Shown: piece after piece, positions 1 through 44,583 of the stretch | Numbering within the stretch: position 1 is the stretch's first letter | Layout: the number at the start of each line of letters is the position of its first letter | Source of the DNA: Escherichia phage vB_EcoD_Over9000 | Sequence record: NC_073079.1 | Length of the DNA stretch: 44,583 nucleotides | Strand: one strand, 5' to 3' | The notes under the pieces: model-generated | What the model saw: only the letters and a program-made list of their open reading frames with translations | What the model was told of the DNA's origin: nothing | The model's database searches: none | Program-made: the position numbers and the translations under genes

Positions 1-54
1 TATAATCCCCTTAGATGGCAGGGCCGTCTCCTATGTTGCCGATGGTCGGCGCAT

Positions 55-627
55 ATGAACAAAAGGGCTTATATCATGGCAGAAATTAAAGTTAAGGGCC
101 GTCGCGCCAAACTGGACGGACGAGTGGCAGTAACCCCGCGCCGTAAACCAGGCGAGCAAACCGAGCATACCAATCTCGGACCTGAGATCGAGTACGGCAA
201 GCGCCGTAAAGGCGGCAAATGTGGACGCCCTACTGACTACCGATCTGTTTACTGCGACCAGCTTCGTCGCTATTTTGCCGATGCCGTAGCCTGGCAGGTC
301 AATTACTCCGATAAAGGCGCTGCGCAGGTAATCCCTCGCAACAAAATGCCAACCTTCGGCAGATTTGCCGCGGAAATCGGTGTGGGCGTCGCTTGCCTGT
401 ATCGCTGGGCGCGCGCACATGAGGAGTTCGCCGAGGCTATGGCGGACGCAATGGAGTTGCAGAAAACTTTCCTGATGGAAGCTGGCGGCGTGACTATCGC
501 GGCAGGCTTCGCGACCTTCCTGCTCAAAGCCAACCACGGCGTACGCGACGATATCCCACTGGATGACGACGAAGATGATAACGGCGACGTCGTTGTCGAA
601 CCTACCGGCAAAGGCCAGGGCGAATAA
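55..627 (+). CDS. terminase small subunit (putative)
   Basis: 190 aa ORF immediately upstream of and stop/start overlapping the large terminase (TAATG at 625-629); basic N-terminus, acidic C-terminal tail; position typical of TerS. Alternative start at 76. Confidence 0.55.
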   Translation: MNKRAYIMAEIKVKGRRAKLDGRVAVTPRRKPGEQTEHTNLGPEIEYGKRRKGGKCGRPTDYRSVYCDQLRRYFADAVAWQVNYSDKGAAQVIPRNKMPTFGRFAAEIGVGVACLYRWARAHEEFAEAMADAMELQKTFLMEAGGVTIAAGFATFLLKANHGVRDDIPLDDDEDDNGDVVVEPTGKGQGE

Positions 628-2012
628 TGCGTAACTATGCTGCAGAACACCGCGCACTGGAACGCGCGATCGCGAAGCGCAACCGACCACCGCGCCCGAC
701 ACGCGTTGCGCAGGCGGTGCGGCTTTACCAGCCTGATTGCCTACCGCACCAGGTCGAACTACTGCGGGACACGAAGACTAAAATCCTCGGCCTGTGTTCC
801 GGCTTCGGCGGCGGCAAGTCATGGGTCGCAGCCCGTAAGGTAATCCAGCTTTTAACCCTGAACCCGGGTCATGATGGCATCGTTACCGAACCGACTATTC
901 CACTCCTGGTTAAAATCATGTATCCGGAATTGGAAAAGGCTTTCGACGAGGCTGGCTTCCGGTGGAAGTTCAACAAGCAGGACAAGATCTATAGCGTTCT
1001 GGTGAAAGGCAAATGGACCCGCGTGATCTGTGAATCAATGGAGAACTATACCCGCCTGATCGGGGTCAACGCCGCGTGGATTGTTGCCGACGAGTTCGAC
1101 ACCACGAAACAAGACGTCGCGCTGGCGGCATATCACAAATTGCTAGGTCGTCTGCGTGCGGGCTTCGTCCGCCAGTTCGTCATCGTATCCACGCCTGAAG
1201 GCTACCGGGCGATGTATCAAATTTTCGAGGTGGAGAAGGATAGCCAAAAGCGCCTGATCCGGGCGAAGACCACCGACAACCACCATTTACCGGCAGACTT
1301 TATCGACACGCTGCGCAGTCAGTACCCGGCTAACCTGATTGATGCGTACCTGAACGGCCTGTTTGTTAACCTTACGTCGGGCGCGGTGTACAAGATGTTC
1401 AACCGAGAGGAGAACGCCAGCACCGAAGAAGTGCAGCCGGACGACACGCTGATTATCGGTATGGACTTTAACGTCACTAAGATGGCGGCGGTTGTGTACG
1501 TCAGACGGCAGCGAGTCACCGAGAACAAGGAGTTCCGCGACGAGATTCACGCGGTGGATGAATTTGTGGACCTGTTTGATACCCCGGCTATGATTGAGGC
1601 GATCGAGGAGCGCTACCCCGAACATTGTGCCGCCGGCCGTGTTGTCGTCTACCCGGATAGCAGCGGCAAATCCCGCAAAACGGTCAACGCGTCGTCGTCC
1701 GATATCGCGCAACTGGAAGATGCTGGCTTCGAGGTGGAGTACGACAGCGTTAACCCACCTGTGAAAGACCGATTGATCGCGATGAATACGATGATGTGCA
1801 ACTCGAAGGGCGTGCGCCAGTATTTTGTCAACCTGGATAAATGCCCTACACTAGCGAAATGTCTGGAACAGCAGGTTTACGACCTGAAGAAAGGCGAGCC
1901 GGATAAAACCGCCGGGGTGGACCACATGAACGATGCCGCGGGCTATCCAATTGCGCACCTGTTCCCAGTGATTCGCCCAATCGCCGTTGTTCCAACTGTA
2001 GACTTCTACTAA
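627..2012 (+). CDS. terminase large subunit
   Basis: 461 aa; Walker A-like GFGGGKSW and Walker B-like WIVADEFD motifs; followed directly by the portal gene. Confidence 0.85.
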   Translation: MRNYAAEHRALERAIAKRNRPPRPTRVAQAVRLYQPDCLPHQVELLRDTKTKILGLCSGFGGGKSWVAARKVIQLLTLNPGHDGIVTEPTIPLLVKIMYPELEKAFDEAGFRWKFNKQDKIYSVLVKGKWTRVICESMENYTRLIGVNAAWIVADEFDTTKQDVALAAYHKLLGRLRAGFVRQFVIVSTPEGYRAMYQIFEVEKDSQKRLIRAKTTDNHHLPADFIDTLRSQYPANLIDAYLNGLFVNLTSGAVYKMFNREENASTEEVQPDDTLIIGMDFNVTKMAAVVYVRRQRVTENKEFRDEIHAVDEFVDLFDTPAMIEAIEERYPEHCAAGRVVVYPDSSGKSRKTVNASSSDIAQLEDAGFEVEYDSVNPPVKDRLIAMNTMMCNSKGVRQYFVNLDKCPTLAKCLEQQVYDLKKGEPDKTAGVDHMNDAAGYPIAHLFPVIRPIAVVPTVDFY

Positions 2013-2022
2013 GGAAACGACC

Positions 2023-3543
2023 ATGACCGTTAACGTTGATAACCAGCACCCACTTTATGCGCGCATCGCGCCAGAGTGGAAGATGATCCGCGATTGTGTA
2101 GCAGGGGAGCGCGCCGTGAAGGCGTGCGGCCCCTTGTACCTGCCTCATCCCGCCAGTGGCGACAATACGGACCCGAAAGCACGGGCGCGGTATAAGGCGT
2201 ACAAGCAACGCGCTGTATTCCTGAACGCCACCGCCCGCACACTTAACGCGCTGTTAGGCGTTGCCTTTGCTAAACCGGTAAGTCTGGACCTTTCCGGGGC
2301 GATGGCGGACCTGATTGACGACGTAGACGGTAGCGGTATGCCGCTACCGCAACTCCTGCGCGGTGCTATGTCTGAAGTTCTGCAATCAGGCCGTGCGGGC
2401 TTTATGGTCGACTACGACCGCCAGGCGCATTTTGATGAACTTGGTAATGTAGTGCCGCAGACAGCCGCCGAGATGGCGTCACACCGCCCGCTTATCCGCC
2501 TGTACACGGCAGAACAGATCATCAACTGGCGGCAGACCCACGGCGTCGATACGCTGATTGTGCTGAAGGAAACGGACGAAATCAGCACCGAAGACCCGGA
2601 CGATTTCGCAAACCACGAAGTAACAATCTGGACCGAGCTTCGCATGATTAACGGTGCGGCACACGCCCGCCGCTGGTTTTACAACGCTGACACGTCCGAA
2701 GTGCAAATGGACTTGCCGCGTGGATTCACCCGCACCGACCTTGTTCCGCTGGTGGATGCTGCCGGTCGTGCGCTTACTCAACTTCCGTTTTGCTGGTGTG
2801 GCGCGGTGGACAACAACGCAACGCCTGACGCCGCTCCGCTGGCGGATATCGCATCCATCAACATTAAGCACTACAACGCCGAAGCGGACGTCGCCGAGAT
2901 TGCGCACATTGTGGGCCAGCCGACCCTTGTTGCTACGGGCCTGACTCAATCATGGGCAGACAAAAACCTGAAGGGTGGCATTGCTCTCGGCGCGACTAAG
3001 GGCGTTATCCTGGGCCAGAACATGGACGCTAAACTTATTCAGGCCGAGGAGCGCAACTTGTCTGTCGCTCTTTGTGAGCGCCGCGAATTGCAAATGGCTA
3101 AACTGGGCGCGGCCCTGGTCGAGAAGGGGACCGCACCTAAGACGGCAACCGAGGCGGCCTATGATGCACAGACTGATAACAGTATCCTGTCACTGATTGC
3201 CGGTAACGTCGAGAAGGCTTTCAACCGTGCGCTGCAAATCGTCAAGCTGTTCACGGGCGACACCGCAGATCAACGCGTAACGCTGAATAAGTTCTACACC
3301 GAAATCACGGTTGACGCACAGCTTATGACCGCAATGATGGCGGGTGTGCAGACCGGTACGGTCCGTCTGGCGGACTTTATCAAGTGGATGATGGCCCAGG
3401 GCGTTATTGATGACTCGCAAACCGTCGAGCAGGTGGAAGACGAACTGCGAAATCAGAACCCATTGCCTCAAATGTCCCCGGATGCGGTAGAATCTACCGA
3501 AGAAGACCAGGGCAAGGTAGCGGACGATGGCGAGAACAATTAA
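2023..3543 (+). CDS. portal protein
   Basis: 506 aa ORF between terminase and head-morphogenesis gene; RBS AAGGAAA upstream; acidic C-terminus; size and position typical of portal. Confidence 0.75.
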   Translation: MTVNVDNQHPLYARIAPEWKMIRDCVAGERAVKACGPLYLPHPASGDNTDPKARARYKAYKQRAVFLNATARTLNALLGVAFAKPVSLDLSGAMADLIDDVDGSGMPLPQLLRGAMSEVLQSGRAGFMVDYDRQAHFDELGNVVPQTAAEMASHRPLIRLYTAEQIINWRQTHGVDTLIVLKETDEISTEDPDDFANHEVTIWTELRMINGAAHARRWFYNADTSEVQMDLPRGFTRTDLVPLVDAAGRALTQLPFCWCGAVDNNATPDAAPLADIASINIKHYNAEADVAEIAHIVGQPTLVATGLTQSWADKNLKGGIALGATKGVILGQNMDAKLIQAEERNLSVALCERRELQMAKLGAALVEKGTAPKTATEAAYDAQTDNSILSLIAGNVEKAFNRALQIVKLFTGDTADQRVTLNKFYTEITVDAQLMTAMMAGVQTGTVRLADFIKWMMAQGVIDDSQTVEQVEDELRNQNPLPQMSPDAVESTEEDQGKVADDGENN

Positions 3544-4630
3544 TCAATATATGGCGGATCGCATGATCCGCCGTCACATCTTCACCCAGCGCCTGAGCAA
3601 TGACCAGGCGCGGAGGGTGCTGGCTATGTGGGAGAAGTTCCGGCCCACGTTACTGGGTAAGCTGACCGAGTTACTTGATGGCAAAAAGTCCATGAATAAC
3701 AAAGCACTTACCACACTGTTAACGCAACTCGACAAGACCGTCAAAACGGAACTGCGCACCGAGTTTAAGGCGTTGGCTGAAAGCCTTCAGGAGTTCGCCG
3801 ACACCGAGGCTGATTATCTCGCCGACACATTAACGGCAGCGATCCAGCCGGTGGTCGCCGTACCTGCGGTCGAGGTGGTTGGTGTAGTGACCGGTGCGCA
3901 GATCGCAGCGACGGCTATGAAAAACCCGTTCCAGGGTAATACTATGATGCAATGGCCTGACTCACTTTCTGAGTGGACCAGGACGCAGATCGGTAACCAG
4001 GTGCGAGCGGGATTCATCCAGGGCAAGCCAACGATGGAAATTATCGCGGACGTGAGGCGCGCGCTAGGCGGTCGTAGTGCGCAAGCTATCTCGAGCGTTG
4101 TTAAGTCCGCAGTCAACCACTATGCGGCGACAGCCCGCGAATTAATGGTAAAAGCTAATGACGATATTCTCGAAGGTCGCCAATGGTTATCTACATTGGA
4201 CACGCATACTTCTCCCATGTGCCAGCTACGCGATCGCCTGTTTTATCCGGTTGATGTTACTCCCGACACCAAAGGAAAGCGCGGCGGGAAAGTGGTGGCT
4301 GGGTCACAATATGGCGCTGGTCCGGGCAAGCTGCATTATTGCTGCCGGTCGACGGAGACGTGGAAAGTTAAGGGCATGGAAGATTGGCCCAGTGGTAAGC
4401 GTCCGGCACTGAAGGCTGACGCGGGTAGATTGCTGAGTGAGCAGGTAGACGCGCAGACTGATTTCTTCTCATGGGTGCAGCGCCAGCCGCGCCATATCCT
4501 GGAAGAACTATACGGAGTGCAACGCGCCGACCAGATTATGCGCGGCGTGAAAGTGCCGAAGATGTTCACCGATTCAGGTGAACTGATGACTATCGCACAG
4601 CTTAAAAACCGGGGGTTATGGCGTGATTAA
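3527..4630 (+). CDS. head morphogenesis protein (SPP1 gp7 / Mu F-like)
   Basis: 367 aa ORF overlapping the portal 3' end; conserved position after portal. Confidence 0.55.
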   Translation: MARTINQYMADRMIRRHIFTQRLSNDQARRVLAMWEKFRPTLLGKLTELLDGKKSMNNKALTTLLTQLDKTVKTELRTEFKALAESLQEFADTEADYLADTLTAAIQPVVAVPAVEVVGVVTGAQIAATAMKNPFQGNTMMQWPDSLSEWTRTQIGNQVRAGFIQGKPTMEIIADVRRALGGRSAQAISSVVKSAVNHYAATARELMVKANDDILEGRQWLSTLDTHTSPMCQLRDRLFYPVDVTPDTKGKRGGKVVAGSQYGAGPGKLHYCCRSTETWKVKGMEDWPSGKRPALKADAGRLLSEQVDAQTDFFSWVQRQPRHILEELYGVQRADQIMRGVKVPKMFTDSGELMTIAQLKNRGLWRD

Positions 4631-4952
4631 ATATGCATCGATTGGACTGGTTATCGGTCTGGCGGTAGGATTCTGGCTAGGTGACTCCTATCGCGCTGGC
4701 GTAGTGGCGGAGGCGGCGCAAGAAGCGCAAGCCAAAGCCCAACGGCAGCAAACTAAAGTTGTGGAGCGCTCCGTGCAGGCCGAACAGGCCCGCGACGTGG
4801 AATACCGGACTATCACGAAAGAGGTTGTTAAATATGTTACGCGCCCTAACCGCCCTGATTGTAGTTTTGATGCTGAGCGCGTGCGGATCAAGCAACGCGC
4901 CGTTGATGCCGCTAACGGAGTCGGCACTGCGACCGCCGTGCAAGTTCGATAG
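4623..4952 (+). CDS. i-spanin (Rz-like, type II inner-membrane protein)
   Basis: 109 aa; N-terminal transmembrane helix IGLVIGLAVGFWL followed by Ala/Gln/Glu-rich coiled-coil region; overlapped out of frame by a lipoprotein ORF. Confidence 0.6.
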   Translation: MIKYASIGLVIGLAVGFWLGDSYRAGVVAEAAQEAQAKAQRQQTKVVERSVQAEQARDVEYRTITKEVVKYVTRPNRPDCSFDAERVRIKQRAVDAANGVGTATAVQVR

Positions 4953-5064
4953 CCCGTCCGCAGACCCCGACGAGGATTTGATGATTGACGTGAAAAATAT
5001 GGAATGCGGGGCGAAGCTAAGGGCGCAGGTGCTGGAGTTGCAGCAAATAATTAAGGGGCCGTAA
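4834..5064 (+). CDS. o-spanin (Rz1-like outer-membrane lipoprotein)
   Basis: Starts inside the Rz ORF in another frame at ATG 4834 (RBS GAGG at 4821); signal peptide with lipobox LSAC; Pro-rich mature part; about 76 aa. Confidence 0.6.
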   Translation: MLRALTALIVVLMLSACGSSNAPLMPLTESALRPPCKFDSPSADPDEDLMIDVKNMECGAKLRAQVLELQQIIKGP

Positions 5065-5078
5065 TGGCCCCTTTTTCG
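5053..5078. terminator. bidirectional intrinsic terminator
   Basis: GGGGCC-GTAAT-GGCCCC hairpin (5055-5071) followed by TTTTT; sits between convergent Rz1 (+) and the reverse-strand gene ending at 5079. Confidence 0.7.
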
Positions 5079-5843
5079 TTAGCGCGGAATACCGCAAATC
5101 TCGTTGAGAGTTTTCACATCCAGCGCCACCGCCGTGGATTTTGGCTTGTCCGGGTAAGGGATGAATTGCTCAACTTCAGGCCATGCCTTAATCAGCTTCT
5201 TATCGGTATTGTGCATGTCCAGCACACCGGTAACGGTCAACTTGAATGCGTCATACTTAGCACGCAACTCACGGCGGGCCTTGTCGTTACGGTCAAGGCG
5301 CTTGCAGAAGTCATGATCTGCCGGGAAATCCGCACGGCAGCGTGGCTTATAGATCGGCAGCGATTTTCCGTCCTCGTCCACTTCACACACTGAAGCCAAC
5401 ATAACTGTCTCGAACCCCGGAACGATATCGCCGAGATCAGGCGAGAGCTTATTCATATATTTCTCTTCCCAGTATCCGCGATGTACGCGGTATTGGCGAC
5501 CGTCACCGCTCAAGGACAAGATGCGAACATTGCCGCCTGCGTTGATTTCAAAGGTGGCGTCGTAAACGCTGCCGATACCCTTCGGGCGATCTGTGTCATA
5601 GCGATATGTTGCCTTGTTGGTGTATACGCTGACGCTGTACATCTGCGACTGGTCGTCGCGGATTGCCTTGATATGCTCGCGGAGCGCTGCGAACGTGCGA
5701 ATGCCTTCCGGCATACAGTCCAGCGTGATTGCGTACGCCAGGTCGCGAGAGTCCATCATGATTGTTTTGGCTTCGGTAGCGATTTCGTGGTCGCGCAGGA
5801 TGTTAGCCAGGATCTGATTTTTAATGTCTTTCGTCAGTCTCAT
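5079..5843 (-). CDS. hypothetical protein (reverse-strand insert in head module)
   Basis: 254 aa ORF on the opposite strand to all flanking structural genes; ends at a bidirectional terminator (5053-5078); no motif recognised by eye. Confidence 0.6.
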   Translation of the reverse strand: MRLTKDIKNQILANILRDHEIATEAKTIMMDSRDLAYAITLDCMPEGIRTFAALREHIKAIRDDQSQMYSVSVYTNKATYRYDTDRPKGIGSVYDATFEINAGGNVRILSLSGDGRQYRVHRGYWEEKYMNKLSPDLGDIVPGFETVMLASVCEVDEDGKSLPIYKPRCRADFPADHDFCKRLDRNDKARRELRAKYDAFKLTVTGVLDMHNTDKKLIKAWPEVEQFIPYPDKPKSTAVALDVKTLNEICGIPR

Positions 5844-5882
5844 TTTTATGTCCTCATTTTAGGGGCTTTCGCCCCGATTGGT

Positions 5883-6197
5883 TTAGTTGAATTTGATGTT
5901 GCCACCGGTGGAAGTTAAGCGGGCACATACAGCTTCAACGGCATCGACGCACATGAAATCGTTAAAGGCTTCGACCAGGGCGTTTATGAAAGATGCCGGA
6001 ACCAGGCCGCAAGCCGGATTATCGAATGTTGCGGAGTTGATCGCCGCTTTTGCCGCTTCAGAAGCATTCATGCTCTGGCACAGATTCAGCGCTTCCGCGT
6101 TACGCATTGCGTGAAAGGTAAAGGTATTCACTACGGTAGCTTTATTGAAACGGGCCATTGCGGCGTCTACTGGAGTTGCTACGGTCATGTTAGTCAT
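5883..6197 (-). CDS. hypothetical protein (first gene of reverse-strand insert operon)
   Basis: About 105 aa from ATG at 6197 with RBS AAGGAAAAC upstream (reverse strand); the longer ORF start at 6320 lacks an RBS; promoter-like region 6198-6300. Confidence 0.5.
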   Translation of the reverse strand: MTNMTVATPVDAAMARFNKATVVNTFTFHAMRNAEALNLCQSMNASEAAKAAINSATFDNPACGLVPASFINALVEAFNDFMCVDAVEAVCARLTSTGGNIKFN

Positions 6198-6337
6198 TTT
6201 GTTTTCCTTCATATCTCTGTTGGTGTGCAACCAACATACGCAATGCAAGCGAATTTTGCGATTATTTTTATCGCTGATAATATTAAGGCGTGAAGTCAAG
6301 CGGGTGGCCCGCTTTGCCACAATCCCAGGGGGATAGC

Positions 6338-7039
6338 ATGAAACTTACTAAAGCAGAATATGACGCGTTGCCAGAAGGTATGAAGGCGCTTTTTGTTGCC
6401 GATGGCGATGGGTATAAATCAACCTTCATGACCGCAGAAGAGGTACAGGCGGAAATCAAGGGTCTGAAAGACAATAACGCGAAGCTGGTGAGCGAGAAGA
6501 AAGCAGAAGCTGAACGCCGCGCCGAAGCCGAGCGCCTTGCGAAAGAGAAAGAGGAAGCCGCCGCGCGCAAAAATGGCGACCTCGAAGCGATCGATAAGTC
6601 CTGGAAAGATAAGTTTGCAAAACACGAAGCAGACACATCGGGAAAAATCGAAGCCTACCGCAAGCAGATCCACGATCTAACCATCGGCAGCGCTGCCAAA
6701 GACCTGGCGTCGAAGCTGTTCGGTAAGAATGCGGGTATCATGCAACGCCACGTAATGGACCGCCTGACGCTGGAAGACGGCGAAGACGGCAGCTTGAAAG
6801 TGCGTGTCTTGCAGGATGGCAAACCGTCCGCGCTGACTATGGAAGAGCTTGAAAAAGAGTTCCGTAATAACGCCGATTTTGCATCTGTTCTGGCTGGCAC
6901 GCCCGCCGGTGGCGCGCCGAGCAAACCGACGCATGTTGTCGAAGATATGAAGTCGAAAATCACTATGGGACACAGCTTCGGCATCACCGACCTGACGAAA
7001 CAGGCGGGTGAAATCATCGCTAAAATGGGCGACGAGTAA
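6338..7039 (+). CDS. head scaffolding protein (putative)
   Basis: 233 aa from ATG 6338 (RBS AGGGGGAT); strongly charged Ala/Glu/Lys/Arg-rich coiled-coil segment; immediately upstream of the major capsid gene. Confidence 0.5.
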   Translation: MKLTKAEYDALPEGMKALFVADGDGYKSTFMTAEEVQAEIKGLKDNNAKLVSEKKAEAERRAEAERLAKEKEEAAARKNGDLEAIDKSWKDKFAKHEADTSGKIEAYRKQIHDLTIGSAAKDLASKLFGKNAGIMQRHVMDRLTLEDGEDGSLKVRVLQDGKPSALTMEELEKEFRNNADFASVLAGTPAGGAPSKPTHVVEDMKSKITMGHSFGITDLTKQAGEIIAKMGDE

Positions 7040-7136
7040 GCACATTGCCCGCGAAAGCGGGCGATTTTGCGAGCGCGTAAATCTAAGGTAACATTAACGG
7101 TACTGGGCGAATGCTCACAACTCAAAGGATTTCGAT

Positions 7137-8255
7137 ATGTCATTAACAGTGTTCCAGCGTAAACTCGTTACCGCGGTTACGCAAATGATCCCCGACAACC
7201 TGAACGTGTTCAACGCTGCCGCAAATGGCGCTGTTGTTCTCGGTACTGGTGAAGTGCTGAAGGATGTTGTAGAAAAAATGTCCGTAGGCTTGATCGCCAA
7301 CCTCGTTACCGACCGTAACGCCTACGCCCCTGTCGGCACTCCGGCAACCGCGAAAGTGCTGGCGCGTATGCTGACCAACTCGGTTAACCTTTCCGCAAAA
7401 GTGGGTCCGGTAGCAATCACTAAGGCTATGATGGCTAAGATCGAAACCAACGTTAACAGCGTTGCGGCTGAGATTGCGGCACAGGCTACTCAAGCGATTA
7501 TGCTGCACTACCTGAAAGCGGGTATCGGCGCAAGTAAAGCGGCGATCGAAAGCAACGAAGCGGCAAAATACACCCAACCGGCGCGCGTTGATGGCGTTGG
7601 CGGTCGTACCTTCCCGACCCTGGCAGACTTCCCGCTGGCGGCTTCTAAGTTCGGCGATCAGGCGTCTTTGATTAAATCCTGGTTTATGGACGGCGTTACC
7701 TGGGCAAACTTCATTGCCTACCAGGCGCTACCGTCTGCCGAGCAGGTATTCGCGATCGGCGATCTGCAGGTAATGGGTGATGGCCTGGGCCGTCGTTTCA
7801 TTATCTCCGATGCCGCTGCCGATGCTATGGGTAAGGGTATCATGCTGGGTCTGGTGCCTGGCGCTGTTGCGGTTACCACCAACGGCCTTGATATGCTGGC
7901 GCAGGAGAAAGGCGGTAACGAGAACATCGAACGTTGGTGGCAGGGCGAGTTCGACTTCAACGTGGCTGTTAAAGGCTACCGTCTGAAGGCGTCCGCTCGT
8001 ACCCAGATCGAAGGTGTGCGCTCGTTCACACTGAGCGATATCACCACCTCCGCGAACTGGGAACTGGACCAGGGCCAGGTAGACAACGCACCGGCAACCG
8101 TTCAGGACGTTGGCGCTGTGGGCGCTGTGGGCGATGGTGATACTAAAGGCCGTCGTAAGACACAGGCTGCGCAGGAAGTGCCGACCCGTCACATCAAGGA
8201 AACCGCTGGCGTACTGGTTACGCTGAAGGCGACTACCGCGACTACCGCGTCTTAA
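7137..8255 (+). CDS. major capsid protein
   Basis: 372 aa; RBS AAAGGA; follows scaffold and is followed by a strong intrinsic terminator, as expected for a highly expressed structural gene. Confidence 0.75.
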   Translation: MSLTVFQRKLVTAVTQMIPDNLNVFNAAANGAVVLGTGEVLKDVVEKMSVGLIANLVTDRNAYAPVGTPATAKVLARMLTNSVNLSAKVGPVAITKAMMAKIETNVNSVAAEIAAQATQAIMLHYLKAGIGASKAAIESNEAAKYTQPARVDGVGGRTFPTLADFPLAASKFGDQASLIKSWFMDGVTWANFIAYQALPSAEQVFAIGDLQVMGDGLGRRFIISDAAADAMGKGIMLGLVPGAVAVTTNGLDMLAQEKGGNENIERWWQGEFDFNVAVKGYRLKASARTQIEGVRSFTLSDITTSANWELDQGQVDNAPATVQDVGAVGAVGDGDTKGRRKTQAAQEVPTRHIKETAGVLVTLKATTATTAS

Positions 8256-8272
8256 CGGGCGCACATCCCAAA

Positions 8273-8301
8273 TGGGCGGGCTTATGCCCGCCTTTTTTTT
8301 A
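8273..8301 (+). terminator. intrinsic terminator after major capsid gene
   Basis: GGCGGGC-TTAT-GCCCGCC hairpin followed by eight T. Confidence 0.85.
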
Positions 8302-8306
8302 TAGGA

Positions 8307-8816
8307 GTGAATGAAATGTATGGCGACCCGCAAACATTTGTCGATTATGCCGCGGCGCGAGGCGTTGAAGTCACGCTGAGCGATGCAACGCGACACCTTA
8401 CCGTAGTTAATGACTTCCTTAACGGCATCAACTGGATCGGAGAACCCGCAGACCAGACCGGAATCGACGCATGGCCCCGCATAAATTACCCATCGGACGG
8501 TAAGCCGGTGCGCGACACTCTCACTGAAGTTGTGGCAGTAGTGCCTGCAGGGCAGATCGTAGATTTTGCATCAATCCCCATTGCCGTCGAGCAAGCCGTT
8601 TACAGGTTGGCGATGTTGGTGGCGGACGAGGTCGATATTTCTCCTGTTGGCAGTGGTAAGGAGACTATCCGCGAAACTGTTGGCCCGATCACGATGGAAT
8701 ATGACCCTGCGACGATTGGTAGCGGTGTCTCGTTCCCGTGGTGGGATGGCTTGCTGGGCCACTGGATTGACTCCGACGGCAACGCAGCGGGTAATTTTGA
8801 CGTATTCCGGGGGTGA
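8307..8816 (+). CDS. head completion / head-tail connector protein (putative)
   Basis: 169 aa ORF first after the capsid terminator; position equivalent to neck genes; no specific motif. Confidence 0.4.
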   Translation: MNEMYGDPQTFVDYAAARGVEVTLSDATRHLTVVNDFLNGINWIGEPADQTGIDAWPRINYPSDGKPVRDTLTEVVAVVPAGQIVDFASIPIAVEQAVYRLAMLVADEVDISPVGSGKETIRETVGPITMEYDPATIGSGVSFPWWDGLLGHWIDSDGNAAGNFDVFRG

Positions 8817-8817
8817 T

Positions 8818-8934
8818 ATGAATCCTGCATTACTGGCGGCTATTATCGCCGCAAATACTAAACGCCAACCAGAACCGGAGCCAGCACCAGAACCAGAACC
8901 ACCGGTACAGGAGGATGATAATGGCGGGCTTTAA
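8818..8934 (+). CDS. small Pro/Glu-rich protein (uncertain)
   Basis: 38 aa ORF (MNPALLAAIIAANTKRQPEPEPAPEPEPP...) starting 2 bp after the upstream stop; may be non-coding. Confidence 0.2.
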   Translation: MNPALLAAIIAANTKRQPEPEPAPEPEPPVQEDDNGGL

Positions 8935-9274
8935 TTACGCAGGATTAAAGCGGAAAGTGAATCCGCTGATTAAAAAATTCGGCATGACCGTTACGGTTAC
9001 GCGTCCGGGGTCGGTTGACCGCGTAGACGGCGACGAAGTGGTAATCCCGCCAACGTCGTTCGACGTCATAGGTCTTCGCGAGGAGTACAAGCCTAGCGAG
9101 ATCGACGGAACGCGTATCGTTACCGGTGATGTGAAGTTTTTATGTCGGGCGGTTGAGCAATTGCGGGTGGGCGACCTTGTCAACCTGAACGGCACTGACT
9201 ACCGTGTCGTTAACCCTAACCCACTGCAACCGGCGGGGACGACCATGCTGTTTCAACTACAGCTAAGGGGCTAA
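8921..9274 (+). CDS. head-tail joining protein (FII-like, putative)
   Basis: 117 aa from ATG 8921 preceded by AGGAGG (8910-8915); position in the neck module. Confidence 0.45.
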   Translation: MAGFNYAGLKRKVNPLIKKFGMTVTVTRPGSVDRVDGDEVVIPPTSFDVIGLREEYKPSEIDGTRIVTGDVKFLCRAVEQLRVGDLVNLNGTDYRVVNPNPLQPAGTTMLFQLQLRG

Positions 9275-9275
9275 C

Positions 9276-9869
9276 GTGGCTGAAGTCTACTCATTCGCCG
9301 CCACTATTGCTACGTGGGTGGATAAGACGAAGGAGAACAACGATAAGGCGGTGCGGGCGTACGGGATGCAAATACTCGGACGCCTTATTGAGATCTCCCC
9401 GGTGGGCGACCCTCGCCGGTGGAAAATTAACAGGGCTTACGCGCTGGCCCGCCAGCACGCGAACAAGGTGAACGCCGCGCAGCGTCGCAAGAATGGTGGC
9501 AAACTGAAGCGCGGGCAGAAAAAGCACGCCAGCGTGCTGGTATCATTCAAGACTAAAAACGGCAACGTCACGTTCCGCCAGCGTGGCTGGGCTGCGAAGA
9601 ATTACACCGGCGGACGCTTCCGGGGGAACTGGCAGGTTACGTTCGACCGACCGGCGGTTGGCGCTATCGACCGCGTGGACAAGGCCGGAACGGCAACATT
9701 AGCCGCTGGGCGTGAAGTGTTGGCGCACTATGATTCGAGTGAATACGGGTCGATCTGGTTTACTAACAATGTGCCGTATGCGCAGCGACTTGAGTATGGC
9801 TGGAGTAAACAAGCGCCCGCGGGGATTGTTCGCGTCGTAGCGGCAGAAATTAATTCAAAGGTGAAATAA
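9276..9869 (+). CDS. tail completion protein (Z-like, putative)
   Basis: 197 aa ORF with GTG start at 9276 (RBS AAGGGG); neck-module position between head-tail joining and tail terminator genes. Confidence 0.4.
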   Translation: MAEVYSFAATIATWVDKTKENNDKAVRAYGMQILGRLIEISPVGDPRRWKINRAYALARQHANKVNAAQRRKNGGKLKRGQKKHASVLVSFKTKNGNVTFRQRGWAAKNYTGGRFRGNWQVTFDRPAVGAIDRVDKAGTATLAAGREVLAHYDSSEYGSIWFTNNVPYAQRLEYGWSKQAPAGIVRVVAAEINSKVK

Positions 9870-10291
9870 TGAGCAATACTCTAATCCGCAAGGCGCTTAA
9901 CAGCGTAGTAGAAGAATTATCGGTAAGCCTGAGCACTAGCACGCGCCCGATAAAGGTTAACTGGGAGAACGTGAGCGGCGACCACGCAAAAGGCAGCGGT
10001 GTCTACCTGGAACCGTACCTGCTTCCGGCCCCTACCCAGTTTGTGGGCTTCCAGCAGAAGGGCCGTATCTATGCCGGTGTGTATCAGGTTGCCGTGGTGT
10101 TTCCTGCAGGCACTGGCACACAGTATGCGAGCGAACTGGCGGACGCCATCGCGACGTCTGACAAGTGGCAGGCCGTAAGGCTTACCGGCGCAGCGTTCCA
10201 GCTTCAGGACGCGCCATACACCAGTTCGGTGATTGAGGATGTTGATCGCGCCCGCATCGTGGTTACAGTGCCCTATTCCTGTTGTGCCTGA
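9869..10291 (+). CDS. tail terminator protein (U-like, putative)
   Basis: 140 aa; ATGA start/stop overlap with the upstream gene; directly precedes the major tail gene. Confidence 0.4.
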   Translation: MSNTLIRKALNSVVEELSVSLSTSTRPIKVNWENVSGDHAKGSGVYLEPYLLPAPTQFVGFQQKGRIYAGVYQVAVVFPAGTGTQYASELADAIATSDKWQAVRLTGAAFQLQDAPYTSSVIEDVDRARIVVTVPYSCCA

Positions 10292-10351
10292 TTTGGCGCA
10301 ATTCTGCGCGTGCTGTATCATTAAACCGTATATCTAAACAGGAGCTTTATT

Positions 10352-11077
10352 ATGGGTTATCAACTCCCCAACGGGTCCAGCGTCCAGATCGGGTCCGTAT
10401 TAGACAGCGGCATCGCTGTTACGGCAGCTACCAACGCCACCGCATCAATCTCTGTCCTTACGCAAGGTTGCGTAATTACCTGCGCGGCATCGCATGGCCT
10501 GGTTGTTGGCGACGTTGTTATGTTCACTAAAACCCCGTGGGTCCGAGCGCTTAACCGCGCATTCATCGTGGGTAAAGTAGCCGAGAACGACGTGACGCTG
10601 GCGCGCTTCGACTCCTCTGACGTCACAAAATACCCTACCGGCGCTTTCAGCGAAGGCACTCCGGGCGAAGTGGTGAAGGTGTCGGGCTTTATCGACTTCC
10701 CTTTCATTACTAACGTTGCCGTGTCGGGTGGCGACCAGCAGACTACTACCTTCCAGCCGTTGCAGGTGAACACCGCGATCAGTCTGAACACCACGAAAAA
10801 CCCGTTGGTCCAGACTTACACCTTCACCCACGACGAAGAAGACCCGATCCGCCCAATCCTGGAAGACCTGGACGACACACAGAAAACCACTGTGATTAAG
10901 TTCACTAACCCGGCAGCGGCAAGCGGCAAAGGTGAGATCCGTATTTACCCGGCAAAGGTATCTTTCCAGAAGATTCCTTCCGCTGAAGTAAACAACGTGG
11001 AAACGGTACAGTCCACTCTGACCATGCAGTCTGATATGGTTATCTACCGTAAGGATCTGGTCGAGGCGTTGTCTTGA
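10352..11077 (+). CDS. major tail protein (tail tube)
   Basis: 241 aa; RBS CAGGAG; followed by intrinsic terminator 11105-11131; immediately upstream of the G/GT chaperone pair. Confidence 0.65.
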   Translation: MGYQLPNGSSVQIGSVLDSGIAVTAATNATASISVLTQGCVITCAASHGLVVGDVVMFTKTPWVRALNRAFIVGKVAENDVTLARFDSSDVTKYPTGAFSEGTPGEVVKVSGFIDFPFITNVAVSGGDQQTTTFQPLQVNTAISLNTTKNPLVQTYTFTHDEEDPIRPILEDLDDTQKTTVIKFTNPAAASGKGEIRIYPAKVSFQKIPSAEVNNVETVQSTLTMQSDMVIYRKDLVEALS

Positions 11078-11104
11078 TTTGGTCGCTTAAATAGCGAGTG
11101 TTAA

Positions 11105-11131
11105 TATGGGGCCAGCACGGCCCCTTTTTTA
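11105..11131 (+). terminator. intrinsic terminator after major tail gene
   Basis: GGGGCC-AGCAC-GGCCCC hairpin followed by seven T. Confidence 0.8.
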
Positions 11132-11146
11132 TTGGAGAATACTACA

Positions 11147-11509
11147 ATGGCTAAAGCACCACTCTTCACACTTGACCCAAAGCCGACCTTTAAGCTGCCG
11201 ATTGAGATCCCGCGCCCTGGTGAGAACGAACCTGGCAAGATGACGTTTACCGTCCGCCACCGCCCTATCGACGAATTTTCGCAAACCATGCAGGACACAG
11301 AACGGAAGCTGTCGGAATATGACGACAATGACCCGGACGGCTTTAACGTTATGGTCGAGGCCATCATGCACGTCGCGGAAGGCTGGAATCTGCCAGACGA
11401 ATTTAACGCGGAGAACGTCCGCCGCCTGGTGGTCAACTATCCACGCGCGTTCGGGGTGTTCCATACGTCGTACTATCTCGAACTGATGGGATTGCGTGAA
11501 AAAAACTAA
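11147..11509 (+). CDS. tail assembly chaperone (G-like)
   Basis: 120 aa from ATG 11147 (RBS GGAGAA); acidic; sits between major tail and tape measure genes; ends just after an A_AAA_AAC slippery heptamer. Confidence 0.65.
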   Translation: MAKAPLFTLDPKPTFKLPIEIPRPGENEPGKMTFTVRHRPIDEFSQTMQDTERKLSEYDDNDPDGFNVMVEAIMHVAEGWNLPDEFNAENVRRLVVNYPRAFGVFHTSYYLELMGLREKN

Positions 11510-11823
11510 TTGAGGCGGCGCGACGCTTTTATGGCCCGCCGCCACCCTCCGAAGATTTAGCCGCGAGTTTATGGGGTGCGGCCCCTGAAGATGTTTGTCC
11601 GCCTGTTGCGCTATGGCCTGACAACGCGAAGATAGTCGCAGTCTTCACAGATTGCTCCACGCAATGGCGCACCGGTTTTGGTGGCGCATACGGCATCGAC
11701 TACGGCGTGCTGGAGTGGCTATTTAAGATGCACGGTATCGAAAACGAGCAGCGCGCGTTTAAAGATATCAAGCTAATGGAGCGAATCGCGCTTGATGAGA
11801 TGGCGCAGCAGAACCCCGCATAA
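11147..11823 (+). CDS. tail assembly chaperone frameshift fusion (GT-like), via -1 slip at 11500-11506
   Basis: The -1 frame is open from 11500 to TAA 11821-11823 with no ATG start (absent from the ORF track); encodes ...GIDYGVLEWLFKMHGIENEQRAFKDIKLMERIALDEM, resembling T-like chaperone extensions; slippery A_AAA_AAC at the junction. Confidence 0.5.
11500..11506 (+). promoter_or_regulatory. -1 programmed ribosomal frameshift slippery heptamer A_AAA_AAC
   Basis: Canonical X_XXY_YYZ heptamer 3 nt before the G-like stop codon; -1 frame is open for about 105 codons downstream. Confidence 0.55.
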
Positions 11824-12145
11824 TGAAGCGGGACAAGCGGGACGCCCCGTTTTGTCCCGCCCCTGTAAAACCGCATATCTAATCACTTTCATTGCATAAA
11901 CTCAAAGCGGGACAGGCGGGACGTCCCGTTTTGTCCCACCCCTGAAATGTGCATACCTATTCGAATTTCGTGCATAAAACAAACGGGACAGAAAGCGGGA
12001 CAAATGCGGGGCGGGACAAAGCGGGACAGCACCCCATCCCCACCAGTGCTGCCGCGGTTTTCAGCCGATCGGGACAGGCGGGACAAACCCCAGTCTTTCA
12101 GACTAGACGGGGGTCAACGGCCCCCCTCGTCTGAGACTGAATAAG
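11824..12145. repeat. iteron cluster (GCGGGACA boxes) plus conserved hairpin element, copy A
   Basis: About ten GCGGGAC(A/G) boxes, two ~80-bp tandem units (11826-11905, 11906-11985) each containing GCGGGAC-N10-GTCCC(G/A)C inverted repeats, then the ~50-bp element AGTCTTTCAGACTAGACGGGGGTCAACGGCCCCCCTCGTCTGAGACTGAATAA. Confidence 0.8.
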
Positions 12146-12207
12146 GTTTGTTTTAAAATCGCTGATACAATGTCAATCGGCAACTGCATAAAAAAGGGGA
12201 CTGCATA

Positions 12208-14850
12208 ATGGCAGATCAAGCGGCAGGCATCACGCTGAAGGCGGATGTCGCACAAATCAGAACGGCGAATACTGTGCTTGATTCATTCGCACAGAAATCC
12301 GAGAACACAGAAAACAAGGTTAAGAAATTAAACGACACCCTCGGCAAATCCAAAAAGGTGACGAGTGACGCCGCGGGCGGAATGGAGAAGCTGGCGACTG
12401 AATCGCAGCGCGCTGCCGATGGCATGACGAAACAGGAGCGACTTGCCAACAGGTTAGGCATGTCGACCAAAAACCTGGGCTTTGCCTCGCGTAACGCCGC
12501 ATTCCAGTTACAGGATATTGCGGTAACGCTTGAGATGGGTATGCCGGTGCACCGCGTTATGCTTCAGCAGTTACCACAGCTTACTGGGGCGTTCGGGGGA
12601 TTTGGTAACACGCTGCGTTATGTCGCGGGCGTCCTCGGTCCGGTAGGGATCGGCATTGCAGCACTAACGGCAACTTTAGGCGTAGGGGTGGCAATTACGT
12701 CCCGCGCAGAGAACCAGGTCTCAGCGCTTAACAAGACGCTGGCGCTGTCAGGTAACATTTCCGGCCTGACGGCAAACCAGATCCTGGTGCTATCCGAGAA
12801 CGCCGAGCGCATGGGCGGGTCGTTCCGCAAGACGCGTGACACAATCCAGTCGCTGGCGGCGGCGGGTGTGAAAGCGGGTGCGGACTTCGGCACGCTGGCG
12901 AAAGTGGTGAATGACTTTGCGAAGGTGTCCAGCCAGTCGATCGAGGATGTGGTCGCGGCGGTGGCAAAGTTGTCCACTGACCCAGTAGGCGGCTTGCGAG
13001 CATTGGCTGATAAGTATCACGTCGTAAACGAAGCGCAGATCCAGCAGGTACAATCCCTGGTGGATATGGGTCGTGAGACTGAAGCGGTGGCGCTGGCTAA
13101 TAAAACAGCCGCGGCGTCGTTCACCACCATGACCAACGATATTAAGTCCAACATGGGAACGCTCGAGCGGTCGATGAACGTCGTCACATCGGCAGCGAAA
13201 TCTATGTGGGATGCAATCCTGGATGTGGGCCGCGCGCAGTCCTCAAATGAGTCCGAGATGAAGGCGCGAGAGTCCTTACAGCGTCTGACAACGGCTTACT
13301 ATGCCGAGATGAAAGCGGTCAACGCTGCCGGTGGGGTAATGACAGAGGCGCAGAAAGCACGTATTAACATGCTTTACAGCGAACTGGTCGCACAGGAAAA
13401 AGTAGTGGCATCGCTCACCCTGCGTAACCGTGCAGAGCGAGACAACGCCCGCGCCGCGGACGAATCCGCGAAGGCGAACGAGGAGGCCAACCGCACCGCC
13501 CGTGACCGCGCCGCGTTCGAGAAGGAATACGCCACCAACGCTAAGAAGCGCGCCGACGAGATCGCCCGCCTCAATTTGCTGAATAAGCGCGGCGTGATCG
13601 ACGAGAAGGAACTGGCTGAGGCGGTGAAGCAGGTCAACGAGCGCTACAAAGACCCAGCACCGAAGAAGGCCGCGGCTGTTCGCGTGGATGCCGGTATGAA
13701 AATGCTGGAAGTCGCACGGAGCGAACTGGCCCAGCTTCGAGAATCCGGCAAGCAGATCGAAGCCAACGCGTCTACGCAGACCCGCACGCAACGCGCTCAA
13801 GCGGCCTTAAACAAGCTGATCGCCGACAATGAGCAGTTAATCGCTGCGAGCAAAGAAAGAGCGCTAACGGCAGCAGAAAAGCAGCAATTAGTCGAGTTCG
13901 GGCGCGTGAAGGAAGTCCGCGAGCAGATCGTCGAAGAAGCCAAATTGCTGGATGCGAAAGAGCAGCAGGTTAAGGCGCACGCGCAGATCGATGCCTTCGT
14001 TAAGAACCAGAACGCCGAACTAAAAGCCACCGCCGCGGGGTATGCGCTTTCCACTCGCGAAGCGGCAAACCTGCGCGAAGAATTGCAGCTAATTGACCGC
14101 CTGAAGCGGGTTGGCGCTAACGATACCGATATTGACAAGGCGGTGTCTAAGCTGCGAGAAGTGCAGGAAGCACAGACCGGCGCTAACGCCTCGTTATGGG
14201 ATGGATTCAGTCGCGGGCTTAAGGATAGCGTGGATGAAATGGGTAACGGATATACGCAGATGGCGTCTCTCACGAAATTCACATTCAGCGCTATGCAGGA
14301 CACGATGAACGAGTTTTTCGAGACTGGCAAGCTGAACGCAAAGGATATGGTTAAGTCCATCCTGAGCGAATTAATCAAGCTGGCTACATCGCAGGCGTTC
14401 AAGTCCATCGTTAGCGCTTTCGGGGGCGACGGCGGCAAAAACGGATTGTTCGGCGCTATCTTCTCCGGCCTCACTAAGAATGCGGACGGCGGAGCGTACG
14501 CAGGGGGCAATCTCGCGGCCTATTCGGGGCAGGTGGTAAGCCAGCCAACCTTTTTCAGTTATGGCGTCCAGGCGTTCGCTAAGGGCGCAGGATTGATGGG
14601 CGAGGCTGGTCCCGAGGCCATCATGCCGCTGAAGCGCGGGCCGGACGGGAAACTGGGCGTTGCCGCGTCTGGCGCAGGCGGTGGTATGGTCGTGACGACT
14701 AACGTTTACACGGGGACCGGTAAAACGGATACCAGTGTCAGCGGGCCGGATCCCCGTACCGCGCAGGCGTTCGGCAAGCAAATCACCGAGGCGGTGAAGG
14801 CCGAGATCGTGAAGGCGACGAAACCGGGTGGTGTACTTTACAAACGATGA
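12208..14850 (+). CDS. tail tape measure protein
   Basis: 880 aa, long Ala/Glu/Lys/Gln-rich helical region, central hydrophobic segment (VLGPVGIGIAALTATLGVGVAI), Gly-rich C-terminus; position after G/GT. Confidence 0.9.
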   Translation: MADQAAGITLKADVAQIRTANTVLDSFAQKSENTENKVKKLNDTLGKSKKVTSDAAGGMEKLATESQRAADGMTKQERLANRLGMSTKNLGFASRNAAFQLQDIAVTLEMGMPVHRVMLQQLPQLTGAFGGFGNTLRYVAGVLGPVGIGIAALTATLGVGVAITSRAENQVSALNKTLALSGNISGLTANQILVLSENAERMGGSFRKTRDTIQSLAAAGVKAGADFGTLAKVVNDFAKVSSQSIEDVVAAVAKLSTDPVGGLRALADKYHVVNEAQIQQVQSLVDMGRETEAVALANKTAAASFTTMTNDIKSNMGTLERSMNVVTSAAKSMWDAILDVGRAQSSNESEMKARESLQRLTTAYYAEMKAVNAAGGVMTEAQKARINMLYSELVAQEKVVASLTLRNRAERDNARAADESAKANEEANRTARDRAAFEKEYATNAKKRADEIARLNLLNKRGVIDEKELAEAVKQVNERYKDPAPKKAAAVRVDAGMKMLEVARSELAQLRESGKQIEANASTQTRTQRAQAALNKLIADNEQLIAASKERALTAAEKQQLVEFGRVKEVREQIVEEAKLLDAKEQQVKAHAQIDAFVKNQNAELKATAAGYALSTREAANLREELQLIDRLKRVGANDTDIDKAVSKLREVQEAQTGANASLWDGFSRGLKDSVDEMGNGYTQMASLTKFTFSAMQDTMNEFFETGKLNAKDMVKSILSELIKLATSQAFKSIVSAFGGDGGKNGLFGAIFSGLTKNADGGAYAGGNLAAYSGQVVSQPTFFSYGVQAFAKGAGLMGEAGPEAIMPLKRGPDGKLGVAASGAGGGMVVTTNVYTGTGKTDTSVSGPDPRTAQAFGKQITEAVKAEIVKATKPGGVLYKR

Positions 14851-14883
14851 TAAAATGGCCCTCACTACAACGTGGGGGCTTTT

Positions 14884-15483
14884 ATGTCACAAGGTACAAT
14901 CACACTAACGAAAGGAAGTAAGACCGTCACGGGCGCGGGAACGGCGTTCCTTAGCGAGATCGGGAAGGTACTCGTATTCGCCCGCATCGACGGCAACGAC
15001 TACACCGGCAAAATTGCGGCATTCAACTCGAACACGGTCATTACTCTGAAAGATAACTGGGCTGGGCCAACGAAATCCGGTGCGACATATGAGCTAATCG
15101 AAGCACACGACCCGCGATCAAACGAATGGCCCTATTACTGGCACATGCAATTGCAGGGCGGTGGCGACGTGCAGTTAGCTTTCCGGTCGGAGGAATTGCA
15201 ATTCGGTAATGGCTACGGACAGAACATCGCGGACGGCCCGAACGCCGAAACGAAACAGTTCCCCGTGCAATTCGTCGGGCTGACTACGGACAAGTGGTGC
15301 AACCCTAAACTGGTTTACAACTTCCTTCGCGGGCACTTCGTCAAGCCGTTTGTCGTCACCGCGCCGGATGGCGAAACAGGTTTATTCGTGGTCGAGCGTT
15401 CGAGCTTGTCGTACACGGACAACGGACACCTCACGGCAACCGTATCCGCCACCCTTAAGACTGCTATTGGATTCGTAAGATGA
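14884..15483 (+). CDS. minor tail protein (M-like)
   Basis: About 199 aa from ATG 14884 (GGGGG RBS); the ORF-track start at 14872 is GTG; first gene after the tape measure. Confidence 0.65.
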   Translation: MSQGTITLTKGSKTVTGAGTAFLSEIGKVLVFARIDGNDYTGKIAAFNSNTVITLKDNWAGPTKSGATYELIEAHDPRSNEWPYYWHMQLQGGGDVQLAFRSEELQFGNGYGQNIADGPNAETKQFPVQFVGLTTDKWCNPKLVYNFLRGHFVKPFVVTAPDGETGLFVVERSSLSYTDNGHLTATVSATLKTAIGFVR

Positions 15484-16268
15484 ATAAACTTTATCGCGAG
15501 GCGACGCGCTTTGACCCATCGGGTCGCGTTCGACTGATTCACATTGACGCGCAGGACGTGGAACCAGGCGACGGTGCGATCGGCGCGGGCCATCACTATT
15601 TCCACTACTGCTTTATTCCGCACACTGCCGAGGATATTGCTGCCGCCGGTGGTGACGAGGATAAGCTAAAACCTAAATCAATCTTCTTCGGCGGGCAGGA
15701 GTTCGAATTTTGGCCCTTCGATTTGTCCGGCCTTAACTTCTCCACATCGACGGCGGCAGAACCGCAACTAACAATCGTCGATATTGGCGGCATAATAACC
15801 CGGCTGTCGCTGAACCACGACCAGCTACTTGGCGCGAAGGTTGAGATCATTGATACGTTCGCGAAGTTCCTGGATAACGGGACAGATCCAGACCCGACGC
15901 AAAAACGTGTCCAGGAGTATTACATCGACTCACAGGTCGGGCGCAATCCTGGCAAGCAAATAACCTTCGCATTATCCTCACCCGCGGATATGGAGGGGCA
16001 AGTAGTTCCACGCCGCCAGATCATGAACATGTGCGAATGGGCGTTAAATGGGAAGTACGCCAGCGGGGACGGCTGCACGTGGAACCTTGCGAAGCCTGGT
16101 ATAAAGTATTATGACGAGCGAGGTAATGAAGTCATCGCGATGAACATGGACCGATGCGGCGGCTGTTTGTCAGACTGTTATCTTCGATTTGGGCAAGGGC
16201 TTGCGGACCCTAAAGCGGCGGTGCTGGACTTCGGCGGCTTTCCGGGGTCCAGATTAATTAAGGGGTAG
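15480..16268 (+). CDS. minor tail protein (L-like)
   Basis: 262 aa; ATGA overlap with upstream gene; Cys cluster (CGGCLSDC) near C-terminus; conserved M-L-K-I-J order. Confidence 0.75.
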   Translation: MNKLYREATRFDPSGRVRLIHIDAQDVEPGDGAIGAGHHYFHYCFIPHTAEDIAAAGGDEDKLKPKSIFFGGQEFEFWPFDLSGLNFSTSTAAEPQLTIVDIGGIITRLSLNHDQLLGAKVEIIDTFAKFLDNGTDPDPTQKRVQEYYIDSQVGRNPGKQITFALSSPADMEGQVVPRRQIMNMCEWALNGKYASGDGCTWNLAKPGIKYYDERGNEVIAMNMDRCGGCLSDCYLRFGQGLADPKAAVLDFGGFPGSRLIKG

Positions 16269-16270
16269 TT

Positions 16271-17011
16271 ATGTTAACGAAAAAGGTTAAAAGCGATATC
16301 GCCGCACACGTCGCGGCGTGTCTGCCGGAAGAAGCCTGCGGCCTTGTCGTCATGGTGGGCCGTAAGCAAGTATTCGTCCCGTGCCTTAACGTGTTTGAAG
16401 ACCCGACCGGCGTGCGCTCACGCAAAGACGCTTTCACGATTAGCGATATGGCCTGGATGGATGCCGAGGATATGGGCGACGTAGTGCGCGTAGTCCACTC
16501 GCACCCAGGTCAGCGCGAGTTAACCCCGTCGTTGGGCGACGTTAACGGATGCAACGGCAGCGGCGTCGTCTGGACCATCACTAACGAATATGGCGACTTT
16601 ATCGAGATAGACCCGGAAGACCCGCCGCTGGTGGGTCGCCGATTTGTTCTCGGAATTACGGATTGTTATGGCCTCGTTATGGACTGGCACAAAAAGCAGG
16701 GAGTAAATTTGCCAGACTTCCGCGTGCCGTACAACTGGTGGGAGACCGGGGAGAACCTGTACATGGATAACTGGTACGGTGCAGGCTTCAGGGAATGCGA
16801 GGAGAATACGCCTGGGGCGATGGTCATCATGCAGATTAGCGCGCCAGTGCCTAACCATGCCGGAATCTACCTTCCGGGCAACCAACTACTACACCATATC
16901 TACGGCAGCCTGTCGAGCGTGATACCCTTCCGGGCAGGATTTTTCCGCGACAATGTGGTTAAATGGGTACGTCATAAAGACCTACCGGGGAATATCACAG
17001 AATGGCAATGA
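16271..17011 (+). CDS. tail assembly protein (K-like; JAMM/MPN plus NlpC/P60-type)
   Basis: 246 aa; HSHP motif (VVRVVHSHPGQ) characteristic of JAB/MPN metalloproteases found in lambda K-like proteins. Confidence 0.75.
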   Translation: MLTKKVKSDIAAHVAACLPEEACGLVVMVGRKQVFVPCLNVFEDPTGVRSRKDAFTISDMAWMDAEDMGDVVRVVHSHPGQRELTPSLGDVNGCNGSGVVWTITNEYGDFIEIDPEDPPLVGRRFVLGITDCYGLVMDWHKKQGVNLPDFRVPYNWWETGENLYMDNWYGAGFRECEENTPGAMVIMQISAPVPNHAGIYLPGNQLLHHIYGSLSSVIPFRAGFFRDNVVKWVRHKDLPGNITEWQ

Positions 17012-17619
17012 CCACATTTAAATTGTACGGCGTCTTAGGACGTCGTTTTGGTAAAGTGCATAAGCTGGACTGCTTCACACCGGGCGAGGGTATCACCGGC
17101 CTGTGCGTGAAGTTACCCGGCTTACAGGACTTTCTAATGTCGGCCCACCTGGACAACATGATGTTCAAAGTGCGCAAGGGCGACCACACGATGACCGGCT
17201 ATGATGAGCTGGGTGAGTTCCACGGCAACCGCGTCGTCACCATCGCGCCGGTTATGACTGGCGCAAAAAGAGGGTTGGGACAATTGCTGGCGGGTGTCGC
17301 GATCGTAGTGGCGTCGTTCTATACGGGCGGACTTGCTACTGCTGCTTTCGGGGCTTCGGCTGCAACCGCTGCCGCTATCGGGACGGCGACGTTTTCGTTC
17401 GGGATGTCGATGGCGCTGGGTGGCGTTATGCAATTGCTATCTCCGCAACCGAAAGGATTGCAGACACGGCAGGATGTGGATAACAAGGCGTCGTATGCGT
17501 TCGGCGGCCCAGTAAACACTACCGCGCAAGGCACGGCTCTTGGTGTATTATGGGGCGAGCGTGAGATCGGCGGCGCTATTATTTCAGCCGGAATCGTAAC
17601 CGAGGACTTGAACGAATGA
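17002..17619 (+). CDS. tail assembly protein (I-like)
   Basis: 205 aa; overlaps the K-like gene; Gly/Ala-rich hydrophobic C-terminal half; position before the J-like gene. Confidence 0.65.
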   Translation: MAMTTFKLYGVLGRRFGKVHKLDCFTPGEGITGLCVKLPGLQDFLMSAHLDNMMFKVRKGDHTMTGYDELGEFHGNRVVTIAPVMTGAKRGLGQLLAGVAIVVASFYTGGLATAAFGASAATAAAIGTATFSFGMSMALGGVMQLLSPQPKGLQTRQDVDNKASYAFGGPVNTTAQGTALGVLWGEREIGGAIISAGIVTEDLNE

Positions 17620-20600
17620 CGATTATCTACGACGTCACAGGGCATAAAGGCGGCGGCGGCAAACAGCACACCCCACAGGAGACGCCAGATAGCCTGCATT
17701 CGCTGGCTAAAATCCGCATCTTGCTTGCGCTGGGGGAAGGGGAATTCGAAAGTATTACCAGCGCCAGCGAATTGCGGCAGCGTGTTTACCTGGATGGAAC
17801 GCCGATCCAGAACGCTGACTTGTCCGAAAACTTCCCTGGCGCGCGTGTGGAGTTCCGCCCCGGCACACAGCACCAGGATGTGATCCACGGATTTTCAGCG
17901 GTGGAAAGTGAGCAATCTGTCGGCGTAAAACTGGAAAACGGTACGCCGTGGGTACGCCAGATTAACGATACCAGTCTGGACGCCGTTCGCATTCGCATCG
18001 GAATTCCGGCCCTGTACACTAACGAAGATAATGGCGACCTGGTTGGCGGACGCATTGACTATAAGATCGTTGTGTATACGGATAACGCCGACCCGCGTGA
18101 GTTCAGATTCGCCGCCGTTGGTAAAACAATGTCGCTGTATGAGCGCGACCACCGCATCGAATTACCGCCGAACGTGAATACCGGCTGGCGCGTGGAGGTG
18201 CACCGCATAACGGCAGACTCCACATCGGCGAAAGTGGTTAATGATATCCGGGTGCAGTCCATCACTGAGATTATTGACGCCCGCCTGCGTTACCCGCTAA
18301 CCGCGCTGTTGTTTGTGGAGTTCGACGCCAAAGCGTTCCAGAACATCCCGCGCGTGTCCATCAAGTGCAAAGGTCGCAAAGTTCTAATACCGAACAACTA
18401 CGACCCGATCAATCATACCTATTCCGGGGACTGGGACGGCACGTTTAAACGCGCATGGACGGATAACCCTGCGTGGCACTGGTACGATATTTGTATTACT
18501 GAGCGCTTCGGCCTCGGTCGGCGTATCAAACCGCAAATGCTAAACCGATACGCGCTCTACCAGATTGCGCAGCGCTGCGATCAGTTGGTCAGCGACGGCA
18601 ACGGTGGTCGAGAAATCCGCTTTAAGAATGATATGTACATTCAGTCACAGACGGATGCCTGGACCGTGCTTAAGGATTTAGCCGCCATCTTCGCCGGAAT
18701 GACCTGGTGGGGCAACCAGATGTTTAATATCGTCAGTGACCAACCGGTCGCAGCAGTGTCGCACACTATCACCAACGCCTCGGTAATTGATGGGCGATTC
18801 GACTACGCATCTGGTAGCCAGAAAACGCGCTATTCCACATTCGCGGTAGCATACGGCAATCCGAAAAACCACTATGAAGATGCTATCGCAACGGGGCAAC
18901 GTGTCGAACTGGTACGCCGCCATAAGATTAACCGTCTTGATATTACGGCGATCGGCTGTACGCGCGAGTCAGAAGCGCAACGCCGGGGGCACTGGGCGCT
19001 AATCTCAAACCAGCTTGACCAGCAAGTTAGTTTTAAGGTGGGCATGGAGGGGTTATTCTTTATTCCTGGTAGCGTAGTCGCGATCGCGGACACAAACATT
19101 TCTGGCGGATTCGAGACTCGTGGCGGTCGCCTGTTGTCAGATCCGGGCACGCGTACCGTGCTGAACACGGACAGCGAAATCACGTTCCGTCCTGGCGATA
19201 AGTTCCTGGTTCGCACCGATAGCGGTAATGTGGAGACTCGCGAGATCGCCAGCGTCAACGGCAACAAGGTTACGCTAAAAACCGCACTTGACGCCGACCC
19301 GATTCCAGACCAGCCGTTTTGCGTTGATGGCGACGATATCCAGTTGCAAAAATTCCGCATCACCGACCTGGAATATGACGACTCTACTAGCACTTTCTCG
19401 GTGCGCGGGATTGAATACAACGATAGCAAATATGATGCCGTTGATAATGGCGCGCGCCTTGACCCAGGCATCTTTACGCAAGTGCCTGACGGGGTAATGA
19501 AGGGGCCGGAATCCGTGACCATCACCCCGTCGCAGATTTCATCGCAAGGGCAGCTAATCACCAACGTGGATATTGTATTCCCTCCGGTGAAGGATGCCGT
19601 GGTGTATGAAATCCAGTGGAGGCGTACCAGCCTTCAGAATATGGAAATCCAGTGGGGTAACGACTGGGTGAATATCCCACGCACGGCGTCGAATGGGGCG
19701 CACATCCCTAACGTGTTCTCCGGTAACTACCAGGCACGCGTCCGCGCGATCGGTATGGGCGAGATTTCATCTCCGTGGGTGTCGTCCGCCATCACGCCGG
19801 TGGAAGGTCGTCTCGGTGGGCTTAACGCACCAATCATCACCAACGCTATTTCGGGCCTTCACCAGATCTTGTGGAAGTGGAACCACAACAACGCCGCTAC
19901 TGATATCTCGTACACCGAGCTTGAAGTGCGCAAGACCGGTGAGACTGAATGGAAATTCCTTACCAACGTCCCATATCCGGGGGCGGAGTATGCGCAAACG
20001 TCGCTGGAGTTCGGCATATACCAGCAGTTGCGCGCCCGTGTAGCGGATAAAATCGGCAACCTGTCGGACTGGTCCGCCCCGTTTGAAGGCCAGGTGAGTG
20101 ACAAAGTTGACGAGTATATGAAGGGGCTTGATGACGAGTTCTTGACTTCCGAGGATGGTAAACGCTTCCAGGAAGCAATCAACACGATCCCGCAAGGCAT
20201 TTATGAGTCAATGCTCACCGACGCCCAGCAGCTATTCAACGCCCGCGCCGAGTACAAAGGGATTTATGCGGAAATCAAGGTAGCGTATAACGTGGCGGCG
20301 GATGCCCACCAGGCGGTGGCGCAACTGGAAACGTTGATCGGCACTCGTCTTGACGATGCTGAAGCGGCAATCCATACGTTGCAGACAGCGCAGAGTACGC
20401 AGGAACAAGCGTTCGCCCAGTACCAGCAAACTGTCGCCGCTAAGTTTTCGGAACAGGAAGCCGCCATCCAGTCAGTGCAAACGGCAACGGCTGACGTAGC
20501 TGGCGCGCTGGCGGAGTACAAGACCCAGGTCGCGGCACAGTTCGGGCAGCAGTCCGCCGCAATCGAGCAGAAGATGACGTCCACGTTTAACCACTCCGGT

Positions 20601-21035
20601 GGTAGCGCCACATACAGCCTTAAAGCTGGCGTGACGTATAACGGGACTTACTACGACGCCGGTATGCAGCTTTCCGTTGTGACGTCTGGCAGCGCGGTTA
20701 AATCCCGCATCGCGTTCAAGGCGGACCAGTTCTACATCATGCATCCGTCCAATGGGACGCTGTCGTCTGCGTTTATTGTGGACGGTGGCGCGGTGTATAT
20801 CGACACGGCACGCATCAAGAACGCGTCCATCAACTTCGCGCAGATCACAGACACGCTGCAATCGAATAACTACGACGGCAGCACGCGCGGATGGCGCTTA
20901 GGGAAAGATGGAACGTTTATCAACCTGGGCACCGGTAGCGGCGGCGGGATGAAACAGACGAACACAAGAATCAGCGTGAAGGACGGAAACGGCGTTCTCC
21001 GCGTGCAGATTGGTGAGCTTACTGGTAGCTGGTAG
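17616..21035 (+). CDS. tail tip / host specificity protein (J-like)
   Basis: 1139 aa; the largest tail gene, following M-L-K-I; followed by terminator 21038-21060. Confidence 0.85.
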   Translation: MTIIYDVTGHKGGGGKQHTPQETPDSLHSLAKIRILLALGEGEFESITSASELRQRVYLDGTPIQNADLSENFPGARVEFRPGTQHQDVIHGFSAVESEQSVGVKLENGTPWVRQINDTSLDAVRIRIGIPALYTNEDNGDLVGGRIDYKIVVYTDNADPREFRFAAVGKTMSLYERDHRIELPPNVNTGWRVEVHRITADSTSAKVVNDIRVQSITEIIDARLRYPLTALLFVEFDAKAFQNIPRVSIKCKGRKVLIPNNYDPINHTYSGDWDGTFKRAWTDNPAWHWYDICITERFGLGRRIKPQMLNRYALYQIAQRCDQLVSDGNGGREIRFKNDMYIQSQTDAWTVLKDLAAIFAGMTWWGNQMFNIVSDQPVAAVSHTITNASVIDGRFDYASGSQKTRYSTFAVAYGNPKNHYEDAIATGQRVELVRRHKINRLDITAIGCTRESEAQRRGHWALISNQLDQQVSFKVGMEGLFFIPGSVVAIADTNISGGFETRGGRLLSDPGTRTVLNTDSEITFRPGDKFLVRTDSGNVETREIASVNGNKVTLKTALDADPIPDQPFCVDGDDIQLQKFRITDLEYDDSTSTFSVRGIEYNDSKYDAVDNGARLDPGIFTQVPDGVMKGPESVTITPSQISSQGQLITNVDIVFPPVKDAVVYEIQWRRTSLQNMEIQWGNDWVNIPRTASNGAHIPNVFSGNYQARVRAIGMGEISSPWVSSAITPVEGRLGGLNAPIITNAISGLHQILWKWNHNNAATDISYTELEVRKTGETEWKFLTNVPYPGAEYAQTSLEFGIYQQLRARVADKIGNLSDWSAPFEGQVSDKVDEYMKGLDDEFLTSEDGKRFQEAINTIPQGIYESMLTDAQQLFNARAEYKGIYAEIKVAYNVAADAHQAVAQLETLIGTRLDDAEAAIHTLQTAQSTQEQAFAQYQQTVAAKFSEQEAAIQSVQTATADVAGALAEYKTQVAAQFGQQSAAIEQKMTSTFNHSGGSATYSLKAGVTYNGTYYDAGMQLSVVTSGSAVKSRIAFKADQFYIMHPSNGTLSSAFIVDGGAVYIDTARIKNASINFAQITDTLQSNNYDGSTRGWRLGKDGTFINLGTGSGGGMKQTNTRISVKDGNGVLRVQIGELTGSW

Positions 21036-21037
21036 TA

Positions 21038-21060
21038 TAGGGGCTTCGGCCCCTTTTTAA
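21038..21060 (+). terminator. intrinsic terminator after J-like gene
   Basis: GGGGC-TTCG-GCCCC hairpin (UUCG tetraloop) followed by TTTTT. Confidence 0.75.
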
Positions 21061-21071
21061 CGAGGTTATTT

Positions 21072-21374
21072 ATGGCATTCGGTATCGCAACGTGGGACGC
21101 GCAAGGACGCCCAAACAACTACGGCATTAAACCGGTAAGCGTGATCGGAAGGATTCATCTTGCGGAAGGACAAAAATCAGGCGCATGGTCATTCCCTGTA
21201 CCGGCGGGGATGAAGGTCGGATACGTGGTCGCACTGGATAAAGGCGCGGTCGGGCCAGGCCGCAGAATAACCGCCAGCGGGAACACTATCACGGTTTCCG
21301 CGGCAAGTGCGGTAGGTGGCGGGGTTTACTCCGCATCTGAATGTGACGTTATTGTTTTTGTGGAGCGAGCATAA
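21072..21374 (+). CDS. hypothetical protein (tail-associated?)
   Basis: 100 aa Gly/Ala/Val-rich ORF after the J-like gene. Confidence 0.45.
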   Translation: MAFGIATWDAQGRPNNYGIKPVSVIGRIHLAEGQKSGAWSFPVPAGMKVGYVVALDKGAVGPGRRITASGNTITVSAASAVGGGVYSASECDVIVFVERA

Positions 21375-22048
21375 TGGCTAATTACGGCGCGTTGATTGAC
21401 TTACCAAACGGCAACCCGTTTATCACGCCAGAATCGACGCCGTTTTGTCTATTCCGCCGTGTGGTTGTTGGGTCTTCGGCTAACGGCACTGCGCAGTCGG
21501 CGGCTGCCGATATTAATTTGGGCGGTGACTACCCCGCAATAGCGTTTGTGAAAACTACGCACACCGCCCAGCCGACCGTCGTAGGGTCTTCTCGCGTTGG
21601 TAATGTGGTGAAGGTGAGCGCCAGCAATCCATTCGGGCGGGGCTTCACGATGACGGCTTACATCTTTGCTATATTCCCACAGTCCCTTCCGCGGTGGGGC
21701 TTCGCTATTTGGGATAAGACGGGGAAGCTAGTGCTTACTAATGAGAGTCGCGTACTAAGTGATTTAGTTACCGTCGGATCGCCAGGCGCTAACGGGGGGA
21801 TTAACATTGACCAGACGCTAAACGGCAGCTACGCCGTCGCTCCGGGCATATTGGGGTCTACGCTGATCCGGTTTTTTGTGCAGGGCCAGCCGCAAGTAAT
21901 ATCGGTAACGGCGTACACGGGGGCCAGATTTGATGGGTCGCGAACGCGTATATCGGCAGCGTCGGCGGGGAACGCCACGGGGAGTGTGGTGGGGTATACT
22001 AACAACGGCAACGCGATTATGGCGATTAACACCGCCAATTATGATTGA
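21374..22048 (+). CDS. hypothetical protein (tail-associated?)
   Basis: 224 aa Gly/Ser/Thr/Ala-rich ORF, start overlapping upstream stop; ends at a bidirectional terminator. Confidence 0.45.
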   Translation: MANYGALIDLPNGNPFITPESTPFCLFRRVVVGSSANGTAQSAAADINLGGDYPAIAFVKTTHTAQPTVVGSSRVGNVVKVSASNPFGRGFTMTAYIFAIFPQSLPRWGFAIWDKTGKLVLTNESRVLSDLVTVGSPGANGGINIDQTLNGSYAVAPGILGSTLIRFFVQGQPQVISVTAYTGARFDGSRTRISAASAGNATGSVVGYTNNGNAIMAINTANYD

Positions 22049-22049
22049 A

Positions 22050-22075
22050 GAAAGCCCCGAAAGGGGCTTATTTGC
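22050..22075. terminator. bidirectional intrinsic terminator
   Basis: AAGCCCC-GAAA-GGGGCTT hairpin between convergent + gene (ends 22048) and the reverse-strand lipoprotein gene (ends 22068); T-rich on both flanks. Confidence 0.65.
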
Positions 22076-22286
22076 AGGTTGTGCTTTTGAAGTGGTCGAC
22101 CGACACATACTGGAAGTTGAATGGGTATCCCGCCCGTAACATTTTATGACCGCTAACGTCTGCAACCCCAAACACAGGGACGGAATACTCCACGCCACTA
22201 TTCATGTATGTCGCGTCGCAGACTTTAGTCGGCATGTTGGCACAACCCGACAAAAGAACCCCACAAATCATAATTAAAGTTTTCAT
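22068..22286 (-). CDS. outer-membrane lipoprotein, Cor/Llp-like superinfection-exclusion candidate
   Basis: 72 aa from ATG 22286 (RBS AGGAGAT on reverse strand); signal peptide MKTLIMICGVLLSGC with lipobox LSGC; reverse-strand gene wedged between tail tip and tail fiber genes. Confidence 0.55.
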   Translation of the reverse strand: MKTLIMICGVLLSGCANMPTKVCDATYMNSGVEYSVPVFGVADVSGHKMLRAGYPFNFQYVSVDHFKSTTCK

Positions 22287-22366
22287 GGTATCATCTCCTG
22301 TATTTGGTCGAGTTTTAGTATCGCACCGCTCGACCAGGATTGCAACCAATTTAAGAGGATTCAGCT

Positions 22367-24175
22367 ATGGCAGCGGGTACACTATCCGTAACGAATAACA
22401 GCAAGGCGGTTGTCGGGGTCGGCACAACGTTTACGGCGTTTAAAGCGGGCGACTTCTTAACGCTGGTGGTGGGTCAAGTCCCCTACACCGTAGCGATCGC
22501 GTCCGTTGAAAGTGCAACCGCGCTAACGCTGGTGCTGCCGTTCGACGGCCCTACGGCAACCGGCCTAGCGTGGGATGGCGTTAAGCGCGACACCATGTCG
22601 CTGGCGACGATGGGCGTAACCGTCCAGGCACAGAAAGCGTTGCGCTTGATGATCGCAGATGAAAACAACTGGCGTGCAATCTTCGGCGACGCTGAAGAAA
22701 TCACAGTGACGTTACCTAACGGGCAGGTTATGCAGGGTATGTCATGGGGCTACCTGTCGTCTTTGCTGAAGGAAGTAGACCCCGTTGAGATGCGCAACCT
22801 TCAACAACAGGCCGAGACGGCGAAAAACCAAGCTGTTACCGCAAAAGGCCAGGCCGAATCCGCGCGCGACGCCGCTAATACTGCGAAGACCGGAGCAGAG
22901 AACGCTCGCAACCAGGCGCAAGGCTACCGTGATGAGGCGGAAGGTTTTAAAAACCAGATTAACCCTGCACTATTCGTGCAGAAGTCCCAAAACCTGAATG
23001 ACGTTGCCGATAAAGCTGAGGCGCGCGCTAACTTGCAAGTTTTATTTGCGTCAAACTCTAACCTGGGGGCTACCGACCTCAACACGCTCAACAGCACGAA
23101 GGAAGGGCGTTATTACCAGACCACATCGGTGAACGCTACACCAGAGCGTAACTACCCGTTTCAGGAAGCCGGTTGTCTTACCGTGTTTAAAACCGGCGGG
23201 GGTAGTGTGGAGGCTTGCATCCAGGAGTACACCACGTTTTCAAGCCTGCGTCGGTTCGTCCGTTCGCTCGCTGGGGCGGTGTGGACGGAGTGGAAGGAGA
23301 TCTACCTGCAAGGGTCGTCCCCAACATACGAAAATATCGACTCGACAGGACGAGTTAGATCTGAAAAGGCATATCCAGCGTTCGAGTGGGTGTCGACGAG
23401 AGTAGCCGACGATTTCATCGGTAAGCGAGTCAGCATTGAGAACGACACAGGCGTTAATATGTATATGTTCTTCATGCAGAAAGACACAACCGCAAACAGA
23501 CGTGTCGTAGCGTTCGCAAGGCCAAACTCTACTGTTTTCCACTTCGTAGGGTATAACGGCGGGCTACCTACAGACGGCAACAGCGCCCCGTCGAATAACG
23601 TTAACTTTAACACGCAACCGCAAGGCTGGCGTATGGTGTCCGGCGGCTGGCAAAATGCTCCGCTCGCGGGTAATAACTACGGGACTTTATTCACGCAGTG
23701 TGTGCAAGGTGTGTCGCAGGGGGATTCTAAAGACAGCGGCACTTCTGGCCTATGGTACTCACAGCGATATTTTAATACAGAATCGCGGGTGTTTATCCGA
23801 AATCAAACAAGCAACGCCGCCTGGGGCGGGTGGTATGAATTTACTAAAACGGCAGTCTCGGATGAACGCCTGAAGAATGTAAAAGGTAATTTGAATGTTG
23901 AAGGTGCGCTCGATAACATCAACCGCATGGAATTTAAAGTATTCTCGTTTAAGGATGAGAAGGCCGGTAAGGGGTATCGTCGCGGTGTTATCTCGCAGCA
24001 GATTCGCCAGATCGATAAAGAGTACACGAAGGAGATCGGCGGGTACTATCACCTCGACCAGACACCAATGCTACTGGACGCCCTAGCGGCAATTAAGGCG
24101 TTGCGTGCGCGTGACGAGGCTAATAAAGCAGAGATTGCAGAACTGAAGGCGGCTATTGCCGAATTGAAGAAATAA
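22367..24175 (+). CDS. tail fiber protein with C-terminal intramolecular chaperone (peptidase S74-like) domain
   Basis: 602 aa; RBS AAGAGGA; C-terminal SDERLKNVKG...coiled coil resembles the auto-cleaving chaperone domain of endosialidase / L-shaped tail fibers. Confidence 0.75.
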   Translation: MAAGTLSVTNNSKAVVGVGTTFTAFKAGDFLTLVVGQVPYTVAIASVESATALTLVLPFDGPTATGLAWDGVKRDTMSLATMGVTVQAQKALRLMIADENNWRAIFGDAEEITVTLPNGQVMQGMSWGYLSSLLKEVDPVEMRNLQQQAETAKNQAVTAKGQAESARDAANTAKTGAENARNQAQGYRDEAEGFKNQINPALFVQKSQNLNDVADKAEARANLQVLFASNSNLGATDLNTLNSTKEGRYYQTTSVNATPERNYPFQEAGCLTVFKTGGGSVEACIQEYTTFSSLRRFVRSLAGAVWTEWKEIYLQGSSPTYENIDSTGRVRSEKAYPAFEWVSTRVADDFIGKRVSIENDTGVNMYMFFMQKDTTANRRVVAFARPNSTVFHFVGYNGGLPTDGNSAPSNNVNFNTQPQGWRMVSGGWQNAPLAGNNYGTLFTQCVQGVSQGDSKDSGTSGLWYSQRYFNTESRVFIRNQTSNAAWGGWYEFTKTAVSDERLKNVKGNLNVEGALDNINRMEFKVFSFKDEKAGKGYRRGVISQQIRQIDKEYTKEIGGYYHLDQTPMLLDALAAIKALRARDEANKAEIAELKAAIAELKK

Positions 24176-24180
24176 ATAGA

Positions 24181-24206
24181 AGGGGCCGTATGGCCCCTTT
24201 TTTAGT
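24181..24206 (+). terminator. intrinsic terminator after tail fiber gene
   Basis: AGGGGCC-GTAT-GGCCCCT hairpin followed by TTTTTT; marks the end of the + strand structural block. Confidence 0.8.
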
Positions 24207-24777
24207 TTGAGTTTTCCCAGTCCATTTTGCGCCGCACTAGCGGGCTTTCGTAATACTCCTTCCCATCCACTTCCACTAAGGGCCAGTCATTAACAATGAC
24301 GTAAGGCTCTGCGATATCCTCGATCACGCCGTGCGCGCTATGTTGTCCGAAATCTACGCCCACCAGGATAACCCCGGCAACGCGACGAGTGAGATACTCG
24401 CGAGCGCAACGGGCCTCGACCAGTCCTCGACGTATGCCGCTGGTGGCCTTAACCTCGTAGGTCCAGACGGCATCGATCACATGTTCGCGGAAGTCGGGAC
24501 CGGATTTTACCTTGCGCTTGCCGACCATGATAATATCGCCGCGGTCGATAGTGTTAGCGCTAAACAGGCCGGTACGCATGAGTAAGCCTTGCGGGATACA
24601 GCTACGCCCACCCGTCTGCCCTTCGAGGTACATGCCTGCAAACATTTCGCCCAGCACACCGACGAGTCTGCTTTGCTTGCACGCGTCGGACTTATACCGC
24701 CACTGGTCAAACTCGATGCTTGCGATCATTGCCGCCAGGTGGAATTGTTTACCTGATATTTCATATTCGCCGTACAT
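24202..24777 (-). CDS. hypothetical protein (possible PD-(D/E)xK-like nuclease)
   Basis: 191 aa; RBS GGGGGAT; D...EVK arrangement (GDIIMV ... WTYEVK) weakly suggestive of a restriction-endonuclease-like fold; unverified. Confidence 0.5.
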   Translation of the reverse strand: MYGEYEISGKQFHLAAMIASIEFDQWRYKSDACKQSRLVGVLGEMFAGMYLEGQTGGRSCIPQGLLMRTGLFSANTIDRGDIIMVGKRKVKSGPDFREHVIDAVWTYEVKATSGIRRGLVEARCAREYLTRRVAGVILVGVDFGQHSAHGVIEDIAEPYVIVNDWPLVEVDGKEYYESPLVRRKMDWENSN

Positions 24778-24819
24778 TGTGAATCCCCCATTGCCGCGGG
24801 CCGAAGCCCGCGATTAGTT

Positions 24820-25341
24820 TTATTTCAGCGCGCTACGTACCAGTGTTTTTTCCATGTTGCGGAAGTCTTCCGGCGTCATGAGGATTTTGGACCCGTCTTC
24901 GCCGGTGAGCACGACCATAGGCTGGACGTCCTGGTCTACGACGCCGAAATTGGCGGCTTTGACAGTCTTGCCCGCCGATGCCGAAGGATGCCACGCCCCT
25001 GCGGTGGCGATGGGCCAACCTTTAAGGCTATCGTATTGCGCTGCCGTTGTATCGATCTGAATCTCATCATGCACGGTCATGTAAGACTCGCCCAGCAGGG
25101 CGGCATACGCCACCAGATCCACGATGTTATCTTCCTGGTGCTTACGGTGCTGGCGCACCAGCTTCAGGCAGATCAGGAAGGTCCAGGCTTCTTGCTCTGT
25201 CAGGTCGCGACCGGTAAGCGCGTTAAACACGGCAGCGATTTGCTTAGCGCTGCGCTCCTCTTTCGCGTTGTCATAGCCATTCTCTTTCCCGCGCTGTTCC
25301 ATAGTGGTGGCGGCGTTTTTGCAGTATTCGTATGCTTTCAT
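24820..25341 (-). CDS. hypothetical protein (weak MazG-like helical signature)
   Basis: 173 aa; RBS AAGGAAA; N-terminal helices with EQEAW and EDNIVDLVAYAALL patterns reminiscent of MazG-type NTP pyrophosphohydrolases; speculative. Confidence 0.5.
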   Translation of the reverse strand: MKAYEYCKNAATTMEQRGKENGYDNAKEERSAKQIAAVFNALTGRDLTEQEAWTFLICLKLVRQHRKHQEDNIVDLVAYAALLGESYMTVHDEIQIDTTAAQYDSLKGWPIATAGAWHPSASAGKTVKAANFGVVDQDVQPMVVLTGEDGSKILMTPEDFRNMEKTLVRSALK

Positions 25342-25403
25342 TATGTTTTCCTTTTTAGCGTGGGGCCATATTGCCCCGACGCGTTAACTATAGTGCAACC
25401 AAC

Positions 25404-25874
25404 CTAGTGGTTGCAAGTGAATTTTGCAACGTTTATTGCGTAAATTTTCGGTACCAAATCGCTGCACGCCCGACGAATTGCCGCGATGTTCTTCTCGCAG
25501 TCCTCAATGATGACCAGTTCAGACACGTCCGCGTAGCAGACCATTTTGAACACGGCGCACGCCTTAAACTCTGGCGGCGGGGTGTCGTCCAGCATGTGGC
25601 GCATGAATAACCGGCCTACAGGGAAGACTTCCAGTTGTTTAGCGGTGGTGTCCCAACATTCTCGCTGCCGGTTGGTCAGATACGCGATCTCGAAGCCTTG
25701 CTCTTTATACATGCGCAGTAGCGGCAGCATATCCATGTTCAGGTCTTCGCGGACGTGCGCCTTGTGCCACTTCGCCCAAAAGGTGGATTTAGTTTTTATG
25801 CCAGGCACCAGATCGGCACGCGCATCGCTTGAGCCGTTAATAACGCCATCCAAATCGCAAATCAGTAATTTCAT
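25404..25874 (-). CDS. HAD-superfamily phosphatase (nucleotidase / polynucleotide phosphatase-like)
   Basis: 156 aa; N-terminal LICDLDGV matches the HAD DxDG(T/V) catalytic motif. Confidence 0.6.
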   Translation of the reverse strand: MKLLICDLDGVINGSSDARADLVPGIKTKSTFWAKWHKAHVREDLNMDMLPLLRMYKEQGFEIAYLTNRQRECWDTTAKQLEVFPVGRLFMRHMLDDTPPPEFKACAVFKMVCYADVSELVIIEDCEKNIAAIRRACSDLVPKIYAINVAKFTCNH

Positions 25875-26095
25875 TTTAAGCTCTCAATAAGTGTCTGTCG
25901 GGCGCTTCGCGCAGTAAAGGAGTTGCATACGAAATGGCAACGCCGAGTTATGACAAGCCAACCGGTGAGGTCAAGGCCCATGATGCGTCCGGGATGGGAC
26001 GCGCGCACCACATGATTGCGGCGTGGGTCGATGCAGAAGTCTTTTTGCATTTGGTCTACTACCGCGGGGTCGCGGTCAACGATTAAGATATTCAT
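25871..26095 (-). CDS. small hypothetical protein
   Basis: About 74 aa; stop overlaps the start of the HAD gene (ATGA coupling); overlaps the Dam 3' end by about 20 bp. Confidence 0.3.
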   Translation of the reverse strand: MNILIVDRDPAVVDQMQKDFCIDPRRNHVVRASHPGRIMGLDLTGWLVITRRCHFVCNSFTARSARQTLIESLK

Positions 26096-26561
26096 GTAGC
26101 TCACTCTCGCTCATTATTTCAATTTGTGCGCTGCCGCATGGCGGCGCTTCGTCAAATATTATCAATTGCTGGCACTTGTTATTGCTCGGCCCGACTTCAC
26201 CGGTTACAGCATGTATGAATCGGATCCGCCAGTCCAGAAGAATTATCAGGTTTGCAGTCTTCCTGGCCAGCTTCGCCCACTTCGTCGACGTGTCCTGATT
26301 CAGTAGCATGACCGTCCGGCGTCCGTGCGCTGCGCACTCTACCCACGGCAGCGGATCGGAATACGGCGGATTGCACCACTTCCACCCTTTCAACTCGGAC
26401 CAGTCCACATCAAGCGCGCTGTGTTCCGCCGTGAAGTAACGTGGTAGCAGATGATTGGTGTCGCTTGCCGCCATATCGTAACGGAATCGGTATTTCCGAC
26501 GAAGCGGTTTAAATAAAGCTGGCGGCGTGCGCCAGCTATCTTTTTGCTCATTCTCCGTCAT
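26076..26561 (-). CDS. DNA N6-adenine methyltransferase (phage Dam family)
   Basis: 161 aa; WRTPP...DMAAS...WCNPPYSD matches the phage T1-type Dam family signature including the catalytic NPPY motif. Confidence 0.85.
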   Translation of the reverse strand: MTENEQKDSWRTPPALFKPLRRKYRFRYDMAASDTNHLLPRYFTAEHSALDVDWSELKGWKWCNPPYSDPLPWVECAAHGRRTVMLLNQDTSTKWAKLARKTANLIILLDWRIRFIHAVTGEVGPSNNKCQQLIIFDEAPPCGSAQIEIMSESELHEYLNR

Positions 26562-27006
26562 AGTCGGGATCTATCGCATACAGGGCGGTTTTCTTGCCAC
26601 TGGATAGCACGCGTTGGACTCGGGATAGCTCCGCCCTACTGAGCGGTCGGCTATCGGAATAGTAGCTGCCGTTTGCACGCCACGCTATACGCACCAGTCC
26701 TTTCCGCGGGATCGAAGACTGGCTGCCCTTCGGACGGACGTACTCCTCGGCCAGTTTGCAATGCTCGCGCAGACCTTCGGCAGTGATGCGGTTTAGCGCG
26801 ACGGTGGTTGTGTACCCGGTGCGCTGCATAATACCCATCAACTCATACAGCAGTTCGAAGCGCTCCTCTAACTCCTTGCGCGCCTTCTCCTCGCCTTCAT
26901 AGCTCGCCAGGTAGGTGTCCGCCAGCGCGTTCGCCCGTTCGACCTGTTCGCGGGCTTCGAGGCATTGCGCGGCCCAGTAATTTTTCTCTTCTTGTAAAAT
27001 TTTCAT
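26548..27006 (-). CDS. hypothetical protein (coiled-coil N-terminus)
   Basis: 152 aa; Glu/Lys/Ala-rich helical N-terminal half; promoter-like ATTGGTTGCAT copies upstream (27056-27085). Confidence 0.5.
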   Translation of the reverse strand: MKILQEEKNYWAAQCLEAREQVERANALADTYLASYEGEEKARKELEERFELLYELMGIMQRTGYTTTVALNRITAEGLREHCKLAEEYVRPKGSQSSIPRKGLVRIAWRANGSYYSDSRPLSRAELSRVQRVLSSGKKTALYAIDPDYDGE

Positions 27007-27087
27007 CGTGTTGTCTCCAGGTATTAAAAAAGGCGTCCAAACCGGACACCCTTAAGATAATGCAACCAATATGATTATGCAACCAAT

Positions 27088-27411
27088 TTACGAATAAAAA
27101 TTTGGGTCGCGTGCAACGTCTACTAGATACAGGTTACTCATGCGATTGCCGTAGTGCCCCGGTGTGCGCTGGCGGCACACAACGGCGAAGCCTGGTGGAA
27201 TTGTATTGCCCGTCTCGATAATCCACGCCACGCGTGCGCCAGACAGCGTCTTGCCGTTGTATTCGATGCGCGTGCCACCATCGGCAGTGTTAAGGTTGCC
27301 AATCTTACATCCTGTGGACTTCAGGCGAATGACACCGGTCTTGCTGTCGTAGGAAAAAAGCTGATTGGTCATTGCCACTGAAAAGTCGATTGCGTCGAAT
27401 GCAGTATTCAT
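27088..27411 (-). CDS. HNH_3-like small protein (possibly degenerate homing-endonuclease relative)
   Basis: 107 aa; layout GK...ARVAWIIETGNTIPPGFAVVCR...HYGNRMSNLYLV parallels the HNH_3 pattern GK..HRLxW...G.IP.G..IDHI.G...DNR..NLRL, but canonical His positions appear substituted; by-eye alignment. Confidence 0.4.
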   Translation of the reverse strand: MNTAFDAIDFSVAMTNQLFSYDSKTGVIRLKSTGCKIGNLNTADGGTRIEYNGKTLSGARVAWIIETGNTIPPGFAVVCRQRTPGHYGNRMSNLYLVDVARDPNFYS

Positions 27412-28103
27412 TTTAAATTTTCCTCGTTAACCGCTATCGCGAAGCCGCGCGGGGTGAGTGAGCGGATTAATTTTGTACGAGCGGATTTACCACCGAGGCG
27501 ACTATACTGCTTCGAGTACCCTTTTTCAACGAAAACAGGTTTCTTCTCTGGCATACGGAAGCCGTTTCCAGTCCATAAGCAGGTCAGCTTCGGATATGAA
27601 TCGCGGGCGTTGATGTATTCAGGGAACAACGGATGTACGTCATCCTCCGGCAGATATCCCCCATACTCCCACGGGTCGAACGAGTGATCAGGCTTGCGCC
27701 ACTGGGTGGAAAGCACACTGCGCGGATTCTCAATCATATATGGCACTTCGAAGAAGTCACCCAGGTAAGCGGCGATCTTCGCGGTTCGCACCGCCTTAAG
27801 CTGAAAGGCGGGGTCTTTTGCACGCTTGCGCGGGAAAGCTGGCGCGCCGCTCACTGCCAGATCCGTACACGGAGGGAACGCATAGATTATATCCGGCGTA
27901 CCGAAATCGCCATTCATCGCGCGGTCCACGAAGTCCAGGTCGATAAACTCATTGCGATACCGTATTCCGCGACCATAAATCCGGTAGTCAAGGTACGACC
28001 CGTGATCGGCTTCGGAGTAGTTAAAACAGTAGCACTTATGCCCCATCTCGGCAGCACGCTCAATCATCAAGCCGCTGCCGTCAAACAATGACCAGATTAT
28101 CAT
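27408..28103 (-). CDS. DNA cytosine-5 methyltransferase-like protein (compact, no obvious target-recognition domain)
   Basis: 231 aa; motif I SLFDGSG, motif IV AFPPCTDLAVSG (Pro-Cys catalytic dipeptide), motif VI-like IENP; unusually short for a C5-MTase. Confidence 0.65.
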   Translation of the reverse strand: MIIWSLFDGSGLMIERAAEMGHKCYCFNYSEADHGSYLDYRIYGRGIRYRNEFIDLDFVDRAMNGDFGTPDIIYAFPPCTDLAVSGAPAFPRKRAKDPAFQLKAVRTAKIAAYLGDFFEVPYMIENPRSVLSTQWRKPDHSFDPWEYGGYLPEDDVHPLFPEYINARDSYPKLTCLWTGNGFRMPEKKPVFVEKGYSKQYSRLGGKSARTKLIRSLTPRGFAIAVNEENLK

Positions 28104-29524
28104 TTGCGCGCCTTCTTAGCTTTCATGTATTCCATCAAGTCGTCCTGAATGTCTCGCTTACTGTCGCGACGCTCGGCGACCAATTCGTCCAGTGTCCCGC
28201 GAGCCTGGATAATGTAGACGAATACTGGTCGAGGGTGTCCGGCTTGCATCTGGCGAACCGGCCCGATACGTTCAACGATCTGCGAAAAATGCTCAAAGTT
28301 CCATGTATCGGAGAAGATTGCCAGGTGATGACCGCCGTCCTGCAAGTTAAGGCCGTGGCCTGCCGATGCCGGGTGCGCAAACATGATGGGGATCTCGCCC
28401 CTGTTCCATGCTTCCATATCCTTATTGCCCTGCTTACCTTTACCCAACGCAACGCCGTGCGGGAATTTCTTCTTGAGACGTGCCAGATCATGCTTGTACT
28501 GATAGGCAACGAGCAACGGTGCGCCGTTCAACTCCTCCACGATACTTTCCAGCGCGTCCAGTTTAGCGTCGTGAATTTTCACCCATTCGTCGGTGCGCTC
28601 GCCGTCTTCGTCGACCTTATACACGGCCCCGGAAGCAAGCTGAAGGCACTTAATAGTCTTCGAAGCAGCGTTCGCCGCCTCCACCGTTCCGCTTTCCAGT
28701 TCGGCAAATAGCTCCGCTTCGAATTGGTCATAAATCTTGCGGGCTTTTTTCGGCAGGTCCACAACAACCGGCGTATAGATTGGCTTGTCACACCCGAAGT
28801 ATTCAGCCGCATCAACGGTTAGCGACACGTCGGACAGTCGTTGTTGTATTTCTTTCTCGGAGTTCTTAAGCGGGGCGTGCTGCATCGTGAAGCTGCCAGG
28901 CTTAACAGGCTTGCTAATAAACCAGCGGTCCGTGAACGCCTTATAGCTACTGCCGAGACGTTCGCCGCCGTCGACAAACCACGTCTGACCCCATAGGTCT
29001 TTCAGCCCGTTCGGTGCGGGTGTGCCAGTCAGGTTAATCCAGCGCTTGACGTGCTTATGTGCAATCGCTGCCAGCGCACGGGCGCGCTTACTTCCCTGCT
29101 TGCTTCTATAGCCTTTCAGCTTAGTGGATTCATCGGCAACAACGACCGTAAAGGGCCACTCGTCGCCGCAATACTCTACAAGCCACTCAACCACATCATA
29201 GTTAACACAAACCACGTTAGCGTCGCTCTCAAGCGCAGCGATGCGGTCCTTCTCTGGTCCGGTGCCGTCTACTACCAGCAGGGCAGGGAAGCGCCATTTT
29301 TCTTGCTCCGGAGGCCATGTACCGGACGCAACGCGCAGCGGGGCCAGCACCAGTACGCGGTCCTCCTGGTTGGATAGGATGCCGGTCTGGAACATTTTAT
29401 TCAGCGCCCACATAGTCGCGCCGGTTTTACCCGACCCCATTGTCGCCCAAATATTGCAGCGCTTATGCTTGAGGATGAACGCGGTTATCAACTTCTGATA
29501 TTCGCGACGTCGGAAACGTGCCAT
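28100..29524 (-). CDS. SF2 DNA helicase (SNF2/DEAD-like)
   Basis: Walker A GSGKTG and DExx-type box VVVADESTKLK; start placed at ATG 29524 (MARFRR...) to avoid an 86-bp overlap with the upstream small gene; the ORF-track start is 29614. Confidence 0.8.
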   Translation of the reverse strand: MARFRRREYQKLITAFILKHKRCNIWATMGSGKTGATMWALNKMFQTGILSNQEDRVLVLAPLRVASGTWPPEQEKWRFPALLVVDGTGPEKDRIAALESDANVVCVNYDVVEWLVEYCGDEWPFTVVVADESTKLKGYRSKQGSKRARALAAIAHKHVKRWINLTGTPAPNGLKDLWGQTWFVDGGERLGSSYKAFTDRWFISKPVKPGSFTMQHAPLKNSEKEIQQRLSDVSLTVDAAEYFGCDKPIYTPVVVDLPKKARKIYDQFEAELFAELESGTVEAANAASKTIKCLQLASGAVYKVDEDGERTDEWVKIHDAKLDALESIVEELNGAPLLVAYQYKHDLARLKKKFPHGVALGKGKQGNKDMEAWNRGEIPIMFAHPASAGHGLNLQDGGHHLAIFSDTWNFEHFSQIVERIGPVRQMQAGHPRPVFVYIIQARGTLDELVAERRDSKRDIQDDLMEYMKAKKARK

Positions 29525-29528
29525 ATCT

Positions 29529-29747
29529 TTATTCCGCCTTTTTCCAGACTTCGGTTTCACTGTTCCAGTTCCTTTTTGTAGCGTCGTAGTTGGTGGCGTG
29601 TCCGATGTGCACACCCGTCGCCCGGAAGCTCTTAAATTTTTGCCAGCATACCGTCAACGGCAGCGGGTCATTCATGCCCGCGATAAACCATACTCGATCG
29701 CCCGGTTTACATTCGCCCAGCTTGGTGAGTCGGTAATGATCTTTCAT
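29529..29747 (-). CDS. small hypothetical protein
   Basis: About 72 aa from ATG 29747 (RBS GGGAGAC); ends 4 bp before the proposed helicase start. Confidence 0.4.
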   Translation of the reverse strand: MKDHYRLTKLGECKPGDRVWFIAGMNDPLPLTVCWQKFKSFRATGVHIGHATNYDATKRNWNSETEVWKKAE

Positions 29748-29790
29748 CGTCATGTCTCCCAAAAATGGCGGGACAAGCCCGCCGTATTAA

Positions 29791-29964
29791 TTATTTTTGC
29801 TCTGCGCGGTAGCGGCGCTGCCGTTCGCGCTCTTTTTTATTGCGGCACGATTTGCACTCGGCCCGATACCCGTCCGGGCTGCGTGCAGTCTTACCAGTGT
29901 ATTTATGGAACTGGGATAGCGGTTTAATGCAGCCGCAATTACTGCAACGTTTTTCTTCAATCAT
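29791..29964 (-). CDS. small zinc-ribbon protein (putative)
   Basis: 57 aa from ATG 29964 (RBS GAGGG); CxxC...CxxC (CSNCGC ... CKSC) and basic C-terminal tail. Confidence 0.4.
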   Translation of the reverse strand: MIEEKRCSNCGCIKPLSQFHKYTGKTARSPDGYRAECKSCRNKKERERQRRYRAEQK

Positions 29965-30004
29965 CTCTAAAACCCTCGATATTGCTAACCGGCACACTAT
30001 ACCG

Positions 30005-30283
30005 CTATGCGACCAATTCAGCAACCAATAAATCACAGTCGGCGATGTTGTCTATAACGCGAACGTCAGCGCCGCGGCGGGCCATCCGCTCATGTTCACG
30101 TACCTGGTGCGGCTTCGGTTTTCCTCCGGGGCGCTTCACTTCGACGAACACTATTTTGCCGTTGATGATAATAATCAGGTCGGGAGCACCTGCGCGCCCC
30201 TCCCATGCCAGTTTTCTGCAGAATCCGCCGACCTCTTTAACCCGTTTCATAAGGTGACGCTGCACCTTGCCTTCGGGTGTCAT
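30005..30283 (-). CDS. VRR-NUC domain nuclease
   Basis: 92 aa; GAPDLIIIINGKIVFVEVKRPGGKPKPHQ matches the VRR-NUC PD-(D/E)xK signature (PD...EVK...Q). Confidence 0.8.
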   Translation of the reverse strand: MTPEGKVQRHLMKRVKEVGGFCRKLAWEGRAGAPDLIIIINGKIVFVEVKRPGGKPKPHQVREHERMARRGADVRVIDNIADCDLLVAELVA

Positions 30284-30471
30284 TTAGTTTGCAATTCCAC
30301 GTTACGCAGACGAAGGTCTACCGGTATATCCGATCGACCGGTTAGCGCCAGCGCCAGGTTTTCAGGCGTGACAAGTGCCGTAATGGTCTTGCCACGTTCC
30401 AGTCTAATGACGATTCGAATCTCGTCGTTTTCCGCCGCGCCAGCGCGCATAATGCTCATTTCTGCTTTCAT
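30280..30471 (-). CDS. small hypothetical protein
   Basis: 63 aa from ATG 30471 (RBS AGGAAG), 4 bp after the polymerase stop; ATGA coupling with the VRR-NUC gene. Confidence 0.4.
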   Translation of the reverse strand: MKAEMSIMRAGAAENDEIRIVIRLERGKTITALVTPENLALALTGRSDIPVDLRLRNVELQTK

Positions 30472-30475
30472 AATC

Positions 30476-32767
30476 TTACTTCCTGTACCTGTACATAATG
30501 TCGCCTTCGGCGGCAAGTGGGAAGCCTTTCGCCCAAATAGGCAGGTCGCACATCAGCGCGCAAAGCTCCTCTGTCGTGTAGTCGTCGGTGTCCGGCACTT
30601 CTGTGATCAATTCATCATGCACCGATAGAACGATTTCATAGCCCGCAGCTTCAACGCCAGGCATTGACCAGGCGAGAATATCACGGCACAACGCCTGTAC
30701 TATGTTCTCCGTCAGTTTGCCGCCGTAGGTATACTGGAAGCCCCACTGGCGCGTCGTCTGATTCTCGCCCTGATATTTAATGCGGGTGCTGGTGCGTTTC
30801 TTGCCGGTATCTTCGTCGATCTCGGTCGTCACTGACAGCGCAATGCCTGGATAACTCATAATACGCCCCGACGGCAACTCAATTTTCAACCACCACCCCG
30901 CGGCGTTCGGGTCGTCGCGTTCCTCGTCGAAGGTTGGGTCATGCTTCGCCTTCGTGCGGACTATCTTGAGCGCTTTCTTACCATCCGGGCGAACGTTCGC
31001 GCCAGCCCAGTACGCTTTGCCAGGATTGCGGATTGCACACAACACCGCGTCCTCAAGCTCGGCCCAAAAGGCTACCGTCTTCGGGTGAGCCTCGCGCCAC
31101 ATGCGTTTAATCGCATCACACGTAAGCCATACGTTTTTCGGCAGTATGTAAGTCGGGCGCTCGTCCTTCTTGCCAGGCTTTGGCGGTCGCTTCGCTTCGT
31201 TAATGCGGGCGTACTCATAACCCCGTTTAGCCGCTGCCCAAATGTGATCGGGGAATGTGCCCTTCATGACGTCCGCCATCGCGTAAAGGTCGAGGCCCAG
31301 GTTTTTAGCGAACTGCAAGAACGCCGCGACGCCGCCACCATAGCCCAGTCCCAATTCACACGCCTTACCGATCTGGCGCAAGTCTTTGCGGTTGGCTTTA
31401 ATGTAGTCCGGGTCCAGGCCGAACATCTTACCGGCAGTCTCACAATAGATATCGCGACCGGCCCTAAACACCATTAGCGCGGTTTTCTCGCCCGCGATCC
31501 AGGCAAGTCCACGCCCTTCCACGTTGGAGTAGTCCGCTACGACAAACTTCTTGCCCTTAGCCGGGATAATGCACCCGCGAACGGTAGAGGCTGTTAGCTT
31601 AGATATGTCATACGCCCAGTGCGCGGTCCCGCGTAACAGGGAATTGATGCCGTTGGTGAGCATGTGCGACCGGACCCAAAAAGCAACGTCGCTCTCGCCT
31701 TCGCGGCGCTTAATCTTCCCTTCGTGATCGTCGCTATACTCGCCGCGTGCCAGGTTTTGAGGCTGGAAGCCTTTACCCGCCCAGCGCAGCGTGCGCTTTG
31801 CGCCGCCATACTGAAGACACCCACGGCGGCGACCATCTGCGGATAAGCCGTTAACTAGCGGATTGTACTTAGTCGATGCCGTTGATGACGCACCGAGGCG
31901 CATTTCGATAAGCGCTTTGCCTTCGTCGGGGAAGTCCGGGTCTTCAAGCAGGTCGTTAAGTGTGGATTTCTGCGCGTTGTGGATTGTGAACGCCGGGGCG
32001 ATATCACGCAGGATTGGCAGGAAGTCATTGCCTGTCAGTTTACCGCCAAATCGCTCCCAGGCTTCCTCCTTCAATTCTTCCTTATGCGCCTGCACCGCTT
32101 TGATCGCGGCGCGCGCCAGGTCAACGTCCACATAGAAGCCGCGGTCATTGATCAACTGGTCAATAAGCAGGATTTCGTCTTCCTTCGGCGTGTTACCCCA
32201 GTCCGGTATGCGCCAGTATACTTCCCTCATCGCTATAATATCCAGCGCGGCATAGCGCAGGAATTTAGCCCACTCCTCGGGGTGCGTCTCGCGCGTGTAG
32301 CGGCGGATTTTGTATGTCTTAGGGGTTGGCTTACAGAATCGTTTGATCAGCGCCTTGCCCGCCTTATCCTTCGCGTGCTCTGCGTCGACGCCCAACACCT
32401 GGCACTGCATATCGAGGCTACCCGGCAGCGCGTGTCGAAAGGCCATAATCATGGTGTCTTCGATCTGGCACACCGGCAGATCTATACCCCACTTCTCGCG
32501 AATAACAAGGCGGTCAAACAGGAGGCCGTTAGCCATCACTATTTTTGCTTTCTTGCGGGATACACGGCGGAGCGCCTTGCGCAGTTCACGCGGCATTGTT
32601 GGGGATTCAGTGGCATCCCATGTCTGCACGCGGCCCTCGTCGATGGCGTATGTGCAAATCATAATCTCGGTGGTTGGGTGCTCTGCGTAGGCGTACGCCC
32701 CAACCTTCTTTAGGTCCACCCCGCTAAATGTCTCGGTGTCGAGAAACAGACGTTCGAAGTCTTTCAT
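30476..32767 (-). CDS. DNA polymerase I (family A) with 3'-5' exonuclease domain
   Basis: 763 aa; exo motifs FLDTETF and YAALD; polymerase motif A VVADYSNVEGR, motif B RKDLRQIGKACELGLGYGGG, motif C VLSVHDELI. Confidence 0.9.
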   Translation of the reverse strand: MKDFERLFLDTETFSGVDLKKVGAYAYAEHPTTEIMICTYAIDEGRVQTWDATESPTMPRELRKALRRVSRKKAKIVMANGLLFDRLVIREKWGIDLPVCQIEDTMIMAFRHALPGSLDMQCQVLGVDAEHAKDKAGKALIKRFCKPTPKTYKIRRYTRETHPEEWAKFLRYAALDIIAMREVYWRIPDWGNTPKEDEILLIDQLINDRGFYVDVDLARAAIKAVQAHKEELKEEAWERFGGKLTGNDFLPILRDIAPAFTIHNAQKSTLNDLLEDPDFPDEGKALIEMRLGASSTASTKYNPLVNGLSADGRRRGCLQYGGAKRTLRWAGKGFQPQNLARGEYSDDHEGKIKRREGESDVAFWVRSHMLTNGINSLLRGTAHWAYDISKLTASTVRGCIIPAKGKKFVVADYSNVEGRGLAWIAGEKTALMVFRAGRDIYCETAGKMFGLDPDYIKANRKDLRQIGKACELGLGYGGGVAAFLQFAKNLGLDLYAMADVMKGTFPDHIWAAAKRGYEYARINEAKRPPKPGKKDERPTYILPKNVWLTCDAIKRMWREAHPKTVAFWAELEDAVLCAIRNPGKAYWAGANVRPDGKKALKIVRTKAKHDPTFDEERDDPNAAGWWLKIELPSGRIMSYPGIALSVTTEIDEDTGKKRTSTRIKYQGENQTTRQWGFQYTYGGKLTENIVQALCRDILAWSMPGVEAAGYEIVLSVHDELITEVPDTDDYTTEELCALMCDLPIWAKGFPLAAEGDIMYRYRK

Positions 32768-32934
32768 TGCTTTATCCTCACTACGGCGTCAGCGCTGCCG
32801 ATCATGGAGAAGATGCCGTCTGACAGGGCGATCTCTTCGCCGTTGTTGCGAATCTCGGCAACTGTGAAATATTCCCCCAGTAGCTTGGACCATACTTGCA
32901 TTCCGACTTTTACTTCGCTGGCTTTAATACGCAT
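32764..32934 (-). CDS. small hypothetical protein (uncertain)
   Basis: 56 aa ORF (MRIKASEVKVGMQVWSKLLGEYFTV...) whose TGA stop overlaps the polymerase ATG (ATGA); below the ORF-track size cutoff. Confidence 0.3.
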   Translation of the reverse strand: MRIKASEVKVGMQVWSKLLGEYFTVAEIRNNGEEIALSDGIFSMIGSADAVVRIKQ

Positions 32935-32992
32935 TTTTCATTGTCCTATTAAAAAGCCCGCATTAAGCGGGCTTGAATAGTGGGCTTTGCCC

Positions 32993-33775
32993 TTAACGGC
33001 GGCGACGTTTACGTGGCGCTTCGTCTTCGTCGTCGTCCTCATCTTCGTCATCGCGTGGCTTACGACGTTTGCGAGGTTTTTCATCTTCCTCATCGTCGTC
33101 GTCATCGCGGCGCTTGGATTTCTTGGACTTGCGCGGCTTGTCATCTTCATCATCGTCATCACGACGTTTTGACTTTTTGGACTTGCGCGGTGCTTCGTCT
33201 TCGTCGTCGTTGTCCAGGTCTTCATCGGAGCAAGAAGACCCGCCACCTCCGAAGGCTTCGCCGTCTTCACGGAATCGCAGACCCAGCAAGCCAGCACCGA
33301 GTCCCTTACCGTTGGTGTTGTTCCACGCCCAAATATCCAGTGACACGTTGCAATAACAACCGGAATAGATTTCCTGGCCTTCGATCTCGTCGCCTTCTAC
33401 GGTCAGACCTTGCTCGGTCTGCTTCTCGCCCAGTGACGTTTGGATGTTAGGCTGTTTGAACGATTTGGCGTTGATGTACAACATGCCTTCGAACTCTTCG
33501 GTTACTTCGTCGCGCTCGTCACCGTCGCGAACTGCGCATTCCTTAGAATCCTGGGCGTAGTGGCGGTCCATCCACTTATCGGCATTCTTCTCGGATTTCA
33601 GCTTGTCGGTGAGCACTGCGCGCGCTGCCGCTTCCACTTTGTCCACCTGCGGATCTTCTTTATCCAGAAGAATCACTGCACGGTATGCCGGTTTTTGTCC
33701 ATCCTGTTTAGGGGTATCGCGTTCCCAAATTTTCAGGAAACATACGCGCACATTTTTCAGGTTGACTTTAGCCAT
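32993..33775 (-). CDS. ssDNA-binding protein-like (DUF2815-type) with zwitterionic repeat C-terminal tail
   Basis: 260 aa from ATG 33775 (RBS GAGGAA); N-terminus MAKVNLKNVRVCF... resembles DUF2815 phage SSB-like proteins; C-terminus has three repeats of acidic run plus KPRKSKKSKRR-type basic run. Confidence 0.55.
   Translation of the reverse strand: MAKVNLKNVRVCFLKIWERDTPKQDGQKPAYRAVILLDKEDPQVDKVEAAARAVLTDKLKSEKNADKWMDRHYAQDSKECAVRDGDERDEVTEEFEGMLYINAKSFKQPNIQTSLGEKQTEQGLTVEGDEIEGQEIYSGCYCNVSLDIWAWNNTNGKGLGAGLLGLRFREDGEAFGGGGSSCSDEDLDNDDEDEAPRKSKKSKRRDDDDEDDKPRKSKKSKRRDDDDDEEDEKPRKRRKPRDDEDEDDDEDEAPRKRRRR
33040..33230. repeat. imperfect tandem repeats within the SSB-like gene 3' end
   Basis: About 57-bp units (...TTGGACTTGCGCGG...TCATCTTCATCATCGTCATC...) encoding the alternating acidic/basic protein repeats. 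Confidence 0.6.
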
Positions 33776-33865
33776 TTTCCAATTCCTCATTTTCACATGT
33801 ATCGGGGTTATTGGAAGCCACCCCGTTCGGCTTGGTTGCAAATTTACTCGGTTGCGCCTAAGCGG

Positions 33866-34108
33866 TCAAGCATTTTCATCAAAAAGATTTCGGGTCACGT
33901 AATTGGTTGCGTTCTCGATCCAGCTTAACGGCGGGCGGTCGATGTTCTTTTCCACCCAATCGACGGCAACTTCGCTATAGCCGTCATCCAGCCAGCGGGT
34001 CGGATGGCGAATCATCCACGCCACCATTAACACGCCGTGCACGCAATGCAGGATAAAGCCCAGCGCGCCGAGCAAAAACATCAATAAGATTGCGAATACT
34101 TTATTCAT
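33866..34108 (-). CDS. small membrane protein
   Basis: 80 aa; N-terminal hydrophobic helix FAILLMFLLGALGFILHCV; overlaps the upstream nuclease gene by 8 bp. Confidence 0.4.
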   Translation of the reverse strand: MNKVFAILLMFLLGALGFILHCVHGVLMVAWMIRHPTRWLDDGYSEVAVDWVEKNIDRPPLSWIENATNYVTRNLFDENA

Positions 34109-35531
34109 TGCTTAAGTCCTCGTCAGTAGCTTCCGACCACGCAGGGCGAGGGTCGTCGATTGGGGCTAACACCGGTTTGGCTGGTGCGCGCGTGATTTTA
34201 GCACACAGCTTCGCCCACACTTTCGGCTTTTCGTCCTTCAGTACCTTCTCGGCATCCGTAGGGCTGAGCAATGTTTCTTTGTACATCACATCGCGCTTGA
34301 TCCGGGCCTTCGTGAAGATTTCAATAACTTCGCTCTCGTCCGCCCACTTACGGATCCCTTCCTTACCGGCAACCATCTTGAGGCCCAGCGATTCACCATC
34401 ACCCGCCATTACAGCCTTAAATACCGCGGACTCGATCGCTTTGATGTGCTGGCGCATTGCGTCCAGACCTTCATAAGCCTTGCGCAGTTCCGCAGCGCTC
34501 ATAGCGCCTGGGGCCGCTTCTTTCTTACCGCGCTTCGCACGTCGTGCCGCCTTCCTGGCTTCGCGGGCCATATTGCGGTCGTGATTGGCGCATTCTTCCT
34601 CGGTCGCCACGCTCACGTCGTCGCCCAGGTCTTCGTCGGTTGCCGTTGGAGGTGTCATCGTGTCGATTGCGGCCTTAGCGCGGGCACTACACTGATCCGC
34701 AAATCGACACCACTGGCACGCATCAACGCTGGGCCGGAAGTCTGCGCGGGTGAGTCCCTTCTTGCCTCGGGAATACGCCTCCAGTGCGGCAATAGCGCGC
34801 TTGGATGCAAACTTCGCGAATATCTCCAGCGCTTCTACCGAAATATCCCACTCCGACGCCCCGCCGCAATACGGCTGGAAGATAACCAGTCGCACGGTTG
34901 TAATGTCGTACATAGTTTGCAGCTTGCGCAGCAGTCCGAGCGCGTACAACATAAGCTGTTTGTTCTCTTTCGCCTCGACCTTATGCCGCCCGGTCTTCAG
35001 GTCGCCAACAATCAGCATGTACGTTCCATCGGTCTTTTTCATTACCATGACCATATCGGCAGTACCGAACGTTTTAATCCTGTTGCCGTCGATCTCGTAG
35101 CCTGAGTGAAGGACGCGGGTCAGATCGGCGCGCATCTCAAGCTGGACAAACTCCGCCACTTCGAGGAGCGGTCGCCAGTGGTCGATGTACGCGTCGCACT
35201 GTTTCACCATGTCGTCGTTGACCAGTACGCCGCCTTTCGGTGCTTTAGGGTGTGCCTTTACTGGCCCCTTGCCTTCGTTCTCGACGTAGCACCCTTTATA
35301 CGCCTTCGCGGTTATCAGCTTTTCCCCAGCAATGATGCGGTTTAGCACGACCTCTGATACAGTGTGCATACTTGTACCGTTAATCGCAGCTTGCCCGGAT
35401 TCGTTCGGGATATCTTTTTCGACCACCAGGGCGGCAGGGCAACCCATCCATTTTTTAGCACCGGACGGTCCGAGTAATGAGTGTTCCGTATTGCTACCGG
35501 ATTGCGTTTTACGTTTTGGTTTAATCGCCAT
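34101..35531 (-). CDS. Cas4-like PD-(D/E)xK nuclease (DUF2800 family)
   Basis: 476 aa; N-terminal LLGPSGAKKWMGCP...NGTSMHTV matches the DUF2800 start signature; Cys cluster CQWCRFADQC; charged C-terminal extension. Confidence 0.7.
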   Translation of the reverse strand: MAIKPKRKTQSGSNTEHSLLGPSGAKKWMGCPAALVVEKDIPNESGQAAINGTSMHTVSEVVLNRIIAGEKLITAKAYKGCYVENEGKGPVKAHPKAPKGGVLVNDDMVKQCDAYIDHWRPLLEVAEFVQLEMRADLTRVLHSGYEIDGNRIKTFGTADMVMVMKKTDGTYMLIVGDLKTGRHKVEAKENKQLMLYALGLLRKLQTMYDITTVRLVIFQPYCGGASEWDISVEALEIFAKFASKRAIAALEAYSRGKKGLTRADFRPSVDACQWCRFADQCSARAKAAIDTMTPPTATDEDLGDDVSVATEEECANHDRNMAREARKAARRAKRGKKEAAPGAMSAAELRKAYEGLDAMRQHIKAIESAVFKAVMAGDGESLGLKMVAGKEGIRKWADESEVIEIFTKARIKRDVMYKETLLSPTDAEKVLKDEKPKVWAKLCAKITRAPAKPVLAPIDDPRPAWSEATDEDLSNE

Positions 35532-35719
35532 TATTCCACCCTTGAAAACTGAGCAATGTAATAATCATGTTCAACATTGGCCCGCTTAGCGGCATTGTTC
35601 ATGGTAGCCGCCAGTCCTCGGGCTTGCATCCAGCAGCAATTCCAGTTTTGATTCATAACAATTTCCGGTTGCTCGTCGCCGGTAATACGGCAACGAAATA
35701 AAACAAAGAAGATAGCCAT
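35531..35719 (-). CDS. small hypothetical protein
   Basis: 62 aa ORF tightly packed between neighbouring reverse-strand genes. Confidence 0.3.
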   Translation of the reverse strand: MAIFFVLFRCRITGDEQPEIVMNQNWNCCWMQARGLAATMNNAAKRANVEHDYYIAQFSRVE

Positions 35720-35971
35720 TTATTTTGTCTCCCAGCGGTCAATTGTTCTTGCTTCGGATGCAACTGCGAAGCGAACATATTCCAGATTGGAATCCGCCCA
35801 AATATAAAAATCGGGGTTAGTAAAGGTGGTGCGCTTAATTTGCGCGGGGGTGTTGCGGCGTTTATCTATTACGGCAACTCGCGACTGAAAGCTGCCGATG
35901 CGTTCGAACAGCCAATAGTACGGGCGCTGGTCGCGGGAGTCCACCGCCTCGATTAGCGTGAAGCGTGCCAT
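35720..35971 (-). CDS. small hypothetical protein
   Basis: 83 aa ORF; start 10 bp downstream (in transcript direction) of terminator 35982-36011. Confidence 0.4.
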   Translation of the reverse strand: MARFTLIEAVDSRDQRPYYWLFERIGSFQSRVAVIDKRRNTPAQIKRTTFTNPDFYIWADSNLEYVRFAVASEARTIDRWETK

Positions 35972-35981
35972 TGTCTCGTCC

Positions 35982-36011
35982 TCTAAAAAGAGGCCCGCTA
36001 ATCTGCGGGCC
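35982..36011 (-). terminator. intrinsic terminator (reverse strand) after the acidic-protein gene
   Basis: GGCCCGC-AGATTA-GCGGGCC hairpin on the reverse strand followed by CTTTTTAG. Confidence 0.6.
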
Positions 36012-36019
36012 GGAATATA

Positions 36020-36535
36020 TTAATCTTCCAGTTCGAAATAGGTTTCGACGATTTCTTTTAGCTCTTTGTGGAAGTCTTCGACGTCGTCATCTTCCAGCTT
36101 GGCGATTGATTTGATCTCGAACGATTCCAGCAGGTCGTCGAATTCGTCGTTCGCATCGTCGTCATCGCCACCGGCGATAATCGCGGCATACTGTTTGATT
36201 TCGTCGCGCATCTCTGCCAGCGGGTCGGCATCTTTCTTACCTTTGCCTTTCGCCGGTGCTTTCTTAGACTTAGCCGGTTTTTCGTCTTCGGCATCGTCGT
36301 CGTCATCTTCTACGACTTCTTTTTTAGCCTTACCTTTCGCCGGGGCTTTTTTAGATTTAGCCGGTTTTTCGTCTTCGGCGTCATCGTCGTCATCTTCGAC
36401 AACTTCTTTTTTGGCCTTAGACGGCTTCTTGTCTTCCTGTTTACCAACGGCAGCGCCAACGGTTTCATAATGCTTTGCAATGGTTTCCAGTGCTACTACG
36501 CCGCGAGTGATCAGGTTTACGATTTGCTCAAACAT
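36020..36535 (-). CDS. highly acidic protein with tandem repeats (DNA-mimic / anti-restriction candidate)
   Basis: 171 aa from ATG 36535 (RBS GGAG); two 28-aa repeats KKEVVEDDDDDAEDEKPAKSKKAPAKGK; acidic C-terminus; own terminator 35982-36011; first gene of the reverse block. Confidence 0.55.
   Translation of the reverse strand: MFEQIVNLITRGVVALETIAKHYETVGAAVGKQEDKKPSKAKKEVVEDDDDDAEDEKPAKSKKAPAKGKAKKEVVEDDDDDAEDEKPAKSKKAPAKGKGKKDADPLAEMRDEIKQYAAIIAGGDDDDANDEFDDLLESFEIKSIAKLEDDDVEDFHKELKEIVETYFELED
36248..36415. repeat. 84-bp tandem repeat (2 copies) within the acidic-protein gene
   Basis: Near-identical units ...CTTTCGCCGG(T/G)GCTTT(C/T)TTAGA(C/T)TTAGCCGGTTTTTCGTCTTCGGC(A/G)TC(G/A)TCGTCGTCATCTTC... 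Confidence 0.7.
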
Positions 36536-36771
36536 GGTATATCTCCGATTGGTTAAGTTTAGGTGTCGGCAGTTAACTTCGTCGGTGGCCTTAACATATT
36601 GCCAGGTTACGCGTTCTCCCGTTCGGGTAGTGGACCTGGTTATATAATCACGGTTGGGAATCCTGACACTTCGATCCGGCCCCTGCGTTGCCCCTCTCCA
36701 GTTTGCGTCCTGCATCCTGTCGACGGGGTGAATATTAGATTGGTTGCATGTGGGGTGTCAACAACTAATTT

Positions 36772-36807
36772 CAAAAAAAAAGCGCCGAGGCAAAATGCGG
36801 CGGCGCT
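36772..36807 (-). terminator. orphan intrinsic terminator (reverse strand) in the early intergenic region
   Basis: GC-rich hairpin (36781-36807) followed on the reverse strand by nine T (A-run 36773-36781 on +); no reverse-strand ORF upstream of it. Confidence 0.5.
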
Positions 36808-36877
36808 AACCAATAAGAGACAATGAGACGGGAATTATTATTACACGCGTGCGCGCCCGTTTCAATATCCAAAGAAT

Positions 36878-36906
36878 TTGACACCGTGCAGTTTTGGGTG
36901 TAGTTT
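36878..36906 (+). promoter_or_regulatory. sigma70-like promoter upstream of HTH regulator gene
   Basis: Perfect -35 TTGACA (36878-36883), 17-bp spacer, weak -10 TAGTTT (36901-36906). Confidence 0.4.
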
Positions 36907-36937
36907 CGTTGGTCATTAACCAGCTGAGGGCAGAGCA

Positions 36938-37267
36938 ATGAATGTAAACGACGCAATCGAAATGTTAACGAAGACTGTTTGCAGTGAGACAAGCCGGTCA
37001 TGGGCATACACCGATGCCGTGGGGGCTGTGTTATTTGAAATCGAACGACTGCGGCTTACCGAAAAAGAATTGCGCGCCAGGCTGGAACTACTCAACGGTA
37101 CAGCAGCAAGCAAGCTGCAAAAACACAATGAAGAAATGGAAGAATACAAAAAGCAGGTTATCCGTTTGCGCGCCGAGGGTAAATCATGGGCGATGATTGC
37201 CGAGTTGACCGGAATTAATCAGAGCACAGTGCGCTCCTGGGTACGCAATAATAAAACTTCTAAGTAA
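36938..37267 (+). CDS. helix-turn-helix DNA-binding protein (putative transcriptional regulator)
   Basis: 109 aa; C-terminal GKSWAMIAELTGINQSTVRSWVRN is an HTH; promoter-like TTGACA-17-TAGTTT at 36878-36906; RBS GAGGG. Confidence 0.6.
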   Translation: MNVNDAIEMLTKTVCSETSRSWAYTDAVGAVLFEIERLRLTEKELRARLELLNGTAASKLQKHNEEMEEYKKQVIRLRAEGKSWAMIAELTGINQSTVRSWVRNNKTSK

Positions 37268-37277
37268 GGCCACGGCA

Positions 37278-39515
37278 ATGAGCTTGATTAAATTCGCTGT
37301 AACAAAACCCGCTAAAAAAGGCGAAAAAGCCAGGGCGGAAAACTTCCAGATGACGACCGATGAGTTTTTCGAATTTATCAAAGATGCGAAAGAAATCTCC
37401 TCGGTGCATATCAACAAGACGGAAGATAAAGCCGAGTACGCGCGCCGCAAGCGTAAGGCCGATGGCATCGTGGCGTATACCAGTGACGGATTGCGTCGTA
37501 AGACCAGTGCGGTGGACCGCTCGATCCTGTTCTTCGATATCGACCGTACCGACACCCGCACCTTACGCCGCTGCCGTAAGGCGTTCATCGACGCGGGACT
37601 GGAGCACGTCTTCCACACCACCACCGGCGACCGCCACCCGCTGAAGGGCGGCACGCGTTGCGCCCGTTTCCTGGTGCTCACTGACAAGCCTGTACCGGCT
37701 GAAGACCTGGGCCGCGTCCAGTATGCACTATTACACCAACTGGGTCTGTCAGATGTGGCCTTCGACGATTGCACGAAAGACACAAACCGCCTGATGTACC
37801 TGCCACACCAGCAGTCTGTTATTAAGTGCCACTACGGCAAGCGTGCCCGCGTCCGTCGTCTGCTTCGCCTGGCGGATAAGTTGGGCGTGGAGAAGGAGGA
37901 AGTACGCCGCGAGCTTACCCAGGGCGACGACGCAGTGGCAGACGGCATTCTGGACTGGTGCTTCCAGGCAGGATTCGAGGAGTTATCCTCCGGTCGCGGT
38001 TATGAAGTGCCGTGCCCGAACGAACATCTGCACAGCGGCGAAGGGTCGACGGCTATCATGGTCAAGGATGGCGAGATCCGTTTCAAGTGTATGCACACCG
38101 GCAACGAGTGTTGCTCGGAACTGAACAGACACCAGCACCTAGCACTACGTCTTATCGGAATCCCGGACCACCTGAACGTCGAACCGCACAACATGTCACG
38201 TAAGCAAATCGCCGCCATCCTGCCAGGTCTGGACGACGAGGAAGTGGAATCGTGCTATGCGCATATAGTTGATGCGGTCGGTGACGGCGACGAGTACGGC
38301 GTATGTACCGACGCGGACCTGGATAACGAACCGGTCGCACTGTTCAGTAAGCACGACCCGATAATCGAGGGGTTGATTAACTTTAAATCGACCTGGTACA
38401 TGGCTGGCGAGTCGAACATCGGTAAATCGTTCTACGTGCTTGGCCAAATGGGCGCGGTTGCCGCAGGTATTCCGTTCGGCGGTGCGAAGGTCGTCCAGTC
38501 GCATTGCTTCTATTTCGATGCGGAAGGTGGCGAAGCCTCCAACCAGCGTAAGGAAGCATTGCAGATCAAATATGAGCACGATCTCGACAAGCTGCACATT
38601 ATCGACCTGCAATCTCGCGGCTGGGATATCACCAGCAAATCCGGCTTGCGTGAAGTTATCAGCTTCATCAACCGCACCGCTAACGGCGAACCGGTTGGCC
38701 TGGTGGCGTTCGACTCACTCAACCAGACTGTTGCGCTGCGGTCCGCCGATGCAAAACCGTTCGACGAGAACAACGCCAGCGATATGGGTGAAGTGGTCAA
38801 AGCGCTGAAGGCCATTGCGGAAAATACAGGCGGCAGTGCGGGCGTCATCCACCACCCGGCTAAAGGTGCAAACGGCAGCAGATCCCCCCGCGGGTCCGGC
38901 GCGCTGCATGGTGCTGTCGATTCTGCGTTCTTCCTGGAGCAGCCTGACGACAACCAGCCAGGACAACTGAACCTGTATCACGAAAAGGCGCGTAATGGCA
39001 TCAAGCAAGCGCCGCGCGGCTTCGTCCTGCTCAAGTGCAAGGTTAAGGTTGATCTCCGCAAGTCCGAGGCGTTCGAAGCCCACCAGTCCACCAGCACTGG
39101 TCCTGACTTCGGCGATGTGGTTGCCGGTTGGGACGTAAAGCCAATCGCATCCACGCCACGCGACGAGACTCTTTACCTCGTACCGGTCGCCCTGGCGCCG
39201 TTCGCTATCGAACAGGCAAAGGCCGCTGGCAAAGCAGCAGTTAAGGAAGAGAACGCCGCAGGCCCGCGCAACGAAAAAGAGAAAGTGCTTTATGCGGCAC
39301 TGGAAAAACTGATGGAAGATAACCCGGACCATACCGGATTCAGTAAATCGGCAATTGTCCGCCAGGCGGGACTGGCGAAAGGTGGCACCTCGACGAAGGC
39401 AATCGACGATATGGTCGAGCGCGGAGTGTTAGGTTTTTATACCGATCCGCGCACCGGGGCCATCTATGGGTCGTCGAATATCGTCATCAAAACGAATATA
39501 CCCATCACGCTTTAA
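37278..39515 (+). CDS. DNA primase / replicative helicase (AAA_25 / DnaB-RepA-like ATPase with N-terminal primase-like domain)
   Basis: 745 aa; Walker A GESNIGKS and Walker B LVAFDSL in C-terminal half; Cys/His cluster CPNEHLH...CMHTGNECC in N-terminal half; followed by an ori-like repeat region. Confidence 0.75.
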   Translation: MSLIKFAVTKPAKKGEKARAENFQMTTDEFFEFIKDAKEISSVHINKTEDKAEYARRKRKADGIVAYTSDGLRRKTSAVDRSILFFDIDRTDTRTLRRCRKAFIDAGLEHVFHTTTGDRHPLKGGTRCARFLVLTDKPVPAEDLGRVQYALLHQLGLSDVAFDDCTKDTNRLMYLPHQQSVIKCHYGKRARVRRLLRLADKLGVEKEEVRRELTQGDDAVADGILDWCFQAGFEELSSGRGYEVPCPNEHLHSGEGSTAIMVKDGEIRFKCMHTGNECCSELNRHQHLALRLIGIPDHLNVEPHNMSRKQIAAILPGLDDEEVESCYAHIVDAVGDGDEYGVCTDADLDNEPVALFSKHDPIIEGLINFKSTWYMAGESNIGKSFYVLGQMGAVAAGIPFGGAKVVQSHCFYFDAEGGEASNQRKEALQIKYEHDLDKLHIIDLQSRGWDITSKSGLREVISFINRTANGEPVGLVAFDSLNQTVALRSADAKPFDENNASDMGEVVKALKAIAENTGGSAGVIHHPAKGANGSRSPRGSGALHGAVDSAFFLEQPDDNQPGQLNLYHEKARNGIKQAPRGFVLLKCKVKVDLRKSEAFEAHQSTSTGPDFGDVVAGWDVKPIASTPRDETLYLVPVALAPFAIEQAKAAGKAAVKEENAAGPRNEKEKVLYAALEKLMEDNPDHTGFSKSAIVRQAGLAKGGTSTKAIDDMVERGVLGFYTDPRTGAIYGSSNIVIKTNIPITL

Positions 39516-39534
39516 CGGCGACCGATGACGACCT

Positions 39535-39654
39535 GAAAGATTAAATTTTGCGCGCATTGGTTGCCGATATGGGAATCCCCATATCGCTAAAAGATTAAAT
39601 TTTGCGCGCATTGGTTGCCATTTTGAGTGTTTTTAGTCGGTCGCATTGGTTGCC
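39535..39654. repeat. direct repeats with intervening inverted repeat (ori-like region downstream of primase/helicase)
   Basis: 31-bp direct repeat (G/A)AAAGATTAAATTTTGCGCGCATTGGTTGCC at 39535-39565 and 39589-39619, partial third copy CGCATTGGTTGCC at 39642-39654; hairpin GATATGGG-AATC-CCCATATC between; AT-rich stretch follows. Confidence 0.7.
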
Positions 39655-39689
39655 GTGTAGTGTAAATATAATGAATAGTTATGCAGTTT

Positions 39690-39870
39690 TATTGCATAAA
39701 GTAAGCGGGACAAAAAGCGGGACAAACTTAGGGCGGGACAAAGCGGGACAGCACCCCCGTCCCGCCCCGGATGACGCGGCTTCCAGAGGAGCGGGACAGC
39801 GGGACAGCACCCCAGTCTTTCAGACTAGACGGGGGTCAGTGGCCCCCCTCGTCTGAGACTGAATAAAATC
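39690..39870. repeat. iteron cluster (GCGGGACA boxes) plus conserved hairpin element, copy B
   Basis: About 190 bp roughly 85-90 percent identical (by eye) to 11975-12145, including the same ~50-bp hairpin element with only loop changes (TCAACGG vs TCAGTGG). Confidence 0.8.
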
Positions 39871-40021
39871 CGGGATTGCAAAATACACGGCAGCATGACG
39901 CGAAGTGCGGTCGCGGATGAACTAGGCAACCAATGCGAGTTACATTATGCTGAGTGAAAAATGCGGTTTGCAGTCACAGCTGATAGCGATCAACTTTTTC
40001 ATGCGCGTGATTAATATTGGT

Positions 40022-40050
40022 TGCATCCAGCCGGGCACCCTGCTATATTG
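40022..40050 (+). promoter_or_regulatory. sigma70-like promoter upstream of gene 40078
   Basis: TTGCAT (40022-40027), 17-bp spacer, TATATT (40045-40050); followed by palindromic element TTGGTTGCACACCAA and RBS AGGAGGG. Confidence 0.5.
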
Positions 40051-40077
40051 GTTGCACACCAACAGGAGGGCGGAACA

Positions 40078-40256
40078 TGAAAACCGAAATGGTTAATAAG
40101 CGCGAAATCAAGATCGGCGATACGGTAGTACACAACGGGGAGCTTCGCACTGTGTGCAAGCGAGCGTTTAGCATCGATGAATTTATGGGCCTGCTACTTT
40201 GGGGCGACAGCTATCGTTTAGGGCATAAACTGGTTGAGAGGGTTACGGAACTATGA
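40078..40256 (+). CDS. small hypothetical protein
   Basis: 59 aa from ATG 40078 with strong RBS AGGAGGG and a sigma70-like promoter (40022-40050). Confidence 0.5.
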
Positions 40257-40579
40257 AAGCGATTATCTGGAATTACGCAATGGCTATGGCGGCGGCGCAA
40301 GAAGCGGCGGAGTTCGCCGGTGAAGGAGCGGAAGCGGTCGAAAGACTATCGGCAGCGTGGTCCGTTGTTCGCGTCACGCAGCAGGCCATCGCCTGTATGC
40401 TTGAGCGCCGCTTCGACACGATGGCGGAGATCCAGCCGTTGGCGAACGCAATACAGGACTACGCGCTTGCATTTGCCCGTGAGCGCCTGGCGTATCGCTT
40501 CGGGGTCGGTGAGACGGCAGCGACAAACATCGCCCGGATTAAAGCCCAGCGCGAACTATTCGCCCAGCTTGCGAAATAA
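40253..40579 (+). CDS. hypothetical protein
   Basis: 108 aa Ala-rich ORF; ATGA coupling with upstream gene. Confidence 0.5.
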   Translation: MKAIIWNYAMAMAAAQEAAEFAGEGAEAVERLSAAWSVVRVTQQAIACMLERRFDTMAEIQPLANAIQDYALAFARERLAYRFGVGETAATNIARIKAQRELFAQLAK

Positions 40580-40588
40580 GGGGCCAAA

Positions 40589-40861
40589 ATGGACCGCAGA
40601 CGAGCTAAACAGCTTTCGTGGCATATTCCACTGCATTGCATACGAATATGGGCTAAGAATGCGATTGATGGTGATTCTGTGTTCTGGAGCTATCGCGACG
40701 ATGTGAAGCCACTAACGCAGACTCGCTATCTGCACCAGTTCGCCAGGGAGCACGGATTCGCCGTCAAAACATCCTTGCAACCAATTGGCATCCGTATTAC
40801 ATTACGCCGGAAGCCCGCCGTTGAGCGGGTAGGCAAACACTGGAGACTGAGCAAATGTTGA
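40589..40861 (+). CDS. hypothetical protein
   Basis: 90 aa basic ORF. Confidence 0.45.
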   Translation: MDRRRAKQLSWHIPLHCIRIWAKNAIDGDSVFWSYRDDVKPLTQTRYLHQFAREHGFAVKTSLQPIGIRITLRRKPAVERVGKHWRLSKC

Positions 40862-40989
40862 TAGGCGAATTCTCGCAGGAGTTTATCGACCTGCATATGT
40901 GCGAACTTGACTACGAACAAAACGGCATCGCTACGGTATGCGATGGCGACACGAAGACTATCGAAGAAATTGAGGAGACAGAGCAATGA
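40855..40989 (+). CDS. small acidic protein (uncertain)
   Basis: 44 aa ORF (MLIGEFSQEFIDLHMCELDYEQNG...) coupled at both ends (ATGTTGA upstream, ATGA downstream); below the ORF-track cutoff. Confidence 0.3.
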   Translation: MLIGEFSQEFIDLHMCELDYEQNGIATVCDGDTKTIEEIEETEQ

Positions 40990-41543
40990 AATTACTATTC
41001 CGCCGTAAGCACGATGGTCGTATCATGAAGCCGATCCAGACCCTGGATTCCTACGTCCGCCTACAAAACGCGGCAGGCAATCGGGTATGGCGGGCACCGA
41101 AACACACGCTGCCGCAGTTCTTCGACGTACTCACTCACGATATCGAGCGCGGAGATGTGCTGCGTGATATTCGCGACGGTAGTATGTGGATCGTTGAATA
41201 TGTCGGTCTTCATGGCCTGTGTATGCAATCCCGCAAGGATGGCGTAGCAGGTATGACTTACTTCGGGCTGGTCAACTACGAGCGAGTGGGCCGAAAATAC
41301 TGCCTTCGTGACCGCCAGCCGCATGAGCGCGTTGAGTTCCGCAAGTCACAGCCAGCCTACGCAACCTACGACGCCCACCAGGTGCAGGCGAGGATGAAAC
41401 GCACCGCGCACGAAATCGTCAATCGCTTTGATGCCGTGACAAACGCACAGCGCCATGCGCAGGAATACGGCGTTGGATTCATCCGGGTGGAACGAGACGG
41501 CAGCATGAAGGCCATCGACCCGCGCTCGGTGATTCTGAAATGA
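40986..41543 (+). CDS. hypothetical protein
   Basis: 185 aa ORF; no motif recognised. Confidence 0.5.
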   Translation: MKLLFRRKHDGRIMKPIQTLDSYVRLQNAAGNRVWRAPKHTLPQFFDVLTHDIERGDVLRDIRDGSMWIVEYVGLHGLCMQSRKDGVAGMTYFGLVNYERVGRKYCLRDRQPHERVEFRKSQPAYATYDAHQVQARMKRTAHEIVNRFDAVTNAQRHAQEYGVGFIRVERDGSMKAIDPRSVILK

Positions 41544-41686
41544 GTGCGACGATCCGCGATATGCTTCAGCATAACCGCTTTGAGATAGGCGGTCGGGTAT
41601 TTCGCAATTACTTCGTGGCGCGGGCATGGGCGCGCCATATTGGCAAACCGGAAGGGGCAATTAGATGCTATACGTCTTCGCGGTAG
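41540..41686 (+). CDS. small hypothetical protein (uncertain)
   Basis: 48 aa ORF with ATGA coupling to the upstream gene. Confidence 0.3.
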   Translation: MSATIRDMLQHNRFEIGGRVFRNYFVARAWARHIGKPEGAIRCYTSSR

Positions 41687-41766
41687 TATGTGGCGGTAGT
41701 CTGGCGGCCCTGGTGCTGTTGGCGTCGGTTATTAATCTGGTTAAATACCTATGGGGCAGATTATGA
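41665..41766 (+). CDS. small hydrophobic peptide (uncertain)
   Basis: 33 aa single transmembrane helix (MLYVFAVVCGGSLAALVLLASVINLVKYLWGRL); RBS GGAAGGGG; stop overlaps the next start. Confidence 0.3.
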   Translation: MLYVFAVVCGGSLAALVLLASVINLVKYLWGRL

Positions 41767-42050
41767 TTCATGATGTGATTTATTGGTTTGGTATGGCAAG
41801 CATATTATGCCTGGTTACGGGAGCGCTGGGCGCGATATGGGTATTCCTGGTATGGCCCGCCGTGGAAGCCGCCAGCATTACCCGCATGACGTTCCAGATA
41901 TACAAGCGCCGTGGAATCACGGAGCACCCTACCAGGTTGCGCATGTGGTGGCTATGGTATCGCGATATGATCGGGGGTCGGATGTTCGAGGCCGTCCGAT
42001 CGGAAGGGTGGGAGTGGAAAGGCGTCGGCAAGTGGTCCATTTTCGATTAA
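41763..42050 (+). CDS. membrane protein (N-terminal TM helix)
   Basis: 95 aa from ATG 41763; hydrophobic helix followed by Trp/Arg-rich region. Confidence 0.45.
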   Translation: MIHDVIYWFGMASILCLVTGALGAIWVFLVWPAVEAASITRMTFQIYKRRGITEHPTRLRMWWLWYRDMIGGRMFEAVRSEGWEWKGVGKWSIFD

Positions 42051-42065
42051 TTATGCAAGCGTGAT

Positions 42066-42102
42066 ATAGTCCCAGTGAGCTAAAACTTACTGGGACTTTT
42101 TT
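42066..42102 (+). terminator. possible intrinsic terminator / attenuator before holin-like gene
   Basis: AGTCCCAG ... CTGGGACT inverted repeat with 14-nt loop followed by TTTTTT; the ATG at 42103 follows immediately. Confidence 0.35.
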
Positions 42103-42393
42103 ATGGATAAGCTAAACGAGTGGTTATTTGCCCTCGCATGTCTGGCTGGCGGCTTCGTAGGCGCACGCATTCATGGCGAGGCTACGAAAGGACCGCTAAA
42201 CTTCGTTTTATATATCGTGGTCGGCTTCTTGTGTGCCATCTTTGGTGCGCCAGCTATCGCCGAGTGGGCTGGCTTATCTGGCGAGCGCACAGTCGCCGGT
42301 TTGGGCTTCGTAACTGCAATCTTCTGGATGCCAATAGCCGCCCGGATCAGGGAGACTATTGAGTCGTTCCGACTTCCGGGGGGTGCAAAATGA
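42103..42393 (+). CDS. holin-like membrane protein
   Basis: 96 aa with about three predicted hydrophobic helices; two genes upstream of the lysozyme. Confidence 0.5.
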   Translation: MDKLNEWLFALACLAGGFVGARIHGEATKGPLNFVLYIVVGFLCAIFGAPAIAEWAGLSGERTVAGLGFVTAIFWMPIAARIRETIESFRLPGGAK

Positions 42394-42635
42394 TTATCAC
42401 CGTCCTGTTGTTTGTTATCATAGGGGCTTCGTCCCTGTTTAACGTGTATGCGCCGTCCGTTCAGGATGGCTTCTTCGGTCGGGTGTTATATCTGCTAACG
42501 GCAATGACCTGTATTGTCGGTCTGTTGCAAACGGGAGACGTATCTGACGCCACCTGGACCGCGTTAATCTGGCTGTTTGCATTGCGCACACTGCGTAATG
42601 CTGTTTTGAATGGGGTAAAACATGCGATTCAGTGA
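42390..42635 (+). CDS. holin/antiholin-like membrane protein
   Basis: 81 aa with two to three hydrophobic helices; ATGA coupling upstream; overlaps the lysozyme start. Confidence 0.5.
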   Translation: MIITVLLFVIIGASSLFNVYAPSVQDGFFGRVLYLLTAMTCIVGLLQTGDVSDATWTALIWLFALRTLRNAVLNGVKHAIQ

Positions 42636-43113
42636 CAACGGTCTGAGATTTACGGCAGCATGGGAGCAATTCAGCCCAGTGCCGTATTTCGCGACTAAGA
42701 AAGAGCAGGCCCGCGGCCTGTATACCTGGGGCTATGGTCACACCGGCACTAATCCGCCGCGGAGCATTACCCGTGCGGAAGCACTGGAGCTACTCAAGCG
42801 CGACGTGGCGTATGCCGAAAACTGGGTGAACAAGTACGCACACCCGAGCATCAATCAGGCGCAATTCGACGCGCTGGTGGACCTGGTTATCAATGCCGGT
42901 CCTGGTCCGATCATGCCGGACGACGTCGCTGGTGACTTCGACGATGCGATCCGCCTGGGTGACTGGGCAAAAGTCCGTGCTACATTGCCACAATTCCGCA
43001 AGCAAGGCGGGGTGGTGCTCAAGGGGCTTGTCCGTCGTGCAATCGGCAGGCAGGCACTATTCGATGGTAAGCAGTGGGACGTTGCCGAGAAAATCGGGCG
43101 AAACGCCGCATAA
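42622..43113 (+). CDS. endolysin (T4-type lysozyme, glycoside hydrolase family 24)
   Basis: 163 aa; catalytic-region pattern ...FSDNGLRFTAAWEQFSPVPY...GLYTWGYGHT (Glu ... Thr-x-GYGHT) typical of phage lysozymes. Confidence 0.8.
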   Translation: MRFSDNGLRFTAAWEQFSPVPYFATKKEQARGLYTWGYGHTGTNPPRSITRAEALELLKRDVAYAENWVNKYAHPSINQAQFDALVDLVINAGPGPIMPDDVAGDFDDAIRLGDWAKVRATLPQFRKQGGVVLKGLVRRAIGRQALFDGKQWDVAEKIGRNAA

Positions 43114-43129
43114 TACGAGGAGACACAGT

Positions 43130-43291
43130 ATGTTAAAAAGCATTCTTGATCATAACGCCGACGCGCTCGCCGCGCTGGCTAAAACCGAAGACCCAGGCGC
43201 TCGCGCCATTATCGCGGACACTATCAGTCATGCTGGCGTATTTGACGCGAAGCTGCCGAGTCCGCCACCGCCCGCAGAGCCTGAAGAGTAA
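43130..43291 (+). CDS. small hypothetical protein
   Basis: 53 aa from ATG 43130 with strong RBS GAGGAGA; followed by intrinsic terminator 43298-43326. Confidence 0.4.
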   Translation: MLKSILDHNADALAALAKTEDPGARAIIADTISHAGVFDAKLPSPPPPAEPEE

Positions 43292-43297
43292 ACCACC

Positions 43298-43326
43298 AAG
43301 CCCGGAATTATCCGGGCTTTTTTATT
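43298..43326 (+). terminator. intrinsic terminator after lysis cassette
   Basis: AGCCCGGA-ATTA-TCCGGGCT hairpin followed by TTTTTTATTTATT. Confidence 0.8.
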
Positions 43327-43386
43327 TATTGCCCCAGTACCGTGGTATATTGCATCTAGGTCATCTCAATCTGGAAGTAAATTAAT

Positions 43387-44529
43387 ATGCACCCGCAAAC
43401 TAAAATTACCGATGAGCAATTGATCGCAGAATTGCAAGCAGGCACTACGTCGAAAGATATTGCTAAGAAATACGGGATTGCACTGCGCAATGTTTATATG
43501 CGCAAAGCCCGACTGGCGAAAAAGGGGATCGGGCACGGTAATGATGCCGTAATCCGTAAGCGCGTTGCCGACGGCTTCGGCGTGAAGCGCGTCTCGGCCC
43601 TGGTGCGTGGTAATGGCGAAGAGGTCATGTCGTGGGTTATCACCGAGCAGGACAAAGAGCGCCAACTAGAGGCAATGCGCGCCGTTGTCGAGGGGATGAA
43701 CAGCGAAATCACACCGGCAGCACCAGTAAGCGCCCCGCCGGTACCGATCCAGGCGCTTGACCTGCTCAACCTGTACACCGTGTCTGACTTCCACTTGGGA
43801 ATGCTGGCATGGGGCGAGGAGACTGGCGAAGACTGGGATATGGCAATCGCTGAAGATCTGTTCTACCGCTGGTTTGTCGAAGCATTCGCCCGCGCCCCGG
43901 ACGCGGGCACCGCCGTAATCAATATCCTCGGTGATATGGCGCACTTTGATAGCCTTGACGCAGTCACACCGGCAAGCGGTCACATCCTGGACGCGGATAC
44001 CCGATACCAGAAGTTGGTACGCTACATGATTCGCATGGTGCGCAACGTGGTGGAACTGGCGCTGCAAAAACACCACAAAATCAAACTGCTAATTGTCCAG
44101 GGCAATCATGACGAGTCTGGCATGATTTGGCTTGCGGAGATGTTCAATACTCTGTACGAGAACGAGCCGCGCGTCGATGTTGACACGTCACCGGACGTAT
44201 ACAAGATGGTGCAGCACGGTAAAACAACGCTGTTCTTCCACCACGGGCACAAAGCGCGCTTCGATGCTATCGAAACCGTCATGATTTCTAAATTCAGACA
44301 GGCTTTCGGGTCTAGCGAGTACAGCTACGCGCATGTCGGTCACTTGCACCACCAGAAGATTGTTGAATCCCGCAACATGATTGTTGAACAGCACCGGACC
44401 CTCGCAGCGAAAGACGCATATGCCAGCCGTGGTGGTTGGATGTCCGGTCGCAGTGCCAACGTAATCACCTATAGCGCCAACTACGGCGAAGTGGCGCGCT
44501 TAACCATTAGCCCGGAAATGTTGAAGTAA
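43387..44529 (+). CDS. HTH domain fused to calcineurin-like metallophosphoesterase (phosphatase or Mre11/SbcD-like nuclease)
   Basis: 380 aa; N-terminal HTH (TSKDIAKKYGIALRNVYMRKARL); phosphoesterase motifs SDFHLG, LGDMAHFD, QGNHDE, HHGH, HVGHLHH; last gene before the window end. Confidence 0.65.
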   Translation: MHPQTKITDEQLIAELQAGTTSKDIAKKYGIALRNVYMRKARLAKKGIGHGNDAVIRKRVADGFGVKRVSALVRGNGEEVMSWVITEQDKERQLEAMRAVVEGMNSEITPAAPVSAPPVPIQALDLLNLYTVSDFHLGMLAWGEETGEDWDMAIAEDLFYRWFVEAFARAPDAGTAVINILGDMAHFDSLDAVTPASGHILDADTRYQKLVRYMIRMVRNVVELALQKHHKIKLLIVQGNHDESGMIWLAEMFNTLYENEPRVDVDTSPDVYKMVQHGKTTLFFHHGHKARFDAIETVMISKFRQAFGSSEYSYAHVGHLHHQKIVESRNMIVEQHRTLAAKDAYASRGGWMSGRSANVITYSANYGEVARLTISPEMLK

Positions 44530-44540
44530 CGGCAACCCAT

Positions 44541-44577
44541 AAGCCTCCCAGCCTGCCGATTTGGTGGGCTTTTTTGT
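44541..44577 (+). terminator. possible intrinsic terminator at window end
   Basis: Imperfect GC-rich inverted repeat (AAGCCTCCCA ... TTGGTGGGCTT) followed by TTTTTTG after the phosphoesterase gene. Confidence 0.4.
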
Positions 44578-44583
44578 GCCTGT

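Follow-up and report, generated by a model that had tools for sequence, protein, structure and literature searches.

The window analysed here, the whole 44,583-nucleotide stretch of Escherichia phage vB_EcoD_Over9000 (NC_073079.1), is a Dhillonvirus coliphage genome. For its region 4600-7200 there are 157 matching phage records with 80-99% nucleotide identity, nearly all of them Escherichia or Shigella Dhillonvirus. The genes run in the order terminase, portal, head morphogenesis, spanins, a two-gene island, scaffold and major capsid protein, and this order is backed by PHROG and Pfam matches as well as by the collinear annotated genome of phage EC115. The island is encoded on the minus strand. 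On one side it is flanked by the Rz/Rz1 spanin pair (4623-4952 and an embedded ORF ending at 5064, plus strand) and on the other by the scaffold gene (6338-7039, plus strand); PHROG matches to these neighbours support the position that an earlier, sequence-only reading had given it. It has four parts: a divergent control region of 140 bp (6198-6337), a slot in which different small genes are swapped, nmad5 as the fixed gene, and, in common with the spanin operon, a bidirectional hairpin terminator. In the window the slot holds a gene for a 104-aa protein (5883-6197, minus strand), with an ATG start and an AAGGA ribosome-binding site upstream. It is followed by an intercistronic spacer (5844-5882) that forms the 3' junction of the cargo module, and then by nmad5 (5079-5843, minus strand), which also starts with ATG and encodes 254 aa. 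These two are not the only reverse-strand genes between terminase and tail fiber, as had been claimed, since a third one, encoding a cor-like lipoprotein, lies at 22068-22286(-) before the last tail-fibre gene; in EC115 the cor-like gene is annotated as superinfection exclusion. Rfam and tRNA scans of the whole window returned nothing.

Both reverse-strand ORFs are present as originally drawn and are real genes under purifying selection. Against ten Dhillonvirus orthologues the dN/dS ratio of nmad5 is 0.06-0.15, with dS up to 0.77. For the 104-aa gene it is 0.08-0.10 in three of four comparisons, and the value of 0.30 against the near-identical BMA1 comes from just 2 substitutions. Downstream of nmad5, the hairpin at 5053-5073 has the form AAGGGGCC-GTAAT-GGCCCCTT, with the Rz1 stop codon in its loop. 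It gives an intrinsic-terminator-like score on both strands, has folding energies of -17.7 and -18.8 kcal/mol, and is kept in 11 Dhillonvirus loci with compensatory GGGGCC/GGGGGCC stem variants. The bidirectional terminator described in the sequence-only reading is thus borne out; it is common to two convergent units, the spanin operon on the plus strand and the nmad5 unit on the minus strand.

At the other end of the island, the control region is near-invariant across 12 loci of the genus, which agrees with the claim that the pair has its own upstream region. In the leftward direction it contains TCGCAA (6256-6261, minus strand), a 17-nt spacer and TATGTT (6233-6238), followed by the motif TTGGTTGCA (6226-6234, minus strand), which in the island sits inside an inverted repeat GTTGGT..ACCAAC (6219-6235). 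In the rightward direction there is TTGCGA-16-TAATAT (6256-6283), and a GCGGG-TGG-CCCGC hairpin (6300-6312) lies in the scaffold leader. A sigma-70 consensus scan of 4500-7200 gave no promoter at threshold, and the proposed leftward promoter agrees with the consensus at about 7 of 12 positions; the hexamers would therefore be promoter elements below the scan threshold, and it is the conservation of the region together with the recurrence of the motif that points to an island promoter here. Two other possibilities were discarded. A strong leftward promoter at TTGACT (~6290) was rejected, as this hexamer is unconserved in the genus and has no suitably spaced -10. The 14-bp unit GTATRTTGGTTGCA is found in one copy in the window and in two in relatives, and the idea that this difference destroys the promoter was also rejected, as the single-copy arrangement equals that upstream of ORF 24820-25341.

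The TTGGTTGCA motif is found in 10 exact copies in the window, against 0.5 expected. Seven of these are intergenic and co-oriented with the starts of non-structural genes, 13-190 nt upstream of them. Their targets are the island, cor, the ORFs 24820-25341 and 26548-27006, the primase-helicase operon and a small ORF near 40078, and they include the methyltransferase/PNK block. None of the 10 exact copies in the window precedes a structural or late gene, and in EC115 the copies are found at the same places. The copy at 25394 and that of the island are preceded by closely similar sequences (GCAAAATTCACTTGCAACCACTAGG-TTGGTTGCA and GCAAAATTCGCTTGCATTGCGTATG-TTGGTTGCA, respectively). Since the other copies mark non-structural promoters, the island looks wired as an early unit. 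Island and cor would then be non-structural units lying antisense within the late region and controlled together with the DNA-metabolism genes. Related copies are also found in iteron-like arrays at 39.5-39.9 kb, and the motif may therefore bind a phage protein and not only RNA polymerase; instead of a promoter element, it may be an operator or the site of a replication protein. The motif provides a testable map of the non-structural regulon of Dhillonvirus.

The larger product had been described as having no recognisable motif. In fact it belongs to Pfam family PF18757 (Nmad5, "nucleotide modification associated domain 5") and matches the model over its full length, with E=1.3e-60 and a score of 205.4 bits (cut-off 27); residues 1-253 span model positions 1-206 of 206. 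The gene is found in the same slot and on the same strand in every Dhillonvirus locus examined, even where protein identity has dropped to 43-65%, and about 148 records carry the Dhillonvirus-type nmad5 (tblastn). Its composition (GC 0.53, GC3 0.65) is typical of the genome, where GC is 0.546 and GC3 about 0.62-0.69. On both counts it is not an insert. The sequence-only reading had proposed that clear homology to structural or assembly proteins which related phages keep at the same place and on the same strand would speak against an accessory cassette; the conservation is there, yet the gene is not a structural one.

The gene has also been met in experimental work. Yamashita et al. (2025) have shown that in the Dhillonviruses SM_A8 and SM_S22 a single substitution in nmad5 leads to escape from the Tmn defence system (K216E in SM_A8, reported as K296E in SM_S22), and that reverting it brings back Tmn sensitivity (PMC11846954). 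In the same study, deletion of nmad5 was viable and gave no escape, and the gene could not be cloned owing to apparent toxicity (PMC11846954). The main gene of the island thus already has a name, is found in about 150 Dhillonvirus genomes in the databases and has been mutated in published work, and the earlier view that its function is open no longer holds as far as the link to Tmn sensing is concerned. The Nmad5 protein of the window is 87-88% identical to those of SM_A8 and SM_S22, with K216 invariant in the three-way alignment. The genes agree in slot, strand and true length, with no difference in kind, and SM_A8 has the identical two-gene arrangement, with a 104-aa gene upstream of nmad5. 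By alignment and position the window gene is evidently the orthologue of the published gene, and with its lysine at 216 it fits the Tmn-sensing determinant described there. One complication lies in the databases: the 334-aa form given for SM_S22 consists of the 254 aa plus 80 residues translated from the promoter region, with an overlap into the scaffold CDS. Judged from the sequence, this long form is an annotation artefact, and K296 therefore equals K216.

Nmad5 is a large family, with 842 clusters at 50% identity found by profile search (E <= 1e-3), and most members are about 200 aa long. The signature of the family consists of an N-terminal R-L-T, the motif T-x-x-K-L-x-x-x-W-P-E and a C-terminal L-N-x-x-C-G-[IL]-P. 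The window protein has all three, the second as T213-x-x-K216-L-x-x-x-W-P-E and the third as an L-N-x-x-C-G-I-P tail. Conserved positions are R2, G104, T213, K216, L217, W221, P222, E223, P229, L246, N247, G251 and P253; in 102 diverse members, R2, T213, K216, L217, W221, P222, E223, L246, N247, G251 and P253 have frequencies of 0.64-1.00. The termini (MRLT... and ...LNxxCG[IL]P) are much better conserved than the body of the protein, and the Tmn-escape site K216 falls within the most conserved patch. No catalytic-type set is found among the conserved residues of the 102-sequence alignment.

Structure prediction for this protein depended on the depth of the alignment. With 9 sequences a poor model was obtained (pLDDT 57.9), and the AlphaFold (AF2) model from the 102-sequence alignment was used instead (pLDDT 87.7, pTM 0.81); smaller Nmad5 alignments as pattern queries added little diversity. 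The predicted structure starts at the N-terminus with a segment of three helices and continues with a beta-rich middle part, which holds a Dhillonvirus-specific insertion of about 50 residues; then come a long helix and the C-terminal tail, attached by a linker of lower confidence. A search of BFVD with the model found other Nmad5 proteins only, and neither a recognisable catalytic fold nor a catalytic residue set could be found in it; NCBIfam, PADLOC and the PDB gave no significant match to Nmad5 (best PDB sequence E=0.095). Structure prediction, which the sequence-only reading had suggested as a check, therefore gives a confident model of Nmad5 but no enzyme-like fold.

This bears directly on the label "DNA modification enzyme", by which the 2025 Tmn paper refers to nmad5 (PMC11846954) and which rests solely on the name of the Pfam family. 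If the label were right, Nmad5 would itself modify DNA bases or be an obligatory subunit of an enzyme that does, and Tmn would sense modified DNA. There is one place where the gene neighbourhood agrees with this: in the Yuavirus phages M6 and SN1, nmad5 lies amid genes for thymidine hypermodification (aGPT-Pplase, kinase, radical-SAM and PLP enzymes; PMC9476957). The M6 protein belongs to the same Pfam family (E=2e-33) and has the same C-terminal motif as that of the window, but it is shorter (186 aa) and is encoded among aGPT-Pplase and thymidylate-synthase-like genes, which the window does not have. M6/SN1 is the sole case of its kind. The neighbours of nmad5 in the window are the spanins, the orphan gene and the scaffold gene, with no base-modifying enzyme adjoining it; the only DNA-modifying genes of the window, two ORFs resembling adenine methyltransferases, are some 20 kb distant. 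When 96 neighbouring ORFs at 13 other loci were classified with Pfam, neither a hypermodification enzyme nor a constant partner was found; two ordinary DNA methyltransferases (C-5 cytosine and MT-A70) were present. Some distant homologues adjoin capsid or lysis genes.

Elsewhere the homologues are found among early or replication genes. In HK542 and in an Stx1 phage, the pL operon has nmad5 directly after N, with cIII, kil, gam, bet, and exo or erf and abc2 following downstream. RecT and YqaJ are encoded downstream of it in a Rac-like prophage, and in Vibrio phage Athena1 it adjoins replication protein O and RecE/RecT. In Guernseyvirinae, with Klebsiella phage VLCpiS11a as an example, it is the second ORF of an operon encoding a DUF2800 exonuclease, a Gp2.5-like SSB, PolA and SNF2, and this operon is divergent from the primase-helicase. 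The window has DUF2800 exonuclease, SSB, PolA and primase-helicase genes that are 48-66% identical to these, SNF2 falling outside that locus; unlike in VLCpiS11a, there is no nmad5 at its replication genes. The 231-aa ORF that heads the replication operon of the window (36020-36715) was considered as a hidden Nmad5 paralogue and rejected (hhalign probability 0.1%). The C-terminus of this ORF weakly matches the ORF preceding Nmad5 in VLCpiS11a.

Because of these neighbourhoods and because the confident model shows no enzyme-like fold, the enzyme label must be regarded as unsupported, and a role of Nmad5 in base modification appears improbable. Two published observations point the same way: Dhillonviruses are sensitive to restriction-modification systems (PMC11990801), and the unchanged Tmn sensitivity of the nmad5 deletion is hard to square with the sensing of a modification (PMC11846954). 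The Tmn escape should therefore be read as the sensing of a protein and not of modified DNA. Nmad5 may also be a new enzyme without a known fold. The best reading of the conservation pattern and of the predicted structure, however, is that of an early, non-enzymatic binding or adaptor protein; the gene neighbourhoods of its homologues would place its role in replication or recombination.

The second gene of the island has a different history. Its product is an acidic orphan protein with an invariant FDNPACGLVP motif, which matches phrog_24635, a PHROG group without assigned function (E=4e-67). Its family is a narrow one, comprising 17 clusters at >=57% identity, and no match to it was found in Pfam, NCBIfam, PADLOC or the PDB. 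Its GC (0.50) and GC3 (0.54) are low compared with the genome values, so that the suggested check on composition gives a split result: the GC3 of the 104-aa gene lies below the ~0.65 of its neighbours, whereas the 0.65 of nmad5 is typical. At >=90% identity the gene is found in about 59 of the ~148 Dhillonvirus records (tblastn). It is also found without nmad5 in other phages: in a 156-kb T4-like contig, in 150-kb coliphages and in a Pantoea myovirus, in a 47-kb contig, where it follows a DNA ligase gene, and elsewhere behind a primase gene, where it adjoins a superinfection-immunity gene.

When loci of the genus are compared, it can be seen that the position between control region and nmad5 is a slot with changing content. 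The 104-aa gene occupies it in the window, in SM_A8 and in the loci L007, L009 and L013. In L008 the slot contains a 172-aa DnaN-like gene, in L010 and L011 a 135-aa gene, and in L012 a 53-aa gene, while in L014-L017, L005 and SM_S22 it is empty (149 bp). All cargo genes have the 5' leader in common. Three of the four cargo types also share the 3' junction with its GGGGC-GAAA-GCCCC hairpin, the 53-aa gene of L012 being the one that does not; the junction sequence AACTAAACCAAnCGGGGCGAAAGCCCC is found 3' of three different cargo genes and is missing where the slot is empty. In the window, the spacer contains this GNRA hairpin at 5862-5875 and the nmad5 ribosome-binding site GAGGAC at 5850-5855. 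In L008, the last 20 nt of the 104-aa gene remain 3' of the DnaN-like gene, and therefore cargo is exchanged by recombination at conserved flanks. By its distribution, the 104-aa gene is to all appearances an accessory passenger in a slot between the conserved control region and nmad5. For its role, anti-defence or host modulation would be most likely. PADLOC gave no match for Nmad5, for the 104-aa protein or for two alternative cargo proteins. A functional pairing of nmad5 with the DnaN-like gene was considered as well; in L008 the DnaN-like cargo precedes nmad5 and in L004 it follows it, and it is missing from most Dhillonviruses.

The sequence-only reading had seen in the two genes a moron or accessory cassette, and this holds for the 104-aa gene with its variable presence but not for nmad5, which is present in all. 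That both genes form a single, recently acquired moron or anti-defence cassette which moves as a unit would agree with the control region and terminator that they share and with the identical arrangement in SM_A8. It is nevertheless very improbable, as each gene is found without the other, nmad5 in many Dhillonviruses and the small gene in T4-like, Pantoea and other phages, and as nmad5, of typical composition, diverges along with the genus and stays in place. The slot does resemble the hot spots known for morons and accessory genes, with its conserved flanks and its alternative small genes; the cargo GC3, below that of the backbone, may be a further likeness. Unlike morons, the cargo seems to have no promoter of its own and is placed between a putative resident promoter and a gene of the genus core. 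In practice, counter-defence genes could be sought in the slot upstream of nmad5, and phage engineering could use it as a natural site of insertion. That the pair has a role in capsid assembly or lysis, as its place between spanins and scaffold gene and the surroundings of some distant homologues could suggest, is extremely unlikely given the opposite strand, the non-structural promoter motif, the lack of similarity of Nmad5 and the 104-aa protein to structural families (Pfam, PHROG), the early or replication regions in which most homologues are found and the viability of the deletion mutant (PMC11846954).

Taken as a whole, the interval is probably a genus-conserved leftward transcription unit that lies antisense in the head operon and is expressed early, with Nmad5 acting in a non-enzymatic way. 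It would be switched on together with the early or DNA-metabolism genes and not with the late genes that surround it; this timing is proposed because the control region bears the TAnnTT-GGTTGCA motif that otherwise marks non-structural promoters. Nmad5 would then be a non-enzymatic early accessory protein that binds a partner in the sphere of replication and recombination or of host takeover, probably through the invariant T-x-x-K-L-x-x-x-W-P-E patch and the C-terminal LNxxCG[IL]P tail, and the 104-aa gene would be an independently mobile early accessory gene. The lambdoid homologues HK542 gp33 and SH2026Stx1 gp17 are comparable: they are full-length Nmad5 proteins (E=3e-72) encoded early, by genes of a non-essential type, next to recombination and host-takeover genes. 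They differ in coming from temperate phages, in being co-oriented with their operon, and in being only ~207 aa long, without the ~50-residue beta-rich insertion of Dhillonvirus. The new points at this locus are how the cargo slot is built, its regulatory motif, the corrected reading of SM_S22 nmad5 and the arguments against calling Nmad5 an enzyme.

For the link to Tmn there is a useful parallel in phage T2. Tmn senses T2 RIIB, an early replisome-linked protein, by direct binding (PMC13001434), and by analogy it may monitor an interaction surface of Nmad5. RIIB would resemble Nmad5 in being early, non-essential and replisome-linked, and a single substitution in it abolishes restriction by Tmn (PMC13001434). 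The two differ in that RIIB is enough to activate Tmn and its nonsense mutants escape, whereas deletion of nmad5 gives no escape (PMC13001434, PMC11846954). Nmad5 is thus not simply the trigger of Tmn, because restriction remains intact without the gene (PMC11846954). A bolder version of the early-accessory reading is that Nmad5 is misnamed altogether and is a widespread early adaptor, which docks with its tail and patch on the replisome, the clamp or a recombination component; Tmn would guard this interaction as it does that of RIIB, and the slot preceding nmad5, like its antisense equivalent in Guernseyvirinae, would collect replication-related or counter-defence cargo, including a half-size DnaN-like clamp. 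As a complete picture this is doubtful.

The antisense slots of Guernseyvirinae can be compared directly with that of the window. In phages fBC-Eco01 and PSDA-2, a solo antisense DnaN-like gene with a bidirectional terminator lies between the spanin or portal gene and the scaffold or head genes, and in PSDA-2 its two neighbours are precisely the Rz spanin gene and the gene that takes the scaffold position. The occupant of the head slot in these phages is clamp-like and not Nmad5, and their Nmad5 is encoded in the replication operon. Since a DnaN-like antisense gene is present in the head module of Guernseyvirinae, such a slot appears to be an old shared feature with different occupants. The same DnaN-like family is also found as cargo next to nmad5 in Dhillonviruses of the type of Shigella phage EP23, and it is common among small siphoviruses, where it has 285 records and often bears the annotation DNA polymerase III beta.

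The motif TTGGTTGCA has ten exact copies in the window (at 6226, 22341, 25394, 27061, 27078, 33832, 36740, 40017, 40048 and 40776), where 0.5 would be expected. Seven of these precede the start of a non-structural gene by 13–190 nt, in the same orientation as that gene, and in the related Dhillonvirus EC115, copies are found at positions matching those of the window. TTGGTTGCA is a candidate element of the early regulon, in the role of promoter or operator. The copy at 22341–22349 is upstream of a gene encoding a cor-like lipoprotein of 72 aa (22068–22286, reverse strand), and the nmad5 island has the same motif. The lipoprotein sequence starts with MKTLIMICGVLLSGC, and the EC115 annotation assigns the gene to superinfection exclusion. 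It is a third reverse-strand gene in the late region of the window, flanked by tail genes.

Within the control region of the island, a 14-bp unit, GTATRTTGGTTGCA, is present once in the window (6226–6239) and as two tandem copies in BMA1, EC115 and most other Dhillonviruses; this variation is a difference in copy number. Further on, a rightward promoter-like sequence, TTGCGA-16-TAATAT, is directly followed, within the scaffold gene's 5' leader, by a conserved hairpin (GCGGG-TGG-CCCGC, 6300–6312, then TTTGCC). This hairpin may act on the transcript of the scaffold and capsid genes, either as an attenuator or by stabilising the RNA.

Other phages carry a gene whose DnaN-like product, about 172 aa long, matches the Pfam family DNA_pol3_beta_2 below threshold and is present in 285 phage records. 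In Shigella phage EP23-type Dhillonviruses it is the cargo upstream of nmad5 (L008, 7401–7919), in a divergent relative it is 83% identical and located downstream of nmad5 (L004, 5251–5763), and in Guernseyvirinae it stands alone, antisense, within the head module (L091, 3501–4022; L092, 3501–4016). A homologue of the 104-aa cargo gene of the window is also found on a 47-kb phage contig (L089, 1–5309), where it adjoins genes for an adenylosuccinate-synthetase-like (PurZ-like) protein, an HD phosphohydrolase and a Dam-type methyltransferase, a set that recalls phages whose genomes contain diaminopurine (Z).

The replication operon of the window is headed by a 231-aa ORF (36020–36715, reverse strand), the C-terminus of which weakly matches the ORF before Nmad5 in Klebsiella phage VLCpiS11a (L054, 5462–5953; 44% over 32 aa). 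This sequence match would fit a move of nmad5 from the replication operon to the Dhillonvirus head-module slot. Downstream of the primase-helicase gene, iteron-like repeats at 39530–39950 comprise four copies of CGCATTGGTTGCC (one inverted) and about six of GCGGGAC, and may form a replication origin or regulatory hub.

The published SM_S22 nmad5 CDS (PP627283, 1006–2010; 334 aa) is 80 codons too long, spanning the promoter region and overlapping a scaffold CDS that is likewise over-extended. The true length of SM_S22 Nmad5 is 254 aa, and the published Tmn-escape substitution K296E is thus the same as K216E. A Dhillonvirus Nmad5 (93% identity) is encoded in MG065648.1, a 35-kb record named Campylobacter phage A144, whose host label or assembly seems questionable.

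Follow-up and report, generated by a model that had tools for sequence, protein, structure and literature searches.

The same 15-mer, TTGGTTGCACACCAA, stands just upstream of two otherwise unrelated first genes in the genome of Escherichia phage vB_EcoD_Over9000 (NC_073079.1; 44,583 nucleotides, the whole stretch analysed here and referred to as the window), and the question that it raises is whether this repeat is a regulatory element common to both genes and, if so, of what kind. A reading of the sequence alone had suggested a shared operator or a 5'-UTR stem-loop that co-regulates the two genes. We found that the pair of 15-mers, though the most striking, belongs to a family of approximately 17 copies of ATTGGTTGC, and the sequence context suggests that the element is of an ordinary kind, most likely the binding site of a phage regulator.

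The phage and the two sites

By megablast, the window was a complete Dhillonvirus genome, that of an HK578-like virulent siphophage of E. coli, and approximately 157 GenBank records matched it at 90–97 % identity; the JLBYU60 genome was collinear with it. Dhillonviruses are virulent and have no known immunity system, and the genome annotations of these phages named no phage RNA polymerase. The two copies of the 15-mer are located as follows.

Site A region: a 140-bp gap between the minus-strand unit 5079–6197 and the plus-strand scaffold gene
6220–6234, minus strand: copy A of TTGGTTGCACACCAA, a motif copy at the predicted −10/+1 plus the inverted arm ACCAA; kept in all relatives
Site B region: the end of a 560-bp non-coding stretch after the helicase-primase gene (37278–39515), just 5' of gene 40077–40256
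40048–40062, plus strand: copy B of TTGGTTGCACACCAA, overlapping the last 2 nt of the predicted −10 and the predicted start

The unit 5079–6197 consists of two minus-strand genes set backwards inside the head gene cluster.

The 15-mer repeat

Both copies in the window, at 6220–6234 (−) and 40048–40062 (+), were exact, and a pattern search at up to three mismatches returned these two and no third. The exact pair described by the sequence-only reading was thus recovered, with its coordinates 1 base too high, and the gene start placed at 40078 is actually at 40077. Each copy faces its downstream gene, as had been claimed, and lies 22 nt from the ATG at site A (6197–6195) and 14 nt from it at site B. 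The two sites are in fact identical over 18 nt, TTGGTTGCACACCAACAG, with TAT-N in front; at site A the identity spans 6217–6234. The description of the element as palindromic applies loosely, with 5-bp arms (TTGGT/ACCAA) separated by a 5-nt centre, TGCAC.

By itself, the 15-mer repeat is near chance expectation. Among 100 Markov-1 simulated genomes of window size, a repeated 15-mer turned up in 95 % and a repeated 18-mer in 8 %, and with shuffled sequence 40 of 100 trials produced at least two matches at up to three mismatches. The window also has several further repeated 15-mers that are evidently fortuitous. When IMG/VR was scanned with the bare 15-mer, at least 120 contigs matched, mostly unrelated ones that represent chance noise, while the scan with the 18-mer was informative: ATTGGTTGCACACCAACA gave 26 exact matches, 24 of them in Dhillonvirus contigs of 42–45 kb that mostly carried two each, the other two being chance matches in coding DNA. 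Every genome examined had ATTGGTTGCACACCAACA at sites A and B, with a single C-to-T change in EK99P-1 as the sole deviation. Its presence at both orthologous places in all Dhillonviruses examined, together with the membership of the 15-mer in an over-represented motif family, indicates that the 15-mer is a real element.

A genus-wide motif family

A core search, prompted by the tandem TATTGGTTGCAC-TATATTGGTTGCACACCAAC at site A of TheodorHerzl and by the recurrence of ATTGGTTGCC after the helicase gene, yielded an asymmetric motif of 9–10 bp, A-TTGGTTGC-(A/C), to which the left half of the 15-mer belongs. The window contained 13 exact copies of ATTGGTTGC compared with 0.30 expected, making it the joint top 9-mer of the genome, and 17 copies of TTGGTTGC compared with 1.3 expected. 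Intergenic DNA makes up 6.9 % of the genome, yet it holds 13 of the 17 copies (binomial p = 1e-12). Fourteen of the 17 were found at −40 to +10 of a promoter-like site, as against 31 % of random positions, a background of the loose promoter scan that makes this association only supportive.

Seven other Dhillonviruses carried 19–23 copies each in the same places (approximately 1.35 expected), and divergent relatives, found through the helix–turn–helix (HTH) protein described below, had 9 copies in 6.1 kb and 13 in 20 kb; outside the genus, there was one copy in Kagunavirus RP180 and none in Jerseyvirus STP03. A logo of 148 distinct sites read A-TTGGTTGC-(A>C) with zero information beyond 10 positions; the right arm of the 15-mer palindrome is therefore not general and the motif is asymmetric. 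When nine motif-bearing regions were aligned across eight genomes, invariant columns numbered 97 of 120 within the motif, compared with 867 of 1567 next to it (Fisher p = 2e-8). Other over-represented k-mers, GC-rich ones such as CGCTGCCG, were dispersed in coding DNA on both strands, look compositional and were dropped as a signal.

Literature searches (Dhillonvirus promoter/transcriptome, HK578, SO-1 and the motif string) returned no description of the motif, which appears to be undescribed so far. Searches of the literature likewise returned no account of the Dhillonvirus transcription programme and no transcription-start or binding data for these phages.

Motif copies at predicted promoters

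By its position in the sequence, the motif occurs at roughly ten predicted promoters and round the putative origin. A strict promoter scanner made no call at site A or site B, and the promoters listed here come from hand classification and looser scripted scans.

22342–22350, minus strand: motif copy, −35 of TTGCAA-17-GATACT, the predicted promoter of a lipoprotein / superinfection-exclusion-like gene
25395–25402, minus strand: motif copy in the spacer, abutting the −10 of TTGCAA-18-TATAGT
27062–27087, minus strand: two motif copies 17 bp apart, the upstream one being the −35 TTGCAT and the downstream one filling the spacer to the −10 TATCTT
30009–30029, minus strand: pair of motif copies, TTGGTTGCT and TTGGTCGCA, 12 bp apart, at the predicted promoter TTGCTG-17-TATAGT
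33832–33855, plus strand: two copies of the motif, TTGGTTGC and TCGGTTGC, both inverted with respect to the next promoter, where they occupy the spacer and +1
33869–33841, minus strand: conserved predicted leftward promoter TTGACC-17-TAAATT
36739–36747, plus strand: motif copy, inverted in the 18-nt spacer of P_L
36761–36732, minus strand: P_L, a near-consensus predicted early leftward promoter, TTGACA-18-TAATAT
40016–40026, plus strand: upstream motif copy ATTGGTTGCAT at site B, its TTGCAT (40021–40026) being the −35
40044–40049, plus strand: −10 hexamer TATATT of site B, TAGATT in two genomes
40777–40785, minus strand: motif copy in CDS 40589–40861, inverted over the predicted rightward promoter TTGCAA-17-TACATT (40775–40803)

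Three placements were distinguished. At 22342, 27079, 30021 and 40016, the 3' end of the motif, TTGCAx, coincides with the −35 hexamer; at 25395, at 27062 and at site A of relatives, the motif fills the spacer up to the −10; and only at sites A and B does it lie across −10/+1, followed by the conserved ACACCAACA. The copy at 25395 forms an inverted pair with GCAACCAA in relatives. In LM40P1, the whole promoter cassette at the lipoprotein gene has been swapped. Comparing sites A and B and six other promoters across eight genomes, the hexamers and the 17–18 nt spacing persist while the spacer sequence drifts, and the −10 variants retain the TAnnnT positions (A2 and T6).

Site B has the architecture of a sigma-70-type promoter, TTGCAT (40021–40026), 17 nt and TATATT (40044–40049), and its spacer is 17 nt in eight genomes despite varying sequence; the strict scanner missed it because the −35 matches only 3/6. 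Here ATATTGGTTGCA is present twice, 31 bp apart. The 15-mer had been placed between this −10 and the ribosome-binding site; instead, it overlaps the last two bases of TATATT.

Since the motif is placed at several positions and in both orientations with respect to the promoter core, it is better read as an operator than as a polymerase recognition element. The explanation that we favour, to which we give an even chance of being right, is a Dhillonvirus-wide operator family to which a phage protein, with the 109-aa HTH protein encoded at 36938–37267 as best candidate, binds and thereby shuts off promoters. The 15-mer would be a promoter-proximal copy of the operator motif A-TTGGTTGC-(A/C), placed at two sigma-70-type promoters across −10/+1 and extended by ACCAA and the first transcript bases, ACACCAACA; the site A promoter would drive the minus-strand moron slot in the head genes, and that of site B the first rightward operon after the putative origin. 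A sequence-specific DNA-binding protein of the phage, made early, would accumulate and occupy ATTGGTTGC on the promoter cores, and this occupancy should exclude RNA polymerase, since the motifs lie on the −35, the spacer or −10/+1 in either orientation. The outcome would be a timed shut-off of the leftward early/middle units, with P_L and internal promoters at 33.8, 30.0, 27.1 and 25.4 kb, of the site B operon, and of the two morons (site A and 22.3 kb) that face backward in the late region and would collide with late rightward transcription if unrepressed. Binding would be tightest at the double and bivalent sites, and the same protein would probably also bind the four copies flanking the origin iterons. 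We infer, then, that the promoters are real, that a protein binds and represses them, and which protein this is. A counterpoint concerns site B, where repression by an accumulating early protein leaves the downstream lysis-gene promoters unexplained.

Alternatively, the motif could be a positive promoter element, a possibility that we rank first among the alternatives and still regard as unlikely. A phage factor at ATTGGTTGCA, at approximately −40 to −31, would recruit or re-target host RNA polymerase to middle promoters, much as MotA boxes do in T4 and CII sites in lambda, and the 15-mer sites would be two members of the class. In agreement with this, the TTGCAx of the motif is the only −35-like hexamer (3–4/6) in four promoters, 17 nt from a good −10, all copies at those four promoters face the direction of transcription, and the candidate HTH scores as sigma-70 region 4, a reader of −35 elements. 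However, other positions do not fit activation, as copies lie in the spacer against the −10 or across −10/+1 (the 15-mer itself), inverted copies are found inside promoters that own a near-consensus −35 (TTGACA, TTGACC), and the copies by the origin iterons have no predicted promoter.

The putative origin

Six motif copies are present in the 560-bp region right after the helicase-primase gene, and four of them are arranged round a second repeat family.

39556–39934: four CGCATTGGTTGCC copies at 39556, 39610 and 39645 (plus strand) and 39926 (minus strand), bracketing the GCGGGACA iteron block

These CGCATTGGTTGCC copies have 14-nt perfect inverted arms and are without a predicted promoter. The second iteron block of the window, region A (11826–12087), contained no motif copy. 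The GenBank record of SO-1 (GQ502199) marks the region after the helicase-primase gene, which includes site B, as direct, inverted and palindromic repeats, but its annotation has no definition of ATTGGTTGC, no genome-wide distribution and no promoter link; the likeness between regions A and B of SO-1 comes from the GCGGGACA iteron block and not from the ATTGGTTGC motif.

This clustering raises the possibility, improbable in our judgement and ranked behind promoter activation, that the motif is a site for replication or for organizing the origin, recognized by an initiator or by an accessory protein working with the helicase-primase, and that its overlap with promoters is secondary, as with DnaA boxes, giving autoregulation or a coupling of transcription and replication. 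Apart from the six copies and the four that bracket the iterons, the predicted co-transcription of the HTH gene with that of the helicase-primase is consistent with such a role, as is a preprint (10.64898/2026.07.10.737580) in which HK578 gp45–gp46 are treated as replication-initiation genes on genetic grounds. Against it, 11 of the 17 copies are far from the origin, with the intergenic ones of these at promoter cores, and the iteron block of region A has none. A role at the origin is in any case compatible with the operator family that we favour, not exclusive of it.

Candidate binding proteins

Two HTH proteins had been put forward as possible binders, of which one remains a good candidate.

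36938–37267, plus strand: candidate motif-binding protein, 109 aa, homologue of HK578 gp45

Its gene is the first of the rightward early operon, which includes the helicase-primase. The protein scored over the Pfam thresholds for HTH_23, HTH_28 and Sigma70_r4_2, with sub-threshold matches to ECF-sigma region 4 and the IS630 HTH. An AF2 model (pLDDT 87) showed a long helix followed by a small HTH like those of resolvase, LuxR and sigma-4 domains, for which Foldseek gave no significant match (E of 0.66 or higher); sequence and fold searches of the PDB gave no significant relative either.

Within the family, the C-terminal 60 residues (the HTH) are invariant throughout while the N-terminus is variable, and protein, tblastn and locus searches located the family only in motif-bearing Dhillonvirus-like phages, with no natural specificity variant among the proteins retrieved. 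The 109-aa HTH protein is therefore retained as a genus-restricted candidate that would suit the reading of approximately 10 bp, its link to the motif being one of co-occurrence; the helicase-primase and many other genus-specific proteins co-occur with the motif equally, and the protein could instead target the GCGGGACA iterons.

The second protein, a 380-aa metallophosphatase-like product (43387–44529), has a marginal GerE-like N-terminus. It is disfavoured as the binder, since homologues that are 75 % identical, N-terminus included, are encoded in Kagunavirus and Jerseyvirus, where there are 0–1 motif copies. Pfam scans of ten window proteins matched no repressor family save the generic HTH and named neither MotA, AsiA nor CII.

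A bolder version of the favoured explanation, which we consider improbable, makes the 109-aa protein a master switch that would read ATTGGTTGC at approximately 20 sites, would rival or replace sigma-70 region 4 at −35-like elements, would shut down or re-programme the leftward units and the morons, and would organize the origin, with the 15-mers as high-affinity bivalent operators at two hot-swappable slots. If it were true, origin firing and the early-to-late transcription switch of a virulent siphophage would be linked through one protein.

The common form of sites A and B

At both sites, the conserved block can be read as a motif copy and an inverted partial copy that overlap in the central TGCA (ATTGGT-TGCA-C-ACCAAC), a 'bivalent' form of the motif. 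From the conserved −10 (TATATT or TAGATT), transcription is predicted to start at the A of ACACCAACA, position 40056 at site B.

6233–6238, minus strand: −10-like hexamer TATGTT, made by the left flank of the deleted motif copy; TATATT in relatives
6243–6248, minus strand: orphaned −35 TTGCAT, only 4 nt from TATGTT
5079–6197, minus strand: site A cargo, a 104-aa protein, phrog_24635 (5883–6197), and an Nmad5-domain protein (5079–5843)
5053–5073, bidirectional: terminator-like hairpin closing the moron slot, with terminators annotated at the equivalent place in HK578
40077–40256, plus strand: first gene after site B, 59 aa, phrog_3623, an accessory insertion

Compared with JLBYU60 and approximately 20 other genomes, site A of the window lacks 14 bp, exactly one motif copy. 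Relatives have TTGCAW-18-TATATT at this site, and it is the deletion of this neighbouring copy that has removed the −35/−10 spacing in the window. The sigma-70-like promoter described by the sequence-only reading holds for site B; site A of the window has no properly spaced −35, the best alternative (TCGCAA) matching 3/6. Judging from these hexamers, Over9000 is left with a weak promoter at best at site A. Having lost a motif copy and the spacing, it probably expresses the moron operon more weakly than its relatives do. JL1 has the same kind of 14-bp deletion in another flanking background, one that matches SSL-2009a, and because the backgrounds differ, the two deletions look independent.

Past the block, homology between genomes is lost almost at once at either site, and the gene that comes next is not always the same. 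At site A this gene encodes a pol III beta-like clamp, an Nmad5 protein or HK578 gp6 in relatives and the 104-aa protein in the window, while the 59-aa gene at site B is absent in many relatives, in which the leader joins the next gene directly. The end of homology and the varying first gene suggest that sites A and B are fixed promoter–leader cassettes heading cargo slots.

Lambdoid and HK97-like morons are promoter–gene–terminator units embedded in late operons. The site A unit fits this definition: it has a predicted promoter and a terminator-like hairpin (5053–5073), it is oriented backwards within the late operon, and close relatives carry different cargo in it (pol III beta-like clamp, Nmad5 protein and small unknowns across the set); gp7 is labelled a possible moron in the SO-1 record. 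The unit differs from the lambdoid and HK97-like morons in that its promoter–leader is fixed, conserved in the genus, common to site B and tied to a genome-wide motif, and does not travel with the cargo.

That the two genes are co-regulated through a shared operator, as had been proposed, remains plausible: a conserved cis-element does stand at the starts of two unrelated units, and these two promoters alone have a −10/+1 copy followed by ACACCAACA, so that both sites could be treated alike. It is not, however, a private link between two genes, since the 15-mer is one arrangement of the genus-wide ATTGGTTGC, with its approximately 17 copies.

RNA-level and recombination-based readings

The other half of the earlier proposal, a 5'-UTR stem-loop, was not borne out. 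With 5 bp and −2.9 kcal/mol, the hairpin did not exceed shuffled sequences in stability (z approximately −0.3, with values between −0.05 and −0.8), and a scan of the whole window matched no Rfam family. Moreover, the predicted and conserved −10 places the left arm, TTGGT, upstream of +1, so that this arm would not be transcribed, and CACCAACA did not recur at other gene starts and so is not a general leader motif. We therefore consider it very unlikely that the 15-mer acts in RNA, as a stem-loop or leader setting the stability or translation of both mRNAs, even though ACACCAACA is kept at both sites, where it would be the 5' end of both transcripts just 5' of the Shine–Dalgarno sequence, and the site A leader has unusually little structure (z = +1.6), as suits efficient initiation. 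The conserved first nine transcribed bases may have a role in promoter escape or translation.

Least probable of all is that the block has no regulatory role of its own and is a recombination joint, a portable promoter–leader cassette or microhomology for gene swaps, its likeness kept by descent or gene conversion and a pure chance repeat being the limiting case: the homology breaks right after the block with differing first genes, the cassette swap in LM40P1, the independent 14-bp deletions between tandem copies in the window and JL1, which indicate that the repeats recombine or slip, and the chance-level frequency of the 15-mer alone would all agree with it, but throughout the genus neither the block nor the core motif changes, whereas the bases beside them drift, which requires selection on the sequence itself, and chance cannot yield 13 exact 9-mers or place 13 of 17 TTGGTTGC 8-mers in intergenic DNA.

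Comparison with known systems

Operators of the P1 C1 repressor have a 17-bp asymmetric consensus, ATTGCTCTAATAAATTT, are dispersed over the genome, overlap promoters and are in some cases bivalent. They are the closest functional analogue that we can name, by analogy in arrangement: as with the Dhillonvirus motif, the sites are short, asymmetric and present in many copies, they overlap promoter cores in either orientation, and both systems include bivalent overlapping inverted copies, which in the 15-mer take the form TTGGT-TGCA-C-ACCAA. Many copies, both orientations and inverted pairs, as expected of a dispersed asymmetric operator, were all found here. The motif nevertheless differs from the P1 C1 consensus, being ATTGGTTGC(A/C) and shorter (approximately 10 bp compared with 17 bp), no C1-family repressor was matched among the ten scanned proteins, the phages that carry the motif are virulent, and the candidate 109-aa binder is unrelated to C1 in sequence.

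The MotA box of T4 is centred at −30 in a fixed position and orientation, and the lambda CII site is TTGC-N6-TTGC round the −35. Both resemble the Dhillonvirus motif in marking a class of phage promoters, in overlapping the −35 of promoters that keep a host-type −10, and in having TTGC as part of the recognized sequence, but the Dhillonvirus motif is also found in the spacer, at −10/+1, inverted, and beside a consensus −35. A MotA-box promoter was rejected, as the motif lies at −39 to −32, −22 to −15 and −8 to −1, also inverted, and the consensus differs; so was a CII site, as the TTG repeats are 4 bp apart within TTGGTTGC and the copies are 12, 14, 17 or 31 bp apart.

The operator octamer of E. 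coli CytR, GTTGCATT, overlaps the motif only in part. ATTGGTTGC is invariant, but A follows GC in only 59 % of sites, the next two positions carry no information and the invariant ATTG falls outside the octamer, and a CytR operator was therefore rejected. DnaA boxes, NtrC sites, the sigma-54 −24/−12 element and marboxes do not fit the invariant ATTGGTTGC core, and a homing-endonuclease target and a pac or cos site were dropped, having no support from position or copy pattern.

Dhillonviruses are among the commonest E. coli phage isolates, with over 150 genomes, and have found use in the BASEL collection, in work on anti-defence (Ksap1/Avs2, anti-Tmn, OLD) and for phage engineering. A single motif of 9–10 bp at nearly every predicted non-late promoter and at the origin flank offers a testable handle on their transcription programme, as well as on what a conserved orphan HTH protein does. 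If this is only an ordinary operator family, it would still be usable for annotation, with no conceptual advance. Sites A and B are natural cargo slots and could be useful places for payload insertion.

Variation in motif copy number and promoter cassettes

At site A, the 15-mer heading the minus-strand moron slot (6220-6234), a 14-bp deletion at the junction 6235-6242 has removed one tandem copy of the 9-10 bp motif found throughout the Dhillonviruses, and in JL1 (L128 1640-1670) one tandem copy is likewise lost through a 14-bp deletion. The two events are apparently independent, and both carriers have the same 104-aa protein as the first gene of the slot. Selection to reduce expression of this gene may explain the deletions, as may simple repeat slippage. 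Also among the moron cargo is a gene (5079-5843, minus strand) for a full-length protein with the Nmad5 domain ('nucleotide modification associated domain 5'; Pfam E = 1e-60). In some relatives this gene directly follows the site A leader, and it could serve in DNA modification or anti-defence.

Positions 39533-39619 of the window hold a tandem duplication of a 54-bp unit, each unit carrying one copy of the motif CGCATTGGTTGCC. The duplication is also present in JLBYU60 and rolling, has a shorter second unit in LM40P1 and is absent in HK578, SO-1, TheodorHerzl and EK99P-1, indicating that the number of origin-flanking motif copies varies within the genus. At L125 21950-21990 of LM40P1, the promoter of a lipoprotein/superinfection-exclusion-like gene (window counterpart, 22317-22350) has been swapped for a 'double-motif' cassette with the layout TTGGTTGCAA-7 nt-TTGGTTGCAC-TATATT, and therefore entire promoter cassettes move between sites.

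The first gene after site B, the plus-strand 15-mer at 40048-40062, encodes 59 aa (40077-40256). At the DNA level, many T1-like (Drexlerviridae) phages have homologues that are approximately 78-81% identical to it across 69-79 nt, which marks it as an accessory gene found in more than one family.

A promoter-like site and a terminator upstream of P_L

Directly upstream of P_L, the predicted early leftward promoter, two features were found within 36770-36864 on the minus strand:

First: strong promoter-like site, TTGAAA-17-AATAAT with TG
About 55 nt after that site: strong intrinsic terminator, AGCGCCGCCG...CGGCGCT followed by T9

The predicted short transcript contains a near-motif, ATTGGTTaGC, and the unit could be the source of a short RNA or an attenuator.

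Paired iteron segments and Chi sequences

Two 175-bp segments of the window, 11971-12144 and 39693-39866, share 85% identity, and each contains a long hairpin (CAGTCTTTCAGACTAGACGGGGG...CCCCCCTCGTCTGAGACTG) as well as GCGGGACA iterons, of which the window has 16 copies as compared with about 2 expected. Both segments are annotated as repeat regions in the SO-1 record, and their pairing resembles the two-site origin (ori/crr) of P4. One segment is oddly placed, with the tail-chaperone genes on one side and the tape-measure gene on the other.

The genome as a whole contains five plus-strand copies and one minus-strand copy of GCTGGTGG, the Chi sequence of E. coli, with approximately 0.7 expected per strand.

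Follow-up and report, generated by a model that had tools for sequence, protein, structure and literature searches.

A short intergenic word conserved among Dhillonviruses is a putative operator that may double as a -35 element

The complete genome of the Dhillonvirus vB_EcoD_Over9000 (NC_073079.1), whose 44,583 nucleotides are the window analysed here and which is ~93% identical to that of phage TheodorHerzl, poses the question of why one short word is found again and again in front of its genes. The initial annotation had noted a decamer recurring more often than chance would allow and had viewed it as either a promoter element or an operator. A comparison with shuffled sequence bears out the recurrence: exact matches to ATTGGTTGCA were found seven times (0.13 expected), and 18 matches were obtained when up to one mismatch was allowed (3.05 expected), a number that none of 100 shuffles reached. 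The enrichment vanished at up to two mismatches (41 matches versus 41.6 expected); hence, the signal represents a sharply defined word. Its core, TTGGTTGC, is present in 17 copies, while 1.9 would be expected, or 1.7 under an order-3 Markov model, and the commonest 9-mer of the window is ATTGGTTGC. The consensus of this element, from here on the box, reads (A)TTGGTTGC(A/C). Copies with at most one mismatch lie at 6226, 22341, 25394, 27061, 27078, 30008, 30020, 39925 and 40776 on the minus strand, and at 25406, 33831, 33902, 36739, 39556, 39610, 39645, 40016 and 40047 on the plus strand. The positions reported before were correct to within 1-14 nt, while the copy at 33902 and the conserved intragenic one at 40776 had been overlooked. 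The palindrome TGCAACC-N8-GGTTGCA was recovered exactly (25394-25415), and the tandem placed near 27059/27074 lies at 27061/27078 with a period of 17 nt. In the searchable literature, we found no published account of the box, and no transcription start site, RNA-seq, binding or expression data for any Dhillonvirus.

The box is concentrated between genes. According to a curated gene map, intergenic DNA makes up 8.3% of the window, and it fully accommodates 13 of the 18 decamer matches (binomial p ~5e-11) and 13 of the 17 core copies (binomial p ~1.5e-11), an excess over coding DNA that upholds the proposed intergenic placement. The matches at 25406, 30008 and 30020 fall in the final 0-8 codons of a gene. 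While the recurrence is indeed intergenic, the copies occupy about eight such regions rather than more than ten, and the distance to the start codon, previously given as 25-80 bp, is 20-71 nt for nine copies. The reported orientation with the downstream gene holds for 12 of 16 promoter-region copies, but not for those at 25406, 33831 and 39925, which are inverted; the copy at 36739 runs opposite to the promoter that contains it. Box orientation tracks the direction of the genes and exhibits no strand bias with respect to the genome ends.

A possible function is suggested by the position of the box relative to promoter sequences. A sigma-70-type pattern (a TTG -35 element, a spacer of 17-18 nt and a -10-like hexamer of the form TAnnnT or with A2/T6, ahead of a gene and in its orientation) occurs at seven sites; these predicted promoters are pattern matches only, and a stricter promoter scan recovers three of the seven. 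In five of them, two of which are TG-extended, the TTGCAx of the box itself provides the -35 hexamer 17-18 nt from the -10-like hexamer, which lends support to the reading as a promoter element. The box then spans about -40 to -31 (centre ~-35.5) with TTG kept at -35, and a second copy is usually present in the spacer or over the -10/+1 region. The -10 hexamers of the box-containing promoters match the consensus at four to five of six positions.

On the minus strand, the box at 22341..22350 supplies the -35 element of predicted promoter 22345 (TTGCAA-17-GATACT, TG-extended; -10 at 22322), which would drive the small gene 22068-22286; this box is unchanged across four genomes, while the spacer is variable. 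Promoter 25416 (minus; TTGCAA-18-TATAGT; -10 at 25392), predicted to drive 24820-25341, contains the inverted pair TGCAACCA-N6-TGGTTGCA (25394..25415), of which the plus-strand copy (25406-25415) supplies the -35 element and its minus-strand partner (25394-25403) occupies the spacer, stopping 1 nt short of the -10. In promoter 27082 (minus; TTGCAT-17-TATCTT; -10 at 27059), the putative promoter of 26548-27006 and the Dam operon, the minus-strand tandem 27061..27087 contributes the -35 element through 27078-27087, while 27061-27070 fills the spacer up to 1 nt before the -10. Promoter 30024 (minus; TTGCTG-17-TATAGT; -10 at 30001), which would drive 29787-29960 and the downstream genes, carries a minus-strand tandem with a period of 12 nt, in which ATTGGTTGCT (30020-30029) supplies the TTGCTG and ATTGGTCGCA (30008-30017) lies within the spacer; these boxes (30008..30029) overlap the last eight codons of the VRR-NUC gene. 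The predicted rightward promoter 40021 of the gp49-to-lysis operon (plus; TTGCAT-17-TATATT, TG-extended; -10 at 40044) takes its -35 element from the box at 40016-40025, and a further plus-strand copy at 40047-40056 extends over the -10 to roughly +1, with ACCAAC next to it and the ATG at 40077. Across 16 sequences, both copies show little or no variation, with the spacer free to vary.

Promoters built in this way could be targets of a phage activator acting at, or instead of, the -35 element, either in the class II manner or through MotA/AsiA-like sigma appropriation, a possibility that we regard as unlikely. Delayed-early or middle promoters would then be switched on after the canonical P_L and P_R, and P_L and the SSB promoter would be turned down. 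Such a scheme fits the asymmetry of the box, the co-orientation with transcription of the 12 of 16 copies mentioned above, and the fixed -10 distance in five promoters with a non-canonical -35 element (TTGCAx, 3-4/6), as well as the finding that canonical TTGAC(A/C) promoters carry the box only as an inverted spacer copy. However, an activator at about -35.5 would clash with sigma region 4 unless remodelling occurred, activators do not bind where the second copies lie (spacer, -10 and +1), and the promoters appear competent unaided. By ordinary sigma-70 rules, a TTG -35 element, a 17-nt spacer and a -10 hexamer with 4-5/6 matches require no activator; since the box promoters should fire on their own by these rules, negative control is favoured. 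The exact -10 register in five promoters would be equally expected of an activator box and of a pure promoter consensus.

It is quite unlikely, in our view, that the box is nothing but such a consensus, that is, an extended -35 element read by host sigma-70 polymerase with no dedicated factor, the extra copies being remnants of duplicated promoters or parts of overlapping alternative ones. This would account for TTGCAx at the right -10 distance in the five promoters, and the constancy of the box while the phage proteins diverged strongly is as expected of a host-imposed signal. However, the best-conserved part, (A)TTGG, precedes the hexamer (about -40 to -36), and we know of no sigma-70 or UP-element consensus that matches it there. 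Moreover, at least nine further conserved copies sit in a spacer abutting the -10, lie over -10/+1, are inverted or stand isolated.

Inverted copies fill the spacer next to the -10 in two promoters that already have a canonical -35 element, an arrangement at odds with a pure consensus. In the leftward early promoter P_L (minus; TTGACA at 36761, 18-nt spacer, TAATAT at 36737), the plus-strand box at 36739..36748 ends 1 nt from the -10; this box, GCAACCAATCTA, shows no variation in 16 distinct sequences, L007 and L143 among them, and the arrangement is the same in L145. The plus strand at this box also reads TTGCAT-16-TAATTT, and a rightward promoter at this copy would suit a pure consensus. The SSB promoter (minus; TTGACC at 33869, 17 nt, TAAATT at 33846) has two inverted plus-strand copies: the degenerate CTCGGTTGCG (33847-33856), which fills the spacer, abuts the -10 and reads CTTGGTTGCG in relatives, and CTTGGTTGCA (33831-33840), which spans roughly -6 to +4. 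The SSB promoter of L007 and L145 likewise combines a canonical TTGAC(A/G) -35 element with an inverted box adjoining the -10.

Other copies overlap the start region. The minus-strand box GTTGGTTGCA (6226..6235) is located 28 nt upstream of the ATG at 6197, overlaps the -10-like TATGTT, and precedes a minus-strand moron operon (5883-6197, followed by the Nmad5 gene 5079-5843). At this locus, relatives possess two copies 14 nt apart, one within the spacer and the other over -10/+1, in a predicted promoter TTGCAA-N18-TATATT; the window has lost one of them through a 14-bp deletion. The copies at 40047 and 6226 both overlap -10/+1, 20-28 nt from an ATG, and neither they nor the one at 27061 have a -10 at 16-18 nt, yet these second copies are kept in L007 and L145, contrary to what a pure consensus would predict. 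The same applies to the isolated minus-strand copy ATTGGTTGCC (39925..39934), which is the sole invariant block of a variable stretch and has no recognisable promoter on either strand. An exact minus-strand copy at 40776..40785 lies antisense inside the gene 40589-40861 with no -10 downstream; it is kept in four genomes, and simple coding constraint may explain its conservation. Because at least nine conserved copies are placed where RNA polymerase would read no -35 element, the arrangement resembles that of an operator for a DNA-binding protein, and the operator proposed at the outset gains support from the sequence.

We hence consider it slightly better than an even bet (a probability of about 0.55) that the box is a genus-wide cis-regulatory site for a trans-acting protein, which doubles as a -35 element and probably serves repressor-type temporal control. 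It would be embedded in the host sigma-70 promoters of nearly all non-structural Dhillonvirus units, and in those of two antisense moron units within the structural module. In one class (B; 22345-, 27082-, 30024-, 40021+ and, via the inverted copy, 25416-), TTGCAx would be the -35 element; in the other (A; P_L 36761-, SSB 33869-), a canonical TTGAC(A/C) would be combined with an inverted box in the spacer. All copies would be sites for a sequence-specific DNA-binding protein, presumably phage-encoded, that represses or temporally shuts off, and modulates, early and middle promoters. Since occupancy of these positions by a protein would block access of RNA polymerase, repression or shut-off is the most likely function. 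The spacings within box pairs, most of which are direct repeats, vary (8, 12, 13, 14, 16, 17, 31 and 35 nt), which is atypical of a classical dimeric repressor and counts against this preferred explanation.

The box is under purifying selection across divergent relatives. Over up to 17 distinct sequences, identity in its cores is 0.993, whereas the remaining 8-column windows in these intergenic alignments reach 0.903 (Mann-Whitney p 1.6e-7), so that the phylogenetic footprint shows constrained cores between spacers that vary freely. Boxes and their positions recur in L007, L004 and L145, in which the flanks are unalignable and the proteins only 40-80% identical. The 27061/27078 pair, again within unalignable flanks, is spaced by 17 nt in the window and L007 and by 13 nt in L145, while the 30008/30020 pair keeps its 12-nt spacing in all three lineages, and its 24-nt block is kept in L007, L143 and L145. 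An invariant box across such divergent phages would also suit a host-encoded reader.

Recruitment of a conserved enterobacterial DNA-binding protein is nevertheless very unlikely in our judgement. The box is invariant in phages of E. coli and Sodalis and in very divergent lineages, no phage protein was found to be conserved enough to account for this, and the box begins with ATTGG, a "Y-box" reportedly used by CspA-family proteins at the hns and gyrA promoters. However, the conservation runs past ATTGG through TTGC, to our knowledge no E. coli regulator consensus fits TTGGTTGC, and the syntenic sister genus Shemara (Cornellvirus), found on Salmonella, shows no enrichment (1 core copy versus 1.3 expected).

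Three plus-strand copies, each reading cgcATTGGTTGCC (39556, 39610 and 39645; 39556..39654), mark the left edge of the non-coding region B, ahead of a TATAAT (39667) and an array of GCGGGACA iterons. Those at 39556 and 39610 fall within a 54-bp duplication (39536-39565, 39590-39619); the L145 counterpart is a pair 17 nt apart, whose second copy adjoins TAATAC. Four box copies flank this array directly downstream of the helicase-primase gene, which forms one operon with an HTH gene, and both genes are treated by others as replication-initiation genes. Replication, packaging or recombination sites, for instance origin accessory sites near the helicase-primase gene, are thus conceivable but scarcely probable: most copies are distributed over eight promoter regions and 34 kb, in -10 register and upstream of start codons, their orientation follows the genes rather than the genome ends, and the second iteron region, A, is devoid of the box. 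Regions A and B contain clustered repeats of GCGGGACA, a word distinct from the box, and with copies spread over 8 regions across 34 kb, we rejected the box as replication-origin iterons.

Which protein might read the box? The "phage HTH proteins" of the initial annotation come down to one recognisable early candidate, a 109-aa protein whose gene opens the rightward early operon, before the helicase-primase gene (36938..37267, plus strand). It is predicted to consist of a long helix and a C-terminal HTH (HTH_23 / Sigma70_r4_2), and it scores above the Pfam threshold for Sigma70_r4_2, a domain that reads -35 elements, which also suits an activator. The family is restricted to Dhillonvirus-type contigs, and the sister genus, in which a Cro/CI-type regulator takes the slot of the HTH gene, lacks the box. 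The canonical promoter of the HTH gene contains no box in the window, as expected if its product acts on other promoters and as an activator would have it. We view the protein as a candidate reader of the box or of the GCGGGACA iterons. In the single divergent homologue available (P0025, L145), the recognition helix reads VSTIKNWIYRK versus VSTVRSWVRN, and the region-B iterons are GGGTGCCA instead of GCGGGACA, while the box is unchanged; in this one natural variant, the HTH thus co-varies with the iterons and not with the box, which speaks against an activator. The same behaviour of the protein in L145 counts against the preferred explanation.

Among 40 window proteins scanned against Pfam, a set that takes in nearly all of the small non-structural ORFs, none showed a MotA, AsiA or HTH_3 domain above threshold; the lack of MotA and AsiA is a further point against an activator, although very divergent analogues of these two could escape such scans. 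We consider it unlikely that the box belongs to a novel global transcription switch of a virulent siphophage, in which a small phage protein on the -35-like word would, according to register and orientation, replace or block sigma region 4 and so redirect host RNA polymerase at about ten promoters. This would be an analogue of MotA/AsiA sigma appropriation with an independent origin, and the sigma-region-4-like HTH protein, or an unrecognised partner, would be the effector. Like the T4 MotA box, the Dhillonvirus box is a short asymmetric word at many promoters of a virulent phage, co-oriented with transcription, situated in the -35 region with a constant spacing to a sigma-70 -10, and kept across a phage group. 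In contrast to it, the sequence is ATTGGTTGCA rather than TTTGCTTTA, the centre is at ~-35.5 with TTG kept rather than near -30 in replacement of the -35 element, and copies also occur in the spacer, over -10/+1 and inverted. With (a/t)(a/t)(a/t)TGCTT(t/c)A unmatched and no MotA or AsiA among the 40 proteins, a MotA-dependent middle promoter was rejected.

Most likely, the box is a real but fairly ordinary phage control element that has apparently not been described. Dhillonviruses (HK578, JL1 and several BASEL phages) are standard test phages for anti-phage defence and engineering, and only three consensus promoters are given in the HK578 record, the transcription programme of the genus being otherwise unannotated. 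Our data thus provide a first predicted promoter/operator map for the non-structural half of a Dhillonvirus genome, distinguish the promoter box from the GCGGGACA iterons, both formerly covered by "repeat regions", and supply clear candidates for simple binding work. Mutation of the defined 8-10-bp word should deregulate specific units, and a dedicated binder, if it exists, would make a compact, portable regulator-operator pair.

Several known systems resemble the box in part. As in lambda and P22, several sites are present per early promoter, over the -35, spacer and -10, and one arm of a divergent early region starts with a small HTH gene. However, lambda operators are 17-bp dyads at two loci that are read by a dimer, whereas the box is an asymmetric 8-10-mer at no fewer than eight promoters of a virulent phage, with pairs that are mostly direct repeats of variable spacing. 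With one inverted pair only (25394-25415) and no HTH_3 protein above threshold among the 40 scanned, a lambdoid Cro/CI operator was rejected. So was a sigma-54 promoter (TGGCAC-N5-TTGCA): TGG and TTGCA are adjacent in the box, GG-to-GC measures 4 nt, and no pair restores the 10 nt. Lambda CII sites (TTGC-N6-TTGC) are similar in that TTGC direct repeats straddle a weak -35 element; no CII-like protein was detected, and the CII period is fixed at 10 bp, whereas the Dhillonvirus pairs are 8-35 nt apart and the conserved word is longer. P2 Cox and phi29 p4 are small proteins that bind asymmetric direct repeats over promoters, repressing some and activating others. We found no sequence or protein homology to either, and the resemblance is a putative one. 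The Cox boxes are arranged in phased arrays at one or two promoters, unlike the dispersed Dhillonvirus box, and the p4 sites, again unlike it, are inverted repeats upstream of A3.

The decamer ATTGGTTGCA is present in seven exact copies in the window against an expectation of 0.13, and in 18 copies against 3.05 when up to one mismatch is allowed; with two mismatches there is no excess over expectation in the window, and the box is therefore a sharply defined word. Its core, TTGGTTGC, occurs 17 times (1.9 expected; 1.7 under an order-3 Markov model), and ATTGGTTGC is the most frequent 9-mer of the genome. Although intergenic DNA makes up only 8.3% of the window according to a curated gene map, 13 of the 17 core copies are located there (p ~1.5e-11), and three more decamer copies lie within the final few codons of a gene. 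The box coordinates of the initial annotation proved correct to within a few bases, and its view that the word recurs in multiple intergenic regions, oriented with the downstream gene, holds for most copies; however, about eight rather than more than ten such regions are occupied, and a quarter of the copies are not co-oriented with the downstream gene.

By megablast, the window belongs to the genus Dhillonvirus (186 matching records, including HK578, JL1 and Sodalis phage SO-1), and is ~93% identical to Escherichia phage TheodorHerzl across 17 kb; its gene order is that of the annotated relatives. A structural module (55-24175, + strand), in which boxes are confined to two antisense moron promoters, is followed by a leftward cluster of replication and modification genes (36535-24202, - strand), a divergent early control region (36536-36937) and a rightward arm (from 36938, + strand) carrying, in order, the helix-turn-helix (HTH) gene, the helicase-primase gene, non-coding region B, small genes and lysis genes. 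The HK578 record annotates just three consensus promoters, all in the divergent region, and in the SO-1 record regions A and B carry no annotation other than repeat region. Rfam and tRNA scans found nothing.

When the box copies were aligned with their flanks and combined with a relaxed -35/-10 scan, two promoter designs emerged. In class B, the box itself supplies the -35 hexamer (TTGCAA, TTGCAT or TTGCTG), and a -10 follows at 17-18 nt. Predicted promoters of this kind have their -35 at 22345 (- strand; spacer 17, TG-extended -10 GATACT), 27082 (- strand; spacer 17, TATCTT), 30024 (- strand; spacer 17, TATAGT), 40021 (+ strand; spacer 17, TG-extended TATATT) and 25416 (- strand; spacer 18, TATAGT), the last with TTGCAA contributed by an inverted copy. 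In four of the five there is a further box that is incapable of being a -35: the copies at 27061 and 25394 end 1 nt short of the -10, that at 30008 ends 6 nt short of it, and that at 40047 lies over the -10 and start region, 20 nt from the ATG. In class A, the -35 is canonical and an inverted box occupies the spacer beside the -10. This design is predicted for the leftward early promoter P_L (36761-36732, - strand; TTGACA-18-TAATAT) and for the SSB promoter (33869-33841, - strand; TTGACC-17-TAAATT), the latter with a second inverted box at about -6 to +4.

Several structures adjoin the class B promoters. Just downstream of the 27082 promoter is a strong hairpin with a U-run (27018-27087, - strand; -14.5 kcal/mol, z = -3.8), conserved in the divergent relatives L007 and L145; the predicted start falls within its 5' arm, so that read-through from upstream would terminate and the promoter's own transcripts could not form the hairpin. 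An inverted repeat, GGTCGAG...CTCGACC, flanks the -10 of the 22345 promoter (22310-22340, - strand); both arms are altered together in HK578 and SO-1 (GGTTGAG...CTCAACC), pairing is broken in TheodorHerzl, and the downstream arm (TCGACCAAAT) is similar to a degenerate box in inverted orientation. Between predicted start and ribosome-binding site, the word ACCAA recurs at 40058, at 6220 and in L145.

The remaining copies vary in number between phages. The copy at 6226 corresponds to a two-copy promoter of the relatives (TTGCAA-N18-TATATT, one box lying in the spacer and the other over -10/+1); at 6198-6260 the window is missing 14 bp, including one box, that are present upstream of the moron operon in TheodorHerzl, HK578 and SO-1. 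Three cgcATTGGTTGCC copies (39556, 39610 and 39645) mark the left edge of region B, where a 54-bp duplication (39536-39619), shared with the Dhillonvirus-type sequence L005 and absent from the three reference phages just named, amounts to one extra box plus a hairpin. The copy at the right edge (39925) is isolated, with no promoter in the relaxed -35/-10 scan. Judged from these genomes, box copy number is polymorphic among Dhillonviruses. Two additional boxes, inverted relative to the gene, stand directly upstream of the gp58-like metallophosphatase gene in HK578 (42099-42131), SO-1 (43626-43658) and L005 (15749-15781); the gp58-like gene of the window has a different N-terminus and no box upstream. 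In the moron slot that the 6226 box is predicted to drive (5079-5843, - strand), the window has a gene for an Nmad5 protein (nucleotide modification associated domain 5; E = 1e-60); TheodorHerzl and SO-1 have a shorter gene there, whose annotation reads RusA-like or 'DNA polymerase III beta'.

Conservation was assessed in alignments of eight regions that contain boxes, built from as many as 17 different Dhillonvirus sequences. Identity was 0.993 in the box cores vs 0.903 in all other 8-column windows (p 1.6e-7, a value that is indicative only, since the windows overlap). The spacers between box and -10 are free to vary, most clearly at 40026-40043, and at 39925 the box is the sole invariant block of its region. 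The comparison extends to three divergent lineages, L007, L004 and L145 (the last recovered by exhaustive HMM search), whose proteins are 40-80% identical to those of the window and whose promoter flanks are unalignable. In all three, boxes are found at the same promoters and in the same registers as in the window: an inverted box adjoins the -10 of both P_L and the SSB promoter, and the 12-nt pair spacing of the 30020 promoter is retained; the pair at 27078 is spaced by 17 nt in the window and L007 and by 13 nt in L145. This is strong evidence for selection on both the sequence and the placement of the box. In Salmonella phage Shemara (Cornellvirus), which represents the syntenic sister genus, the core occurs once vs 1.3 expected, and a Cro/CI-type regulator takes the slot of the Dhillonvirus HTH gene.

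Spacer, -10/+1, inverted and isolated copies are conserved where RNA polymerase reads no -35, so that a pure promoter consensus is insufficient for the whole set; a sequence-specific DNA-binding factor is therefore required. The box promoters combine TTG at -35 with spacers of optimal length and good -10 sequences, and in two of them the -35 hexamer is perfect; under the usual sigma-70 rules, promoters of such quality should need no activation. A protein seated on -22 to -13, or on the start site, would exclude polymerase. Competent promoters and occluding copy positions together favour a repressor-type operator over the main rival, an activator or sigma-appropriation-like element, which we regard as unlikely. 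The box resembles the T4 MotA box in being an asymmetric word in the -35 region of many promoters, lambda-type operators in overlapping early promoters, and P2 Cox boxes in forming direct repeats, but it lacks the defining features of each. We thus put at roughly 55% the probability that the box is the operator of a temporal regulator of repressor type, presumably negative in sign, and doubles as a -35 element. Sequence mismatch led us to reject a sigma-54 promoter and, by their general consensus sequences, CytR/LacI-type, NtrC-type and IHF sites. A methyltransferase target or Chi-like site was discarded because neither should be limited to intergenic sequence, and an RNA hairpin at TTGGTTGCACACCAA because transcription is predicted to begin only downstream of its 5' arm. 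We also rejected an iteron array.

A repeat system independent of the box is formed by GCGGGACA, with 16 copies vs 2.1 expected, clustered in region A (11828-12085, which separates the tail chaperone genes from the tape measure gene) and in region B (39705-39806, downstream of the helicase-primase gene). Both regions hold TTATGCA...TGCATAA palindromes and end in the same long hairpin (12088-12145; 39813-39866), and the repeats are probably origin iterons.

When 40 proteins of the window were scanned with Pfam and PHROG, a single early gene, 36938-37267, clearly stood out as encoding a DNA-binding candidate, a 109-aa homologue of HK578 gp45 with HTH_23, HTH_28 and Sigma70_r4_2 all above threshold. 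Its AF2 model is confident (pLDDT 84), with residues 21-79 in a long helix and an HTH at the C-terminus; Foldseek of this model against the PDB returned only generic tri-helical HTH matches with non-significant E-values, and a PDB sequence search was uninformative. Across the genus, the last 60 residues (LELLNGTAASKL...STVRSWVRN) are invariant and the N-terminal 45 hypervariable, in places non-homologous. An invariant C-terminus would fit a conserved DNA target, of which there are two, the box and the GCGGGACA iterons. The family is limited to Dhillonvirus-type contigs; a viral scan and a single metagenome scan for divergent homologues yielded mainstream Dhillonviruses only, and the exhaustive HMM search one useful homologue, P0025 of L145 (45% identity; recognition helix VSTIKNWIYRK vs VSTVRSWVRN). 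In L145 the box ATTGGTTGC is unchanged and iterons GGGTGCCA (12680-12890, compared with 39705-39806 of the window) replace GCGGGACA. L007, L004 and the Dhillonvirus-type L143, with helicase-primases as far from the window's as that of L145 (~68%), keep both the invariant HTH domain and GCGGGACA. This single evolutionary switch suggests that the HTH protein, encoded upstream of the helicase-primase, is the iteron (origin) binder and not the box binder.

The gp46-like protein was rejected as box binder, being acidic, K/E/D-rich, of low complexity and variable in length. Its gene (36020-36535, - strand), the first of the P_L operon, contains a K/E/D-rich repeat region, encodes 115-179 aa depending on the strain and is directly followed by a terminator (36011-35992); the product could be a DNA mimic or anti-defence protein. 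For the gp58-like protein, we set aside a weak N-terminal GerE match; the window is without the boxes that relatives carry upstream of its gene, and a metallophosphatase-like protein is listed under a similar annotation in box-less Shemara. Because HTH variation tracks the iterons and the first P_L gene is implausible, we assign no reader to the box; a host factor is conceivable.

Literature searches on the motif and on Dhillonvirus/HK578 promoters, transcription start sites and RNA-seq returned nothing relevant, nor is the motif described in the searchable literature. The box is a real, strongly conserved, probable promoter-operator element of a familiar kind, apparently without earlier description, and would gain in interest if its binder re-programmed RNA polymerase in a new way. 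An IMG/VR scan for tandem ATTGGTTGC-N(2-25)-TTGGTTGC gave mostly chance matches and tandem arrays of 27/54-nt period within coding sequence. An unrelated viral contig (IMGVR_UViG_3300038463_000167; GC 56%), with no protein in common with the window, carries about 15 TAATTGGTTGCATC copies in both orientations within 450 bp (2750-3200), either by coincidence or because the word was recruited independently as an iteron. In the divergent region of the window, a small leftward unit (36770-36865, - strand) has a TG-extended promoter (TTGAAA-17-AATAAT, 36865-36837), contains the box-like ATTGGTTAGC and ends at an intrinsic terminator (~36812-36770) some 60 nt past the promoter; annotated as a 36-aa ORF in TheodorHerzl, it could alternatively be a small RNA.

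Follow-up and report, generated by a model that had tools for sequence, protein, structure and literature searches.

A repeat-and-hairpin module located 3' of the helicase-primase gene has a conserved second copy in the tail operon of Dhillonvirus phages

The 384 bp of non-coding DNA that separates the tail chaperone gene from the tape-measure gene in Escherichia phage vB_EcoD_Over9000 (NC_073079.1) is a conserved second copy of a repeat-and-hairpin module located 3' of the helicase-primase gene. The analysis covered a 44,583-nt stretch of DNA, referred to here as the window, in which the copy in the tail operon is termed site A and the copy following the helicase-primase gene site B. On balance, we favor the interpretation that site A duplicates an origin-type DNA module that binds an initiator and has its primary copy at site B. 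Site A extends from the stop codon of the T frame (TAA, 11821-11823) to the ATG of the tape-measure gene at 12208, and the features of the two sites and their neighboring genes are as follows.

11132-11509, plus strand: tail assembly chaperone G (Pfam Phage_TAC_4, E 1.7e-23)
11509-11823, plus strand: T, the -1 frame extension of G (DUF1799, E 6e-21 over 11509-11820; stop-free frame)
11824-12207, no strand: site A (whole gap), homologue of 'region A' of Sodalis phage SO-1, a repeat_region of 384 bp
11826-11904, plus strand: tandem sub-unit 1, with boxes GCGGGACA (11828) and GCGGGAC (11837) and inverted GTCCCGC (11854-11860)
11905-11983, plus strand: tandem sub-unit 2, with boxes at 11907 and 11916, palindrome CGGGACGTCCCG (11917-11928) and degenerate inverted GTCCCAC (11933-11939)
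11950-12144, plus strand: core unit, third and longer (195 nt), paralogue of 39672-39866
11984-12028, plus strand: CGGGACA quartet, starting at 11984, 11996, 12012 and 12022 (spacing 12/16/10 bp)
12070-12085, plus strand: box pair CGGGACAGGCGGGACA, starting at 12070 and 12079
12091-12139, no strand: GC-rich imperfect hairpin/cruciform of 49 nt, CAGTCTTTCAGACTAGACGGGGG-loop-CCCCCCTCGTCTGAGACTG
12163-12171, plus strand: TGATACAAT, extended -10-like hexamer read from the sequence, 37 nt upstream of the tape-measure start
12208-14850, plus strand: tape-measure protein gene (TMP), the downstream boundary (Pfam TMP_2, E 1e-43, and Tape_meas_lam_C)
37278-39515, plus strand: replicative helicase-primase, 745 aa (Pfam AAA_25, E 2.3e-19, core residues 357-531; PHROG 3228)
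39672-39866, plus strand: core unit of site B, 'region B' of SO-1, with boxes at 39706/39718/39734/39744 (spacing 12/16/10)

The G and T open reading frames are likewise annotated in the HK578 record. The original prediction, made from the sequence of this region, had described a non-coding insertion of about 320 bp; the region is indeed non-coding, but the gap measures 384 bp and only its repeat-bearing part ends near 12144. The heptamer GCGGGAC occurs 23 times in the whole window compared to 9.4 +/- 3.1 times in shuffled sequences, with nine occurrences within 11828-12084 and seven within 39705-39805, and the shuffle expectation for this 7-mer is about 0.055 per 262 bp. Site A contains 12 exact CGGGAC cores (ten on the plus and two on the minus strand) and one degenerate GTCCCAC; nine of the exact cores are GCGGGAC, where roughly ten GCGGGAC(A/G) boxes had been predicted. 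The segments 11826-11868 and 11905-11947 are 91% identical at a spacing of 79 bp. Two hairpin-forming units of about 80 bp had been expected here, and in the first of the 79-bp units GCGGGAC can pair with GTCCCGC; however, the corresponding arm of the second is degenerate (GTCCCAC), and the third, longer unit had been overlooked. The first sub-unit ends in an A+T-rich segment containing GCATA...TGCATAAA (11864-11904), as does the second with TGCATA...TGCATAAA (11943-11983), and both segments of site A have inverted boxes to the left and direct boxes to the right. The A+T content next to the boxes is 68% in each of these segments and 79% at site B, compared to 45% for the genome. The 49-nt hairpin has a DNA folding energy of -13.4 kcal/mol (z = -4.1 against shuffles). 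A stem-loop of about 50 bp had been placed just upstream of the tape-measure ribosome-binding site; the GC-rich hairpin exists, but it ends 69 nt before the ATG, with TGATACAAT in between. A two-hexamer promoter scan missed TGATACAAT because it has no -35 element, while the CTGATACAAT string was found in all 16 aligned site-A units, and judged by its sequence TGATACAAT might serve as promoter of the tape-measure gene and of the distal tail genes.

Comparison of 11950-12144 with 39672-39866 gave 79% identity without gaps, with the boxes, their 12/16/10 spacing and the hairpin in common. The array at site B begins 190 nt past the helicase-primase stop, whereas site A lies 27.7 kb away between tail genes. 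Site B carries seven CGGGAC boxes, and its further parts are an inverted box (39759-39764), a box pair (39792/39800), the hairpin (39813-39861) and a 79% A+T leader. Each phage genome contains two copies of the element only, at fixed positions. The original prediction had missed the paralogue at 39672-39866, which is the source of the most likely meaning of the element. The pairing itself is already present in the record of Sodalis phage SO-1 (NC_013600), in which region A (384 bp) is annotated between gp16 and gp17 (TMP) and region B downstream of the helicase-primase gene gp48, and a note describes the repeats as direct, inverted and palindromic and region A as similar to region B. These regions are the same element as sites A and B, but in that record they are a database annotation only. 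A literature search on Dhillonvirus, SO-1 and HK578 repeats, the box sequence and 16-3 replication found no paper on the element. What is new here is the link to arrays adjacent to AAA_25 helicase genes, along with the variants of the box and the tests for coding and for RNA function.

Site A is covered to at least 80% by 150 of the 157 Dhillonvirus records, and the partial matches that were inspected correspond to record ends or incomplete records, with no natural deletion seen. For alignment, 33 units from both sites (16 of them from site A) were gathered from approximately 18 Dhillonvirus genomes using an exact 23-mer of the 5' hairpin arm. Invariant columns amounted to 30/42 in the boxes and 38/42 in the hairpin arms, where the 5' arm looks invariant partly because of the exact 23-mer used for gathering, compared to 15/65 between the boxes and 0/7 in the hairpin loop. 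Among loci found by protein homology, one readable unit (L014) differed from the 23-mer by one base, and two more loci ended before the hairpin. The unit length is 186 nt in 28 of the 33 units and is kept by compensating +/-1 indels, indicating a constraint on spacing or phasing rather than on a reading frame. Sequence-specific constraint in every Dhillonvirus record containing the region supports the earlier view that this DNA is not a spacer, and its concentration on short boxes and hairpin arms is what a protein-binding array, as also proposed, predicts. The distal box pair occurs with two spacings (8 or 9 bp), and both variants are found at both sites across genomes, which indicates exchange between the sites. 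Additionally, the Ioannina clade shows the same derived states at both sites: boxes 1 and 2 are spaced by 11 bp, CAAGCGGGAC is present, and box 4 is followed by the palindrome GGGACGTCCCG. From these patterns, sites A and B appear to evolve in concert.

Related phages showed variable box sequences within a similar arrangement. Cornellvirus VSiA has a single array directly after its helicase-primase gene, whose product is 44% identical to that of the window; the array has the GTGAATAGTTATGCA leader in common with Dhillonvirus, but its boxes are GGGGGAGA. The VSiA chaperone gene overlaps the tape-measure gene with neither gap nor array at that position, and the term insertion in the original prediction is appropriate in this respect. 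In Eiauvirus eiAU-183, both positions are occupied by homologous gaps that contain repeats, the boxes being different, and phage 16-3 carries a homologous array of the same architecture at the 3' end of its helicase gene, with boxes GCGTGACA. Outside Dhillonvirus, 51 viral contigs harbored arrays of at least six CGGGAC boxes in 450 bp. Thirty-two of these arrays lie no more than 181 nt from the 3' end, and never at the 5' end, of a gene for an AAA_25 helicase(-primase) homologue, and they fall into 13 clusters at 50% identity, corresponding to at least 13 lineages. In all ten array-linked proteins tested, Pfam AAA_25 was accompanied by Prim-Pol or DnaB_N. Of 42 CGGGAC arrays found in bacterial genomes, only 4 neighbor a helicase gene of this kind, and many of the matches are heptamer microsatellites or coding repeats. 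A CGGGAC box array is by itself not diagnostic, and the association with helicases is claimed for viral contigs only because the bacterial matches are heterogeneous.

The most likely candidate for the protein that would bind the boxes is the C-terminal portion of the helicase-primase, comprising approximately 85 aa. The 16-3 protein p101 (boxes GCGTGACA) and the L152 protein (boxes GCGGGACA) match at 74% over the first 600 aa and at 35% over the last 70 aa, whereas the L165 protein, also with GCGGGACA boxes, matches L152 at 62% and 78% over the same portions. Box type therefore seems to track the C-terminal segment of the helicase in this comparison. The helicase-primase of the window and that of VSiA match at 56% in the body and at 29% in the C-terminal segment. 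The C-terminal 121 aa gave no Pfam match. An AF2 model of the C-terminus, of moderate confidence (pLDDT 59; 68-78 over residues 61-120), showed a helix, a strand, two helices and a strand pair in a winged-helix-like topology, and the top Foldseek matches were winged-helix domains, none of them significant (best E 0.31). An AF2 single-sequence model (pLDDT 42) was unusable. A word-indexed protein search with the C-terminus returned a single fragment, and a full HMMER search yielded no more than 10 relatives, so the family is narrow. Comparison by hhalign of the Dhillonvirus C-terminus with the 'KKAFxRA' C-termini of array-linked metagenomic helicases gave a probability of at most 1%, and no 'KKAFxRA'-type domain was found elsewhere in the window. 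The same CGGGACA box together with C-termini that are not detectably alike would not be expected of a strictly co-evolving pair. A 109-aa HTH protein, whose gene immediately precedes the helicase-primase gene, was also considered and ruled out as a conserved binder, as it has no counterpart in Cornellvirus VSiA, which keeps both the helicase-primase and the array.

The following mechanism is proposed for the origin-type module. Each module consists of an A+T-rich leader (TGCATA...TGCATAAA), phased 7-8-bp CGGGACA boxes, few of them inverted, and the invariant GC hairpin, with two shorter 79-bp sub-units of like design added at site A. The phage initiator, most likely the C-terminal domain of the helicase-primase, would bind the boxes on duplex DNA and oligomerize along the phased array, whereupon the adjoining A+T-rich segment would be opened and/or the hairpin extruded, the hexameric helicase loaded and DNA synthesis primed. 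Site B would be the ancestral origin, and site A may act either as a second origin or as a cis partner that pairs with site B via bound protein, like crr of satellite phage P4. The presence of TGATACAAT for the tape-measure gene after site A would follow from the position of site A inside the tail operon. A late structural operon is, however, an unusual location for an origin, which counts against the origin reading at site A, and the cumulative GC skew just mirrors gene orientation. A broader proposal is more tentative and, in our estimate, rather doubtful: CGGGACA-type arrays with a G/C palindrome might constitute a widespread, undescribed class of origins for phage AAA_25 helicase(-primase) initiators, with specificity residing in the last 70-85 aa or so. 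The co-evolving extra copy that Dhillonvirus and Eiauvirus carry between the tail chaperone gene and the tape-measure gene might then be a second origin or crr-like partner that also punctuates late tail transcription and couples replication to the dosage of distal tail genes.

Several known replication systems resemble this arrangement in part. The best precedent for two sites is P4, in which the same octamer iterons reportedly occur in two separate clusters, ori and crr, that are both needed in cis. The P4 alpha primase-helicase binds origin repeats via a winged helix and then unwinds and primes (PMC4234260). However, alpha combines Toprim with SF3 rather than AAA_25, and the P4 replicon of 11.6 kb has its sites within a few kb of each other, whereas 27.7 kb separate the two sites of this virulent siphovirus of 44.6 kb, of which site A interrupts a morphogenesis operon. 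The origin of the Staphylococcus aureus pathogenicity islands (SaPI) contains 6-12 short iterons in both orientations immediately downstream of rep, with a flanking AT-rich region, and the SaPI helicase is self-loading and reads the iterons with a C-terminal winged helix, the primase being fused in PriRep5 (PMC9371898). Site B has the same layout as SaPI pri-rep-ori in that the array is 3' of the helicase gene. The phage system differs in its helicase with Pfam AAA_25, its 7-8-bp boxes (CGGGACA), the invariant 49-nt GC hairpin within the unit and the second copy 27.7 kb away inside the tail operon, and its binding and origin activities are putative. In pRN1, a stem-loop just 3' of the ORF904 primase-helicase gene is required for replication, and assembly of the replication protein there was proposed (PMC4234260). 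This archaeal plasmid has an SF3 helicase and lacks an array of iterons, and it is the structure of its stem-loop that is conserved, not the sequence, the opposite of the phage hairpin. The replicative helicase RepA of RSF1010 (IncQ) is the founding AAA_25-type protein, and the RSF1010 oriV contains iterons, GC-rich and AT-rich stretches and hairpin-forming single-strand initiation sites for primase. The sequence match to 1g8y is weak (E 0.46) and by itself without significance. In RSF1010 the iterons are 20 bp long and recognized by RepC, a protein of its own; primase, helicase and initiator are three proteins, and no second site is known.

With 157 records in this analysis, Dhillonviruses rank among the E. 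coli siphoviruses most often represented in phage collections, and no description of a Dhillonvirus replication origin was found in searchable papers. If the origin-type reading is true, an origin would be named (site B) and its initiator predicted, and the 384-bp break in a lambda-like tail operon would be a second initiator-binding site. The reading would also cover 13 or more further helicase lineages from viral metagenomes, and a box array with a G/C palindrome 3' of an AAA_25 gene could serve as an origin signature for uncultured phages. For engineering, a payload placed between GT and TMP would hit a cis-acting element, and cloned copies might serve as decoys that interfere with infection.

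Transcriptional control is the most likely of the alternatives, although we consider it unlikely. The boxes would then be operators for a phage regulator such as a late activator or the HTH protein of 109 aa, and the hairpin, acting as a terminator or roadblock, together with TGATACAAT would split the tail operon and set tape-measure and distal tail expression, with site B acting likewise at the end of the helicase-primase operon. Consistent with such a role, both copies are on the coding strand between plus-strand genes, TGATACAAT follows site A in 16/16 units, and the regulatory region in which site B lies contains many ATTGGTTGC motifs and promoter-like sites. Iteron arrays are often also autoregulatory operators. 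A small rho-independent terminator, GCGGGACGTCCCGTTTT, is annotated right after the T stop in the HK578 and WF5505 records, and the small GCGGGACG(C/T)CCCGTTTT motif after the T stop is the only terminator-like feature. The 49-nt hairpin itself was rejected as an intrinsic terminator, as the sequence that follows it, GAATAAGG at site A and GAATAAAA at site B, contains no T-run, and no plus-strand terminator was called at either site. Moreover, 7-13 boxes exceed the need of known operators, the HTH protein is absent from Cornellvirus where the array is kept, and both the arrays at AAA_25 3' ends in at least 13 lineages and the co-variation of C-terminus and box point to a replication protein.

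A selfish or neutral repeat, that is, a MITE-like or recombination duplicate of site B that is functionless or only a recombination hotspot, would account for the duplication of another locus at site A and for the distal box-pair variants common to both sites, and one UNVERIFIED record contains a tandem duplication involving the region. This explanation is improbable given the constant position in every Dhillonvirus record containing the region, the occupation of both positions in Eiauvirus too, the far stronger constraint on boxes and hairpin than on spacers, and the limit of two copies per genome. A host-derived, MITE or REP-like mobile repeat was also rejected on the basis of these fixed two copies and of 0 matches in 5,426 complete E. 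coli genomes. The region was further considered as a pac, cos or partition site; no feature supported this, and the arrays are associated with helicase genes, not terminase genes.

The structured RNA leader put forward in the original prediction was not supported, and a functional RNA is very improbable. Such a leader or sRNA, for example a GGA protein sponge or a G-quadruplex, would control tape-measure translation or host factors, and it could explain why, apart from two exact boxes and the degenerate one, the boxes read in the sense direction of the operon, why G-triplets occur every 8-16 nt and why the hairpin is thermodynamically significant. However, Rfam gave 0 matches in the window, the 176-nt array region is no more stable than shuffles (z = -0.61), and none of the 16 hairpin pairs is compensatory (covariation term -0.05); as the stems never vary, covariation speaks neither for nor against the hairpin as RNA. 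Another possible stem, CAGCAC/GTGCTG, does not persist in the HK578 and Ioannina clades, and no promoter and terminator pair delimits an sRNA. The inverted boxes and the abutting, loop-less 12-bp palindromes (CGGGACGTCCCG) suit duplex DNA. The G-quadruplex and the CsrA-type GGA sponge were rejected for the same reason and because the 16-3 boxes GCGTGACA lack GGG and GGA while the architecture is kept.

A small protein-coding gene, with open reading frames of 61-65 aa at 11947/11949-12134/12144 and 39671-39856, can practically be dismissed: both sites of the window have an open frame of 61 codons in matching register and the PaulFeyerabend record, among others, annotates hypothetical proteins of 54-65 aa here, but at least 11 of the 33 units contain in-frame stops or frameshifts, others switch frame internally and then return, and there is no PHROG match, no ribosome-binding site and only a low-complexity composition. 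The finding that would have refuted the original prediction, a coding gene in related phages of which this sequence is a degraded remnant, was not obtained: the open reading frames annotated here in some genomes are not conserved as frames. The 54-65-aa open reading frames in sites A and B should no longer be called, and it is simply the scarcity of stop-forming triplets that leaves two of the three plus-strand frames open.

The predicted repeat-rich, non-coding gap between the tail chaperone and tape-measure genes was confirmed and spans 384 bp (site A). The window corresponds to a Dhillonvirus genome (HK578/SO-1-like virulent E. coli siphoviruses) that is complete or nearly so, and its gene order agrees with annotated relatives. 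The query region matched 157 phage records, nearly all of them Escherichia/Shigella Dhillonvirus, with 99.5% identity to phage SM_S24. Records (MG065648.1 among them) labelled as Campylobacter phage A144 and, in one case each, as an Acinetobacter and a Salmonella phage are also Dhillonvirus by sequence, with 91% identity over site A, and these host labels may be wrong or reflect contamination.

Features of the two repeat sites and their neighboring genes
11132-11509: tail assembly chaperone G (Phage_TAC_4)
11509-11823: T extension of the chaperone, -1 frame (DUF1799, E 6e-21)
11824-12207: site A
11826-11904 and 11905-11983: tandem sub-units of site A, 79 bp each
12091-12139: GC stem-loop
12163-12171: conserved TGATACAAT, between the stem-loop and the tape-measure ATG
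12208-14850: tape-measure gene (TMP_2)
37278-39515: replicative helicase-primase gene, 745 aa (Pfam AAA_25; PHROG 3228 match)
39672-39866: site B, a paralogous unit 3' of the helicase-primase gene

The window contains 23 copies of GCGGGAC versus 9.4 +/- 3.1 in shuffles, and nine of the 23 lie within 11828-12084, where about 0.055 are expected. The CGGGAC core forms 12 exact boxes and one degenerate box at site A, ten of them in + orientation. The two tandem units of about 80 bp in the original prediction correspond to the 79-bp sub-units, whose repeated cores are 91% identical; each has a pair of direct boxes and one or two inverted ones, together with a segment of 68% A+T that includes TGCATA...TGCATAAA. 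The stem-loop folds as DNA at -13.4 kcal/mol (z = -4.1) and ends 69 nt before the tape-measure ATG. The UNVERIFIED record of phage TH11 (MT446389.1, 1-1286) carries a tandem duplication of about 515 bp covering the 3' end of T and the entire site A, either an assembly artefact or the result of repeat-to-repeat recombination.

A second box cluster, absent from the original prediction, was found at 39705-39805. An ungapped alignment of 11950-12144 with 39672-39866 shows 79% identity. Both sites have the same hairpin, and their boxes are identically spaced (12/16/10 bp, followed by a pair 8-9 bp apart), with site B starting about 190 nt past the helicase-primase stop codon. In GenBank, the Sodalis phage SO-1 record annotates both loci as mutually similar repeat regions "A" and "B" with a function remark beginning "possible"; the raw existence of the element was therefore already noted in one GenBank record, and a literature search found no published analysis of these regions. 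A different motif, (A)TTGGTTGC(A), is present in 17 copies in the window (39557, 39611, 39646, 39933(-), 40017, 40048, 36740, 27069/27086(-), 22349(-), 6234(-) and others), many of them intergenic or promoter-proximal, and clusters around site B with none in site A. The copies at 40048 and 6234(-) form TTGGTTGCACACCAACAG directly 3' of a -10-like hexamer. A phage regulator probably has this motif as its operator or promoter element.

Conservation was examined across 16 site A and 17 site B units, 33 distinct ones in all, which came from the window itself, from three complete genomes and from 31 IMG/VR loci. One caveat is that the units were collected by an exact 23-mer from the 5' hairpin arm; among loci found by protein homology, one readable unit (L014) departed from this 23-mer, by one base, and two more loci end before the hairpin. 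Conservation was concentrated in the boxes and hairpin arms and was far lower in flanking columns.

Invariant alignment columns among the 33 units
Boxes: 30/42
Hairpin arms: 38/42
Between boxes: 15/65
Hairpin loop: 0/7

Sites A and B evolve in concert. In the Ioannina clade, both sites have the derived 11-bp first spacing, CAAGCGGGAC and the GGGACGTCCCG palindrome after box 4. Across genomes, both variants of the distal box pair are found at A and at B.

An IMG/VR scan for three spaced CGGGAC(A) boxes identified about 60 unrelated contigs (G+C 44-70%) with arrays of 5-17 or more boxes, ordered as direct boxes, a G/C palindrome and inverted boxes, often around an A+T-rich stretch. Box-to-box spacing peaks at 9 and 12 bp, and in 93% of 287 boxes an A follows CGGGAC. 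For arrays with at least six boxes in 450 bp, the 3' end of a helicase homologue lies within 181 nt in 32 of 51, and none of the arrays is at a 5' end; several of the remaining arrays are broken off by contig ends. The 32 linked cases fall into 17 clusters when grouped at 70% identity and into 13 at 50%, and Pfam analysis of ten of the helicases found AAA_25 together with Prim-Pol or DnaB_N in all ten. Rhizobium phage 16-3, whose helicase is 68% identical to one of these, has an equally placed array made of GCGTGACA. Matches to the same pattern in bacterial genomes were mixed, including Bacteroidales heptamer microsatellites and actinomycete coding repeats, and only 4 of 42 arrays lie next to a helicase of this kind. 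Contigs from Bacteroidales and related MAGs (L250, L228, L300, L225) contain runs of up to 28 GTCCCG(C/T) heptamers broken by ACTTT or ATTTT; these lie away from helicase genes and are a different phenomenon with the same hexamer.

Among related genera, Cornellvirus VSiA encodes a 44% identical helicase-primase with a single array immediately 3' of the gene, which has the GTGAATAGTTATGCA leader as in Dhillonvirus but GGGGGAGA boxes. In VSiA the chaperone and tape-measure genes overlap, so site A is missing. Kagunavirus and Jerseyvirus have a cro-like gene and no array at the helicase-adjacent position. In Eiauvirus eiAU-183 there is a long gap at each of the two positions, and the gaps have in common GCAACCAAC repeats, CGCCCCG boxes and a homologous stretch of about 50 nt, with a hairpin of Dhillonvirus type at site A. 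This distribution makes the helicase-adjacent copy the more widespread one. The two-site layout is common to at least two genera, and the box sequence changes jointly at both sites. The dominant repeat of both eiAU-183 gaps, GCAACCAAC, is the reverse complement of the (A)TTGGTTGC(A) motif of the window; the site A equivalent (42123-43017 plus 1-221, about 1.1 kb) includes a 117-aa ORF, annotated on the opposite strand and without a Pfam match.

In sequence comparisons, the C-terminal 70 aa of the helicase follow box type, not overall relatedness. The 16-3 protein and that of locus L152, whose boxes differ, share 74% identity across their first 600 aa and 35% across the final 70 aa; L165 and L152, with the same box, share 62% and 78%, respectively. 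The Dhillonvirus lineage shows a similar but weaker trend (body 56% and C-terminal segment 29% for VSiA; 71% and 58% for locus L036). The Dhillonvirus C-terminus is a narrow family, with 10 relatives among 1.84 billion representatives. An AF2 model from nine sequences had moderate confidence (pLDDT 59; 68-78 over residues 61-120), with an order of helices and strands that fits a winged-helix fold; the best Foldseek matches were winged-helix proteins (RIO2 N-domain, Fur, MarR, ORC, histone H1). None of these matches was significant, and the segment has no Pfam domain and no detectable homology to the C-termini of the metagenomic array-linked helicases; it is therefore an inferred, candidate box binder. 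A 2980-aa protein (P0010) has eight matches to the last 66 aa, suggesting that this small domain can form tandem repeats elsewhere. In the window, the helicase-primase ORF ends at 39515, nine codons short of relatives, and 39507-39545 has ACGCTTTAACGGCG versus ACGCTTTCGGCG in 15 related loci, where the ending is ...IPITLSATDDDLKD. The acidic C-terminal tail, conserved as DDL(K/E)D among all full-length homologues, is missing here, by either a genuine variant or a 2-nt sequencing error.

By analogy, the anatomy of the module appears to match an iteron-type origin served by a self-loading helicase. SaPI origins have 6-12 short iterons that sit directly 3' of rep and surround an AT-rich region; a C-terminal winged helix recognises them, and PriRep5 is a fused primase and helicase (PMC9371898). 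The P4 alpha protein binds origin repeats via a winged helix, and pRN1 depends on a stem-loop located 3' of the gene for its primase-helicase (PMC4234260). On the basis of this likeness, site B is read as the probable replication origin and site A as a probable duplicated origin-type module. P4 requires a second iteron cluster, crr, in cis, and site A could be a partner of the crr type or an additional origin.

The chief alternative, which is compatible with an origin, is that the element acts in transcription, with an operator array, a roadblock and a new tape-measure promoter. The hairpin lacks a following T-run, and no + strand terminator was called at A or B; the sole weak-terminator-like motif is a short GCGGGACG(C/T)CCCGTTTT directly after the T stop, annotated as a terminator in the HK578 and WF5505 records. 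The original prediction offered a protein-binding array or a structured RNA leader: the array gains indirect support, and the leader was not borne out. An Rfam search of the window found zero families, the 176-nt array region was no more stable than shuffles (z = -0.61), and compensatory changes are absent from the hairpin since there is no variation in its arms; the element is not demonstrably an RNA. A small protein-coding gene was suggested by a 61-codon open frame, in the same register at A and B in the window and annotated by several records, and was rejected given stops or frameshifts in at least 11 of 33 homologues, internal frame switching in others and no PHROG match. Thanks to +/-1 indels that compensate each other, 28 of the 33 units retain a length of 186 nt in the ORF-homologous segment, which suggests a spacing constraint. 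A host-derived or mobile repeat was ruled out by the two copies per genome at fixed positions and by the lack of any match among 5,426 complete E. coli genomes.

Separate GAC/GAT/GAA-rich (acidic) coding repeats lie on the minus strand at 33009-33227 and 36123-36428, including an 87-bp tandem repeat, within a Gp2.5-like SSB gene (32993-33841) and a gene for a 231-aa protein (36020-36715).

Follow-up and report, generated by a model that had tools for sequence, protein, structure and literature searches.

The window, by which we mean the whole stretch of 44,583 nucleotides analyzed here (Escherichia phage vB_EcoD_Over9000, NC_073079.1), represents the complete 44.6-kb genome of a Dhillonvirus. 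Over most of the left 25 kb, it is 92-97% identical to SM_S24, Zumzum, JLBYU60 and others. The host-recognition locus starts with a gene coding for a J-like tail tip protein of 1139 aa (17616..21035, plus strand). It is followed on the same strand by two small genes of the FhuA-linked cassette, a gp22-like gene (21072..21374, 100 aa; PHROG 557, E = 1.1e-32) and a gp23-like gene (21374..22048, 224 aa; PHROG 425, E = 2.1e-69). The next gene, cor, lies on the minus strand (22068..22286), convergent with this pair and divergent from the plus-strand lateral tail fibre gene (22367..24175, 602 aa; PHROG 1980, E = 1.1e-125). The position between tail tip and tail fibre genes, which had been claimed earlier, was thus confirmed. 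The gene order in the window is J, gp22-like, gp23-like, cor, and homologous gp22/gp23 pairs occur in T1, N15 and HK75. Neither a signal peptide nor a hydrophobic segment was found in the gp22-like and gp23-like proteins (maximal 19-aa Kyte-Doolittle mean of 1.2). The C-terminus of the tail fibre carries a Pfam Peptidase_S74 intramolecular chaperone domain at residues 498-552. Only the N-terminal 150-220 aa of the fibre are common to most relatives, which indicates that its distal part has been swapped, in line with reports for the genus.

The cor open reading frame begins with an ATG at position 22286 and ends with a TAA stop codon at 22068-22070. It comprises 72 codons, translated as MKTLIMICGVLLSGCANMPTKVCDATYMNSGVEYSVPVFGVADVSGHKMLRAGYPFNFQYVSVDHFKSTTCK. 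The coordinates and length given in the earlier note were exact, and its description of a textbook lipoprotein signal also held. The predicted lipoprotein signal peptide of the 72-aa protein (MKTLIMICGVLLSGC) has the lipobox LSGC and alanine at position +2. Residues 1-14 (MKTLIMICGVLLSG) are coded by 22245..22286, the lipobox by 22242-22253, and the Cys15 codon, which is the predicted lipidation site, occupies 22242-22244. A check against the lipoprotein sequence rule revealed K2, a hydrophobic core TLIMICGVLL with a mean Kyte-Doolittle value of 2.8, and the L-S-G-C motif ending in Cys15. Processing at this site would leave a mature protein of 58 aa. According to the Lol sorting rules, alanine at +2 directs a lipoprotein to the outer membrane. 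A ribosome-binding site, AGGAG (22295-22299), is located 8 nt 5′ of the ATG on the minus strand, and 10 relatives have retained a purine-rich element there, in the form AGGAG, GGGGA or GAGGA.

A longer TTG-started reading frame (22068-22349, 93 aa) was considered and rejected. The homologues begin at the ATG, AGGAG precedes the ATG, and a 2-nt indel in Teewinot falls within the would-be extension. In the public Zumzum record, the CDS is extended 5′ of the conserved ATG in a comparable way. The public annotation of cor is inconsistent in other records too: in SM_S22, two small opposite-strand reading frames were called instead of cor, and in PaulFeyerabend, B2 and Opt212 the gene is labelled 'hypothetical'. 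When a PROSITE-like lipoprotein rule was applied to the window, 10 of the 1632 combinations of start and reading frame matched, corresponding to 6 distinct ORFs. A lipobox alone is therefore not rare in the window, and the reality of the cor gene has to be argued from homology and conservation. A true lipoprotein signal (MLRALTALIVVLMLSAC) was found in one more gene, at 4834-5064 on the plus strand. This gene overlaps the end of ORF 4623-4952, and its counterpart in JLBYU60 is annotated as a spanin.

Profile searches assigned the 72-aa protein to the Cor family. The NCBIfam equivalog NF047972, "phage exclusion lipoprotein Cor", matched residues 2-71 with a score of 60.1 bits (E = 1.5e-16), where the cut-off of the model is 31 bits. 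PHROG 1119, "Cor superinfection exclusion protein", covered residues 1-72 over profile positions 1-75 of 78 (E = 1.9e-27). A Pfam search with the protein returned nothing at E = 0.1 or better and PADLOC had no model matching it, which means that the family is covered by PHROGs and NCBIfam only. With tblastn, full-length matches were obtained in 241 phage records, mostly annotated as Cor or superinfection exclusion protein. The Over9000 protein is identical to Cor of Zumzum and 79-93% identical to that of other Dhillonviruses. End-to-end alignments were also obtained with Cor of T1 (49% identity, E = 7e-19), N15 (43%, E = 4e-14) and HK75 (44%, E = 5e-13), and HK75 and mEp-type lambdoid phages fall together at 40-44%. 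A word-indexed protein search with Cor retrieved 6 close relatives only, and an exhaustive search of cluster representatives gave 13 clusters at E <= 0.001, two of which, consisting of long, unrelated-looking proteins, were left out of the Cor set. By these searches, the Cor family is compact and phage-restricted. We consider it practically certain that the 72-aa protein belongs to this family and, judging from the full-length alignments, it is a true Cor orthologue, beyond a mere analogue. The earlier reading of the gene as a Cor/Llp-like exclusion lipoprotein is supported in this respect, since homology to Cor is evident from NF047972, PHROG 1119 and the end-to-end alignments. The identification itself is already known: an identical protein has been deposited and named Cor, curated family models exist, and the FhuA-linked cassette has been published for the genus too.

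In an alignment of 21 Cor sequences, including those of T1, N15 and HK75, C23, C71, G53 and F66 were invariant, and A52, Y54, P55 and F56 were present in at least 90% of them, so that the core motif (R/K)AGYPF is nearly invariant. In Over9000 Cor this region reads RAGYPFNFQYV, and the conserved cysteines, Cys23 and Cys71, correspond to positions 9 and 57 of the mature protein. The lipobox Cys15 was conserved in every aligned full-length homologue. Among 10 Dhillonvirus alleles, the dN/dS ratio of cor was about 0.13, which shows that purifying selection acts on it.

Between the stop codons of the convergent gp23-like and cor genes there is a gap of 19 nt, filled by a GC-rich hairpin, AAGCCCC-GAAA-GGGGCTT (22052..22069), which overlaps the cor stop codon. 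Its folding energy was -15.6 kcal/mol on the plus strand (z = -2.95) and -12.4 kcal/mol on the minus strand (z = -2.48), in both cases relative to shuffled sequences. The hairpin is kept in 10 Dhillonvirus relatives, among which the loop flips by inversion, and in JLBYU37 and Teewinot a two-sided compensatory change to AATCCCC/GGGGATT was observed. The T-tracts are modest, with 5 of 8 positions being T on either strand when counted after five G-C pairs, and a consensus terminator scan of the window did not call the hairpin. In T1, the equivalent site is an annotated rho-independent terminator. Folding, conservation and the T1 counterpart make it probable that the hairpin acts as a two-way intrinsic terminator. 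The earlier description of cor as flanked by a bidirectional terminator needs to be narrowed accordingly: there is a single hairpin on the 3′ side, stable on both strands, and no terminator on the 5′ side.

The 80-bp gap between cor and the tail fibre gene contains a candidate cor promoter of the extended -10 type (22317..22345, minus strand). It consists of TTGCAA (22340-22345), a 17-nt spacer and GATACT (22317-22322), with TGn in front of the -10 hexamer. Among 10 Dhillonvirus relatives, no variation was seen in the -35 hexamer or in the segments GGTG and ATACT. The candidate agrees with the consensus at 8 of 12 positions and, as the scan threshold was 9, it was not listed by the promoter scan. 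Another minus-strand promoter-like match (22294..22267) was rejected as the cor promoter, since it overlaps the start codon. On the far side of the tail fibre gene, a strong two-way terminator-like hairpin (24178-24201; 10 pairs, T-runs on both strands) divides this gene from a block of minus-strand genes starting at 24202. As an isolated gene on the minus strand, cor could be reached by transcripts of the early or middle genes only through this terminator, which argues for a promoter of its own for cor. Taken together with the conserved elements, it suggests that cor is probably transcribed from its own sigma-70-type promoter. A promoter of the host type would make expression possible right after DNA entry, as expected of an exclusion function.

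Two other elements were noted in this region. A promoter-like site on the plus strand (22247-22274; CCGACA, 16-nt spacer, CATAAT) is embedded in the part of cor that codes for the signal peptide and is directed at the tail fibre gene. If real, it would drive tail-fibre transcription from a point 3′ of the hairpin at 22052-22069, in antisense orientation to the beginning of cor. The inverted repeat GGTCGAG-N16-CTCGACC at 22306-22335 overlaps the predicted cor -10 hexamer and lies in the tail-fibre leader. In most relatives it reads GGTTGAG/CTCAACC, one two-sided change, and the others have single mismatches. A search of the window for further copies of the repeat found none. It may be an operator, an RNA element or a functionless sequence.

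The comparison of substitution rates revealed a marked difference between cor and its neighbours. Synonymous divergence was about 0.56 in cor and 0.04-0.055 in the gp22-like and gp23-like genes, which is approximately a ten-fold difference, and dN/dS was about 0.13 in all three genes alike. Measured in 100-nt steps against five relatives, nucleotide identity was 96-100% across 20900-22050 and 77-80% at 22100-22199, inside cor. The hairpin at 22052-22069 coincides with this sharp mosaic boundary. The pattern suggests that the two sides of the hairpin have recombined separately, the history of cor being the older one. Diversifying selection was rejected as the cause of the divergence, because dN/dS in cor is the same as in the neighbouring genes and it is dS that is high. 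It could be asked whether the cor alleles differ in function and are exchanged separately from the receptor-binding module, and we consider this unlikely. If it were true, the alleles might lock FhuA in different states and thereby exclude different sets of FhuA-dependent phages, or might spare ferrichrome uptake to differing degrees. The Cor allele would then, besides the receptor-binding protein, shape the competition of co-occurring phages.

The receptor of Over9000 was approached through its nearest relatives. JLBYU60, JLBYU37, Envy and Teewinot have been reported to be FhuA-dependent, with loop L8 being essential (PMC10373560). The J protein of Over9000 is 98.7% identical to that of JLBYU60 and, over residues 486-1139, 98.6% identical to those of Envy and JLBYU37. 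The gp22-like protein is 99-100% identical to its counterparts in the FhuA-dependent Dhillonviruses, 73% to N15 gp22 and 54% to T1 orf32; for the gp23-like protein, the respective values are 98%, 63% (N15 gp23) and 53% (T1 orf31). Cor itself shares 82-87% identity with the JLBYU60, JLBYU37 and Envy alleles, and Teewinot has the same cassette with its own cor allele. The BASEL study reported that the locus just 3′ of gpJ in Drexlerviridae/Dhillonvirus varies with the terminal receptor and predicts it, and that cognate superinfection exclusion genes go with it (PMC8594841). In a 2026 analysis, the three-gene cor cassette was found, among the BASEL phages, only in FhuA users, Dhillonviruses included (PMC13164509). 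In that paper, the cassette observation is credited to Wietzorrek et al. 2006, for T1, HK022, N15, ES18 and phi80. The role of the gp22-like and gp23-like proteins is disputed, with receptor binding proposed in one study (PMC8594841) and an exclusion-related role in the other (PMC13164509); their KanT1 homologues gave no structural hits (PMC13164509). Given the near-identity of its recognition genes to those of FhuA-dependent phages, the terminal receptor of Over9000 is almost certainly FhuA. We infer FhuA as the target of Cor from the same near-identical relatives.

In order to compare Cor with proteins of known structure, an AlphaFold2 model was used, based on an alignment that left out the Cor proteins of T1, N15 and HK75. 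The mean pLDDT was 85, reaching about 95 over residues 21-70, and the model contains four beta strands. A Foldseek search against 350,542 PDB chains returned 8a60_B, which is Llp in the FhuA-Llp crystal structure, as the top match (TM 0.50/0.57, rmsd 2.7 Å over 51 columns, 27% identity, probability 1.00). The resemblance to Llp is modest: the E-value of this match was 0.046, above 0.001, and Tudor and chromo domains were nearly as good by this measure. The earlier note had proposed a sequence comparison with Cor and Llp. Full-length relationship to Cor emerged, at the identities given above for T1, N15 and HK75; for Llp, a phmmer search of the PDB with the single Cor sequence gave no significant pairwise match (8a60_B, E = 0.28, residues 4-40 only). 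With the Cor-family profile, the best sequence match in the PDB was again Llp (E = 0.0058), largely through the signal peptide and the first strands. Other Cor proteins have already led to the placement of Cor and Llp in one structural family (PMC13164509 and a 2026 preprint).

The mechanism proposed for Cor is modelled on T5 Llp. Both are small outer-membrane lipoproteins whose genes lie by receptor-recognition genes in FhuA-dependent virulent siphoviruses, and both have a pair of cysteines near the ends of the mature chain, at positions 11 and 58 in Llp and 9 and 57 in Over9000 Cor, which tie the termini together in Llp and probably do so in Cor. They differ in their neighbours, as llp adjoins the gene of the receptor-binding protein pb5 on its downstream side (PMC9586334) and cor adjoins the gp22-like and gp23-like genes, and an allosteric mechanism has been solved for Llp only. 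Llp, which carries a Cys11-Cys58 disulphide, docks onto FhuA at its periplasmic face and plug and makes the extracellular loops EL7 and EL8 fold inward, and its authors expect the same mode of action for Cor (PMC9586334). According to a 2026 preprint, the molecular mechanism of Cor is unelucidated. The spacing of Cys9 and Cys57 and the L8 dependence of the Dhillonviruses fit the Llp picture, and by analogy we somewhat favour an Llp-like periplasmic allosteric mechanism for Cor. On the model of Llp (PMC9586334), exclusion lipoproteins would act on the receptor allosterically from the periplasm, without covering it from the outside.

Based on these data, we propose the following course of events. 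After DNA entry, cor would be transcribed alone, likely from the conserved sigma-70-type promoter in the 80-bp gap, and its transcription would terminate at the hairpin that it has in common with the convergent late genes. The 72-aa precursor would be exported, lipidated at Cys15 and cleaved by signal peptidase II. The 58-aa mature domain is predicted to fold into a small beta-sheet structure, which a disulphide between Cys9 and Cys57 (mature numbering) probably holds together. Mature Cor, likely placed in the inner leaflet of the outer membrane, would then bind the periplasmic face and the plug of FhuA and lock the receptor in a state unusable by phage receptor-binding proteins. As a result, superinfection by Over9000 and other FhuA-dependent phages would be blocked, and the progeny would be spared from being wasted on FhuA in the debris of lysed cells. 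Functional inactivation of FhuA by Cor and the exclusion of FhuA-dependent phages have been reported for other Cor proteins (Uc-Mass 2004 and Hernandez-Sanchez 2008, as cited in the 2026 preprint; Arguijo-Hernandez 2018, as cited in PMC13164509). Earlier work, as cited in PMC13164509, describes interactions of Cor with other outer-membrane proteins too. In the literature, we found no experiments on any Dhillonvirus Cor, the Over9000 protein included. Judged from its sequence relationships, cor is very likely the gene of an FhuA-directed exclusion lipoprotein of a virulent Dhillonvirus.

Alternative explanations concern the benefit of the protein, its target and the reality of the gene. The same molecule could serve mainly for lytic conversion, keeping released progeny from irreversible adsorption to FhuA in debris, with the exclusion of competitors in the course of a short infection as a secondary effect. 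As small siphoviruses with a virulent lifestyle (PMC8594841), the Dhillonviruses have no lysogen to protect, and T5 Llp is itself named 'lytic conversion lipoprotein'. Lytic conversion is nevertheless compatible with superinfection exclusion, as one and the same inactivation of the receptor serves both, and the sequence does not separate the two benefits. We regard lytic conversion as the main benefit as a serious possibility, somewhat short of an even chance; a virulent phage probably gains in two ways, by excluding FhuA phages that arrive later and by shielding its progeny from debris. As to the target, a Cor-family lipoprotein might inactivate BtuB or another TonB-dependent transporter instead of FhuA. 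Cor-like proteins are also present in BtuB-using phages (PMC13164509), which means that the target is not fixed by family membership alone, and one Dhillonvirus has been reported to be BtuB-dependent (PMC10373560). The far greater divergence of cor than of the adjacent cassette (77-80% nucleotide identity, dS of about 0.56), with the separate history that it implies, would also agree with a different target. Against this stand the confinement of the full three-gene cassette in the BASEL set to FhuA users (PMC13164509) and the 98-100% identity of J and the gp22-like and gp23-like proteins to those of FhuA-dependent phages, whose Cor proteins are themselves 82-87% identical to that of Over9000. 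Another target is therefore highly improbable.

The reading frame could, in principle, be a chance frame, a decaying remnant or a lysis lipoprotein of the o-spanin type. A lipobox pattern present in 6 ORFs of the window and the GenBank records that miss cor or call it hypothetical would be in line with such an origin, but the curated Cor models match over the full length and intact copies of the gene are present in 241 phage records. The dN/dS of about 0.13 at a dS of about 0.56 and the conserved ribosome-binding site and upstream region likewise argue against a chance frame or a remnant, and the spanin-type lipoprotein of this genome is coded elsewhere (4834-5064). The probability of any of these three origins is negligible. 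FhuA-directed exclusion thus remains the preferred function of Over9000 cor.

The gene was further compared with other exclusion systems. The Cor protein of T1 (AAP49969.1; Tunavirus, Drexlerviridae), also a virulent FhuA user, has the same lipobox, two cysteines and AGYPF motif, and the T1 layout is alike, with J, two small genes and an inverted, convergent cor separated from them by a terminator hairpin. T1 differs in belonging to a different phage family and in what lies on the other side of cor, where a small hypothetical ORF and then recombination genes take the place of the tail fibre gene. The experimentally studied, FhuA-inactivating Cor proteins of N15, HK022/HK75, mEp167 and phi80 are 40-44% identical to Over9000 Cor over the full length, and it passes the NCBIfam model 'lamb_exclu_cor'. 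The temperate phages also have the upstream gp22/gp23 pair, at 70-73% and 55-63% identity, respectively. In these phages, as seen in N15 and HK75, cor runs in the direction of J, and it is expressed from the prophage as a lysogenic-conversion gene; the cor gene of the virulent Over9000 is inverted. In other Dhillonviruses (Zumzum, SSL-2009a, Envy, JLBYU37, JLBYU60, EC115 and others), the position, strand, upstream region and hairpin are the same; their protein is already named 'Cor superinfection exclusion protein' in GenBank, with no substantive difference from that of Over9000. A more distant parallel is Rtp45, the SE lipoprotein of the LptD-targeting small siphoviruses Rtp and Oekolampad (9RPS). 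It is likewise a small periplasm-facing lipoprotein, cognate to the receptor and coded in a swappable locus 3′ of J, but it targets LptDE and acts by steric displacement of loops. A comparison of the Cor-family profile with Rtp45 (9RPS chain D) gave E = 0.67, with the match limited to positions 2-27, which represent the signal peptide only.

The general principle of an exclusion lipoprotein paired with the receptor-recognition module is established already, and it has been structurally explained for Llp-FhuA and Rtp45-LptDE. The finding has little significance beyond the correct annotation of cor. For the phage itself, the presence of cor suggests that Over9000 probably uses FhuA. It also leads us to expect cross-exclusion with phages of the T1, T5 and phi80 types, a point of practical use in the design of phage cocktails.

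Follow-up and report, generated by a model that had tools for sequence, protein, structure and literature searches.

The Dcm protein of the phages K42 and KarlJaspers (Bas06) is a trigger of the retron Ec86/Eco1. K42 Dcm raises 5-methylcytosine (5mC) on Ec86 msDNA, as determined by LC-MS, and mutation of either C of the CCTGG site in the msDNA abolished triggering; its target site CCWGG was deduced from these msDNA mutants and not from a methylome (bioRxiv 10.1101/2023.08.16.553469). A second phage protein, Ksap1, triggers the Klebsiella defence protein KpAvs2 and is bound by it, and natural Ksap1 variants can escape KpAvs2 (PMC11564622). Phages that seemingly lost part of Dam, a gene assigned as Dam by gene order, remain viable (PMC11564622). 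In the BASEL study Dhillonvirus phages were comparatively restriction-sensitive, in contrast to the deazaguanine-modified Queuovirinae, and among the related Drexlerviridae restriction resistance did not simply follow from the methyltransferase genes of the phages.

The window, i.e. the whole stretch of 44,583 nucleotides that was analysed (NC_073079.1), is the DNA of Escherichia phage vB_EcoD_Over9000, a Dhillonvirus (HK578-like) coliphage. The block studied here (positions 24202-28103, Table 1) is delimited precisely by the stop codon of the last minus-strand gene at one end and by the start codon of the gene for a 231-aa protein at the other. It makes up the far end of the early operon for replication and recombination in an HK578-like coliphage, and is already annotated and ordinary. 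In the operon PolA, VRR-NUC and an SNF2-family helicase are followed by the block and then by a bidirectional terminator, which separates the operon end from the convergent tail-fibre gene. The true start of the helicase is probably an ATG that lies some 30 codons downstream of the mechanical ORF start; its PHROG 62 match begins at residue 27 and relatives annotate a 1425-bp gene. The genes that a first-pass annotation had placed in this span were confirmed by their ORFs and by codon differences from relatives, and two ORFs that it had overlooked, those of Ksap1 and of a 152-aa protein, were found between them. Gene reality was tested by comparing synonymous with non-synonymous codon differences against three relatives, which showed purifying selection on the genes of the 231-aa, HAD, 191-aa and HNH-like proteins; the ORFs of the block are real genes. 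Escherichia phage SM_S24 shares 97% identity with the block, and at least 80% of the block is covered in 149 of the 157 matching phage records, nearly all of them Dhillonvirus.

Table 1. Features of the block and its borders in the window.
Feature	Coordinates	Strand	Remarks
Bidirectional terminator	24178..24201	.	G+C-rich hairpin; T runs and terminator scan matches on both strands
191-aa orphan protein	24202..24777	-	E44...D81...E108-x-K110 signature; PHROG 10558
DUF6378-domain protein, 173 aa	24820..25341	-	Pfam PF19905 1e-9, above cutoff
HAD-superfamily phosphatase, 156 aa	25404..25874	-	D7xD9, T67, E124-D125
Ksap1 homologue, 74 aa from ATG at 26095	25871..26095	-	mechanical ORF reaches GTG at 26104
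Dam-family N6-adenine DNA methyltransferase, 161 aa	26076..26561	-	NPPY at residues 64-67
152-aa protein, helical charged N-terminus	26548..27006	-	PHROG 10530 2e-89, labelled 'DNA ligase'
HNH-like protein, 107 aa	27088..27411	-	own ATG overlaps Dcm stop codon (ATGA)
Dcm-like C5-cytosine DNA methyltransferase, 231 aa	27408..28103	-	short phage family PHROG 757; catalytic C79, E125, K172
SNF2-family helicase (context)	28100..29614	-	directly upstream of block; Pfam SNF2-rel_dom 8.6e-11

The 231-aa protein had no match in Pfam, NCBIfam or PDB sequence searches, and PF00145 was not significant. A structure search with its AlphaFold model (AF2, pLDDT 90.8) returned C5-cytosine methyltransferases only, and the best matches were DNMT3 enzymes. 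The catalytic domains of DNMT3A and DNMT3B share 13-17% sequence identity with it; unlike the phage protein, these are eukaryotic CpG readers that form oligomers and carry regulatory domains. The residues F7, G9 and G11 (F7xG9xG11), P78-C79 and E125-N126-P127 are invariant across the family, which together with the fold confirms the motifs I, IV and VI seen earlier. The impression that a target-recognition domain is missing did not hold up, since residues ∼135-203 form a well-predicted, compact insert of ∼65 residues at the place where this domain belongs. Conservation across the family is 0.79 for the insert (135-185) versus 0.68 for the catalytic core, which argues for one shared specificity in the family. 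Compared with E. coli Dcm and M.EcoRII (PF00145), the protein is about half the size and has this insert instead of a large target-recognition domain, whereas the chemistry and, presumably, the target site are shared.

The protein from K42/KarlJaspers belongs to the same PHROG 757 and shows 54% full-length identity (236 aa versus 231 aa here). Its residues C82, E128 and K175 align to C79, E125 and K172, and the conserved insert is common to both. It comes from another phage family (Drexlerviridae) and another gene neighbourhood; activity of the Dhillonvirus enzyme is predicted. As judged from its residues and model, the 231-aa protein has all parts of a C5-cytosine methyltransferase in minimal form: C79 would be the nucleophile, E125 would be supplied by the ENP motif and the compact insert would replace the usual large target-recognition domain. 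By analogy with the homologue, its most likely product is 5mC at CCWGG sites. A truncated enzyme acting on a non-canonical substrate, as proposed before, is not needed to explain a protein whose full-length homologue has the same catalytic residues and makes 5mC on DNA. Synonymous to non-synonymous differences in the gene were 31-55 to 2-3 against the three relatives (55 to 2 against SECphi18), and short Dcm-like genes were found in 1510 very diverse phage genomes.

The assignment of the 161-aa protein to the Dam family was borne out by Pfam PF05869 (6e-36, 124 bits versus a cutoff of 28) and N64-P-P-Y67. TIGR01712 scored 87.7 bits, under the equivalog cutoff of 97.05, and the PADLOC orphan methyltransferase profile matched at 3e-11. 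It shares NPPY with the phage Dam family (PF05869/TIGR01712) and lies at the short end of its size range. From what is known of this family, the enzyme most likely makes m6A at GATC.

Between Dam and the HAD phosphatase lies the Ksap1 homologue (PHROG 10685, 2e-41), which shares 82% identity with SECphi18 gp51 across 74 aa and retains L47 and T50; in SECphi18 the gene has the same position. Synonymous to non-synonymous differences were 14 to 13. Binding to Avs2 has been demonstrated for homologous Ksap1, and the Over9000 copy is a natural variant whose recognition by KpAvs2 is putative.

The HNH-like protein was assigned by PHROG 99 'HNH endonuclease' (1.9e-15) as the sole basis, and gave no match to Pfam, including the HNH models, or PDB. 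It holds one His only (H86), which together with PHROG 99 supports the earlier view of an HNH-like protein with substituted catalytic His residues; it is probably catalytically inactive and would bind DNA without cutting it. It is fixed across the genus and was found in 160 records, each of them Dhillonvirus-like or eiAU-like; synonymous to non-synonymous differences were 20-35 to 2-10 (three relatives). The 152-aa protein had no match in Pfam, NCBIfam or PADLOC, and its gene evolves fast (21 to 24 against Oekolampad). The label 'DNA ligase' given to it in some records is unsupported, as the sequence has no KxDG motif.

The HAD phosphatase had been recognized correctly: its catalytic motifs were confirmed and it matches PHROG 415 'polynucleotide kinase' (1e-36). 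The best Pfam match, Acid_phosphat_B (4.8e-5), was under the cutoff, and TIGR01662, TIGR01533 and the class B acid phosphatase 2i33 (PDB, 0.058) matched weakly. It is plausibly a nucleotidase or polynucleotide 3'-phosphatase, and the gene is conserved at 29-37 to 3-5 (three relatives). The 173-aa protein for which a weak MazG-like pattern had been noted belongs to DUF6378, and a MazG relationship is putative. This DUF6378 protein consists of a four-helix N-terminal domain (1-87) and a conserved C-terminus, joined by a linker whose length varies; its AF2 model is of low confidence (pLDDT 47.7). It also matches PHROG 9871, 474 and 1167, and the N-terminal domain occurs in 373 phage records, mainly as stand-alone proteins of ∼85 aa. 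In the 191-aa protein the residues E44, D81 and E108-x-K110 remain invariant even at 24% identity, which supports the suggested PD-(D/E)xK arrangement, but no Pfam or PDB profile matched; the protein is a plausible candidate PD-(D/E)xK nuclease. Its family is very rare, with seven clusters among 5.8 billion proteins and 14 representatives among 1.84 billion, and the gene showed 36-55 to 4-9 differences (three relatives).

In other phages the block genes occur apart. Of the block genes, Kagunavirus JSSK01 contains the Dcm-like one alone, which adjoins the helicase, and in phage 9NA this is also the only block gene. In KarlJaspers 7 kb separate the Dcm-like gene from Dam, and the other six block genes were not found. 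In Edwardsiella phage eiAU-183 the slot after the SNF2 helicase holds gp17, 39-40% identical to the HNH-like protein, followed by a C5-methyltransferase and Dam, while the five remaining block genes are absent from that stretch. Its Dam is orthologous (40% identical to the 161-aa protein), but its C5-methyltransferase, a canonical PF00145 enzyme of 330 aa, shows no BLAST similarity to the 231-aa protein, indicating that the slot keeps the function and not the protein. Of the anti-restriction or DNA-modification module proposed earlier, the two DNA methyltransferases thus stood and the coherence did not, as the genes are scattered or absent outside Dhillonvirus. A link of the HAD, DUF6378, 191-aa and HNH-like proteins to DNA modification was not supported. 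The six non-methyltransferase genes are independent accessory genes and not steps of one pathway.

Site statistics were determined for the phage genome. CCWGG occurs 153 times compared to 67 expected from dinucleotide shuffles, but with a maximal-order Markov model its count is 0.93 of the expected one. Enrichment of CCAG/CTGG together with depletion of CTTGG/CCAAG is the pattern that very-short-patch repair by the host would leave, and the CCWGG excess therefore does not point specifically to methylation by the phage. GATC was observed 164 times (167 expected). Many 6-bp palindromes are strongly avoided, to the point of near absence (observed/expected, counted on both strands: GGCGCC 2/42, AAGCTT 0/32, GGGCCC 0/26). 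GGCC and hexamers containing CCGG or GCGC are avoided too, whereas CCWGG and GATC are not.

Taken together, the block is probably best explained by two small orphan methyltransferases that protect the phage's own DNA at CCWGG and GATC, carried with six accessory genes late in the early operon. That all eight genes form one nucleotide-processing or hypermodification pathway yielding a modified base in virion DNA, with the methyltransferase-like enzyme acting on a non-canonical substrate and the HAD and 'MazG-like' proteins reshaping the nucleotide pool, is very improbable. It conflicts with the 5mC made by the 54% identical K42 Dcm, and the block genes do not co-occur outside the genus. No hypermodification enzyme was found in the scanned ORFs of the reverse operon, and none of the scanned genes resembles CmoA or CmoY, the phage-encoded neighbours in described CmoX systems. 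The palindrome avoidance implies DNA exposed to type II enzymes, and the restriction sensitivity reported for Dhillonvirus, unlike Queuovirinae, likewise speaks against the hypermodified bases considered before.

A real DNA C5-methyltransferase with a specificity other than CCWGG, such as a shorter site, a relaxed one or a preference for DNA in single-stranded or hairpin form, appears improbable. The recognition insert has only ∼65 residues, the best structural matches read a 2-bp site and the K42 evidence concerns a hairpin in single-stranded msDNA; against this, a change of either C of CCTGG abolished triggering, the insert is highly conserved between the two phage proteins, and avoidance of GGCC and of CCGG- and GCGC-containing hexamers would be unexpected if most cytosines were protected. 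It is somewhat less unlikely, but still unlikely, that both enzymes are active with a main job other than anti-restriction. Dam has established roles in phage packaging and mismatch repair, and full methylation of the fast-replicating phage DNA might avoid interference by host MutH, SeqA or mismatch repair; the enzymes might also set the timing of packaging or of gene expression, like Dam in P1. The usual hosts carry Dam and Dcm, the Dcm-like gene is under very strong purifying selection across the genus, which suggests that the enzyme is of use on ordinary hosts, and restriction phenotypes are not simply linked to methyltransferase genes (BASEL study). However, Dcm-like genes in so many diverse phages fit generic protection better than phage-specific regulation, and phages apparently without part of Dam, as identified by gene order, are viable.

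Self-protection by the two methyltransferases is the conventional, best-supported and most likely role; we infer this role, as well as the target sites CCWGG and GATC of the two enzymes and what the other proteins do. On common laboratory hosts, which are Dam+ and Dcm+ themselves, the phage copies look redundant. The block is already known and represents no new DNA-hypermodification pathway. The two enzymes would act on phage DNA that has just been replicated, and could keep progeny DNA fully methylated if replication outruns host Dam and Dcm or if the host is without them. Full methylation would protect from EcoRII-type and DpnII/MboI-type restriction, the price being that cytosine methylation of this kind is known to trigger the retron Eco1/Ec86.

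The eight minus-strand genes at the distal end of the early replication operon were compared with sequenced phages. The 3.9-kb block shares 97.3% identity with Escherichia phage SM_S24 and 90-94% with dozens of Dhillonvirus (HK578-like) coliphages, and at least 80% of it is covered in 149 of the 157 matching phage records. The annotated relatives SECphi18, Oekolampad and BMA1 share the gene order, and genes of relatives already carry the labels 'Dcm-like C5 cytosine methyltransferase', 'Dam-like N6-adenine methyltransferase', 'putative phosphatase' and 'putative homing endonuclease'. Therefore, the block is a core and known part of a well-sampled genus. Several stop and start codons overlap, which indicates one tight operon. 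Upstream of the block, the same operon encodes PolA, a VRR-NUC protein, an Enc34-type single-strand-binding protein and a DUF2800/PD-(D/E)xK exonuclease.

Features of the block and its borders in the window
Feature	Coordinates	Strand	Remark
SNF2 helicase	28100-29614		directly precedes the block
C5-methyltransferase-like protein, 231 aa	27408-28103	-	
HNH-like protein, 107 aa	27088-27411	-	
Unknown protein, 152 aa	26548-27006	-	
Dam, 161 aa	26076-26561	-	
Ksap1, 74 aa	25871-26095	-	ORF between Dam and HAD genes; overlooked in the first-pass annotation
HAD protein, 156 aa	25404-25874	-	
DUF6378 protein, 173 aa	24820-25341	-	
Unknown protein, 191 aa	24202-24777	-	
G+C-rich hairpin	24178-24201		terminator score on both strands; end of the block, facing the convergent tail-fibre gene

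Selection was measured as the ratio of synonymous to non-synonymous codon differences versus three relatives. Ratios of 55:2, 31:2 and 35:3 were obtained for the C5-methyltransferase gene, 37:3 for the HAD gene, 49:7 for the gene of the 191-aa protein and 23:2 to 35:10 for the HNH-like gene. Unlike these neighbours, which are under strong purifying selection, the genes of Ksap1 (14:13) and of the 152-aa protein (21:24) evolve fast. All eight ORFs are real genes.

Some differences from deposited records were observed at the borders and within the block. The mechanically called SNF2 helicase ORF (504 aa) begins with a GTG and exceeds the 1425-bp gene of relatives by ∼30 codons, and its PHROG match begins at residue 27; the true start is probably an internal ATG. 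Many relatives, among them Oekolampad, EC115 and L-h 1M, have a further gene of 243 bp (80 aa, no family; 5803-6045 of the compared relative locus) between the genes of the 152-aa and HNH-like proteins, where the window has an 81-bp gap at 27007-27087. One record of 35 kb that bears the name of a Campylobacter jejuni phage (MG065648.1, 'Campylobacter phage A144') is 93.9% identical to the coliphage block, and the Dcm-like gene is held by 36 'Campylobacter' records. Such records probably stem from coliphages and are mislabelled or contaminants.

The first-pass annotation had described the 231-aa protein as C5-cytosine-methyltransferase-like, with motifs I, IV and VI. Indeed, these motifs could be confirmed in alignments of 32 and 50 sequences, in which F7, G9 and G11 of motif I (FxGxG, the SAM-binding loop; in register with motif I of DNMT3B) and P77-P78-C79-T80 of motif IV, which holds the Pro-Cys nucleophile, are invariant. 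E125-N126-P127 of motif VI is likewise invariant, and the family thus carries ENP in place of ENV. The protein matched PHROG 757 ('DNA methyltransferase') at 2e-82, and precomputed PF00145 matches were present on three homologues. The protein itself had no match in Pfam even at E≤10 and none in NCBIfam or PADLOC, and no PDB sequence was matched significantly, either by the sequence on its own or by the family profile, which reached DNMT3B at E 1.2. The identity of the protein was settled only by structure prediction. A confident AlphaFold model, based on 50 homologues, reached a pLDDT of 90.8 and a pTM of 0.89, and all 48 Foldseek matches at E≤1e-3 were C5-methyltransferases. The protein is thus predicted to have a C5-methyltransferase fold. 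The short Dcm-like family to which it belongs was found in 1510 phage records and in 2886 clusters of the protein collection, and almost all of its members are 225-245 aa long.

Such a short enzyme had appeared to lack a target-recognition domain and had been proposed to act on a non-canonical substrate. The model does not bear out the former. Between motif VI and a C-terminal RSLTPRGF motif it places a ∼65-residue insert (∼135-203), which is well predicted and highly conserved. Over residues 135-185, the mean majority fraction is 0.79, with 15 of the 51 positions invariant, compared with 0.68 in the catalytic core. This insert, a candidate recognition domain, is much smaller than the recognition domains that bacterial C5-methyltransferases have between motifs VIII and IX. 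In classical C5-methyltransferases the recognition domain is the variable part, and the conservation of the insert, where classical enzymes vary, argues for one specificity across the whole short Dcm-like family.

The proposed non-canonical substrate became unnecessary, because a homologue is already known to make 5mC on DNA. The 231-aa protein is 54% identical to the 236-aa Dcm-like protein of KarlJaspers (Bas06) (BLASTP E 1e-86, residues 2-231 aligned). The retron Ec86 study used phage K42, which is 95% identical to KarlJaspers, and K42 escapers of the retron had a disrupted 711-bp Dcm gene (bioRxiv 10.1101/2023.08.16.553469). In the same study, expression of K42 Dcm increased 5mC on msDNA as measured by LC-MS, the quadruple mutant C82A/E128A/K175A/K176A was inactive, and defence was lost when the CCTGG site of the msDNA was mutated (bioRxiv 10.1101/2023.08.16.553469). 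This Dcm-retron mechanism is also cited in a later paper. C82, E128 and K175 of K42 Dcm align to C79, E125 and K172 of the 231-aa protein. By analogy, the family most likely methylates DNA cytosines at CCWGG, the specificity of K42 Dcm being derived from msDNA mutants and not from a methylome. For the 231-aa protein, the conserved insert and the lack of CCWGG avoidance in the genome speak indirectly for this site.

The Dam protein scored 124 bits against Pfam PF05869 (cutoff 28.1) and has the catalytic motif N64-P-P-Y67, as the first-pass annotation had stated; against TIGR01712 it scored 87.7, under the equivalog cutoff of 97.05. Its product is presumably m6A at GATC, the specificity known for the family.

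Site statistics were determined for the whole window (1-44583), with palindromes counted on both strands. GATC occurs 164 times versus 167 expected and is not avoided. CCWGG occurs 153 times, whereas dinucleotide shuffles predict 67; relative to a maximal-order Markov model, it reaches 0.93 of expectation. It is likewise not avoided. CCAG/CTGG is enriched 1.38-fold and CTTGG/CCAAG is down to 0.30 of expectation, which in this lytic phage genome resembles the pattern expected from very-short-patch repair by the E. coli host. The CCWGG excess was therefore downgraded as evidence of methylation by the phage. Strong avoidance was seen for many 6-bp palindromes: GGCGCC (2 seen vs. 42 expected), AAGCTT (0 vs. 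32), GCCGGC (2 vs. 33), GGGCCC (0 vs. 26), AGGCCT (0 vs. 19), GCATGC (0 vs. 18) and CAGCTG (4 vs. 28). CTAG and GGCC are at 0.38 and 0.66 of expectation, respectively. These counts fit DNA that meets type II restriction enzymes and hence has no global hypermodification, yet is without selection at Dcm and Dam sites. In the BASEL study, Dhillonvirus was described as comparatively restriction-sensitive, and methyltransferase genes had no simple link to restriction resistance in related Drexlerviridae.

It had further been suggested that the genes form one anti-restriction or DNA-modification module. The block is not such a module, since in the other phages compared the genes are apart or absent. 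Kagunavirus JSSK01 has only the Dcm-like gene of the eight, adjoining an SNF2 helicase gene, and phage 9NA also has only the Dcm-like gene of the block. In KarlJaspers, 7 kb separate the Dcm-like gene from the Dam gene, and the other six genes were not found. The only recurring arrangement that could be identified is in Edwardsiella phage eiAU-183 (1352-4882), where a helicase, a homologue of the HNH-like protein, a C5-methyltransferase and Dam follow one another in this order, as a mirror of the Dhillonvirus slot. Its Dam is orthologous to that of the block, whereas its C5-methyltransferase is a canonical 330-aa PF00145 enzyme without BLAST similarity to the 231-aa protein and is non-orthologous. 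The function has thus been replaced at a conserved position, and what the slot keeps is the function 'C5 methylation plus N6 methylation' rather than a pathway. Hypermodification was not indicated either. A CmoX-type cytosine C5-carboxymethyltransferase is recognized by phage CmoA (carboxy-SAM synthase) and the CmoY ligase encoded beside the methyltransferase homologue (PMC12783734). Neither CmoA or CmoY nor any base-hypermodification enzyme was detected in a Pfam scan of the 19 minus-strand ORFs of the reverse operon. The first-pass observation thus holds with corrections and its interpretation in part: two DNA methyltransferases are encoded in the block.

The HNH-like protein matched PHROG 99 at 1.9e-15. 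Pfam gave no HNH, HNH_3 or other match and its family profile retrieved nothing from the PDB; the homologue gp17 of phage eiAU weakly matched an I-HmuI NUMOD-like model (0.0019). The catalytic histidines had been described as substituted, and the protein indeed contains a single histidine, H86. Placed against the HNH_3 consensus, and not by a profile alignment, the position of the catalytic histidine (the general base) would be taken by Cys, Arg or Gln. The gene is fixed in all Dhillonvirus records, while a homing endonuclease would be sporadic. The HNH-like protein is probably a domesticated, non-catalytic DNA-binding protein. For the neighbouring 152-aa protein, the label 'DNA ligase' in public records was rejected, as Pfam and NCBIfam searches gave no match.

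Ksap1 (KpAvs2-stimulating protein 1) is 82% identical over 74 aa to SECphi18 gp51, and its position between the Dam and phosphatase genes is shared. SECphi18 gp51 is a 74-aa, Dhillonvirus-specific and dispensable protein that directly binds and activates Klebsiella Avs2 (PMC11564622). By gene order, the gene upstream of Ksap1 referred to in that paper would be Dam. The fast evolution of Ksap1 fits recognition by Avs2, and a comparable pressure may act on the 152-aa protein. The papers on RAZR, TgvAB and E. coli HS phages, in which SECphi18 is mentioned, contained nothing on this block.

The HAD phosphatase motif reported earlier was borne out, with motif I (D7-L-D9), T67 of motif II and the acidic pair E124-D125 of motif IV all present and a match to PHROG 415 at 1e-36. 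Matches to Pfam, NCBIfam and PDB were all sub-threshold; since this includes Pfam and NCBIfam, no subfamily was assigned. The paper on the m6-dAMP-sensing PUA-Cal-HAD defence contained nothing that would connect this defence with the HAD protein of the phage.

The 173-aa protein, for which a weak MazG-like pattern (all-alpha NTP pyrophosphatase) had been noted, has DUF6378 as its sole significant family. An AlphaFold model from a 23-sequence alignment stayed at a pLDDT of 47.7, with no more than four helices as its secondary structure, and the family profile had no match in the PDB. The N-terminal domain of the protein was found in 373 phage records, in most of which it makes up a whole protein of ∼85 aa; phage homologues are labelled 'hypothetical' or, often and wrongly, 'phosphofructokinase'. 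Between this conserved domain and a conserved C-terminal motif, VVLTGEDGSKILMTPEDFRNMEKTLV, lies a linker of highly variable length, and homologues range from 130 to 199 aa via in-frame insertions and deletions.

An exhaustive HMMER search of 1.84 billion proteins identified 14 representatives of the family of the 191-aa protein at E≤1e-3, an unusually low number for a core gene of a common coliphage genus. A possible PD-(D/E)xK arrangement had been noticed in this protein. E44, D81 and E108-x-K110 are invariant in the 14 sequences, down to 24% identity, which supports a candidate PD-(D/E)xK protein; no member of the family had a Pfam, PADLOC or PDB sequence match.

The block is already known, as over 150 deposited Dhillonvirus genomes contain it with annotation, and as a discovery it carries little weight: a close homologue of its oddest gene is known to methylate DNA and trigger retron Ec86, and another of its genes has been published as the Avs2 trigger Ksap1. 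A far-reaching joint reading would take the ∼230-aa Dcm-like family as the smallest known sequence-specific DNA C5-methyltransferase (5-bp site, 65-residue insert, perhaps a DNMT3-like dimer), possibly with the conserved, translationally coupled HNH-like protein as its DNA-binding partner in Dhillonvirus and eiAU-like phages, and the 191-aa protein as a new, extremely rare PD-(D/E)xK nuclease family; taken together, this is considered unlikely. The public labels 'DNA ligase', 'phosphofructokinase' and 'HNH endonuclease', the last on a protein with one histidine, are corrected here. In addition, a large family of phage C5-methyltransferases is invisible to Pfam and NCBIfam, and its minimal methyltransferase scaffold could interest enzymologists.
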